A program made the translations under genes and the position numbers. The notes beneath the pieces were generated by a model. It saw only the letters and a program-made list of their open reading frames with translations. It had not been told where the DNA came from and did not search any database. Source: Betaproteobacteria bacterium (lineage in GTDB: Bacteria; Pseudomonadota; Gammaproteobacteria; Burkholderiales; SG8-41). From it: DNA of 40,722 nucleotides. The number at the start of each line of letters is the position of its first letter. Position 1 is the stretch's first letter. The DNA is taken from NCBI GenBank assembly GCA_016202565.1, contig JACQOK010000197.1, forward strand, positions 1-40,722. The letters run 5' to 3'. Shown piece by piece: positions 1 to 40,722 of this stretch.

Positions 1-860
1 AGCGAGAGATCGAGCCTCTTCGCCTTGTAGAGCAGCGCACGAAGATCCTTGGGCAGACACGAGCCACCGAAAGCAAAACCCGGCTTCAGATAGTAGGCAG
101 AGAGGTTGAGCTTGGTGTCCTGGCAGAAGATGTCCATCACCCGATGGGCATCCACGTCCAGCGCCTTGCAGATGTTGCCGATCTCGTTCGCAAAGCCGAC
201 TTTGAGGGCGTGCCACGCATTGTCTGCGTATTTCACCATCTCGGCGGTTTCGATATCGACGCGGACGAGCGGGCCCGGCACGTGGGCATAGAGGCTCGCC
301 AGCAGGTCGCCGCTTGCGCGGTTCAACTCGCCGATGACCGTCTTTGGCGGACGATCGTAATCCTGCACGGCGGTCCCCTCACGCATGAATTCCGGGTTGA
401 CGCAGACGCCGAACTCGACGCCGGCACGCTTTCCGGAGCGCACTTCGAGCGTCGGGATCACCACCTCATGCATGGTGCCGGGCAGCAGCGTGCTGCGCAT
501 CGCCACCACCGGCGCCCCCTGATGCTCCCGCAGCGCCGTCCCTATCTGCTCGCACACGCGCTGCACGTATTGAAGATCGATGCCTCCGTTACGCAAGCTG
601 GGGGTGCCTACGCAAATGAGCGACAGGTCCGAGTGCTGGACCGCAGCGGTGACATCGGTAGTCGCGCACAAGCGGCCCGCCGCAGCCTCCCGTTCAATGA
701 TTTCCGCCAGTCCCGGCTCGATGATCGGCGCCTTGCCGCTATTGATAAGATCGACCTTCAGCCGGTCGGTATCGACGCCGATGATTTCGTGACCGTCCCT
801 GGCCAGACAGGCGGCCGAGACCGCCCCCACGTAGCCGAGACCCATCACACTGATTTTCAT
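1..860 (-). CDS. algD: GDP-mannose 6-dehydrogenase-like nucleotide-sugar dehydrogenase (3' end runs off the window; absent from the ORF track)
   Basis: Manual minus-strand translation from ATG at 860 gives MKISVMGLGYVGAVSAACLARDGHEIIGVD (Rossmann motif). Near the left edge it reads DIFCQDTKLNLSAYYLKPGFAFGGSCLPKDLRAL, the catalytic GGSCLPKD in an AlgD-like context. GGAG RBS lies upstream. Confidence 0.85.
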   Translation of the reverse strand, partial: MKISVMGLGYVGAVSAACLARDGHEIIGVDTDRLKVDLINSGKAPIIEPGLAEIIEREAAAGRLCATTDVTAAVQHSDLSLICVGTPSLRNGGIDLQYVQRVCEQIGTALREHQGAPVVAMRSTLLPGTMHEVVIPTLEVRSGKRAGVEFGVCVNPEFMREGTAVQDYDRPPKTVIGELNRASGDLLASLYAHVPGPLVRVDIETAEMVKYADNAWHALKVGFANEIGNICKALDVDAHRVMDIFCQDTKLNLSAYYLKPGFAFGGSCLPKDLRALLYKAKRLDLS

Positions 861-1352
861 GCTCTACGCTCCAAGGGGCGTGAACCCGATCTGGCAATGC
901 GGCGGTCCACCAGCGGGAAAAGCGCCTGAGCCACGCCGGCTTAGCCTGCAGTCGTGACAGAAAATGGCGACCACAACCGAAGAATGGCGGACTATGTTGA
1001 CATCGGTGCCGTGCCTCGGGACGCGCTCATAGTCCGGTCAGATCAACGTACGCCCACGCTTCTCGGCGTGCCGTGCGGGCTCAAAGGCAGATAGGGCAGT
1101 CGCTTCTAATCTCGCAAGTAGACTCCCAACCGAGACACCGCAACTCGCCGCGCCACGGATCGAACGGTGGCACCTGCCGTCCGGCCTGATGGAGAACCAT
1201 AAGCCGGATGGCTCAATCGTTTAGCCCTTCTTGTTACTTCAAGCACAGCTAGGATTGCTTCCCATGACAGGCTCATGCACCCCACACCGGTCAGACGTGT
1301 AGCTGGCACCCTGCAAGCGTGTTCCTGCTGACCACGCCATATCGGCAATACG

Positions 1353-2510
1353 ATGAAGATCTGCTTCCTCGGATTCGACAATCTGCCCGTGCTCGCGCCT
1401 GAATACAGGCAATACCGCATCGGCGGTGAATCGGTCCAGCAAACCCTCCTCGCGCGGGCATTGGCGCGCCGAGGTCACGATGTATCGATGGTTGTATTGG
1501 ACTGCGGCCAAACGGACGGCGCACAGTGGGACGGAATACGGGTTTTCAAGGCTTACCGCCCCGAAGCCGGGGTACCGGTTCTCCGCTTCATCCATCCTCG
1601 GTGGACGGCTACATGGTCTGCCCTGGCACGGGCCGATGCCGACATTTACTACACGAGCTGCGCGGGCATGCACGTAGGCCTGCTAGGGTCGTTCTGCCGG
1701 CGCTTTCGCAAGCGCTTCGTTTTTCGCACCGCAAGCGATGCAGACTGTGACAAGTCGCGAGTGCGTGTATTCGTACGTTTTGCGCGCGACCGCTGGCTCT
1801 ACGCACGGGGTCTTCGACAGGCGCATGCGATCCTCGTGCAAGGCGTGTCGCAGGCGGAGACCATGGCACGCAGTTTTCGTCTGGCGTCTCGAGTCGCGCG
1901 GATGTTGGTGGAAAGGCCGCTCACAAACGGCACCAAGGACATCGACGTGCTGTGGGTGGGCAATATCAAGCGAGTGAAGAGGCCTGACCGCGTACTCGAG
2001 CTCGCCGGGAATTTGCCGGAACTGCGGATCCATATGGTGGGAGGGGAAAGCCGCGGCGAGGAAGCGCTTTTCCGGGACTTTGCGCATTCGGTTACGGCCC
2101 GCCCCAATGTAGTGTTTCATGGGCGCCTGCCGTACGGGGACACCAATCGGCTGTACGACCGGGCGAGACTGCTGGTCAATACCTCCGACGTAGAGGGATT
2201 TCCCAACGTGTACCTGCAGGCCTGGGTGCGCGGCATGCCCGTGGTGACGTTGATCGATCCCGACGGGGTTATCGCGAGGGAACGGCTTGGTGTTGCCGTA
2301 AATTCCTCCGCTTCCATTCCCGACGCCGTGAAATCCCTGCTGGAGCACCCCGCCGCGTGGCAGGCGGCAAGCGATCGTTGCCGCGCGTTCATGGACAGGG
2401 AATACGGCGAAGACAACGTTCTCGCGCATTACCTTGAGACGTTCTCAGACGTGATGCGCCTGAACGCCGTCGACGGCAGAGTACTTGTGGAGAGCGGACG
2501 CCATGTATAA
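1353..2510 (+). CDS. Glycosyltransferase family 4 (GT-B)
   Basis: N-terminal IGGESVQQTLLARALARRGHDV and C-terminal EGFPNVYLQAW...GMPVV motif. Confidence 0.9.
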   Translation: MKICFLGFDNLPVLAPEYRQYRIGGESVQQTLLARALARRGHDVSMVVLDCGQTDGAQWDGIRVFKAYRPEAGVPVLRFIHPRWTATWSALARADADIYYTSCAGMHVGLLGSFCRRFRKRFVFRTASDADCDKSRVRVFVRFARDRWLYARGLRQAHAILVQGVSQAETMARSFRLASRVARMLVERPLTNGTKDIDVLWVGNIKRVKRPDRVLELAGNLPELRIHMVGGESRGEEALFRDFAHSVTARPNVVFHGRLPYGDTNRLYDRARLLVNTSDVEGFPNVYLQAWVRGMPVVTLIDPDGVIARERLGVAVNSSASIPDAVKSLLEHPAAWQAASDRCRAFMDREYGEDNVLAHYLETFSDVMRLNAVDGRVLVESGRHV

Positions 2511-3543
2511 AACGCCCTTTATCATTACGATCGATACCGAAGGCGACAATCTCTGGGCGAAACCACGAGAGATTACCACTGAGAACGCGGCATATTTGCC
2601 GCGTTTTCAGGCGCTCTGCGAGCGTTTTCAATTCAAACCGGTCTACCTTGCCACATATGAGATGGCGACCTGCGACGTGTTCGTTGAGTTCGCACGCGAC
2701 GTCGCTGCGCGTGGCGCCGGTGAAATCGGCATGCATCTGCACGCCTGGAACTCTCCGCCGCTCTACGCGCTGACCGACGACGATTTCCACTATCAGCCCT
2801 ACCTTATCGAATATCCCGCTCCGGTAATGAAGGAGAAGATCAAGACGCTCACCCGACTGCTGGAAGATCGGTTCGATCAGCAAATGGTCAGCCATCGTGC
2901 CGGTCGGTGGGCTTTCGATGGCCGTTACGCATCGATGCTGCTTGATGCCGGGTATCGCGTGGACTGTTCGGTCACACCCGGTGTCGACTGGAGCGGGAAT
3001 CCGGGTGCGCCCGGCCGAAAGGGCGGCTCCGACTTTACGCACTTTCCCCATCGACCCTACTTCTTTTCGCCCACCGACATCTCCCAACCGGCAAACGGTG
3101 CGCTTCTTGAAGTGCCGATGACCATCCGCTTAGGCCTCCTTTACCGGAAACTGCCCCACGCCTATCGCCTTCCGCTCGTGCGCTGGGCGGCCAAGAAGAT
3201 TTCACCGGCGCCCCGATGGTTATGCCCGACGCCTCTTCACGAAAGGCATAACCTCCATGCAATGCTGGAACTGGCGCGCCGCAAGCGGGTGGCCGGCGCG
3301 AGTCACATGGAGTTCATGCTGCACTCTTCGGAGCTCATGCCCGGCGGCAGTCCTGCTTATCGCACCCGCTCGGATATCGATCGCCTGTATGAGCACCTGA
3401 ACATGCTCTTCGAGGAACTTGCGGAATGGTGCCGTGGAGTGACGCTGAAGGAATTTGATGCGGACCTGCGCAGCTCGCTGGCATCAACGACGTCGTATAT
3501 CGGCGGAGGCGGGCACCTGCTGCGAACGCCAGCCCCGGTCTAA
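2503..3543 (+). CDS. Polysaccharide deacetylase-like protein (WalW/CE4-like)
   Basis: FIITIDTEGDN, EIGMHLHAW, SHRAGRW and DCSVTP motifs. ATG at 2503 overlaps the upstream stop. Confidence 0.8.
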   Translation: MYKTPFIITIDTEGDNLWAKPREITTENAAYLPRFQALCERFQFKPVYLATYEMATCDVFVEFARDVAARGAGEIGMHLHAWNSPPLYALTDDDFHYQPYLIEYPAPVMKEKIKTLTRLLEDRFDQQMVSHRAGRWAFDGRYASMLLDAGYRVDCSVTPGVDWSGNPGAPGRKGGSDFTHFPHRPYFFSPTDISQPANGALLEVPMTIRLGLLYRKLPHAYRLPLVRWAAKKISPAPRWLCPTPLHERHNLHAMLELARRKRVAGASHMEFMLHSSELMPGGSPAYRTRSDIDRLYEHLNMLFEELAEWCRGVTLKEFDADLRSSLASTTSYIGGGGHLLRTPAPV

Positions 3544-3613
3544 GATGGGTATGGTAATGACCCGCCACAAAGGCCGGCTTCAGCTCTGGACAGAACGTAC
3601 GTGATCGCCTGAT

Positions 3614-4969
3614 ATGCGGGACCTCCGTGACATCAAGAAGGGACTTTTCTTCCAGCTTCGCCATGTAGTGCGGAACAACTGGGTGTGCAAGTCCCGTATG
3701 GCAAGCCTTCAATCAAACGAACGGTTGCCGGCGGCACAACTCGATATCCTCCAAGAGCAGTTATTGCGTTCAACGTTGGAAAGCGCACGGCGACGCATTC
3801 CTGCCTATCGCGCGCTGCGCCTGCCAGAGAGAAACTTGAGAAGGCACCTTCAGGAATTGCCCATCATTTCGAAGAACGACCTGCTGACACGCCGGCGGGA
3901 ATTCTATCCAGTGCCCGGCCTGGAGCGCGCCTGGTCCATCAAAGGGATGACCAGCGGCACCACCGGCACGCCTTTGAAAATACTTCGCAGCCTCGATTCG
4001 GTTATCTGGGAGAACGCGTTCCTGCAGCGCCATTGGGCGTGGTCAGGCTACAAGCCCGGAATGAGAAGAGCAACCTTGCGGGGTGATGCCATTGCTCCGG
4101 TGGAGCAGACGTCCCCACCGTTCTGGTTCTTCAATCGAGCGGACAATCAACTGTTGCTGTCATCTCGTCATCTGCGGCCTCCTTACATCGATCAGATCAT
4201 TTCCCGGATACGCGCTTTCCGGCCTCATCTTCTCCAGGCCTATCCCTCCACTGCCTTCGAATTGGCTTCCTACGTGCAACGAAAGGGGGAGCGTCTCGAC
4301 ATACCATTTGTGTATACGGGCTCGGAAATGCTCTATCCCTACCAGCGCGAAGTCATATCCTCAGCCCTGAATACCCGCATCATGGATTTCTATGGCATGG
4401 CAGAACGAGTGGCATTTGCGACCGAGTGCGAATATGGCCGCTATCACGTCAATTCCGAATATTCCTATGTCGAAATTGTCGATGACACGGGACAAGCGAC
4501 TCGCGACGAGGGATATGTCGTAGGCACCACATTTCATAACCACACTATGCCGCTGGTTCGATATCGACTTTCGGACCGCTCGCGCTGGCTGGACGGAGCG
4601 TGTCCCTGCGGCCGAACCTATCCCCTGATCGAGCCGGTCGCGGGCAAATTCGAGGACGTGGTGCTAGGAAGCGCCGGTCACCCCATTAGTCCATCGATTG
4701 TCACGTTTGCTTTCAAGGGATTGCAGCACATAGAAAAGTCCCAGGTCGCGCAGGTCGGCGACGGGGTCTGGGAGATTCGGGTCGTATCGGGTCCGGGTTT
4801 CACTGCAGAAGATCGCGCCGCACTGGTCAACAACATACATGCCATGGTGGACCCCGGCCTCGCTGTAAGGATCGTCGAACGTGCGGACATTCCACGCACG
4901 GCCTCCGGCAAGTATCGCTGGGTGATCAATGAGTGGAAATCAAACCCGTACGGTGAGATCAACAGGTGA
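3614..4969 (+). CDS. Phenylacetate-CoA ligase / CapK-like adenylate-forming protein
   Basis: TSGTTGTP P-loop, YGMAE, MPLVRYRLSD and IPRTASGKYR motifs. Confidence 0.85.
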   Translation: MRDLRDIKKGLFFQLRHVVRNNWVCKSRMASLQSNERLPAAQLDILQEQLLRSTLESARRRIPAYRALRLPERNLRRHLQELPIISKNDLLTRRREFYPVPGLERAWSIKGMTSGTTGTPLKILRSLDSVIWENAFLQRHWAWSGYKPGMRRATLRGDAIAPVEQTSPPFWFFNRADNQLLLSSRHLRPPYIDQIISRIRAFRPHLLQAYPSTAFELASYVQRKGERLDIPFVYTGSEMLYPYQREVISSALNTRIMDFYGMAERVAFATECEYGRYHVNSEYSYVEIVDDTGQATRDEGYVVGTTFHNHTMPLVRYRLSDRSRWLDGACPCGRTYPLIEPVAGKFEDVVLGSAGHPISPSIVTFAFKGLQHIEKSQVAQVGDGVWEIRVVSGPGFTAEDRAALVNNIHAMVDPGLAVRIVERADIPRTASGKYRWVINEWKSNPYGEINR

Positions 4970-5170
4970 TTTCACTGCGCAGGACGAGATCGCCCACAAG
5001 CGAGGCGCGCCAGGCGATGACGGGTGCGGGCACCTTGCGGTCGAAGCGCCGCGAAACCCACCCAAGAATGGGCGCTGTGCAGCCGCAATAGACGTGTATG
5101 CAGGCGGCCCGTTCACCCAGGCCTTCATACTCCGTATAACTGGTAATTACCCGAACGGGAGTGGTCTCCG

Positions 5171-6064
5171 ATGAAAAGACAGCTTGTTCGTTGCACTTCG
5201 AAGATATGTTTCTTCGTTGGCATCTTCCTGATATCAGCGAACACGGTGGGATTACTCACCTCACTGCGGAACGATGAGATTTTTCTTGAGAAGAACGTGC
5301 TTTTCGAGCAAGACATCACGCTGAGCGCAAAGCAGGTCTACGCGGCTATCAATGCTCCTGCAGCCGATAAGAAGTCCTACTTCAACGTATTAACCCACGC
5401 AATAAACAAAGGGATTGCGCACTATTGGCTCGATGAGGGAATCGATAAATATAACCTCCGTATCCCGTTTTCTGAAAACTATCTTCTGTTTATTACAAGT
5501 TTCATCATACCGCAATACTACAGGAAGTACGAGCTTAGAGATTACCGGCTGGCGATAGAACGTGGGGTGGGATTGTGCTCTCAGCATGCGATCATAGTTG
5601 CGGAAATATTGAAGGAGAAGGGAATCGAGTCTGGAATAATGACCCTGCCGGATCATGTTATTGCCATCGCCCGTGTTGACGATGGAAGGAACGAATGGTG
5701 GGTCTTGGACGCCGATTATGGAGTTGTCCTCCCGCACGGCCCCGAGGAGATCAAGAAGACGCCGGACATCATCGCCCCCTATTACCGGAGCCGGGGATAC
5801 GACGAGCGCACTATTGCGACTCTGACATCGAACTATGGAAAGAAAGGAAAAGTGTATCTCGACGGGGCGAAGAATTATGGGTCAAAGATATACTGGGCAG
5901 AGGCCGCTACGTACATCCTGGTTTGGATAATCCCCGGCCTGTTGATGATTCCCTTGATCGTTGCTGCCGGAACCCGGAAAAAGCTCCGCGCGGGCAGCGG
6001 CTATTTCACCGGACGCCGAACCGCCAGCGGGGCCGAATGCTACGGAAGTTCCACGCCGGGATAG
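5171..6064 (+). CDS. Membrane protein with transglutaminase-like (Cys-His-Asp) domain
   Basis: Hydrophobic N- and C-terminal segments flank GLCSQHA...DHVIA...WWVLDADYG. Visibly AT-richer than its neighbours. Confidence 0.6.
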   Translation: MKRQLVRCTSKICFFVGIFLISANTVGLLTSLRNDEIFLEKNVLFEQDITLSAKQVYAAINAPAADKKSYFNVLTHAINKGIAHYWLDEGIDKYNLRIPFSENYLLFITSFIIPQYYRKYELRDYRLAIERGVGLCSQHAIIVAEILKEKGIESGIMTLPDHVIAIARVDDGRNEWWVLDADYGVVLPHGPEEIKKTPDIIAPYYRSRGYDERTIATLTSNYGKKGKVYLDGAKNYGSKIYWAEAATYILVWIIPGLLMIPLIVAAGTRKKLRAGSGYFTGRRTASGAECYGSSTPG

Positions 6065-6151
6065 AACATCGTGCCTTTCCTCTTTCCGGTCAGGTCGCCG
6101 TCATCGTGGGTGTAATACCAGCCGAATCATCCGTCAAAGCGGCCAGATCGC

Positions 6152-8158
6152 TCAGGTGATAGTGCTCGTTGCGGCGCCCGCGGCCGAACAGCTGATTTCA
6201 CTGCGCAGCACGGCTGCGCCCGTGACACGGCACCGCCACACAACAGTGGACGTTGGCTGCCTCTCGTCGAAGCGTCTCGAGACCCAGCCGAGGATGGGCG
6301 CCACACTGCCGCAATAGACGCTCTGCTCCGCTTCCTCCATCTGCGGAGGCGTGAGGCGGACAAGTGTGCTTCCGTGGCGAATGGTGTAACCGGGCGGCGT
6401 CTGCTCGACGCGACACCGCTCGCTGCAGTGAAAGAACAACTCGATCGTATGCGTGCCTTTCATCTCCAGGATGTCCTCGATGGCGATACGGCGCGCCTGC
6501 TTGTCGAGCGTGATGCGCCGCCGGTGTAGGACCGGGTCGTCGAGTCGCAGATAGCCGTCATGCCAGCCCTCGAACGCGTCCCTGTCCGATTCACTCGACC
6601 AGAGCGTGCAGCCGGCGCGCGCCTTTCTCACCCACATGAAATTGCCGCCGGATCGCGACTGATCCACCCCATCGATGCGCACCGTATTGTGAGCCGCGGT
6701 GCCGCGGAAGTAAACCCGCCATGCCTCCTGCGTGTGATACGCATAAGTCCCCGGGTCGATGAAAAACTCTGCACCGCCGACCGATAGCCAGAACCCGAGC
6801 GCGTCGGCATGCCCGTGCGCCGCGATCGTCTGGTAACCCAGCGGCCCGGCGTCGGCAATGAGACGAATTTCGTCGGGCGTCTCGAAGTCGCATCCGAGGA
6901 TGTAGTAGCCGCCCTCGGGAAATGCTTGCCTTACCGGGAGCCGCGCGTGCGACGTGTCCAGGCTGCCGAATGTGGCGTCGGCATCGTCGATGAGCCAACG
7001 TGTCCTATCATCGAGAACTCCGGCCTTCTTCCCGAAGTCACCGCGGTGAAAGAGCAGCGCACCGGTTGCGAGGACTGAACGATAGCCGCAGAATTCCGGA
7101 CGGTGGTCGAGCTGAAGCACGCCAGCGTCGTCGGCATCACCGATCATGGCTACGTTGCCTTCCACATCCATGATCGATGCCAGATACTCGAGCATCGCCT
7201 CAAGGCGCGAGCGGAACACTGGCGAAAACTCCTCGCCATTCGCTCTCGCAGCGAGCCAGCATAGCAGCAGAAGCTCGAGCACGAAGCGCTGGTACGACAC
7301 CGCCTGCTCCAGGTTTACACCATCCGGCGAGTTCTGCAGCAGGATCTCCCGTTCCAGGATGTCTTTCGCTACCCTCTGCCAGACACGCGCCTGCGGCCAG
7401 CACGGCCAGGTAAGCGCAGCAATAAAGAGTCCTGCCGCTTCCCCGATGAGGTGATTGTTGGCTGACGAATAACGCGAGAAGTGTCCGTAGACGAAACGTG
7501 CATGCTGAAAGACTGATTGCAGCCACCGCTCCCTGAACGACATGCATGCGGAATCCATAAAGAGCGGCGAGCCTGCGCCGCCGAGAAGCTGCCATGCTGC
7601 GGACCAGCTGATCAGCCTCAACGCGACTTCAAGCGCGCTCGACCAGTTCGCCCCCCTCCCGTACGGACAAGCGGCGATCCAACTCTGCAGATGTTCTCGG
7701 ATGACGTCGAAATACCGTGCCTCGCCGCTTACGGCATAAGCCTGCGCGAGCGTGACGAGATGCGCGTGACGATTGGGTTCCCACAAGTATTTGATATCGC
7801 CCACCAGCCGCGCATCACGGTAGTCGAGCAACTTGCCGAAATGCAGTGGCGCCTCGACGCCGGTCTTGGGATCGCGGTTCCAGCGCGGTGGATTACCCAG
7901 TTCAACGCTGCGCAGGGCGAAGATATCGAAGCGCCCGGATGCGATGCGATCCGCGGCCTTCAGACAGGGTCCGGCATCCACCTGCGCTGGCGCACGGATC
8001 CAGGGGCGAGCATCGGTGATGGTCGGTGGCGGCACGACCGGGAAGGCCGCGAGCCCGCGGCGCTCGGCCCGCATCGCCACTGCACGCGCCGTCCGATGGC
8101 ACATTTCCGCCGGCGTCATGCAATAGAGCCGGTTGAGGTACCACAGCCCCCGCTTCAT
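6152..8158 (-). CDS. Heparinase II/III-like (polysaccharide lyase fold) protein
   Basis: GDIKYLWEPNRH, SANNHLIGE, EQAVSYQ, AHGHADAL, DPGTYAY and RGTAAHNT motifs. Likely start MKRGLWYLNRL at 8158. No signal peptide evident. Confidence 0.85.
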   Translation of the reverse strand: MKRGLWYLNRLYCMTPAEMCHRTARAVAMRAERRGLAAFPVVPPPTITDARPWIRAPAQVDAGPCLKAADRIASGRFDIFALRSVELGNPPRWNRDPKTGVEAPLHFGKLLDYRDARLVGDIKYLWEPNRHAHLVTLAQAYAVSGEARYFDVIREHLQSWIAACPYGRGANWSSALEVALRLISWSAAWQLLGGAGSPLFMDSACMSFRERWLQSVFQHARFVYGHFSRYSSANNHLIGEAAGLFIAALTWPCWPQARVWQRVAKDILEREILLQNSPDGVNLEQAVSYQRFVLELLLLCWLAARANGEEFSPVFRSRLEAMLEYLASIMDVEGNVAMIGDADDAGVLQLDHRPEFCGYRSVLATGALLFHRGDFGKKAGVLDDRTRWLIDDADATFGSLDTSHARLPVRQAFPEGGYYILGCDFETPDEIRLIADAGPLGYQTIAAHGHADALGFWLSVGGAEFFIDPGTYAYHTQEAWRVYFRGTAAHNTVRIDGVDQSRSGGNFMWVRKARAGCTLWSSESDRDAFEGWHDGYLRLDDPVLHRRRITLDKQARRIAIEDILEMKGTHTIELFFHCSERCRVEQTPPGYTIRHGSTLVRLTPPQMEEAEQSVYCGSVAPILGWVSRRFDERQPTSTVVWRCRVTGAAVLRSEISCSAAGAATSTIT

Positions 8159-8248
8159 CGCGCGAGCGATGGAAGACGCCGGCGAATGCCAGTCCGCATC
8201 GAGAATGACGTGCTTGAGCATGTCGCCAGGGAGCCTGAGTCGCCCGGA

Positions 8249-9328
8249 TTATGTGAGTGCGGCCTGGGGTCGTGCCCTCGCGTCCTGCCGTGATCGTCCC
8301 GGCTGTAGATTCGCCACATACCAGTCGATCGTTTGGGCCAGGCCTGCCTCAACCCGCCACATCGGCTCATATCCGAGCAGCTGACGCGCCTTGCTGATGT
8401 CCGCCTGCGAAAAGTGCACGTCGCCCGCCCGGAACTCGCGATAGACTGGTCGCAGATCGCGCAGATGCGGGCAATGCGGTTCCAGCAGCGAACGGAGCAT
8501 CTCGAACAGCTCGCGGAGAGTTGTCCTGCCGCCCACCGCGATGTTGTATGCCTGATTGAGAGCGGCTGGCGTATCGACCGTGGCAGCCAGCATGTTCGCC
8601 TGGACAATATCATCGACGTAACAGAAATCGCGCGCCGTATGACCATCGCCGTTGATGTGGACGGGTTCGCCGCGGAGCATGCTGCCTATCCATTGCGGGA
8701 TCACTGCGGCATACGCGCCATGCGGATCCTGGCGCGCCCCGAATACGTTGAAATAACGCAGTCCGATCGCGGCCAGTCCGTAGCAGCGCGCGAAGATGTC
8801 GGCATATACCTCGTTCACGTATTTGGTCGCGGCATACGGGGAAAGCAGCCGTCCGATCCCGCCCTCGCTTTTCAGCTCCCCCGGATGATCGCCATAGACC
8901 GCGCTCGAACTGGCGTAAACGAAGCGCGATACACCGCCCTCGCGCGCAGCCATGAGCATATTGACAAATCCCGTAACATTGCTCTCATGGGCGGCGAGCG
9001 GGTCCTGTATCGAATGCGGCACGCTGCCGAGAGCGGCATGATGGAGCACGAAATCCGCCGTGCCGCAGGCCTCCCGGCATGCATCGAGCGACCGGATGTC
9101 ATCGTCGATAACACGCAGCAACCTCCACTGTTGCCTGGTGACGATATCCTTCACCTGTGCCAGGTTGTGCCGATGCCCTGTCGAAAAATTATCCAGACCC
9201 ACTACCCTCTGATTCAGCTTCAACAGGGCTTCGAGAAGATGGGAGCCGATAAACCCGGCCACGCCCGTAACGACCCACGTACGCGGCCGTGTTCGCAAGC
9301 GCTCTTGCGCACTTTCGTACTTCGTCAT
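8249..9328 (-). CDS. UDP-GlcNAc(A) 4-epimerase, WbpP/TviC-like SDR
   Basis: TGVAGFIGSHL, AALGSVPHSI, SPYAATKYVNE (YxxxK) and YFNVFGARQDP. Real start is MTKYESAQERL at 9328; the longer ORF-track N-terminus overlaps the flippase. Confidence 0.9.
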   Translation of the reverse strand: MTKYESAQERLRTRPRTWVVTGVAGFIGSHLLEALLKLNQRVVGLDNFSTGHRHNLAQVKDIVTRQQWRLLRVIDDDIRSLDACREACGTADFVLHHAALGSVPHSIQDPLAAHESNVTGFVNMLMAAREGGVSRFVYASSSAVYGDHPGELKSEGGIGRLLSPYAATKYVNEVYADIFARCYGLAAIGLRYFNVFGARQDPHGAYAAVIPQWIGSMLRGEPVHINGDGHTARDFCYVDDIVQANMLAATVDTPAALNQAYNIAVGGRTTLRELFEMLRSLLEPHCPHLRDLRPVYREFRAGDVHFSQADISKARQLLGYEPMWRVEAGLAQTIDWYVANLQPGRSRQDARARPQAALT

Positions 9329-9459
9329 CCGGGTATTGTCGGATGCCGGAGTATCACTGGTATGAGGGCGACGTGCTCCATATGGACTGTCAGCGTCCGG
9401 CGCATCGCTTCCGTCCGGCTTCCCGCATCCTGACCCTCTCATTCGCTGCCGCGCTTCGC

Positions 9460-10962
9460 TCACTCTCCATGCCGCGCATCGCCGGCAACGGCGAGCCAGT
9501 TCCGTCCCGCGCTCAGCAATAGTTGCATCAAGAGGCCGTAGGTCGCCGCCATGATCGCAGTGCCGGCGGCAATGCGTGCGAACGGCCCGCTGACGATGAA
9601 ATAGTGGCAGACCGTCCACCACGTCAGCGTCGCAGCGAGTGCCGCGAACAAGGTGAACGTTCCGAGCGTGCGCCAATCCTGCAAGCGGCGCAACGGAACC
9701 CCGGTGAGGCGCGTGATGTAGCGCAGCGTGACGATACGGTCGAGGTAAATCATGATCACGCTGCCTGCCGCCGCTCCCGCCAGGCCGAAGTGTTGCGCTG
9801 CAATCCAGCTGATCGGCACCGCGCAGACCAATGCGATCAGGTTTACGCCCATGACGAAGGGGCCCCGTCGCAGCAAGAACGTTATGCTCGCGAGTTCTAC
9901 AATAAGAGCCATCAGCCCAACGACATAGATGCGCATCACGGGAGCCGCATCGATGTACGCCGCGGTGTACACGATAGTGACCACTTCCTCGGCGAATACG
10001 AAGGCGAATGCGGCCAGCGGGCATGCGAGCGCTGCGACCATCACGTTGGCACGGCTGTTGAGTTCGAGCATGCCGGGCAAATCGCCTGCCGCCTGGAGCC
10101 GACTCATGCTCGGAAGGAAGACGCTGCTGACCGACTTGCGGAACAATGCGATCAGCGTCCCCAGTATCGCGGCGATCGAAAACGAGGCGAACAGGCCGAG
10201 CGGAAAGAGCGCCGCCGCCACCCACTGGTCCGCCCGCGTGCGCAGGTCATATATCGCACCCGCGGCGCCGAACGGCGCTGCGTATCTCACCTGCTCCCGG
10301 AACCTGCGCAGCCGTAGAATCGGCCCCCCCAGCCCATGATGTCTTGCCAGATAGACAAGAAGCAGGGCGATCTTCAGCACCACGAATCCGAGGAGCACCA
10401 ACAGCACGGGACCCAGTTCCCGTGTCAGGATGGCGGCGAGCGAAAGTGCCGCGGCCCGCAGCGATGCGAGCCCGACCGTCACGTTTACCTGCCAAATAAC
10501 GCGTTCCTCCACTGTAGGCAGCGAATCGAGGACCGAGGCGATCACCCAAAGCACGACGAATGCCGGCACGGTGGTGCCGTGCTCCAGAAGGCCGTGCATC
10601 GTTCCGGGCAACCACGGATTCCAACTGCTGACGGCCCATCCCGAAATGAGGCCGGTGAACGTCAGGAATAGCAGCGTCTGGTTGATGTAGAGCCGCTTCG
10701 TCACGCGGTCCGAGCGCGGCAGGAAATAGTAGAGGCTGTGCGCCATCGCGAACGACGCTACGGCCATCACCGTCCCCACCGCGAGCCATAGCAGGCGATA
10801 GTGCCCAAAAGCGAGGACATCCAGGCAGCGCGCCAGCACTACCGGAAGCAGAAACTGCATGGCGTACTCGAAGGCGTTGGCGCCGCCCACAGAAAGCGCG
10901 CGCCATCGGAGCCGGTGCAGGTTCGGCACTGCTTCCGATGATGCTCCGCGGTCCGAGTTCAA
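9460..10962 (-). CDS. Wzx-type oligosaccharide flippase
   Basis: About 500 aa with many hydrophobic helices, LLPVVLARCL...FGHYRLLW, in EPS context. Exact start uncertain. Confidence 0.8.
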   Translation of the reverse strand: MNSDRGASSEAVPNLHRLRWRALSVGGANAFEYAMQFLLPVVLARCLDVLAFGHYRLLWLAVGTVMAVASFAMAHSLYYFLPRSDRVTKRLYINQTLLFLTFTGLISGWAVSSWNPWLPGTMHGLLEHGTTVPAFVVLWVIASVLDSLPTVEERVIWQVNVTVGLASLRAAALSLAAILTRELGPVLLVLLGFVVLKIALLLVYLARHHGLGGPILRLRRFREQVRYAAPFGAAGAIYDLRTRADQWVAAALFPLGLFASFSIAAILGTLIALFRKSVSSVFLPSMSRLQAAGDLPGMLELNSRANVMVAALACPLAAFAFVFAEEVVTIVYTAAYIDAAPVMRIYVVGLMALIVELASITFLLRRGPFVMGVNLIALVCAVPISWIAAQHFGLAGAAAGSVIMIYLDRIVTLRYITRLTGVPLRRLQDWRTLGTFTLFAALAATLTWWTVCHYFIVSGPFARIAAGTAIMAATYGLLMQLLLSAGRNWLAVAGDARHGE

Positions 10963-10977
10963 GCGTCGCGCCTTCCG

Positions 10978-12138
10978 TTATGCCGTTTGAAAACGGGGAT
11001 CGTTCTTGATGTACTTGCGATACACCGCTTCCAGTTCGGTGACCGCCTTTTCGATGGTGCCATGGTCATGCACCCATCTCTTCTGGCCGGCGGCGATGGC
11101 ATCGCGCTCGGAATAGGCCCAGATCACGGCGCGCGCGATGTCTTCGGGGGAATGGCGTGCCACTACCTGGCGCGGAAACGGCAGGATCCGCCGGATATCC
11201 GAATACTCCGTACTCACCACCGGCACGCCGAGGCACATCGCTTCGAGCACAGTGTTGGGAAACCCTTCGTGCACCGATGTGACGAACAGCACGTCGCTCT
11301 GGCGGAGAATGGCGGGAACATCGGCGCGGTGGCCGCAGAATCGAATCTTCTCCTGCAGGCCGAGCCGGTGGTAGTGCCTTAGAACGCTGTCCTTGTAGCT
11401 TCGCGTATCAGACGCTGCGCCCGGTTTGTATGGGCCCGAGGGCGAGAGCTGATCGCCGATGAACAACACGCGCCACGCCGGGTCAATCGCGATCAGCCGG
11501 GCGGCGGTGTCGAGCGCCAGATGATAGTTCTTCTGAGGCTTGATGGCGCCCACGAGGCACGCGAGGCGGACACGTTGATCTCCGAAGAACTCGGAGCGGT
11601 AATCGCGAGCGCCCGCGGCAGCCTTCCGCTCCAGCTCCTCCGTCTGGATTCCGTTCCACACCACGTGCACATCGTCTGGAAGCAGGCCAAACAGATGCTG
11701 CGCGAATTTCTTGCCGGCATAGGTGTTGGCGACCACCCCGCGCGCCAGTCCACGGGTGAACCGGTGTGCCAGACGCTGGCGCCACGACAGGCGATAGTTG
11801 TCGTTGCGCTCGGAATTGAGAACCGGAACGCCGCTGCTGAACCCTGCCAGGCGGGAATAGAGATCTCCGTCGAAGAGAAATCCGTGGATCACGTCGGGCC
11901 GCCAGTCCACGATCATTTTTCGCAGCCGCCACAGCACTGCCGGATCGAGCTTGGTCCGTTTCTGGTCGATCACCAGATTCACCCCCGAGCCCGCGAGCTC
12001 GGCCTCCCTGGGCGCCTTGGTGTTCAACGTGTAGATCGCCACTTCGTGTCCACGCCGTGCCAGCTGCTTTGACAGCGCCACCACTTGCTTCTCGGCACCC
12101 CCAGTGGTGAGGGCGCTGATCACGTAAAGAATTCTCAT
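10978..12138 (-). CDS. Glycosyltransferase family 4
   Basis: MRILYVISALTTGGAEKQ start and EGFPNTVLEAMCLGVPVV motif. Confidence 0.9.
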   Translation of the reverse strand: MRILYVISALTTGGAEKQVVALSKQLARRGHEVAIYTLNTKAPREAELAGSGVNLVIDQKRTKLDPAVLWRLRKMIVDWRPDVIHGFLFDGDLYSRLAGFSSGVPVLNSERNDNYRLSWRQRLAHRFTRGLARGVVANTYAGKKFAQHLFGLLPDDVHVVWNGIQTEELERKAAAGARDYRSEFFGDQRVRLACLVGAIKPQKNYHLALDTAARLIAIDPAWRVLFIGDQLSPSGPYKPGAASDTRSYKDSVLRHYHRLGLQEKIRFCGHRADVPAILRQSDVLFVTSVHEGFPNTVLEAMCLGVPVVSTEYSDIRRILPFPRQVVARHSPEDIARAVIWAYSERDAIAAGQKRWVHDHGTIEKAVTELEAVYRKYIKNDPRFQTA

Positions 12139-12511
12139 GGCATATCGTCCAGTGGGGCGACGGGACAGCGCGTGCAGTGCCCGCAAGCGGTGCTTCTGAG
12201 AGACGCTCTCTCGTCCTTCTGCGGGCAGGTTGCCGCAACCGGACGCGACTGCGACCGGCGATTCAATACATCGCCGCCTTCTCGACCGCTTGCCGGAAGG
12301 CATTGTGGCCCCTTGTCATGTTACGTCCACGCACGGACCACGATCCGGATGGACTATACGCGCGACCTACAGGACTTTCAGTCCGAAGACCATACTCGCC
12401 AATGCGCATTCAAAGCGCAATTCGCGACATGGATCACGACGTGTTGATGGAAGAGTCGGGGGCTCGGTACCAGGCGCCGGACTGCGCCGGCGCCTTGCCT
12501 GGGAAGCTGCG

Positions 12512-13591
12512 ATGAAAGTGCTCGTCACCGGGGCGGCTGGCTTCATCGGCTGTGCGCTGGCGCTGCGGCTTCTCGCGCGCGGCGACGGGGTCACGGGGGT
12601 GGACAACCTCAATGATTATTATGACGCCGGCCTGAAATACGCACGGCTTGCCCGTCTGCAGAAGCGCCCGGGCTTCCGGTTTCTCAAGATCGACATTGCA
12701 GACCGCGAGCCGATGGCGGATCTTTTCGCCCGCGAGCGCTTCCGCGCCGTCGTGCACCTCGCCGCACAGGCGGGCGTGCGCTACGCGCTCGAGAATTCCT
12801 CCGCTTACATCGATTCCAACCTTACCGGTTTCTCCCACGTGCTCGAAGGCTGCCGCAGCACGCAGGTGGCGCACCTCGTGTTCGCATCGTCGAGCTCGGT
12901 CTACGGCGCCAACACGCGCCAGCCCTTCTCCGAACATCAGAACGTTGATCACCCACTGTCGCTGTACGCCGCCACCAAGAAGGCCAACGAACTGATGGCG
13001 CACAGCTATGCCCATCTCTACCGGCTGCCCTGCACGGGGTTGCGCTTTTTCACTGTCTACGGTCCGTGGGGGCGGCCGGACATGTCGTATTTCAAGTTTG
13101 CACAGGGCATCCTTGCCGGCCGGCCGATACCGGTATTCAACCGCGGCGACATGAGGCGTGATTTCACTTACATCGACGATATCGTCGAAGCGCTGGCGCG
13201 GGTCATCGACCGTCCCGCAGCCCCCCATCCCGGCTGGAACAGCGGAGCACCCGATCCCGCTACCAGCAGCGCGCCCTACCGTCTCTACAACATCGGCAAC
13301 AATCGGCCGGTGAAACTGCTGCGCTACATCCAGATTCTCGAACAGTGCCTCGGGAAGAAGGCGATCCTCGAGCTGATGCCCATGCAGCCGGGCGACGTGC
13401 CGGCGACGTGTGCTGATATTTCGGATCTCGAGGCGGCGGTGGGGTTTCGTCCCCGGACGCCGGTTGAGGTCGGTATAGCGCGCTTCGTTGAATGGTATCG
13501 GGCTTACTACAACGTCAGAAAATCAACCGAGGCCCGTCCCTCATCGCTTTCCAACCCGGTATCGATTCAAGACATCCTCAATGAAACTTAG
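12512..13591 (+). CDS. UDP-glucuronate 4-epimerase (NAD-dependent epimerase)
   Basis: MKVLVTGAAGFIG, HLAAQAGVRY, SLYAATKKANELMAHSY and RFFTVYGPWGRPDM. Confidence 0.9.
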   Translation: MKVLVTGAAGFIGCALALRLLARGDGVTGVDNLNDYYDAGLKYARLARLQKRPGFRFLKIDIADREPMADLFARERFRAVVHLAAQAGVRYALENSSAYIDSNLTGFSHVLEGCRSTQVAHLVFASSSSVYGANTRQPFSEHQNVDHPLSLYAATKKANELMAHSYAHLYRLPCTGLRFFTVYGPWGRPDMSYFKFAQGILAGRPIPVFNRGDMRRDFTYIDDIVEALARVIDRPAAPHPGWNSGAPDPATSSAPYRLYNIGNNRPVKLLRYIQILEQCLGKKAILELMPMQPGDVPATCADISDLEAAVGFRPRTPVEVGIARFVEWYRAYYNVRKSTEARPSSLSNPVSIQDILNET

Positions 13592-14915
13592 CATCACCGG
13601 CGCGGGTTATGTGGGTCTTGTCACCGGCGCCTGTTTCGCCGAAATGGGAAACACCGTCATCTGCGTCGACAACAATGCGGCGAAAGTAACGGCGCTGCGT
13701 TCCGGCGAGATGCCGATTTCCGAGCCCGGGCTGGCGGATCTCGTCTCCGCGAACCTGCGCGCTGGACGTCTCCACTTCACCACCTCGCTCGCCGAGGCCG
13801 TCTCCGCCACGACCATCCATTTCATCGCGGTAGGCACGCCACCCGGGGAGGATGGCTCTGCCGATCTCACGCACGTCCTCGAAGTCGCGCGCGGAATCGG
13901 AAGGCACATGCAGTCCGAATGCATTGTGGTGGACAAGTCCACAGTGCCGGTCGGTACCGCCGACCGGGTCCGGGCCGCCATCCAGGAGGAGCTGGACCGC
14001 CGCGGCCTGGCGCTTGACTTCGATGTGGTCAGCAATCCAGAGTTTCTCAAGGAAGGTGACGCTGTAAACGATTTCATGCGGCCCGAGCGCATCATCGTGG
14101 GAAGCCAGTCGCCGCGCGCAGCGGAGATGCTGAGCGCGCTCTACTCGCCGTTCACCCGCAACCACGAGCGGCTGCTCGTCATGGGCGTGCGTGACGCGGA
14201 GATGACCAAGTACGCCGCCAATGCGATGCTCGCCGTGCGCATCTCCTTCATGAACGAGATGGCCGCCGTCTGCGAGCGGCTCGGCGTGGACGTCGAGAAT
14301 GTGCGCCGCGGCATCGGCTCGGATTCGCGCATCGGGCATGCCTTCCTCTATCCCGGCTGCGGCTATGGCGGGTCCTGTTTCCCGAAGGACATGCGCGCAC
14401 TGGTGCACATGGCTGCCGAAAACGGCGTCGATGCCGGCATCCTGCGCGCCGCCGAAACGCGAAACCAGGTCCAAAAGCATCGGCTCTTCGAAAAGATCCG
14501 CGAGCGCTTCGACGGCCGCCTGGCCGGGAAAGTGATCGGATTGTGGGGGCTCGCCTTCAAACCCGGCACGGACGATTTGCGGGAGGCGCCTTCTCTGGTG
14601 TTGATCGAGCGGCTGCTCGACGCCAATGCCGGCGTGCGCGCCTACGACCCGGTGGCGATGGACAACGCCCGTCGCAGCTTTCCCCCCGCGTGGCTGCGTT
14701 CCGACAAGCTCGAGCTGGTGGATCGGCAATATGACGTCCCCCGCGGCGCCGATGCGCTCGCGCTGGTGACGGAGTGGAAGCCGTTCCGGCGGCCCGATTT
14801 CGACGCGCTGAAGAGGCTCATGGCATCGCCCGTCATTTTCGACGGGCGCAATCAGTACGACCCGCAACAGGTGCGCGCGGCGGGATTCGAGTATATCGGC
14901 ATCGGTCGGTGCTGA
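13581..14915 (+). CDS. ugd: UDP-glucose 6-dehydrogenase
   Basis: GAGYVGLV, KSTVPVGT, SNPEFLKEG, GYGGSCFPKD and WGLAFKPGTDDLREAPS. Confidence 0.92.
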   Translation: MKLSITGAGYVGLVTGACFAEMGNTVICVDNNAAKVTALRSGEMPISEPGLADLVSANLRAGRLHFTTSLAEAVSATTIHFIAVGTPPGEDGSADLTHVLEVARGIGRHMQSECIVVDKSTVPVGTADRVRAAIQEELDRRGLALDFDVVSNPEFLKEGDAVNDFMRPERIIVGSQSPRAAEMLSALYSPFTRNHERLLVMGVRDAEMTKYAANAMLAVRISFMNEMAAVCERLGVDVENVRRGIGSDSRIGHAFLYPGCGYGGSCFPKDMRALVHMAAENGVDAGILRAAETRNQVQKHRLFEKIRERFDGRLAGKVIGLWGLAFKPGTDDLREAPSLVLIERLLDANAGVRAYDPVAMDNARRSFPPAWLRSDKLELVDRQYDVPRGADALALVTEWKPFRRPDFDALKRLMASPVIFDGRNQYDPQQVRAAGFEYIGIGRC

Positions 14916-14950
14916 ATCGTCCTGCACAAGACACACCTCTCCTCGCCCCT

Positions 14951-16039
14951 TCACGAAGCAGCCACCCGAATATTTTCTGCGCGAAGTTCGGTATAGATCG
15001 CGGAGATCTGGGGGACAATTCTCTCAACGGCGAAGAGCTGTTCAACCTTGCGCCTTCCCGCCTCACCCATCCTTTGCCGAAGATCGGCATCTGCCAATAA
15101 TCTACCTACGCGGTCGGCCAGGGCCACAATATCGCCGGGTTGGACGAGAAACCCTTCCACGCCATCGCTAACCGCTTCAGGAATACCGCCCACCGGAGTG
15201 GCGACGACCGGCAACCCGGCCGCCATCGCCTCCAATACGCTCATCGGCAAACCCTCGTGGTACGAAGGGAGCACATAGAGCGAAGCCCGCGCGAGCAGCA
15301 CGCGCTTGTCGTCCCCGCCTACCCAGCCAAGCGGCCGGACCTTGTCGGCAACGCCCAACGCCGCAGCACGGCTTCGTATGGATTCGAGTTCGCCGTCACC
15401 CGCCAGCAGTACCTGCAATCGGGGAAAACGCTCCGCCAGGATCACGCTGGCTTCCAGGAGATCGTAGGTGCCCTTCCCCTTGCCTAATCGTCCCAAGACA
15501 AGCAGCATCGCCGCATCGCGTGCTTCGCATGCGGTGGGGGCTTCCAGCACGACCGGGTTATAGACCACGCTGACGCGCGCCTTCGGGAACTCCGTCATGA
15601 CCCATTCCCGCCAGGTATGCGACAACACGATAACCCTGTTCGCGTGTTCAAATACGAAGCCGATCAGGCGACGGACCAGAGGAGGACTTTCCCTTCCGTA
15701 AAACAACGGGAACTCACCGCCGTGAAGATGCACGATAACCGGAACATTCCAGGCAAACGCGCTCAGAAAGAACGCGAGCTTCCGCCAGAAACTCGCTCGT
15801 GACGCCATATGCAGATGTACCAGCGCCACGCGACCCGGCAAAAGAAGCAAAAGGAAATATAGCCAGGCTCTAACCGCCCTGGCCAACTTTCGGACACGGC
15901 CGCCCTCGCAGTGGCTGGCGATGTATTCCACCGCAAATTGGCTGAACAGGCCACCGGCCTTCAGTGCGCCCGCCACCGCCGACACACCGCCCTGGGTATC
16001 CAGTGCGGTACCGACCATCACGATGCGTGCCGTAGCCAT
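14951..16039 (-). CDS. Glycosyltransferase family 4
   Basis: LPSYHEGLPMSVLEAMAAGLPVVATPVGGIPE. Start is 16039 (GGGG RBS) or 16075. Confidence 0.9.
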   Translation of the reverse strand: MATARIVMVGTALDTQGGVSAVAGALKAGGLFSQFAVEYIASHCEGGRVRKLARAVRAWLYFLLLLLPGRVALVHLHMASRASFWRKLAFFLSAFAWNVPVIVHLHGGEFPLFYGRESPPLVRRLIGFVFEHANRVIVLSHTWREWVMTEFPKARVSVVYNPVVLEAPTACEARDAAMLLVLGRLGKGKGTYDLLEASVILAERFPRLQVLLAGDGELESIRSRAAALGVADKVRPLGWVGGDDKRVLLARASLYVLPSYHEGLPMSVLEAMAAGLPVVATPVGGIPEAVSDGVEGFLVQPGDIVALADRVGRLLADADLRQRMGEAGRRKVEQLFAVERIVPQISAIYTELRAENIRVAAS

Positions 16040-16179
16040 AGCCCCATGTCGAACATTGCCGGTCACTTCCTGCAAGCGTCCAGTGTGCGGAAACCAAGCT
16101 CGATTCCAGATCCCAAACAGCGCGGCGGCCTTGGCCCGGAACGACGGAAATAGCGCTTACGAATGGGTGATCCGGGACA

Positions 16180-18117
16180 CTAGGTATTTACAGCCCACCT
16201 CTCGCGCCACATCTCAAATGCAGCGAGCAGCCAGACCTTTTGCACGTCAAGCCGGTCCCGCCTGAGGCCGCCTTCCTTCAAGCAGATGAGCGCGCGTTGC
16301 ACCGCTTCCGGGTTGAGAATCCCCGCCGCCTGCACGCGGTCGGGGGCAAGATACGTATCCAGCAGCTCCGAAAGCTCGCCGCGCAGCCAGCGGGACATGG
16401 GAACGGCGAATCCGTGCTTGGGACGCTCCAGTATCGATCTTGGAATGTACCGATACAGAACGCGGCGCAACAGGTGCTTGGCGCCGAGTGATCCGCGCCG
16501 CAAGCGGAGCGGCAACCGCAGGGCAAACTCTACCAGACGGTGATCGAGCAGCGGCTCCCGTCCTTCGAGCCCCACCGCCATCGTCGTGCGATCGACTTTT
16601 GTAAGGATATCGTCGGGAAGATAAAAGCGCAGATCGGAGCAGCTCATGTAGTCGGCGAAGCATCGCGTATGGCCGTTCAGCACGGGGCGTGGTGACACTG
16701 ATCCGCCGAGCAGTTGCGCGCATTCGGCCGGCGTCCAGAACGACATGCCCAAGTCATAGAGCGTGGCCGGGCATACCTCGGGCAGTACGCTGCGCAGCCG
16801 TTCCAGCCGGTCAATGGCCGCACGCCTTACGGTGTGACGCAGCGAAGCCGGAGCGGGGAGCCGATCCACCAGCCGCTGCAACGACGTGCCGGGCAACGAC
16901 TGCAGGCTGTGTGACAAGGTATGCCGTACGGGTCGCGGGATCTGAGCGAGTATCCGCTGCCGGGTGAGCATCGCGCCGTAGTGCCCGTAACCGCTGAACA
17001 GCTCGTCGCCGCCGTCGGCGGAGAGTGCCACCTTCGCGCTCTCGCGCGCGACGCGCGACACCAGAAACGTCGGGACGCCGGACGCGTCGCCGAAGGGCTC
17101 GTCAAACAGATCGCCCCAGCGCGTGAGAATGCCGGCCATTTCCCGCGGGGAGAGAATACGCTCGGTGTGCCGCGATCCCACGTAATCCGCCACCCGTCGA
17201 GCCCACCGTGACTCGTCATAATTCGGGTCGGTAAAGCCGATGGTGAAGGTGTGCACGGTTTGGCCGGAATGACGTGCCAGAATCGCCGCGACGAGCGACG
17301 AGTCCAGGCCGCCGGACAGGAAGATCCCGACCGGCACGTCCGCGATCATGCGATAGCGGAACGCATCGATAAACATTGCCTCAAGCTGCTCTTCGAGCTC
17401 GTGCTCCGATCCGGCCAGCGGCTCGCGCGGTTCGAGGGCTGACCAGTAGCAGCGTGTTACGGGTTCACCGCCCTCGCGCAATTCCAGCCAGTGCCCGGGC
17501 AGCAGCTTGAAAACCCGGCGATAGATGCTGCGCGGCGCCGATATGTATCCGAATTGGAAGTATTCCCCCAGCGCGTCGGGGTCAATTTCGGCACGCCATG
17601 CGCCAAAGGCGCGCAACGCTTTCAGTTCCGACCCGAACCACAGCGATCGCCCGTCCCAGGCGTAATACAGCGGCTTGATGCCGAGCCGGTCTCGAATGAG
17701 CCAGAGACGTCGCTCGCTTTCCCGCCATAATGCGATGGCGAACATGCCGATGAATCGCTCGACTGCGGCGATTCCCCATTGCCGGAGCGCGGCGAGCACG
17801 ACTTCGGAATCTCCACTGCTTCTGAAGCGGTGTCCGCACTTCTCCAGTTGCGCCTTTATCTCCGCGAAGTTGTAGATTTCGCCGTTGAAGGCCATGACGA
17901 AATCGCTGTCCTCCGACACCATCGGCTGGTGCCCCAGGCTCGAAAGGTCGAGGATCGAAAGCCGTGTATGGCCGAAGGCGACGCTCCCGCCGGCACGCAG
18001 CCAGGTCCCGCTGTCGTCGGGACCACGCTGGAGCAAGCTCTGGACGGAGCCGGCGAGATCACACGACCACGCCTCGGGCTGACATTTCTGCGCCCAGTAT
18101 CCCGTAATGCCGCACAT
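16180..18117 (-). CDS. asnB: Asparagine synthase (glutamine-hydrolysing) family amidotransferase
   Basis: Ntn start MCGITG, RGPD, FNGEIYN, RDRLGIKPLYY, FLSGGLDSS and LSADGGDELFSGY. Confidence 0.92.
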   Translation of the reverse strand: MCGITGYWAQKCQPEAWSCDLAGSVQSLLQRGPDDSGTWLRAGGSVAFGHTRLSILDLSSLGHQPMVSEDSDFVMAFNGEIYNFAEIKAQLEKCGHRFRSSGDSEVVLAALRQWGIAAVERFIGMFAIALWRESERRLWLIRDRLGIKPLYYAWDGRSLWFGSELKALRAFGAWRAEIDPDALGEYFQFGYISAPRSIYRRVFKLLPGHWLELREGGEPVTRCYWSALEPREPLAGSEHELEEQLEAMFIDAFRYRMIADVPVGIFLSGGLDSSLVAAILARHSGQTVHTFTIGFTDPNYDESRWARRVADYVGSRHTERILSPREMAGILTRWGDLFDEPFGDASGVPTFLVSRVARESAKVALSADGGDELFSGYGHYGAMLTRQRILAQIPRPVRHTLSHSLQSLPGTSLQRLVDRLPAPASLRHTVRRAAIDRLERLRSVLPEVCPATLYDLGMSFWTPAECAQLLGGSVSPRPVLNGHTRCFADYMSCSDLRFYLPDDILTKVDRTTMAVGLEGREPLLDHRLVEFALRLPLRLRRGSLGAKHLLRRVLYRYIPRSILERPKHGFAVPMSRWLRGELSELLDTYLAPDRVQAAGILNPEAVQRALICLKEGGLRRDRLDVQKVWLLAAFEMWRERWAVNT

Positions 18118-18128
18118 GGCGGTGTGGG

Positions 18129-19598
18129 TTAGGCCGCGCTCTTCCCGGCGCGCAGGCCATACATCATGCCTGCCGCGAGCCACAGGAAAATCTGCTCGGG
18201 TCGCGGTGTGAGGCCACCGTCGACCAGTGCCATGATCAGGAATACCACCAATCCCGCGGCCGCGCCCTGGAACAGGCCGCGCTCGCCCGCGCGCAGATCC
18301 GGATCTGCTGCCAGTCGCCGAAACTCCTTCCAGAGGTGGACGAAATAGGCGCAGACCAAGGCAAGCCCGACGACTCCCATGTCCAGCAGCACCTGCAGGT
18401 AGGCGCTATGAGGATGTATTACGGCGGGCGCCCGCCCCGACCGCACTGCCTCCGACCACATCATCGACCCGATGCCATTGCCGTAGATGGGGCTGCGCAA
18501 CAGATCGGGAATCAGAGGTATCCAGATCCTGTCGATGCGCCCCGCGCTGATTGCGTTGGCGTCTCCTCCAAAACCATGGGTCACCCGCTCGTAGACCGCG
18601 TCCGGAAGCAGGAGCAGCACCCCAACCGCGAAAAGCGCACCGAACAGAATGCCGCTGATATTGCGCCGCGATGCCAGGAACAGAGCGGTCACCAGGACAA
18701 ATCCCGCGAAGCTGCCGCGCGAGAACGTCAGTACCACCGCCACGCCTATTACCGCCATGGTCGCCACCAGGACGAGCTTGATCCTGTGGTCTTTCGTCCC
18801 CGCCCAGGTGTACAGCAGAAGCGCGTAGGCGATTACATACATCCTGCCGAGTTCGTTGGCGTGCATGCCCAGTCGGGTCAGAAACTCGCGGGCGCTGGCA
18901 ACTTGGCCGAGACTGGTCCCGGACATCACAAAATAGATGATCACCAGCAAACTCATGATCCACATCGAGATCAGCGTGGGCGCGAGGAATTTTTCCGCGG
19001 TTTCCGTCCGCGCTACCGCCACACCGACCAGCAGCGCAAATGCCACAAGGAACAGCGGCTTGACCACCATGTCCCTGAGATAGCCGGCCGCATCGACAAA
19101 ATTGACGGTCTCCGTCATGAAATACAATAACGGGATCTCCCCGACGTGGCGCGACCCCAGTATTCCGGCAATCAGGAATGGCGCAATGTACAACCACAGC
19201 AGCGGCCGCGGCAGGAAGCGTGGAATGCGTTGGTGAGACATCGCGTGCAGCAGATATGACGCAAACGTCCCGATCAACAGCAGATTCACGGGATTCAAGC
19301 CGACCACGCCGCCGATCGCCCGCGGGAATATCTGGCTGTACGACAACGGCATCAGGATTATGAGCAGGACCACTCCGATACGGAAGTCGTGCAGGATAAA
19401 CACACAGGCGATGAGCGCCAGTCCCACGAACAGAGCATTCCACTCGGCAACGACCACTGCCGCTCCCAACAACACGCAGAGCAAGGCAATGCCGGATGCA
19501 GGGAGAAAAGCGGGGTATGCGCCGTCATCCCGACGCAAACCGGCAAGAGTCTCATCACTGCGGACGAGGGCCCGGGCTCGAGGGAAAATTGCAGCCAT
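18129..19598 (-). CDS. O-antigen ligase / Wzy-like polysaccharide polymerase
   Basis: Polytopic membrane protein with LTFSRGS, GRIDRIW...SPIYGNG and HPHSAYLQVLLDMG (Wzy_C-like). Confidence 0.8.
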   Translation of the reverse strand: MAAIFPRARALVRSDETLAGLRRDDGAYPAFLPASGIALLCVLLGAAVVVAEWNALFVGLALIACVFILHDFRIGVVLLIILMPLSYSQIFPRAIGGVVGLNPVNLLLIGTFASYLLHAMSHQRIPRFLPRPLLWLYIAPFLIAGILGSRHVGEIPLLYFMTETVNFVDAAGYLRDMVVKPLFLVAFALLVGVAVARTETAEKFLAPTLISMWIMSLLVIIYFVMSGTSLGQVASAREFLTRLGMHANELGRMYVIAYALLLYTWAGTKDHRIKLVLVATMAVIGVAVVLTFSRGSFAGFVLVTALFLASRRNISGILFGALFAVGVLLLLPDAVYERVTHGFGGDANAISAGRIDRIWIPLIPDLLRSPIYGNGIGSMMWSEAVRSGRAPAVIHPHSAYLQVLLDMGVVGLALVCAYFVHLWKEFRRLAADPDLRAGERGLFQGAAAGLVVFLIMALVDGGLTPRPEQIFLWLAAGMMYGLRAGKSAA

Positions 19599-19676
19599 CG
19601 TTATTGAATCATCATTGCGGACATGCCGAGTCTCACGGGATCAAGAGTGCCTGCCCGGAATCGTCCTGCGCCGCGA

Positions 19677-20573
19677 TCAGAAGACGTTGAATACCGTGCC
19701 GACGATCTGCGCGCCCGTATCGCTCAAGTCGCGGATGACGCTCGCCGTGTCCGCGACGCGGGTATGGTTCTTGCGCGCGAGCACCATCGCGCCGCCTGCA
19801 TGGTATGTCACGCTCTGTGCGTCTGCGTACAGCTTTGCCGGCGGGGTATCGATCAGAATGACCTCGAACTTGTTCTGCATCTCCTGCAGCAAGCGGACGA
19901 GCGGCGCGCGCGACAACAGCTCCTGCGGATTGGGTGGCGGCGCACCCGCCGGGAGCAGCGCGAGACCGGCAATACCGGGGACGGGCACAACCGCGCTGTA
20001 GTCGGCGCGCCCGCACAGCACGGCCGACAGACCGACCCGATCGGCGACGTTGAACAGCTTGTGCTGCCGCGGCGATCGCATGTCGGCGTCGATCAGCAGC
20101 GTGCGCTCGCCGAGCTGCGCGAACACGACTGCGAGATTGGCGGCGAGGTAGGTGCGGCCCTCGCCGGTCGATGGACTGACGATCGCCAGCACCTTCCGCT
20201 GGTGAGTGCTGTTGAACCAGCGGATGAGAAGCTGCATTCGCAGCGCCCGCAGCTCTTCGACGCGCCGGTGAAACGGCGCATAGGCCGCGACCAGCTCCGC
20301 GCTGGCCGTGCTCTCTCCTGCCGGCAACTGTGAAAAATCGAACTGCTTCGCAAGCGCAAGATTGAGGTCTTCCTCGGTAATGAGGCCCAGCCAGATCGCC
20401 GCCTCGCCGAAGCGCAGGCCTTCCGCGCGCTGCAGCTCGACCACCCGCCGCGTGTCGGTCTCTGCGAGCTTGCCCCGCTCCACAAGAATCGAACCGATGC
20501 TGCGGTCCGACTCCACGACGTGTGCCGTTCCGTCCAGCGTCAGGACATTTTCCTCGATCTTCATGATAGTCAT
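19677..20573 (-). CDS. epsG: Chain-length determinant tyrosine kinase EpsG-like
   Basis: IGSILVE...LRFGEAA N-domain, Walker-A-like SPSTGEGRT, LLIDADMRSP and ILIDTPP. ATGA overlap with the epsF stop. Confidence 0.85.
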   Translation of the reverse strand: MTIMKIEENVLTLDGTAHVVESDRSIGSILVERGKLAETDTRRVVELQRAEGLRFGEAAIWLGLITEEDLNLALAKQFDFSQLPAGESTASAELVAAYAPFHRRVEELRALRMQLLIRWFNSTHQRKVLAIVSPSTGEGRTYLAANLAVVFAQLGERTLLIDADMRSPRQHKLFNVADRVGLSAVLCGRADYSAVVPVPGIAGLALLPAGAPPPNPQELLSRAPLVRLLQEMQNKFEVILIDTPPAKLYADAQSVTYHAGGAMVLARKNHTRVADTASVIRDLSDTGAQIVGTVFNVF

Positions 20574-22009
20574 CCTTGTCCTGGCGCGGGAAGTGCCCAG
20601 CCGCGATTTCCCGCGCGCCCGAGAAGACCATGACTGGGTTGCCACGCATTGAGTTGTGCGAGCAGCGGTACATCCACCCTCGCAAGGTCGTCGAACGAGC
20701 GCACTCGCCGGTCGAATTGCTCCATGAAGAACACTATTGCGAGACCAATCATCGTTCCCATGATGACTGATAGCGCGAGATTCAGAGGGATCTTGGGACG
20801 TGCAGGAAGCGAAGGTTCGACGGCGGGATCGAGCACGGCCACATTGGTGCGGTTTGCGCCGCTTTCGACCTTGCTTACGACGAAGCGCTGCATGGCGCTG
20901 TCGTACGCACGTTGGGCCGTCTCGACATCGCGGTTGAACACGCCGATTTCGTTGCGGTACTCCTTGAGTTGCAGCACCCGCGCACGCTGGTCCGCCAGCG
21001 CACTGCGCAGCTGCGCTTCGTGCTGCCGCGCCTGCCGTGCCGCGTTGGCAAGGCCGGCCGTGATCTTCCTTATCTCATTGTCAGCCTGCGCGCGCAGGGC
21101 GCGATACTCTGCCCGTTGACGCTGGAGCTGCGGGTGGTTGCTGCCGAGATCCGCGGAAAGATGTTGCAGTCTCGCTTCAGCCAGCGCCGCTTCCGATGTG
21201 AGTCTCTGGATGAGAGGATTCGACAGGACCTCCGGCAACCGGTCCGGGGTCGTCCCGGCTTCGATCAAACGGCGTGCCATGCGCTCTCTCGACTCGGCTT
21301 CCGAGGCCTGGCTCTGGGCGAGCACCACCTGCGTCGATAGCTCTCCCAGCCGCGCATTCTCCACGTCCGTTCGCTCGTCGGTCGAGACGATCTTCTTTTC
21401 CCGCTGGTAATCGGTGAGCTTGGCCTGCGCCGCCTCGAGGGTGGCCCGCAAGCCCTTCAGCTGTTCGTCAAACCAGACCGCCGTGCGCTGAGTCGGTTCC
21501 ACGCGCAACTCGAGGGTGGTGTCGATGTAGGCCTTGGCGAACGCGTTGGCAACCCGCGTCGCAAACTGGGCGTCGGAAGACTTGTAGGAGATCTGCACCA
21601 CGCTGCTCTGCGTCGTATCGACCGTGAGCCACTTGAGCAGCCTGTCCGCCACCCAGTCTTCGTAAGAACCCGCGCCGCCGGTCTCGGACTGGAACGCCTC
21701 GCGGGCTTCTGGACTCTCCGCGAGCTGCAGTTCGCGCACGACTTTATTTACCACCTTATGGCTCTTGATGATATCGACCTGCGTCTGCATGTAAGCGGCC
21801 TGTTGCGCCTGCTGCAGCACGGGCGCGAGCATGTTGACAGTGCTCAGCGTCTGCTCGTCCTTGCTGTCCAGCAGCAGGGAGACGGTGGCCACGTACGTTT
21901 TCGGCAGCAACAGACTCACGACTAGCGTCGTCAAGACAGTGATCGCGAGCACGAGACCAAACACACCCGGTCGCGCGCGCAGTGCTAGGAATAATTGCTG
22001 GATGGTCAT
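20570..22009 (-). CDS. epsF: Chain-length determinant protein EpsF-like (polysaccharide co-polymerase)
   Basis: Two TM segments flank a coiled-coil periplasmic region. LLPKTYVAT, YMQTQVDII, ANAFAKAYIDTTLELRVEP and FDRRVRS. Confidence 0.85.
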   Translation of the reverse strand: MTIQQLFLALRARPGVFGLVLAITVLTTLVVSLLLPKTYVATVSLLLDSKDEQTLSTVNMLAPVLQQAQQAAYMQTQVDIIKSHKVVNKVVRELQLAESPEAREAFQSETGGAGSYEDWVADRLLKWLTVDTTQSSVVQISYKSSDAQFATRVANAFAKAYIDTTLELRVEPTQRTAVWFDEQLKGLRATLEAAQAKLTDYQREKKIVSTDERTDVENARLGELSTQVVLAQSQASEAESRERMARRLIEAGTTPDRLPEVLSNPLIQRLTSEAALAEARLQHLSADLGSNHPQLQRQRAEYRALRAQADNEIRKITAGLANAARQARQHEAQLRSALADQRARVLQLKEYRNEIGVFNRDVETAQRAYDSAMQRFVVSKVESGANRTNVAVLDPAVEPSLPARPKIPLNLALSVIMGTMIGLAIVFFMEQFDRRVRSFDDLARVDVPLLAQLNAWQPSHGLLGRAGNRGWALPAPGQG

Positions 22010-22054
22010 GATGTGATCTCGCTGTTCATGTTTCGCATTCGCGTGGACGCTCCG

Positions 22055-22897
22055 CTAGAACCAACTTTCCTGGACGAAAATGACATCGCCGGGCTGAATC
22101 GAATCGCTCAAGCGCACATCGAGTCGCTGAAGCTTGCCGTCAGGCGTTCTGCGGCTGAGGTTAAGCACGCGCTCGTTTGCGCGTTCCGTGAACCCGCCGC
22201 CGAGCGACACGGCCTCCATGATCGTCATGTTGTCCTCGAATCGATAGGAACCGGCGCGGCGGACCTGGCCGTGAATGTAAAAGACCGGGGCGCGCTGCAC
22301 GTAAATCGTGTCGCCGTTCTGAATGTCGACGTTCTTCGACAGATCGCCCATGCGCACCATCGCCGCAACGTCGATTTCCAGTTTCTCGATCTTGCCGTTG
22401 CGATTCAGCACAAGGCTGACCGTATTGGCGCCCACGGGGCTTACGCCCCCGGCCAGCGCGAGGACGTCAGTCAGTCTGGAACTGGAAGTGTCGAGCGCAT
22501 ACCGTCCCGGCTTGTTGACCTCGCCCAGAACGGAGACCTGTCTGCTGCGCAACTCCGTCATCACGACAGTGACCTGCGGACTCAGCATGAATTTTCCGCG
22601 TTTCAACTGCCGTGCGATCTCGGCGCCCGCGTCGGCCAGCGTCAAGCCGTTCACCTTCACCTCGCCGACGAGGGGAAAAGTGATCGTGCCGCGCTGGGAG
22701 ACGCGCGCCTCCGTGGTGAGATCGGGATACTGGAACACGGTGACGCGAATGTTATCGCCGGCGCCAAGCTGGTCGGCCGTTTCGGCCCAAGCTTGCGCCG
22801 CGAGCAGCATCGAGGCCGCGCCGGCCAGGGCTGCAAGCCATCTCGAGCAGCGATGGGCTGTCTTGAAATGCAAAGTCGACTGCGCTTGTGGGGTCAT
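22055..22897 (-). CDS. epsE: Polysaccharide export protein EpsE-like (Poly_export + SLBB)
   Basis: Signal peptide ending AQAWA, LGAGDNIRVTVFQYPDL, VSVLGEVNKPGRY and PGDVIFVQESWF. AGGAG RBS upstream. Confidence 0.85.
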   Translation of the reverse strand: MTPQAQSTLHFKTAHRCSRWLAALAGAASMLLAAQAWAETADQLGAGDNIRVTVFQYPDLTTEARVSQRGTITFPLVGEVKVNGLTLADAGAEIARQLKRGKFMLSPQVTVVMTELRSRQVSVLGEVNKPGRYALDTSSSRLTDVLALAGGVSPVGANTVSLVLNRNGKIEKLEIDVAAMVRMGDLSKNVDIQNGDTIYVQRAPVFYIHGQVRRAGSYRFEDNMTIMEAVSLGGGFTERANERVLNLSRRTPDGKLQRLDVRLSDSIQPGDVIFVQESWF

Positions 22898-23185
22898 GGT
22901 CGTCACTCCTCCAGAGGCGCCGGGTCCGCACAGGCCGGCCACGCCTCCTTCAATAAGTTGATCAGTCATCCATGCTGCCGGAAAGCTTGCGGTGCAAACT
23001 TTAAGCGGGCTGTATGACGTTTCCCCCCGGGGAGAGTTATCGCGGCATGCCTCGATTGGACTAGCGGAGGCGGAGCAGAGCGGCACTCAGGTGAAGACAC
23101 ATGGGATGTGTCCCTGTTATCATTCACCGCGTAATTCTTCGCAGCGGCGGACGACTGGAAGCCGCCCGTTACGCGCTTGGGCATC

Positions 23186-23201
23186 TGCAGCGTGAACGCC
23201 A
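23186..23201 (-). promoter_or_regulatory. Candidate sigma-54 promoter for the eps arm
   Basis: Minus strand TGGCGTTCACGCTGCA has correct GG-N10-GC spacing but deviates from TGGCACG-N4-TTGC. Confidence 0.4.
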
Positions 23202-23325
23202 CAGCGAATAGCGGCGTTCACGCCCGCCTAAAAGCCGCGCCGCAAGTCGTTCTGCGACGCAGGTTGCCGGTTCGATGCGGTCCTTCGACGCGCCGGCATG
23301 CGACAGTTTCCCGCCTACAAATTGC

Positions 23326-23472
23326 TGTCAGACTGAAACGACGCGGCTGTCGCGATTCAACGATAGGTTGTCGTTCCAGAGCGACATTTTGTCTCTGAAC
23401 AGCGACAGATAAATCCTAATTCCGTCAGCGAGTTACTCAAAACTGCCCAAAACCCGTCGCTGCATGACGACA
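23326..23472. promoter_or_regulatory. Array of five palindromic TGTCG-N8-CGACA boxes (candidate enhancer-binding-protein UAS)
   Basis: Boxes start at 23326, 23348, 23369 (perfect), 23390 and 23455. Spacings are 22, 21, 21 and 65 bp. Confidence 0.7.
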
Positions 23473-23504
23473 AACGAGGTCATGCTCGCCCCGCCGAGCG
23501 GCCT

Positions 23505-23517
23505 CAATTCTTTGATT
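23505..23517 (-). promoter_or_regulatory. IHF binding site
   Basis: Minus strand AATCAAAGAATTG is an exact match to WATCAANNNNTTR, lying between the box array and the sigma-54 promoter. Confidence 0.65.
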
Positions 23518-23534
23518 TAGTTGAATTCATCGAA

Positions 23535-23551
23535 CTGGCATACGCATTGCT
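23535..23551 (+). promoter_or_regulatory. Sigma-54 (-24/-12) promoter for the lyase/T2SS operon
   Basis: CTGGCATACGCATTGCT, i.e. TGGCA-N6-TTGCT with GG-N10-GC spacing. Confidence 0.8.
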
Positions 23552-23873
23552 AACTTGCGGCCGTGCCGACGTGAAAACATTCACGCGAAAAGGCAAAGAG
23601 GCGCACGCAAGAGCGGATTACATCGCTCTCACGTGAGGCAGACGAAAAGTCCACGCCATTTCAGGGAGAGCAAGTGACAGCGCACGAATCGTTGGCGGCC
23701 TCCGCCCGCCGTATCACGCCCGCAGCCCGTCCCAACCATACCACGGATTTCGCCCGGCAGGCCCGAATGAGCTTGCCTTGCGTCAGGCAACATGGAGCGT
23801 CGTGGGTATGACGCTCCCGCACCCGACTTCAGCCGGTTCGGATTTTTTCAATTTCGCTATCAAGGATTCGCAA

Positions 23874-26800
23874 ATGCGTCGTGGTGGTGTTTTATCCATA
23901 GGTTACGGTGCTCACCTAACTCCCGCCGGACGCGGCGAAGCGAGAAGTCCCGTTGTTGATGATCGTTCGCCCACCAGGACGCGCGCGCCTGCAGCCGCAA
24001 CAGTTTGGGCTGCGATCCTTGTGCTGCTTCTCGGTGCCGGCTTGCCATTCGCAGCCCAGGCCCAGACCTGCGTGCCGGGCACAACACCCGACTGGATGGT
24101 GACGAGTGATCAGTTGGCAGCGCGGGTGCGGCCCGCCGAATGCGCAGGGGTGGAGCAGAGCCCGCCGGATTTCGGCTGGCCAAGCACCGGCGGCAGCTAC
24201 CAGTTAACGCTCACCTATCCGGACGGCAGCACCAAGTCGGTCTCGACCAACAAGAACTGGGTGAACTGGGGCGAGGTACTGCCCGCGGGCACCTATAGCT
24301 GGCGCGTGACGTCGAACGGCACCGCGAGCCGCGCGCGGCAGTTCACGGTGGCGGCCAGCGCGACGCCCTTCCTCGTCCCGGCGATGAGCAGCGTGCTTTC
24401 GCAGCTTGCGGCCAAGCCGCGCCCGCGCGGCCTGCCAAACGCCACCACATTGGCGACCATGGAGAGCCAGCGGTCAAGCGCGGTCTCGGCACTGCTGCAG
24501 GACGTGAAGCGACGGTTCCGCGAGTCGTTGCCGGGAACGAGCGGCGGTGATGGACTCGCCTACAGCGAGGCCGCCCTTCGGGCCGCCGCTGCGGCGGTGT
24601 ATAGCAACCAGGGCTCCTACTACAACGACGCCATCCGCCGGGTGATGAACCTCGCCTCGTGGGATCCGCGCGGGACGACCTCTTACGCCAACGATAACGT
24701 GGGCTCGCGCTCTGTATCGTGGGCGCTCGCGCTGGGCTACGACTGGCTCTATCCACGCCTCTCCTCCACCCAGCGGAGCCAGATTCTGGCCGCGCTGAAG
24801 GTGCGCGTGGGCGACATGTACAGCGGCGTGATGGCCTCGATTGCGCGCTATCCGCGGAACTCGTATGACAACCAGTCATTAATGGTCGCCGCGGCCATCG
24901 CGGCGCTCGTCGCGCCCGACCTGGCTGAGGCGACCACCTGGTTGAACGAAGCGCTGCCGCTCGCCCTCAACGCGATCAACCCGTGGGGCGGCGAGGAAGG
25001 CGGCTTCAGCAACAGCGAGACGCAGGGCTTCTGGGACGTGGGTGAGCAGCTCCTGCCCTGGTATGTCCTGCGCTGGTCGACCGGAATCGACGTTGCGAAG
25101 AAGGCGTGGGTGAAGAACTGGGCGCGCTACATGGCCTACTTCGCCCCGCTCGGTACCCCGGCGCAGCTGTTCGGCGATGGCCTCGAGATGAACATCACCG
25201 AAAACCGTGCGCGCTTTGGCAAGGGTTACACGTATTTCGCGCCCACGCCGCTCGGGCGCTGGTACGCCTTGACGCTCACCGGCGAGGACCAGACGCGCCT
25301 GGAGTACCTGATGGCCCCGCCGGCCGACTTCACTACCGCCTCCTATCCCACGGGCACGCCGAACACCGCGCTCTTGCCCACGATCGGACAGATCGCGATG
25401 CACAGCGATCTCGCGAACCCGGCCCGCACCTCGGTCTACTTCAAGAGCAGTCCTCCGCCCTACGGTGCGTTCAATCACAGCCACGCCGACCAGAACAGCT
25501 TCGTCGTGAACGCGGGCGGACAGCGCCTGGCGATCGAGTCGGGCTACTACGATGGCTACAAGACGACGCACTGGTACCAGTGGTATCACCAGACCCGCGC
25601 CAAGAACGCCATCACCTACGACAACGGCCAGGGCCAGATCTTCTACGAGCAAGGCGGCAAGATGGGCTATGGGGCGCTCACCCGCTACGCCAGCGGGACG
25701 GACTACGACATTGTGACCGGCGATGCGACGCAGGCCTACGGCGGCGCGCTCACCAAGGCGCAGCGCTCCTTGATCTACCTGCGGCCGAATCTCATCCTGG
25801 TCTACGACAACCTTGCCTCCGACTATAACCGGCAGTGGGAATGGAACATCCATGCCCTGAATCAGATGAGCGTCATCTCGGACCAGAGGATCTCGCTCTC
25901 CAACAATGGTCAGAGCCTGTGCGTCGACATGCTCGCCGGACCGACCATGCGCTTCACGCAGACCAACCAGTTCACCGCCAATCCTTCCAGCGGCGCCCCC
26001 CAGTGGCACGGCAAGTTCTACAACACAGCGCTCTCGACCACCGCGGAATTCATCGCGCTCATGCGCGTGGGTTGCACGACGACTACCGCGAGCGCCAGCA
26101 AATCGAACGGCGTGTGGACCGTACAGGCGGGCGGCAAGACCGTGCAGATCAGCGACAGTGCCATCACTGTTAGCGGTTCCACGTCGGCCGCCGACACAAC
26201 CGCGCCGTCGGTGCCGACCGGCCTTACGGCTACCGCCGCGTCCTCGAGCCAGATCAACCTCTCGTGGAACGCGTCCACCGACAACGTCGCAGTGACCGGC
26301 TACTACGTCTATCTCAACGACAAACCGCTCACCACCACGACGAGCACCTCGTTCTCCCACACCGGCCTCACCGCAGGCACCACGTACAACTACCGCGTGA
26401 GCGCCTACGACGCGGTGCCCAATCATTCGGCCTGGACTAATGTGGTCTCGGCAACGACTCCGCAATCCAGCACCGCCGACACCACCGCCCCGTCGGTACC
26501 CACCGGCCTCACCGCTACCGTGGCGTCCTCCGCCCAGATCAACCTCGCGTGGAACGCGTCCACCGACAACGTCGCAGTGACCGGCTACTATGTCTATCTC
26601 AACGACAAACCGCTCGCCACCACGACGAGCACCTCGTTCTCGCACACCGGCCTCGCCGCAGGCACCACGTACAACTACCGCGTGAGCGCCTACGATGCGG
26701 TGCCCAATCATTCGGCCTGGACGGCGCCGGTCTCGGCAACGACCCCGCAGACCACCACCGCCGACACAACCGCGCCGTCGGTGCCGACCGGCCTCACGGC

Positions 26801-28310
26801 TACCGCCGCATCCTCGAGCCAGATCAACCTCTCGTGGAACGCTTCCACCGACAATGTCGGTGTGACGGGATACTACGTCTACCTCAACGACCAGCCGCTC
26901 ACCACCACGACAAACAGAAGCTTCTCGCACACCGGCCTGAGTGCCGGCACCACCTACAACTACCGCGTGAGCGCCTACGACGCGGTTCCCAATCATTCGG
27001 CCTGGACGGCATCGGCCTCGGCAACGACCTCAGGCGGATCGTCGGGCGGCGTCACACAGGGGAACACGGGCGGACTGCCCGTCATTCCAGGGGCTTCGGG
27101 GTTCGGCATCAACACCAAAGCCGGCCGCGGCGGCACTGTTTACCGGGTCACCAACCTGAACGCAAGCGGAACGGGCTCCCTCAAGGCCTGCACAGATGCC
27201 AGCGGCCCGCGCGTCTGCGTCTTCGAAGTATCGGGGACGATCTATACGACGAGCGACCTCGTGATCAGGAATCCATACATCACCATCGCCGGTCAGACCG
27301 CGCCTTCGCCTGGCATCCTGATCCGTGGCGCCGGGATGCTAATCAATACGCACGATATACTCATTCAGCACATACGGGTGCGGCCCGGCGACGCCACGAC
27401 GGGCCCGGCTCCGATCAATCGTGATGCGTTCAAGATCGAGGCGTACCTAGCGGATACCTACAACGTCGTGATCGACCACGTATCCGGCAGCTGGAGCACC
27501 GATGAGCTGATTTCCGTGTGGGGCTCGAGCAGCGGCAAGATTTACGACGTCACCATTCGCAACTCGATCTTCAGCGAAGCGCTGAATAACTCGATCTCGC
27601 CGGACGGGCCGCACCCGGCCGGCCCGATCATAGGCTATCGCGCGAGCCGCATCATGCTGGCGAACAGCCTGATGGCCTTCAACGGCTGGCGCAATCCGCT
27701 GGTGCGCGACGACTCGACTGACGTCATGATCATCAACAACATGCTTTACCGGACTCGCGGCTATACCATCGATCAGATCGACTTTGGCACCAAGGGCGCC
27801 GGCGATGTTCCAATGCGGGCTTCGGTCCAAGGCAATCACTTCGTGCTCGCCCCGGGCATGTCGCCCATCAATACCATCAGCATAAACTCCGGAAGCGCCT
27901 CATCGTTCAAGATCTTTGTAACAGACAACACTGGACCCTGGATGACCAGTGATCCGTGGTCGGTCGTGGCAACCAGCCGGAGCAAATCGACCATCAATGT
28001 GGCGACACCGCCAGTATGGTCGTCGGGAGTGGTGCCCATGCCTTCCTCCTCCGTGGAGAACTACGTGCTGAGCTATGCCGGGGCCCGCCCCCTCGATCGT
28101 GATCCCGTCGATGCCAGGGTCGTGTCCCAAGTGCGAACACGAACCGGTGCGATCATCGACTCCCCATCACAGGTAGGGGGTTACCCGAACCTTCCGGTGA
28201 ACTACAGGGCGCTCACACTGCCGGCGGATCCGAACACCATAACGTCCAGCGGTTATACCAACCTCGAACTCTGGCTGCAGAGCATGGCTAGAGCACTCGA
28301 AGGTCTTTAG
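23874..28310 (+). CDS. Large secreted multidomain protein: DUF4962/heparinase II/III (PL15-like) domain + 3 FN3 + pectate-lyase (PL1-like) domain
   Basis: Signal peptide ending [14 protein letters not shown] and [21 protein letters not shown]...LAIESGYY...QTRAKNAI mark the first domain. Three [11 protein letters not shown] repeats follow, then [20 protein letters not shown]...ITIAGQTAP...[14 protein letters not shown]...RNP. ATG 23874 has an AAGGA RBS. Confidence 0.85.
26190..27030 (+). repeat. Three tandem 285-bp FN3-coding repeats
   Basis: Units start at 26190, 26475 and 26760 and share long identical nucleotide tracts (e.g. TACAACTACCGCGTGAGCGCCTACGA). Confidence 0.95.
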
Positions 28311-28327
28311 AAATTTAGGATAGAGCT

Positions 28328-28795
28328 ATGCGCACTCGCACCAGAACAGCCACCGCTCGACTGCGTGGTATCCGGTCGAGGCGAGGTTCGTGCGCCGCTG
28401 CGGGCTTCACGCTCCTCGAGCTGCTGGTGGTCATCGTGATCATCGGGCTGCTCGCCGGCTACGTCGCACCCCGCTATTTTTCCCAGGTCGGGAAATCGGA
28501 GGTCCAGGTCGCGAGAGCGCAGATCGATGCGATCGAAAAGGCGCTCGATCAGTACCGCCTCGACACGCGGCGTTATCCCACTGCCGAACAGGGACTCGAC
28601 GTGCTGATCACCAAACCGGCGAGTGAGCCGAACTGGAACGGCCCGTACCTGAAAAAGACGGCCCCGAACGACCCGTGGGGACGGCCCTATGTCTACCGTG
28701 TTCCGGGACAGAAGGGTGAGTTCGATCTCTTTTCCTACGGCCGTGACGGGAAACCGGGCGGCTCCGGCGAAGACGCCGATATCGGAAGCCTGTAG
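28328..28795 (+). CDS. gspG: T2SS major pseudopilin GspG
   Basis: G|FTLLELLVV prepilin site, ALDQYRLD...YPT, WNGPYLKK, DPWGRPYVY and SYGRDG. Confidence 0.92.
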   Translation: MRTRTRTATARLRGIRSRRGSCAAAGFTLLELLVVIVIIGLLAGYVAPRYFSQVGKSEVQVARAQIDAIEKALDQYRLDTRRYPTAEQGLDVLITKPASEPNWNGPYLKKTAPNDPWGRPYVYRVPGQKGEFDLFSYGRDGKPGGSGEDADIGSL

Positions 28796-28800
28796 CCGGA

Positions 28801-29988
28801 ATGAAAATCCAGATCAACGCCGTCGACGCCGGGCAGAACGTCGTCTCACTGAGTTTGGAGGCCGCAAGCGAATCGATCGCGCTCGACGCCGCTCGCAAAC
28901 AGGGCTTGACCGTCCTGTCGGTCCGCTCGCAGGCGCTCGCGCTCCCGTATTCAGGCAAGTCTTCGGCATTCCCGATAACGCTGTTCTCGATTGAACTGAT
29001 GGCGCTGCTTGAAGCCGGGCTCAACCTGGTGGAAGCGCTGCAGACGCTGAGCGAGAAGGAACTCAATGGCGAGCGGCAGGTTGTTCTGGCCGGGATACTG
29101 GGCGCGATTTATCGGGGGGAGTCGTTTTCGCAGGCCGTGAGCCGGTTTCCGCAGCACTTTCCGCCGCTCTACGTCGCAACGCTCAAGGCGAGCGAGCGCA
29201 CGGGCAACGTGCGCGAAGCCTTGTCGCGCTACATCGCCTATCAGGAAGAACTCGACCGCGTCCGCAAGAAAGTCGTCTCCGCCTCGATCTATCCCGCCAT
29301 ATTGATCGTCGTGGGCAGCCTCGTCCTGGCGTTTCTCGTGTTCTACGTGGTGCCGCGCTTTGCCCGCGTCTACGAGGGCGTCTCGGCCAACCTGCCATTT
29401 TTTTCGGAACTGCTGCTCGCCGCCGGCCGCGGCATCCAGCAGCACGGCTGGCTGCTCGGGCTCGCGGCGGTCGCGGCTGTTGCCGGCGGCCTGTATGGCC
29501 TGACCCGCCCCGGCTTCCGGGCGTGGCTCAATGAACGCCTGTGGCAGATTCCGGTGGTGGGAGAGCGAATGAAGGTCTATCAGCTCGCCCGGCTTTACCG
29601 CACCGTCGGCATGCTGCTGCGCGCCGGCATCCCGGTGGTTTCCGCGCTGGGCATGGTGCGCGGCCTGCTCGCCGCGCATCTGCGCCCGCAGCTCGCGCGC
29701 GCCCGCGAACTGATCCAGGAAGGCCGGTCGATGTCGGCCGCGCTCGGCGCCACCGGTCTTGCCACCCCGGTGGCGGCGCGGATGATGGCCGTGGGCGAGC
29801 GCGGCGGCGAGATGGGCGAGATGATGGAACGGATCGCCCGCTTCCATGACGACGAGATGGCGCGTTTCATCGACTGGTTCACGCGCGCCTTCGAACCGGT
29901 CCTGATGGCGGTGCTCGGACTGGCGATAGGCGGAATCGTGGTCCTCATGTACATGCCGATTTTCGAGCTTGCGGGGAACATCCAATGA
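28801..29988 (+). CDS. gspF: T2SS inner-membrane platform protein GspF
   Basis: LLEAGLNLVEAL, ASERTG, SASIYPAIL and EPVLM...MYMPIFEL. Confidence 0.9.
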   Translation: MKIQINAVDAGQNVVSLSLEAASESIALDAARKQGLTVLSVRSQALALPYSGKSSAFPITLFSIELMALLEAGLNLVEALQTLSEKELNGERQVVLAGILGAIYRGESFSQAVSRFPQHFPPLYVATLKASERTGNVREALSRYIAYQEELDRVRKKVVSASIYPAILIVVGSLVLAFLVFYVVPRFARVYEGVSANLPFFSELLLAAGRGIQQHGWLLGLAAVAAVAGGLYGLTRPGFRAWLNERLWQIPVVGERMKVYQLARLYRTVGMLLRAGIPVVSALGMVRGLLAAHLRPQLARARELIQEGRSMSAALGATGLATPVAARMMAVGERGGEMGEMMERIARFHDDEMARFIDWFTRAFEPVLMAVLGLAIGGIVVLMYMPIFELAGNIQ

Positions 29989-31673
29989 ACCGACCCGACG
30001 ATCCCGCCGTCGCGATTTCCCCCGAGGACCTGCAATGGGCGCGCGGCGAAAGCGCGCGCAGCGAGCGCAAGCTGATCGAATTGCTCGAGGAGCGGCTCGC
30101 CTGCGGTCCCGCGGAGTTCGTGGCGCGCCTTGCCCTGACCCTGCGTCTGCCCGCCGTGGCCCTCGACGACATGCGGGCGGAGGCGCCCGCCTTCGAGCTC
30201 ATTCCGTATGCCGAGGCTTCGCGGCGCGGCTGCATCGCGCTGCGCGCGCCCGACGGCGCTTTGTCTGTGGTGCTGGGCGATCCTTACGACCTCGATGCCC
30301 AGGACTGGATCGAAGCGCGAATGCGTGCGCCCTTCTGCTATCGGATCGCGCACCGTCTGGACATCCTCGCCTATCTTTCGCAACAGGAAACGCACCTGCG
30401 GGCGCTCGACGGCATCGCCGCCGGCATCGGCGAACGCGGGAAGGCCCGGGAGGATGCCGAGGAAATCTCGATCGAGACCATCAGCGAGACCGACAGCACG
30501 GTGGTAAGGCTCGTCAACTCCACGCTCTACGACGCCTTGAAGGCGGGCGCGAGCGACATTCATCTGGAGTCGACCGCGTCCGGTCTTACCATCAAGAACC
30601 GCATCGATGGCGTGCTCACTCCCGCCGAGTCCCTTCCCGGCATCGAACTGGCCGAGCAGGTGATCTCGCGCATCAAGGTCATGTCCGAGCTCGATATCGC
30701 CGAGCGCCGGGTGCCGCAGGACGGTCGCTTCAAGGCGCGCAGAAACGGCCGTGAAATCGACTTTCGCGTCTCGGTCATGCCGAGCGTCTTTGGCGAAGAC
30801 GCCGTGCTGCGCATTCTCGACAAGCAATCCCTTTCGGACCAGTTGCGCGGCCTTACGCTCGATTCGCTCGGATTCGGCGACAGTTTGATCCAGCGGCTGC
30901 GCCGGCTCTCCTCGGAGCCGCACGGCATGCTGCTGGTGACGGGCCCCACCGGCAGCGGCAAGACCACCACGCTCTACGCGGTAATGACCGAAGTCAACAA
31001 GGGGCTCGACAAGATCATCACGATCGAGGACCCGGTTGAATACCAGCTCCCCGGCGTGCTCCAGATCCCGGTGAACGAGCAAAAAGGCCTCACCTTCGCC
31101 CGCGGGCTGCGCTCCATTCTCCGGCACGACCCTGATCGCATCATGGTGGGCGAGATTCGCGACCCGGAAACAGCCGAGATTGCGGTTCAGTCGGCGTTGA
31201 CCGGGCACCTCGTCTACACCACCGTGCACGCGAACAACGCATTCGACGTCCTCGGCCGGTTCATCCACATGGGCATGGACGCCTACAACTTCGTGTCGGC
31301 GTTGAACGCGGTGCTCGCCCAGCGGCTGGTGCGGGTCATCTGCCGCGAATGCGCGATCGACGAGCGACCTGATGATGCCACGCTGGTCGAATCGCAGATC
31401 GAGACGAAGAACCGCGGCGGATACCGCTTCATGCGGGGCCGCGGCTGCGCGAGCTGCCGCGGCACGGGCTACCGGGGGCGCAAGGCGATCGGCGAGCTGC
31501 TCGTCATGAACGACAGCCTGCGCGAATTGATCGTCGCGCGCGAACCGGCGCGAAAACTCAAGGAAGCCGCGTGCGCGGCCGGGACTGTCCCATTGCGGGA
31601 AGCCGCGCTCGATCTCGTCAGAACCGGCGAAACCACGCTCGAGGAAATCAACCGTGTCACCTTTGTGACGTAG
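29985..31673 (+). CDS. gspE: T2SS ATPase GspE
   Basis: ASDIHLE, LDIAERRVPQDGRF, Walker A GPTGSGKTT, LRHDPDRIMVGEIRD and tetracysteine CREC/CASC. Confidence 0.93.
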   Translation: MNRPDDPAVAISPEDLQWARGESARSERKLIELLEERLACGPAEFVARLALTLRLPAVALDDMRAEAPAFELIPYAEASRRGCIALRAPDGALSVVLGDPYDLDAQDWIEARMRAPFCYRIAHRLDILAYLSQQETHLRALDGIAAGIGERGKAREDAEEISIETISETDSTVVRLVNSTLYDALKAGASDIHLESTASGLTIKNRIDGVLTPAESLPGIELAEQVISRIKVMSELDIAERRVPQDGRFKARRNGREIDFRVSVMPSVFGEDAVLRILDKQSLSDQLRGLTLDSLGFGDSLIQRLRRLSSEPHGMLLVTGPTGSGKTTTLYAVMTEVNKGLDKIITIEDPVEYQLPGVLQIPVNEQKGLTFARGLRSILRHDPDRIMVGEIRDPETAEIAVQSALTGHLVYTTVHANNAFDVLGRFIHMGMDAYNFVSALNAVLAQRLVRVICRECAIDERPDDATLVESQIETKNRGGYRFMRGRGCASCRGTGYRGRKAIGELLVMNDSLRELIVAREPARKLKEAACAAGTVPLREAALDLVRTGETTLEEINRVTFVT

Positions 31674-31737
31674 GCGTCCGCGCATGGATTACGGAAGAGA
31701 ACCATAGTTCTACGACTCAGCAGTCAGGGAGGGATCA

Positions 31738-33480
31738 ATGAAAAAACTATTACCGGCGATGACGCTCGTCACCGCATTGGCGTGCGGTGCGGCGCAGGCC
31801 GCGTTGCTCTACGTCGACCCGGCCAATCCGGGCGCCACGGACTCCGGCGCCGGAGATGCGCTGCATCCGTACCGCACGCTCACCTACGCCATGAAGCAGC
31901 TCAAGCCCGGGGACACGCTGAACATTGCCGGCGGGACATATCGCGAGTCGCTGATCTTCCCTCAAGTCTCCTGGTCGGCGGGGTCGGCCGTGATACAGCC
32001 GATGAGCAGCGCGCCGGTTTTGATCAAGGGCTCCAACGTCGTGACGGGATGGACCGCCCCGGGGGCCGGGCTATTCGTCAGAAACGGGTGGACCGTGAAC
32101 AGCCAGCAGGTCTTCGTCGATGGCGTATCGTTGCAGCAGATCGGCGGCAAGATCTTCAGCAACGATCCGTGGATCTGGCCCGGGCGCGTGGCCGGCGGGC
32201 TCGCCGAGTTGACCGATAACAGTTTCTATTACGACATTGCCGCGCAGAACCTCTACGTCAAGGTTCCCTTGACTTCGCTTGACGGACATATCGTCGAAGT
32301 AAGCGTGCGGCCGCATCTGGTGTTCGGCAGCGCCGTGGAGAACGTGACGCTGCGCCAATTGCGCTTCCAGCACGCGAACACCACGGCGCTGAATCAGACC
32401 GGCGCCGTGCACCTGTGGCGCAGCAATCGCAACGTGCTCGACGGGCTGGACGTGAGCTATGTGGACGGCACCGGGTTCGACGTCACGGGCGAGGACAATG
32501 TCCTGCGGAACAACAAGGCCAATCGCAACGGACAGCTCGGGATGAAGGTCCGCGGAAAGCGCAATCTCCTCGAGGGCAATGAGACCAGTTTCAATAACAC
32601 CCGCGGCTTCCAGAAGTGGTGGGAAGCCGGCGGCGCGAAGTTTGTCGGCGAGGGCGGGCTCATCGATTCGACGGTCAAGCGCCATGTCGCGGTCGGCAAC
32701 CTCGGCGATGGGATCTGGTTCGACTGGATGAACAGCAACAACCGGATCTACGAGAACCTGTCCGCCTACAACAGCGGCATGGGCATCCACTACGAGGCGA
32801 GCCAGAAGGGCTACATCTACAACAACTACGTGTTCGGCAACCGGCAGCGCGGCATCTATCTGCCGCACAGCTCGGGTTCCGTCGTCGCGTTCAATATGGT
32901 GGCGAATAACCGTTATGAGGGCACTGCCATCGTAGACGAGGGACGTGATCCGACCAACACGTTGCTCAGACCGGTCGGCAACCTCGTGCACGGCAACATC
33001 ATCGCGTGGAACGGCAGGTCCGCCCTCGTGCTGCCGCTGGAACTCGCCGACAACCGCTCCGACTACAACCTCTTCCTGGGTGTCACGCAGCCGGCTTTCT
33101 CGCTGGGCTGGCCTTCGACCACGAGCCCCATCCGCACGGGCCTGGATGCCTGGAGAACCGCGTCCGGCCAGGACCTGCATTCCTGGTTCCAGGTATTCGA
33201 CATTCCGTCCACGCTGGCGACTGCGTTCGAGCAGATGAACCCGTATCCGGACTGGAGCCCCGTGCTCTCGGTCGCCTCCAGTTACTCCCTCCCGGCTCTG
33301 AGCGACATCCTGCCAACGCACACCAAACCCGGGCCCTCGCTGCAGCTTGTAGCTTCCGGTGGCGACACCGGTGGCTCGACGGGTGACACGGGCGGCTCCA
33401 CCGGTGATACCGGAGGTTCCACCGGCGACACGGGTGGTTCGACAAAACCAGGCAAGGGCCTGGGAAGGAACAAGAAATAG
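31738..33480 (+). CDS. Secreted right-handed parallel beta-helix protein with Gly/Ser/Thr/Asp tail
   Basis: Signal peptide ending AAQA, YVDPANPGATDSGAG...PYRTL...PGDTLNIAGGTYRE, and Asn-rich repeats (GDGIWFDW, GMGIHYEAS). GGAGG RBS. Confidence 0.85.
   Translation: MKKLLPAMTLVTALACGAAQAALLYVDPANPGATDSGAGDALHPYRTLTYAMKQLKPGDTLNIAGGTYRESLIFPQVSWSAGSAVIQPMSSAPVLIKGSNVVTGWTAPGAGLFVRNGWTVNSQQVFVDGVSLQQIGGKIFSNDPWIWPGRVAGGLAELTDNSFYYDIAAQNLYVKVPLTSLDGHIVEVSVRPHLVFGSAVENVTLRQLRFQHANTTALNQTGAVHLWRSNRNVLDGLDVSYVDGTGFDVTGEDNVLRNNKANRNGQLGMKVRGKRNLLEGNETSFNNTRGFQKWWEAGGAKFVGEGGLIDSTVKRHVAVGNLGDGIWFDWMNSNNRIYENLSAYNSGMGIHYEASQKGYIYNNYVFGNRQRGIYLPHSSGSVVAFNMVANNRYEGTAIVDEGRDPTNTLLRPVGNLVHGNIIAWNGRSALVLPLELADNRSDYNLFLGVTQPAFSLGWPSTTSPIRTGLDAWRTASGQDLHSWFQVFDIPSTLATAFEQMNPYPDWSPVLSVASSYSLPALSDILPTHTKPGPSLQLVASGGDTGGSTGDTGGSTGDTGGSTGDTGGSTKPGKGLGRNKK
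33361..33444 (+). repeat. (GDTGGST)x4 peptide repeat, codon-diversified
   Basis: Four 21-nt units with identical peptide but varied codons, followed by KPGKGLGRNKK-stop. Confidence 0.9.
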
Positions 33481-33599
33481 ATGCGCTTCCCGCTCGCACG
33501 CAGGCATTGCCGGGACGGCGATCCCGATGATGGCCTGGAACTTACCCAGAGCACGCAATCGGTGAAAAACGTGAATATCGTCGAAGAAAATCCTGAGCA

Positions 33600-33674
33600 C
33601 GGGAAACCGCCTCTGACTTCGTCAAAGTGGGCAAACCGACTTTCGGAGAAATCAGCGATGCGTGTCTTGTGGCG
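33600..33674 (+). pseudogene. Degenerate duplicate of the gspE 3' end
   Basis: Reads RETASDFVKVGKPTFGEISDACLVA against the GspE tail REAALDLVRTGETTLEEINRVTFVT (31596-31670). 47/75 nt identical ungapped by my count. Confidence 0.7.
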
Positions 33675-34464
33675 CGACCATCTGCGTATCGGCCTGGGAT
33701 CGAAGTGGCTCGCCCTCGCCGGCTACCGCCGCGGCCTGCGTCCAACACCGAGCGCAAAAGAAATCGTCGTGGTGGACTCCGCGGACGCTTCGGGGCCGTG
33801 GCAGGCCGCCGTCGATGCGCTGCCCGCCGCGCTTGCGCTGTGGGATCGGCCCCGGCTGGACGTGACGGTGGTGCTCTCGAATCATTTCGTGCGATACGCC
33901 CTGCTGCCCTGGAACGCGACCCTCAAGTCGGAAGCCGAGTGGCTCGCCCTCGCGCGCCACCGCTTCAGCAGCGTGCACGGCCCTCTGGCAGAAGAATGGG
34001 TTGTCCGGGTCGCGGAAACGGGAGGACGTGAAAGCCCGCGTATCGCGAGCGCGATCGATCAGGCGCTGCTGGCGGCCATCGAGGAAGGGATTGCCGGCGC
34101 CGGCGCGTCCCTGGTGTCGGTGCAACCGTATCTGATGGCCGCCTTCAACCGCATGCGCCCGATGATAGGCAATGCGTCGTCCTGGCTCGTGATCGAGGAA
34201 CCCGGCCGTCTCACGCTGGCGCTCATCCAGGGCGGCGTGTGGCGGGCGATTCGCAGTCGGCGCAGAGACGATCCCCGGCACCTGACGCTTCCCGAAGTTC
34301 TCGAGCGCGAAAGCGCCCTTCTCGCACTGGAAGAGCCGTGCACGCGAGTCGTCATCCATACGCACCTCACGGTCGACACACCCATGCACGGCGCATACGA
34401 ACTGTACGACGTGACACCCGACGCGGCAGCCGGTGACCGGGAGCTTGCGATGGCGTTGGAGTAA
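33658..34464 (+). CDS. T2SS GspL/PilM-like cytoplasmic assembly protein
   Basis: Position in the operon, plus VTVVLSNHFVRYALLPW and SVQPYLMAAFN. Start placed at MRVLWRD. Confidence 0.6.
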   Translation: MRVLWRDHLRIGLGSKWLALAGYRRGLRPTPSAKEIVVVDSADASGPWQAAVDALPAALALWDRPRLDVTVVLSNHFVRYALLPWNATLKSEAEWLALARHRFSSVHGPLAEEWVVRVAETGGRESPRIASAIDQALLAAIEEGIAGAGASLVSVQPYLMAAFNRMRPMIGNASSWLVIEEPGRLTLALIQGGVWRAIRSRRRDDPRHLTLPEVLERESALLALEEPCTRVVIHTHLTVDTPMHGAYELYDVTPDAAAGDRELAMALE

Positions 34465-34472
34465 GCCCGACG

Positions 34473-35000
34473 ATGTATATACTCGATCTCGATTTTCGCA
34501 AAACCCGTCCTGCGTCGCCGTGGGCACGGTGGGTGCTGCTCGCACTCGCCATTGCTTTCATGTCAGACCTCGCCGTTTCGTACTACGGCGTTCGCAAGGC
34601 GATCACGCACAACGAGCAGCGCCTGGCCCAACTCGGGCGCTCGATGGATGGCGCCACAAGAGCCGCGCTGACCTCGCGCGCCCCCTCACCGGAGGAAATC
34701 CGGCTCGCCCGCGACACCATTGAGCGGCTCGCCATGCCGTGGGACAACCTCTTCGGCGCGCTCGAGGCAACCGCAAGCGATAAAGTGGCGCTACTCGCGA
34801 TCGAGCCCGACCCCAAGTCCGGAACGGTGCTGATCTCCGGGGAAGCAATAGACTACCCTGCCGCGCTCGACTACGTCTCGCAACTCGGCCGCGCGAGAGC
34901 CCTGGACCGCGCACATCTCGTCCGGCACGAGCGCCAGCAGGACGCTCCGCAACAGCCGGTGACGTTTTCCATTTCAGCGACCTGGAGCAAGGCAAAATGA
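34473..35000 (+). CDS. PilN/GspL-periplasmic-like assembly protein
   Basis: Single TM, coiled coil, and PWDNLFGALE...VALLAIEPDP...ISGEA. Confidence 0.65.
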   Translation: MYILDLDFRKTRPASPWARWVLLALAIAFMSDLAVSYYGVRKAITHNEQRLAQLGRSMDGATRAALTSRAPSPEEIRLARDTIERLAMPWDNLFGALEATASDKVALLAIEPDPKSGTVLISGEAIDYPAALDYVSQLGRARALDRAHLVRHERQQDAPQQPVTFSISATWSKAK

Positions 35001-35536
35001 TCATTTCGAGCACACTGCGGCGGATACGCGATGAGCTGGGCGTCATCGGACTGGCATCGATCGGGCTGCTCGCGGGCGCCGCGTTCTTCCTGTTCTTCGC
35101 GCTGAGGCCGCTCGAGGCGCGCAACGGAGATCTTGAGCGCCAGCTTGCGGTGAACTCGCGCCAGAATCTGTCGTCGGATCCCACATTCATCCGTGCGTCG
35201 ACCCCGGCGGCAAAGATCGCAGCGTTCTACCATTTCCTGAAAACGGAACAACAGCCCACCGATTGGCTTGCGCGGCTCCACGCTGCGGGCCAGGCGACAG
35301 GAGTCGAACTCCGCTCCGCGGATTACCGGCTGCAAAAGACCGGCACGCGCATCGAGCGCTACGAGATCACGCTGCCGGTCAGGGGAAACTACGCACAGAT
35401 CCGCGCCTTCCTCGAAAACGCGCTGGCCGGGATCCCGGTGCTGTCGCTCGACGAGGTGAAATTCAGGAAGGAGCGCGCGAGCGATGCGTCGGTGCAAGCC
35501 GAACTGCGTCTTACGCTTCATCTCGTCAATCCCTGA
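34997..35536 (+). CDS. GspM/PilO-like assembly protein
   Basis: Single TM plus YEITLPVRGNYAQIRAFL. Confidence 0.65.
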   Translation: MIISSTLRRIRDELGVIGLASIGLLAGAAFFLFFALRPLEARNGDLERQLAVNSRQNLSSDPTFIRASTPAAKIAAFYHFLKTEQQPTDWLARLHAAGQATGVELRSADYRLQKTGTRIERYEITLPVRGNYAQIRAFLENALAGIPVLSLDEVKFRKERASDASVQAELRLTLHLVNP

Positions 35537-35558
35537 ACTCGTTGTATTGGGTGAAACC

Positions 35559-36074
35559 ATGACATCATTCCTGACAAGAAATATTCCGCCGCGCGCCATT
35601 CTGGCCGCCGGGGCCATGACGCTGCTCGTCTCGGTCGTGATGGGCCGTGAAAACGGGGAACCGCCTGCGGTCGTCGCGCTTGCCGCTCGCACGGCCGCGC
35701 CGGCTTCTTCGCCCGCGACGGTCGACGATCTCGATCTGCAAAAGCTCACGCGCTCGAGGAAAGCGGAGACCATCGCCGACCTGTTTGCACCCCGCAATCT
35801 GACATTAGCCGCGCTGCCTCAGGTCACAAGTGCCGAACCGGCTCCGCCACCTGCTCCCAGCGCACCGCCGCTCCCGTTCACCTATCTGGGCCAGTTCATC
35901 GACGGCGAGAAGACGGAGGTGTTCGTCACCCTGGGTGATGAGCACTACAGCATCGAAAAGGGCAAGACGATCGACGGTCAGTACAAGGTCGAGAAGGTCA
36001 CCCCAACCGCCGTGACTTTCGTCTATCTTCCGCTCGGGACCCGGCAGAGCCTGCCGATCCCGGTGCTGAAATAA
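35559..36074 (+). CDS. GspC/PilP-like T2SS accessory protein
   Basis: N-terminal hydrophobic segment, DLFAP, Pro-rich linker and APPLPFTYLG...G.TIDGQYKV. Directly upstream of the secretin. Confidence 0.55.
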   Translation: MTSFLTRNIPPRAILAAGAMTLLVSVVMGRENGEPPAVVALAARTAAPASSPATVDDLDLQKLTRSRKAETIADLFAPRNLTLAALPQVTSAEPAPPPAPSAPPLPFTYLGQFIDGEKTEVFVTLGDEHYSIEKGKTIDGQYKVEKVTPTAVTFVYLPLGTRQSLPIPVLK

Positions 36075-36083
36075 GGAATTGCC

Positions 36084-37916
36084 ATGACACGATATATCTG
36101 GATGCTGCTCGCAGCGTTGGTCATCGCCGGCTGTGCGACCCTCTCTCCCACCCCGAATCCCGCTTTCACGGAGGGCCGCACACTGGTCGAGTCCGGTAGC
36201 GTCGAACAGGGTCTTGCGCGCGTGGAGGAGGCGATCAAGGCCGAACCCCGCAATCAGGAATACCGCACCTACTATTACCGGCAGCGCGATCTTGCCGTTC
36301 AGCGCTATATCGCCGTGGCGGACACGGCGCGGAGTACGAACGCCTTCGACGCCGCGGAACAGGGATACCGGCGGGCGCTCGCGCTCGACCCCGCCAATGC
36401 GCGGGCCACGGCCGGCCTCGAGAGCTTGCAGGTGGAGCGCCGACATCGGGCGCTGCTCACCGAAGCGGAAAGCCTGCTCAAGCAAGGCAACGTCGATGCC
36501 GCCCATGCCAAGGCGCGGGAGATCCTGGTCGAAAACTCCACCCACCGCAACGCGCAGGCGCTCATCCGGCGCATCGAACAGCAGAGCATGAAAGCGGCGG
36601 CCGAAACACCGCAGCTCAACGCCGCCCTGCGCAAGCCCATAACGCTCGAATTCCGGGATGCGACCCTGCGTGCGGTCTTTGAATTGATCTCGAAGCACAC
36701 CGGCCTAAACTTCATCTTCGATCGCGACGTGAAGCCGGATCTCCGCACCACGGTGTTCGTCAAGGACACCACGATCGAGGATGTCATCCGCTTCGTGCTC
36801 GTCACGAACCAGCTGGAGCGCAAGGTGCTCAACGAGACGACGCTCCTCATCTATCCCAACACGCCGGCCAAGACCCGCGACTACAGGGAGCTTGTGGTGA
36901 AGAGCTTCTACCTCGCCAATGCCGACGTGAAGAACACGGCGAACATGATCAAGGCGGTGGTCAAGACCCGGGACCTCTATATCGACGAGAAGCTCAACCT
37001 GCTGGTGATCCGCGACACGCCGGAGGCCGTGCGCATCGCCGAGCGCCTGGTGGCGAATCAGGACCTGGCGGAGCCGGAAGTGATGCTCGAGGTCGAAGTG
37101 CTCGAAGTCGGCTACAACAAGCTGAGTGAGATCGGGATCAACTTTCCGGAGCGCGTGAACTTCGGCGCACCGCTCACGGACGGCACGCCGCCCGCGCTGG
37201 CCACACTCGCTCGCAAGAACCTGGTGGCCTTCGCCGTCAATCCGCTTCTCATCCTCAATCTCAAGAGCCAGGACGGGCACACCAACATTCTCGCCAATCC
37301 CCGCATCCGCGTGAAGAACAAGGAAAAGGCCAAGATCCACATCGGCGACAAGGTGCCCGTCATCACCACCACCGCCACCGGGACCGGCTTCGTATCGGAA
37401 TCGGTCAATTATCTCGACGTGGGGCTGAAACTCGAAGTCGAACCGGTCGTGTTCCTCGAAGACGACGTCGGAATCAAGGTCGGGCTCGAGGTCAGCAACA
37501 TCGTGCGGGAGATCCAGAGCAAGAGCGGCACCCTCACCTACCAGGTCGGCACGCGCAATGCCGCCACGACCTTGCGCCTGAAGGACGGCGAGACGCAGGT
37601 GCTGGCCGGTCTCATCAGCGACGAAGACCGCCGCAATGCCGCCAAGGTGCCGCTGGTGGGCGACCTGCCGGTGGTCGGGCGCCTCTTCACGAACAACAAC
37701 GACAGCTCGGCCAAGACCGAGATCGTGCTCCTGATTACACCGCGCGTGGTGCGCAACCTCAAGCGGCCCGGCATCCAGCTCGAGGAATTTCCTTCGGGCA
37801 CCGATGGCACAGTCGGCGCGGCCCCGCTCACGCTGCCGAGCGCGCCCAGGACGGCTGAACGGCCCATACCTTCCGCCGCGGTGCCAGGCTCGACGCCCGC
37901 CACGGTCACTCGCTAG
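36084..37916 (+). CDS. gspD: T2SS secretin GspD, lipoprotein with N-terminal TPR-like region
   Basis: Lipobox-like IAGC, helical repeats, ITLEFRDA (STN), ILANPRIRV, IGDKVP, DGETQVLAGL, KVPLVGDLPVVGRLF and EIVLLITP. Confidence 0.9.
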   Translation: MTRYIWMLLAALVIAGCATLSPTPNPAFTEGRTLVESGSVEQGLARVEEAIKAEPRNQEYRTYYYRQRDLAVQRYIAVADTARSTNAFDAAEQGYRRALALDPANARATAGLESLQVERRHRALLTEAESLLKQGNVDAAHAKAREILVENSTHRNAQALIRRIEQQSMKAAAETPQLNAALRKPITLEFRDATLRAVFELISKHTGLNFIFDRDVKPDLRTTVFVKDTTIEDVIRFVLVTNQLERKVLNETTLLIYPNTPAKTRDYRELVVKSFYLANADVKNTANMIKAVVKTRDLYIDEKLNLLVIRDTPEAVRIAERLVANQDLAEPEVMLEVEVLEVGYNKLSEIGINFPERVNFGAPLTDGTPPALATLARKNLVAFAVNPLLILNLKSQDGHTNILANPRIRVKNKEKAKIHIGDKVPVITTTATGTGFVSESVNYLDVGLKLEVEPVVFLEDDVGIKVGLEVSNIVREIQSKSGTLTYQVGTRNAATTLRLKDGETQVLAGLISDEDRRNAAKVPLVGDLPVVGRLFTNNNDSSAKTEIVLLITPRVVRNLKRPGIQLEEFPSGTDGTVGAAPLTLPSAPRTAERPIPSAAVPGSTPATVTR

Positions 37917-37930
37917 GCGGCTCCGCAACG

Positions 37931-38404
37931 ATGCAACGGTCTGCCGGTTTCACGCTGATCGAGCTGCTCATCACGGTGGCAATCGTGGCGTTGCTCGCCT
38001 CGGTCGCTCTGCCCCTCTCGGAAGTTTCGGTGCAGCGCGGAAAAGAACAGGAGCTGCGGCGCTCGCTGCGTGAAATCCGCGATGCGATCGACGCCTACAA
38101 GCGCCATGCGGACGAAGGACGAATCAAGCGCTCGGCTGACGAATCGGGTTATCCGCCCACGCTTTTCATATTGGTCGAGGGCGTTGCCGACGTGAAAAGC
38201 CCGACCGGGACCAAGATCCGATTCCTGCGGCGCCTGCCCCGCAATCCGTTTTGGAGCGACCCGCAGACGCCACCCGAGCAGACCTGGGGGCTGCGCAGCT
38301 ATGACAGCCCGCACGATGCGCCGCTGGCCGGCCGCGATGTCTTTGACGTCTACTCCCTCAACCCGGGGATCGGGTTGAACGGAATTGCATACAAGGACTG
38401 GTAA
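37931..38404 (+). CDS. T2SS pseudopilin
   Basis: G|FTLIELLI prepilin motif, IRDAIDAY and FLRRLPRNP. Confidence 0.85.
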   Translation: MQRSAGFTLIELLITVAIVALLASVALPLSEVSVQRGKEQELRRSLREIRDAIDAYKRHADEGRIKRSADESGYPPTLFILVEGVADVKSPTGTKIRFLRRLPRNPFWSDPQTPPEQTWGLRSYDSPHDAPLAGRDVFDVYSLNPGIGLNGIAYKDW

Positions 38405-38407
38405 GTC

Positions 38408-38794
38408 GTGCGAGCCCATGCGATACGGAAGGCAGGATTCACCCTGGTCGAGTTGATGGTGGTGCTCGCCATCATCGCGCTGCTCGTTTCCATCGTTGCC
38501 CCGCACTACGTCGGGCGAATTGCCCGGGCCGAAGAAGCGGTGCTCCGGGAAAACCTCACGCTCATGCGCGAGGCGCTGGACAAGCACTATGCCGATGCCG
38601 GCCGCTACCCCGCAGCGCTCGAAGATCTCGTCACGAAGCGCTACCTGCGCAGCATTCCGAGCGACCCGATCACGCAAAGCAGCGCAACGTGGGTCGTGAT
38701 CGCCCCTGCCGATCCGCAGAAGGGTGCGGTCTACGATGTCCGCAGCGGCGCCAAGGGCACCGGCGCAGATGGCAAACCCTATGACCAATGGTAG
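38408..38794 (+). CDS. T2SS pseudopilin (GspG-like)
   Basis: G|FTLVELMVV and YPAALEDLVTKRYLRSIPSDP. Confidence 0.85.
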   Translation: MRAHAIRKAGFTLVELMVVLAIIALLVSIVAPHYVGRIARAEEAVLRENLTLMREALDKHYADAGRYPAALEDLVTKRYLRSIPSDPITQSSATWVVIAPADPQKGAVYDVRSGAKGTGADGKPYDQW

Positions 38795-39302
38795 ACCGCC
38801 CCGCGAGCAAGGAGGCTTCACCTATCTCGCGCTGCTGATCGCAGTGGCGCTGATCGGCGTGGGTCTTGTTGCCACGAGCGCGGTCTGGTCGCAGTCGCGC
38901 CAGCGTGAAAAGGAACAGGAACTGCTGTTCATCGGCAACCAGTTCCGGCAGGCGATCAAGCGCTACTATCAGCGCACCCCGGGCGCGGTCAAGCGCTACC
39001 CTGCGAAGCTGGAGGATCTGCTCGAAGACAAGCGCTATCTCACCAGGCAAAGGTACCTGCGGAGGATCTACGTCGACCCGCTCACCGGGAAAGCGGGGTG
39101 GGGGCTGATTCCGGCCCCGGGTGGGGGCGTCATGGGCGTCTACAGTCTGTCGAACGAAAAGCCGATCAAGACCGGTGGATTCACGGAGGAAGACCAGGCC
39201 TTCGAGGGTGCGAAGCGTTATTCCGAGTGGCGGTTCATCTACCAGCCCCTGGCGACGGCCGCATTGCAGGCACCCCCGCCACCCCGGGCGCCGGCACGCT
39301 AG
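38781..39302 (+). CDS. T2SS minor pseudopilin lacking Glu5 (GspK-like tip)
   Basis: G|FTYLALLI has no E5. Also LEDLLEDKR...YLRRIYVDP. Confidence 0.75.
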   Translation: MTNGRPPREQGGFTYLALLIAVALIGVGLVATSAVWSQSRQREKEQELLFIGNQFRQAIKRYYQRTPGAVKRYPAKLEDLLEDKRYLTRQRYLRRIYVDPLTGKAGWGLIPAPGGGVMGVYSLSNEKPIKTGGFTEEDQAFEGAKRYSEWRFIYQPLATAALQAPPPPRAPAR

Positions 39303-39517
39303 AAGGTAAGCCGCGCGCTAACGCTGAGAATGGTCGTGTCGTAGTCCCGGAAGGGGTGGTTCGACGTGCGGTTTTCGTAGCGCACGCCCGCAAACTGGCA
39401 GGTCGATCCGGCCACCCCCGTCCGTTGGGTCAAATGCCGGGGTCCGGTCAGAGCATTGGGAAGGTGGCCGCCGCGGAACTCAAAGCCGCGTTGCGGGGAC
39501 TGGTCACGGTTACGCAT
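39299..39517 (-). pseudogene. C-terminal remnant of an outer-membrane beta-barrel (EpsL-like)
   Basis: GVRYENRTSNHPFRDYDTTILSVSARLTF-stop has alternating terminal strands and a terminal Phe, but no signal peptide or barrel body. Confidence 0.55.
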
Positions 39518-39679
39518 GCACCGTCAGCGGTGCAGACATGCCGCCCACCCCTCGCGCGACTGCCGTGCTGGTTCCGCGAGCGACCGGTTACAAGAATGAA
39601 TCAGCCGCGTGACAATCGTGCGGCTTGCTTTGGGATCGCAGATGGGCGGATCGAACTAGAGCCTGCCGGCGGACGCATC

Positions 39680-39800
39680 TCAGGGATTGAGGATACGCAG
39701 TGCGAGGGCTTTGCCGATAGCCTGCGTGCGGTTGAGCACATTGAGCTTGCGCCGGATCTTCTGCACGTGATTCGTCACCGTCAGGAGTGTGAAATGGCGG
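39680..39800 (-). pseudogene. C-terminal remnant of a LuxR-type HTH regulator (EpsA-like)
   Basis: LTVTNHVQKIRRKLNVLNRTQAIGKALALRIL matches the LuxR TVKNHxxxIxxKLxVxNRxQA motif. The first HTH helices are missing. Confidence 0.65.
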
Positions 39801-39854
39801 CCACGCGCGGCAAGATGCTGTTCCAACGGAAAAAGCACTCGCGTGTCCCGGCCG

Positions 39855-40067
39855 TTACTCGTACCAGATCTCACGCTGGACCGTTCCGTCCCTGAACTGC
39901 ACCCGGATGATGCTGGGTATCGCTCTCAGGGCGAGAGCAATCGCGTAATCTTCAGCCTCCTGCTGCGTGGGAAATGACCATGGGACATCATGCGTGGTCT
40001 TGATGCACCAGCGGCCTTCAGGGGTCGCCGATACGACGTAGATGCGCTTCGTATTGGAACGATGCAT
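39855..40067 (-). CDS. Small DUF2188-like protein
   Basis: GGAGG RBS and YVVSATPEGRWCI...FPTQQEAEDYA...IRVQFRDGTVQRE pattern. Confidence 0.6.
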   Translation of the reverse strand: MHRSNTKRIYVVSATPEGRWCIKTTHDVPWSFPTQQEAEDYAIALALRAIPSIIRVQFRDGTVQREIWYE

Positions 40068-40307
40068 AGGATCGAGTTCCTCCAGTTGATGCATGAACGA
40101 GCGCTCCATCCATCTCGCCGGGAGATTTTTCTCCGGGCTACTGACGCAACCACAGCGTAGACAAGTCAATATGCACCGCGTCGTGCTGAACTGCGGTCGG
40201 GGATTAGTCCGATCGAGCTACCGGGGCGCGGCTGTCGATACATAGGCGGCAACATCAACCGTCTTATCCTTTCAACTCCGCATGTTCCATGGATGATCAC
40301 GACAGCG

Positions 40308-40595
40308 ATGCGCCAATCGACAATGAGCAGAGAAGAGATGATTCGCAGGCTGGTAGCGTTTTCGGTGCGGTCGGCACTCCAGCAATCGCAGCCTTACTGG
40401 CTGAACGAGTTGTTCGAGAAGGGTTTTTCCGGTTACAGGAATTTCTCCGACGGCAAGCTGCGCCGGGAGCTGCAACTGCGCGGGTTGGACGAGACGGATG
40501 AAATGGATGCCGACGACGAGCCCGAAGAGCCTGTCCTGGACGAATTGACCGACTCGATTTCCGGTCTTGTGAGAGACAGCGAGCGAATGGAATGA
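40308..40595 (+). CDS. Hypothetical protein with acidic C-terminus
   Basis: Protein-like ORF (MSREEMIRRLV...GFSGYRNFSD...RELQLRGL). Start could be 40293, 40308 or 40323. Confidence 0.55.
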   Translation: MRQSTMSREEMIRRLVAFSVRSALQQSQPYWLNELFEKGFSGYRNFSDGKLRRELQLRGLDETDEMDADDEPEEPVLDELTDSISGLVRDSERME

Positions 40596-40722
40596 CTAGA
40601 ACCTATCTCAATAATAGGCGCGTGATGCGTTGTGGCCAAAACGTGATGAATGCGAGGAGCGGGGCGCAGTTAATATCGCGAATATTAACAAGACCCGCGA
40701 CAACGCAGGCGCGCGTTTTGGC

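Follow-up and report, generated by a model that had tools for sequence, protein, structure and literature searches.

An EPS locus next to a divergent 'unorthodox' T2SS operon with two predicted exported carbohydrate-active enzymes in a groundwater betaproteobacterium

The window (the whole stretch of DNA analysed, a complete 40.7-kb MAG contig from a groundwater betaproteobacterium) contains, as checked against the sequence, an EPS locus and a divergent T2SS operon. The operon is of the 'unorthodox' kind and has 11 T2SS genes (gspG-F-E, four PilM/N/O/P-like genes, a TPR-secretin lipoprotein gene and three pseudopilin genes), together with genes for two proteins with signal peptides and carbohydrate-active folds. 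That an EPS locus adjoins a T2SS operon with genes for two predicted exported enzymes suggests a built-in means of cutting or reshaping the cell's own matrix. A functional link between EPS and T2SS is supported because both enzyme families have their ancestry in EPS loci, because the T2SS subclade keeps a cargo slot and because a sigma-54 promoter is conserved.

The EPS locus

The left module is an EPS locus of the Wzx/Wzy-dependent kind, in which EpsE/F/G provide for export and chain length. Its genes are as follows.

3-860, minus strand: nucleotide-sugar (UDP-glucose-type) dehydrogenase, truncated at the contig edge (PF03721/PF00984; TIGR03026 326 bits, cut-off 190)
1353-2510, plus: GT4 glycosyltransferase (Glycos_transf_1, Glyco_trans_1_4)
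2485-3543, plus: hypothetical protein, no Pfam or NCBIfam match (GC3 0.69, consistent with coding)
3614-4969, plus: PaaK/F390-synthetase-like AMP-dependent ligase (NCBIfam matches under cut-off)
5171-6064, plus: hypothetical protein of lower GC, no family match (GC3 0.62)
6152-8221, minus: heparinase II/III-like protein, signal peptide not visible (Hepar_II_III_C 2e-50, Hepar_II_III_N 4e-22)
8249-9334, minus: TviC-like UDP-hexuronate 4-epimerase of the SDR type, start codon uncertain (PF01370 1.5e-56; NF011728 434 bits, under the cut-off of 760)
9460-10962, minus: Wzx-type flippase (above Pfam cut-offs: Polysacc_synt_3 33 vs 23, MurJ 32 vs 27)
10978-12303, minus: GT4 glycosyltransferase (Pfam domains)
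12500-13591, plus: SDR sugar epimerase/dehydratase, start approximate (Epimerase 1.2e-54)
13578-14915, plus: UDP-glucose 6-dehydrogenase-type enzyme (TIGR03026 451 bits vs 190; three UDPG_MGDP_dh domains)
14951-16075, minus: GT4 glycosyltransferase (Pfam domains)
16180-18183, minus: AsnB-like glutamine amidotransferase (Asn_synthase 2e-94; TIGR01536 437 vs 267)
18129-19598, minus: Wzy-type polymerase / O-antigen-ligase-like membrane protein (Wzy_C 48 vs 32, above the Pfam cut-off)
19677-20645, minus: EpsG tyrosine autokinase (TIGR03029 359 bits vs 314)
20570-22009, minus: EpsF chain-length determinant (TIGR03017 490 bits vs 423)
22055-23086, minus: EpsE outer-membrane polysaccharide export protein, Wza-like, true start probably near 22972 (TIGR03028 302 bits vs 263; Poly_export, SLBB)

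The initial annotation had recognised an EpsE/F/G, Wzx/Wzy arm, and this assignment is borne out: EpsE, EpsF and EpsG, adjacent on one strand (19677-23086), all exceed their NCBIfam equivalog cut-offs, and the Wzx and Wzy proteins exceed those of Pfam. (The EpsG N-terminus carries an MshEN-like motif pair, NF053729 scoring 36.7 against a cut-off of 38.) The same annotation had the EPS arm running leftward and the T2SS rightward; the two modules are indeed divergent, but 6-7 of the 17 EPS-arm genes lie on the plus strand (1353-6064 and ~12500-14915). Several members recur in loci of this type. In particular, the heparinase II/III-like protein is an EPS-locus component with orthologues of 40-53% identity in L132, L135, L136 and L138, the AMP-ligase is co-conserved in the same four loci (29-53% identity), and homologues of the GT4 protein at 14951-16075 (39-54% identity) adjoin a PL15-like gene in other EPS loci. 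Among the window proteins scanned there was no match to a priming sugar transferase (phosphoglycosyl transferase); since the contig stops inside ugd at base 3, that gene may lie beyond it.

Two nucleotide-sugar dehydrogenases, a TviC-like uronate 4-epimerase, an AsnB-like amidotransferase and 3-4 GT4 transferases are encoded here, from which we predict a polymer with uronic acids, possibly in amidated form. Lyases require uronates.

The T2SS operon, its enzyme genes and the region upstream

The intergenic region and the right module contain the following features, all on the plus strand.

23369-23407: pair of neighbouring TGTC-N9-CGACA sites at a spacing of 21 nt, which may serve a sigma-54 activator as enhancer (UAS)
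23536-23551: sigma-54 -24/-12 promoter element TGGCAT-N5-TTGCT (motif match)
23674-23811: upstream ORF of 45 codons behind a conserved AGGGAGA, its stop overlapping the lyase ATG (ATGA)
23808-28310: predicted exported multidomain lyase, ~1,500 aa (DUF4962 and Hepar_II_III_C, three fn3, PelZ-like pectate-lyase module)
28328-28795: GspG major pseudopilin (TIGR01710 182 bits, cut-off 89)
28801-29988: GspF-family platform protein (T2SSF 3e-51; TIGR02120 267, under the cut-off of 424)
29985-31673: GspE/PilB-family assembly ATPase (T2SSE 1e-122; TIGR02533 493, under the cut-off of 630)
31738-33480: predicted exported right-handed beta-helix carbohydrate-active enzyme (Beta_helix/NosD domains)
33481-34464: PilM/GspL-cytoplasmic-domain-like protein, a weak assignment (position; ESM Atlas 0.93-0.94 to PilM/HofM clusters)
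34473-35000: PilN-like bitopic protein (PF05137 24.0 vs 22.8)
34997-35536: GspM subtype b / PilO-like protein (PF10741, T2SSM_b, 29.0 vs 21.7)
35484-36074: PilP / GspC-HR-like protein, putatively contacting the secretin and probably starting at 35559 (predicted fold)
36084-37916: secretin lipoprotein with N-terminal TPR region and STN (Secretin 9e-40, STN, Secretin_N, TPR; lipobox VIAGC)
37931-38404, 38408-38794 and 38724-39302: three small prepilin-type (pseudo)pilins (N_methyl motif; GspG-like matches under cut-off)

Of the canonical T2SS equivalog cut-offs, that of GspG is passed and those of GspD, GspE and GspF are not, though the Pfam domains are present; the TPR-secretin falls under the cut-off of every equivalog model (TIGR02517, GspD, 154 vs 351). 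A search of the entire genome (86% complete) gave no match to GspK (PF03934). Instead of a complete H-I-J-K set of minor pseudopilins there are three small prepilin-type genes, whose order is kept in most loci that reach them. There is no prepilin peptidase within the window. The gene that the initial annotation called GspL-like has a counterpart at this place in most loci extending that far, and a language-model lead in its favour, but its product has no Pfam, NCBIfam or PDB family match. The PilP/GspC-HR-like protein lacks a PDZ domain and a Pfam match; its model has a C-terminal domain of 60 residues with pLDDT >90, and PilP, GspC-HR and PulC-HR make up the ten best matches of this domain in the PDB (E about 0.02-0.1; target-normalised TM mostly 0.43-0.80, one 0.30), and a profile search against the PDB placed PilP on top (E 0.077). 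The order gspG-F-E, four small genes, TPR-secretin and three pseudopilins recurs in 80 named loci, in R. solanacearum Po82 and in E. terrae. Judged by gene content and order, the right module belongs to the 'unorthodox' T2SS family of Betaproteobacteria, with a predicted PilM/N/O/P-like alignment complex and a putatively self-piloting TPR-secretin lipoprotein.

Domains, signal peptides and the beta-helix model uphold the initial claim that this operon holds two signal-peptide genes with carbohydrate-active folds. The first, the lyase gene, ends 17 nt before gspG, exactly as first annotated (28310 to 28328), and starts at either 23808 or 23874; its signal peptide ends at ...AAQA, followed by QT. 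The N-module matches the oligo-alginate lyase PDB 3a0o (8.9e-37, residues 195-607), an enzyme of CAZy family PL15. Three fn3 repeats (26188-27029) separate it from a C-module that matches pectate lyase 9buj (6.7e-21, over about 200 residues) and NF041900 (PelZ; 256 bits, under the cut-off of 840). We infer a PL15-like, exo-type N-module and a PL1-like C-module, the activity of both being predicted. The second gene, placed between gspE and the L-like gene, encodes a protein with a signal peptide (MKKLL...AAQA) and a model pLDDT of 87; nearly all Foldseek matches listed for it are phage tailspikes/depolymerases or beta-helix enzymes active on carbohydrates. A beta-helix gene at this site is absent from all other loci compared and from four genus genomes, and so its presence in the T2SS operon is, on this comparison, apparently a lineage-specific insertion. 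Lyase, hydrolase and epimerase are candidate activities for the two cargo enzymes. Independent assemblies support these junctions: in four groundwater runs from two studies, contigs read across from the lyase gene into gspG and across either flank of the beta-helix gene, and one contig from the second study runs from the end of epsF through epsE and the intergenic region into the lyase gene, of which it includes the first ~1.3 kb.

The intergenic region had been proposed to be a shared regulatory region. Divergent modules do flank it, but a recognisable promoter was found there for the T2SS arm only, and none common to the EPS arm. The sigma-54 motif has a single match in the 40.7-kb window (0.08 expected) and TGTC-N9-CGACA has six (0.38 expected); the element and the two sites upstream of the lyase are kept in 3/3 genus genomes (G001 and G006 included). 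Among 11 loci scanned, namely ten subclade relatives and E. terrae, three have matches to 10 of the 11 positions of the sigma-54 consensus at a distance of 52-107 nt ahead of the first cargo gene. The upstream ORF has the same layout in G001, with 41 codons, and is absent in G006 as we read the alignment. Terminator-like sites inside the operon are not in excess (16 vs 14.2 expected).

Destination and target of the enzymes

The reading that we prefer, at a probability of about 0.5, is that the lyase and the beta-helix enzyme are exported by this T2SS and act on the neighbouring uronic-acid EPS. Activated from the tandem upstream site, the sigma-54 promoter would drive the lyase gene and the entire T2SS operon as one transcript; the lyase (PL15-like exo-type and PL1-like modules, fn3 stalk) and the beta-helix enzyme would cross the inner membrane by Sec, and this T2SS would then drive both out through the secretin. 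Once outside, they would cut or alter the uronic-acid EPS so as to trim the matrix or allow release or dispersal. Co-transcription, export through the T2SS and the cell's own polymer as substrate are steps that we infer.

Both cargo families are EPS-locus families elsewhere. In 7/8 contexts fetched, PL15-like homologues have GT4, AsnB, AMP-ligase, cytoplasmic heparinase-like, Ugd or EpsEFG genes around them, and in 6/7 the beta-helix homologues are flanked by GT4 genes or close to EpsEFG; every homologue examined has a signal peptide, and none of these 15 other contexts has T2SS genes nearby. By analogy with AlgL and AlgG, both families may act in the periplasm in those contexts. This raises the possibility, which we regard as unlikely, that the window's enzymes too are periplasmic, serving AlgL/AlgG-like quality control or modification, and are chance neighbours in the T2SS operon instead of its substrates. 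Consistent with such a role, Foldseek places AlgG and the AlgE epimerases among the structures close to that of the beta-helix protein, whose family does not track the T2SS family (both in 2/7 genomes, 5/7 being without this T2SS family). However, the window lyase exceeds its EPS-locus homologues (770-900 aa) by about 600-700 aa, and the extra length consists of the three fn3 repeats and the second lyase module, an architecture typical for extracellular enzymes. The periplasmic role is also opposed by the Ig-repeat and lyase genes that fill the same slot across the subclade, and by the presence of this T2SS family in 10/11 genomes with a PL15-like protein as against 108/289 without, a count drawn from related, non-independent genomes and informative in two families only (f10, 3/3 vs 0/4; f6, 3/3 vs 2/4).

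A survey of gene neighbourhoods, as the initial annotation had proposed, gave opposite answers on its two predictions. The T2SS core is found in 80/80 named betaproteobacterial loci and in 119/301 genomes of the order, yet linkage to EPS genes is not conserved: EpsE/F/G adjoin this T2SS family in 0/80 named loci and 0/18 order relatives outside the genus, and do so within the genus only (G001, G006). Variable cargo in the same slot, on the other hand, was found in the window's own T2SS subclade. In the GspE tree the window falls inside a 13-row clade (SH-aLRT 99), and a large same-strand gene ends within about 250 nt of gspG in 11 of the 13 rows, the other two being cut by contig ends so that 11 members are assessable. 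Ten of these upstream genes were scanned: Big_7 repeats occur in eight, Polysacc_lyase in three, GHL15 in one and CBM6 in one; five have Ig-like domains alone and one has no family at all. Same-strand second genes give near-threshold Beta_helix matches (4/4), and one relative (L046) has two further Polysacc_lyase genes between gspG and gspF. Past the cargo genes, the relatives' neighbour is a NarL-type response regulator (3/10), an NRPS-like gene or other.

This distribution could also be expected if the T2SS and lyases served foraging, breaking down foreign polyuronates (pectin, alginate-like polymers or other microbes' EPS) as food, with adjacency to the cell's own EPS locus a genus-specific accident. 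The restriction of the linkage to the genus, the relatives with other lyase, GHL15 or CBM6 cargo and no adjoining EPS genes, and the catabolic nature of the nearest solved relatives (the oligo-alginate lyase Atu3025 and a pectate lyase) all favour foraging. We nevertheless consider it unlikely: both enzyme families recur inside EPS biosynthesis loci, not catabolic loci, and family scans of the window proteins revealed no uptake or uronate-catabolism genes. That the machine makes an adhesive surface fibre, a pilus with the enzymes as mere operon passengers, accords with the T4aP-type alignment complex (PilN Pfam match, PilP fold, PilM-like features), the missing GspK and the sub-cut-off GspD/E/F scores, but is very improbable given a major subunit that passes the GspG cut-off, an operon without a PilT-like retraction ATPase, exported enzymes embedded in the operon of many members and E. 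terrae genes that NCBI's pipeline names as T2SS genes.

Comparison with known systems

The initial annotation's premise that T2SS cargo is usually encoded elsewhere overstated the novelty, for cis-encoded T2SS cargo is classical. Examples are Klebsiella Pul with pulA, a carbohydrate-active enzyme gene transcribed divergently from pulC-O, and Pseudomonas Hxc with LapA and Txc with CbpE. Pul, Hxc and Txc are canonical GspC-O machines whose cargo targets foreign substrates, and we know of no tie between them and an EPS biosynthesis locus; the window likewise has a T2SS with candidate cargo in cis, but its machine is of the 'unorthodox' kind and adjoins an EPS locus.

Enzymes acting on self-made polymers have other precedents. 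The rhizobial EPS glycanases ExsH, PlyA and PlyB are exported by the type I system PrsDE and trim their own Wzx/Wzy-type acidic EPS; unlike the window, with its T2SS and PL15/PL1 fusion, these systems employ a T1SS and glycanases. Alginate AlgL/AlgG and Vibrio cholerae RbmB are lyase/beta-helix enzymes of an EPS locus that act on self-made polymer; AlgL and AlgG are periplasmic and, to our knowledge, the RbmB gene is not part of any T2SS operon. The PDB entries for this comparison, 4nk6/4ozy and 9ozd, are among the Foldseek matches of the beta-helix protein.

With the Methylobacillus-type EpsE/F/G and PEP-CTERM/exosortase systems (Haft 2006, PMC1569441), the window shares matches to the EpsE, EpsF and EpsG models and the theme of sigma-54 control. 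In the same paper, the 34th match to the PEP-CTERM profile is NE1609, a T2SS-E gene of N. europaea. An exosortase (TIGR02602) has no match in the 86%-complete genome, the TTTACA activator motif described there is absent from the window and neither cargo protein has a PEP-CTERM tail.

The closest likeness is to the 'unorthodox' T2SS of Ralstonia solanacearum, to whose secretin the window secretin has 47% identity across 99% of its length. The gene map of Po82 has the gene order in common with the window (gspG-F-E, four 'hypothetical' genes, gspD, three pseudopilins), and this order fits the description in PMC5080846; the parts of that paper on which we draw do not state a cargo or function. Unlike the R. 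solanacearum system as described there, the window's subclade has enzyme genes in cis, and the window's T2SS adjoins an EPS locus.

Anatomy of the two divergent arms

The window spans the entire contig C79, one of the 491 contigs of a MAG that is 86% complete, and near-identical DNA is present in groundwater metagenome runs from two studies. DNA contigs from four runs of two studies bridge the junction between the lyase gene and gspG as well as both flanks of the beta-helix gene, and a single contig from the second study runs from the end of epsF through epsE and the intergenic region into the lyase gene, of which it covers the first ~1.3 kb. Genes were called as ORFs with high GC3 and annotated with Pfam and NCBIfam, and an Rfam search of the window returned no family. 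The main features are as follows.

3-23086, the EPS arm
19677-20645 (-), epsG, whose product carries at its N-terminus (residues about 46-101) two tandem MshEN-like motifs, SIGSILVERGKL...Q and RFGEAAIWLGLI...Q
23808-39302, the T2SS arm
23808-28310 (+), the lyase gene (PL15-like module, fn3, PL1/PelZ-like module)
31738-33480 (+), the beta-helix gene
33481-34464 (+), the L-like gene
35484-36074 (+), the gene for a 196-aa protein
39098-39895, an ORF with a GC3 of 0.60, non-coding-like
39855-40169 (-), a DUF2188 ORF past the operon
40293-40595 (+), a 100-aa ORF without a family, also past the operon

The EPS arm, which the initial annotation had running left, does so only roughly, with 7 of its 17 genes on the + strand. 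EpsE, EpsF and EpsG each exceed their NCBIfam equivalog cut-offs. The rest of the arm encodes a Wzy_C protein, a Wzx/MurJ-like flippase and GT4 transferases for transport and assembly, an AsnB-like amidotransferase, two nucleotide-sugar dehydrogenases, a TviC-like uronate 4-epimerase (434 bits, below the cut-off) and a second SDR enzyme among the sugar enzymes, together with a PaaK-like ligase and a heparinase II/III-like protein that has no visible signal peptide. From this enzyme set we predict that the polymer contains uronic acid. No priming transferase was seen in the window, and the contig breaks off inside ugd. EpsG scores 36.7 bits against NF053729, 'c-di-GMP-binding domain, MshE-related' (cut-off 38), and c-di-GMP may gate export of the EPS. 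A PaaK-like AMP-ligase travels with a GT4, a signal-peptide-less heparinase II/III-like protein and Ugd in EpsEFG-type loci of several families (window 3614-8221; loci L132, L135, L136 and L138).

The anatomy first described is real and shows more structure than that description could capture. In the T2SS arm the lyase gene comes first, 17 nt before gspG, and is followed by gspF, gspE, the beta-helix gene, which stands between gspE and the L-like gene, and then by genes for a PilN-like protein, a GspM_b-like protein, the 196-aa protein, a TPR-STN-secretin lipoprotein and three prepilin-type proteins. GspG alone reaches its NCBIfam equivalog cut-off; GspD, GspE and GspF fall short. For the L-like protein, neither Pfam nor a profile search against PDB sequences gave a match, and its resemblance to PilM/HofM clusters in the ESM Atlas (0.93-0.94) serves as a lead only. 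The 196-aa protein was modelled with a mean pLDDT of 70.6, rising above 90 in its C-terminal beta domain, for which the ten best PDB structure matches are all PilP or GspC/PulC HR domains (target-normalised TM mostly 0.43-0.80, with one at 0.30; rmsd ~2.5 Å for the closest; E ~0.02-0.1); its profile reached PilP among PDB sequences only at an E of 0.077. A GspK domain is absent across the whole genome (MAG 86% complete), and GspE is without the RLGxx c-di-GMP motif. Given this pattern of domains and scores across the genes of the arm, the machine appears to be a GspG pseudopilus on a PilM/N/O/P/Q-like scaffold.

Linkage, distribution and the cargo slot

Linkage of the two arms was surveyed in 80 named loci, each with flanks of up to 10 kb, drawn from an alignment of GspF orthologues; every one comes from a MAG, most carrying the label Betaproteobacteria or Burkholderiales and a few another. 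When all proteins of the window were compared with these loci by tblastn, the core gene order was found in 80 of 80, as far as each contig reaches. EpsE, EpsF or EpsG was found by tblastn in none of them (upstream of gspG at least 6 kb was available in 49 and at least 3 kb in 61, a few of these lengths being measured from gspF instead), any EPS-arm protein was matched in only two (GT4-like matches in L042 and L046), and the beta-helix gene stood between gspE and the L-like gene in 0/80. The outcome was the same for 18 regions of order relatives, whose upstream neighbours are unrelated, among them RHS proteins, a UvrA paralogue, Ada, TctC and a PEP-CTERM protein. The EpsG-F-E order facing the lyase gene is repeated only in two genomes of the same genus, G001 and G006; in a third, G005, the lyase gene and gspG lie at a contig end. 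Because EpsEFG are missing from the 80 loci and the 18 order regions and the layout recurs in G001 and G006 only, the adjacency of T2SS and EPS genes is a genus-level trait, and outside the genus the strict claim of a conserved EPS-T2SS module fails.

The machine belongs to a known, uncharacterised family, the 'unorthodox' T2SSs. Its secretin has full-length orthologues in 138 PLSDB records, with identities of 47% to those of R. solanacearum megaplasmids, 48% to Paraburkholderia and 53.5% to Eleftheria terrae, and the loci of R. solanacearum Po82 and E. terrae have the gene order of the window. In a genome paper, the 'unorthodox' T2SSs of R. solanacearum are described as having seven core genes, and one carries four hypothetical genes between gspE and gspD (PMC5080846). 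The literature and record listings covered assign no cargo or role to these systems. Of 301 genomes sampled from the order, 119 (~40%) have the family, as do ~20 of 61 closer relatives, its carriers including Nitrosomonas, Gallionella, Thiobacillus, Ralstonia and Paraburkholderia; the tallies of closer relatives, of beta-helix homologues and of the family in the order each include one unpublished genome (G014, G062 and G237), none of which contributed sequence, and no claim depends on any of these alone. The genome of the window holds a second, paralogous copy, on contigs C291 (L120) and C4 (L119), with neither the beta-helix insertion nor an inserted enzyme gene; its GspE is 60% identical and falls in a different clade, and its secretin is 43-71% identical. 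Two copies also occur in MAG021 (L042, L098) and SMAG_U12506 (L054, L079). On the E. terrae plasmid NZ_CP106952.1 (L141; locus 4734-8756, 20830-21489), where the secretin is annotated 'cohesin domain-containing protein', a hypothetical gene of 1,340 aa stops 9 nt short of gspG, and downstream of the operon comes a gene for a PEP-CTERM protein; the 1,340-aa protein has no PDB sequence match.

A GspE tree with 82 rows (quick search in IQ-TREE, LG+G4) places the window within a clade of 13 rows with an SH-aLRT of 99. A large same-strand ORF ends -1 to 243 nt before gspG in 11 of these rows, and the other two (L043, L044) offer under 0.9 kb upstream; in L041, L045, L051 and L053 the slot is present and GspE is too partial for the tree. 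Ten slot genes were scanned: Big_7 was found in eight, Polysacc_lyase in three (one of which also has CBM6/35, the only such case) and GHL15 with fn3 in one, while five have Ig-like domains only and one has no family. One step upstream of the slot, all four same-strand genes match Beta_helix near threshold (22-26 bits; cut-off 25.9). L046 has two more Polysacc_lyase genes between gspG and gspF, and at that position L089 carries a Peptidase_M10 gene. Outside the subclade the gene upstream of gspG is heterogeneous (SLT-LysM, subtilase, 5'-nucleotidase, kinases, pyruvate kinase); all four Nitrosomonas MAGs (L086, L095, L100, L113) have a 227-aa ORF 137-180 nt upstream of gspG, which in L095, the one scanned, is a Zn_peptidase_2. 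Similar-sized ORFs lie upstream of gspG in L077 and L116. The expectation of variable cargo in the same slot is thus borne out in the window's GspE subclade, and cargo in the operon is a subclade trait.

Ancestry of the cargo genes and the control region

The lyase begins with a long leader (~85 aa in the window's genome) followed by a signal peptide, ...AAQA|QT. Its N-module matches the oligo-alginate lyase 3a0o (8.9e-37) and the heparinase II/III-like 6lja, its C-module matches the pectate lyase 9buj at 6.7e-21, with the PelZ model below cut-off, and its three fn3 repeats derive from a 285-bp array at 26188-27029 (3.0 copies, 87% matches). Contig depth rises three- to four-fold over this array, and the contigs of G001, G005 and G006 break in or beside the lyase gene; the repeat copy number may therefore be variable or collapsed. 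The beta-helix protein has a classical signal peptide, and its model (pLDDT 87) settles the predicted fold class of this putative enzyme as a right-handed beta-helix. Its best structural neighbours are a GH120 xylosidase, BT_1002, the AlgE4/AlgE6 and AlgG epimerases, a K1 capsule lyase, Pel9A and RbmB; against PDB sequences it gave no useful match, and by phmmer it is not similar to the beta-helix genes upstream of gspG in L040, L041, L050 and L051. Its last ~40 residues, ending KPGKGLGRNKK, are predicted to be disordered (pLDDT <50), and its homologues (L125-L131) have a conserved C-terminal tail, ...(R/K/S)xPGPxx.

The PL15-like module has homologues in 12 of the 301 order genomes. In seven of eight contexts the gene lies among homologues of the window's EPS genes (GT4c, AsnB, the ligase, the cytoplasmic heparinase-like protein, Ugd), and five of the seven also have EpsE/F/G no more than 10 kb away; L139 has none of those EPS genes. 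Beta-helix homologues occur in 8/301 genomes, and in six of seven contexts, one of them a 65%-identical paralogue in the window's own genome (C395), the gene stands between GT4 genes and/or near EpsE/F/G; L128 shows neither, and the gene was not found in the same-genus genomes G001, G004, G005 and G006. No T2SS genes lie in the 15 fetched contexts of either family. The homologues have signal peptides, the beta-helix proteins measuring ~550 aa and the PL15-like proteins 770-900 aa (one ~1,000). Since its EPS-locus homologues are shorter, the window's lyase has gained an fn3 stalk and a second lyase module, and comparison of contexts traces both cargo families to EPS loci.

The T2SS family is present in 10 of the 11 other genomes with a PL15-like protein versus 108 of 289 without one (Fisher p = 5e-4, related genomes not being independent); informative families within the order are only f10 (3/3 versus 0/4) and f6 (3/3 versus 2/4). 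Each of the three f10 genomes carries the secretin gene on the same contig as the lyase gene, at a distance of 27-36 kb, with unrelated genes between. The beta-helix family coincides with the T2SS family in 2/7 genomes. G154:C1, G197:C1 and G280:C3 (L135-L138, L142-L147), from three genera of one family, show a looser yet conserved neighbourhood, in which 27-36 kb with ~1,000-aa ORFs separate a T2SS operon from the PL15-like gene belonging to an EpsEFG locus.

The sigma-54 pattern TGGYAY-N5-TTGCW has a single match in the window, at 23536 (+), with 0.08 expected, and recurs upstream of the lyase gene in G001 and G006. A three-way alignment of these intergenic regions shows conservation of two adjacent TGTC-N9-CGACA sites, at 23369 and 23390 (six matches in the window versus 0.38 expected), and of the Shine-Dalgarno sequence AGGGAGA. 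In the window this is followed by a 45-codon uORF (23674-23811) whose stop overlaps the lyase start as ATGA; from the alignment, G001 has a 41-codon uORF with the same overlap, and in G006 the signal peptide follows straight after the Shine-Dalgarno sequence. In L042, L046 and L048, three of 11 regions scanned, the first cargo gene is preceded at 52-107 nt by matches to 10 of the 11 sigma-54 consensus positions; the whole window holds two such matches over both strands. Co-regulation of the two arms is unproven, since no sigma-54 motif in the window faces the EPS arm. Terminator-like sites are about as frequent in the operon as expected by chance, and Haft's activator motif ending TTTACA was not seen near the promoter. 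A link to PEP-CTERM was dropped, exosortase being absent from the genome (86% complete) and the cargo being without PEP-CTERM tails.

Possible role and known systems

We assign a probability of roughly one in three to the following joint reading. A paralogous branch of the betaproteobacterial 'unorthodox' T2SS would be a sigma-54-switched exporter with cargo-cassette slots for matrix-polysaccharide enzymes; in the genus of the window it would have taken over the lyase and beta-helix enzyme from an EpsEFG locus, turning periplasmic EPS-processing enzymes into secreted ones and forming a single make-and-dissolve matrix module; and more widely, the T2SS family would have trans-encoded substrates in the PL15-like enzymes that belong to EpsEFG loci. 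Cargo ancestry, the subclade cargo slot and shared sigma-54 control, as read from sequence, lend independent support to the functional idea of making and remodelling a matrix.

A subclade with cis-encoded enzymes provides a concrete cargo hypothesis for the 'unorthodox' T2SS. If the enzymes act on the neighbouring EPS, the locus would be a compact genetic switch with which groundwater and soil bacteria build or dissolve flocs or biofilms, and, if the reading is true, periplasmic EPS enzymes would have been recruited to a secretion system through domain accretion and gene relocation. No report of an EPS-linked T2SS with lyase cargo was found in the literature covered, which took in few subscription journals. 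Cis-encoded T2SS cargo is known, for example in Pul/PulA, as are lyases that act on self-EPS, such as AlgL, and secreted EPS glycanases, such as ExsH with PrsDE.
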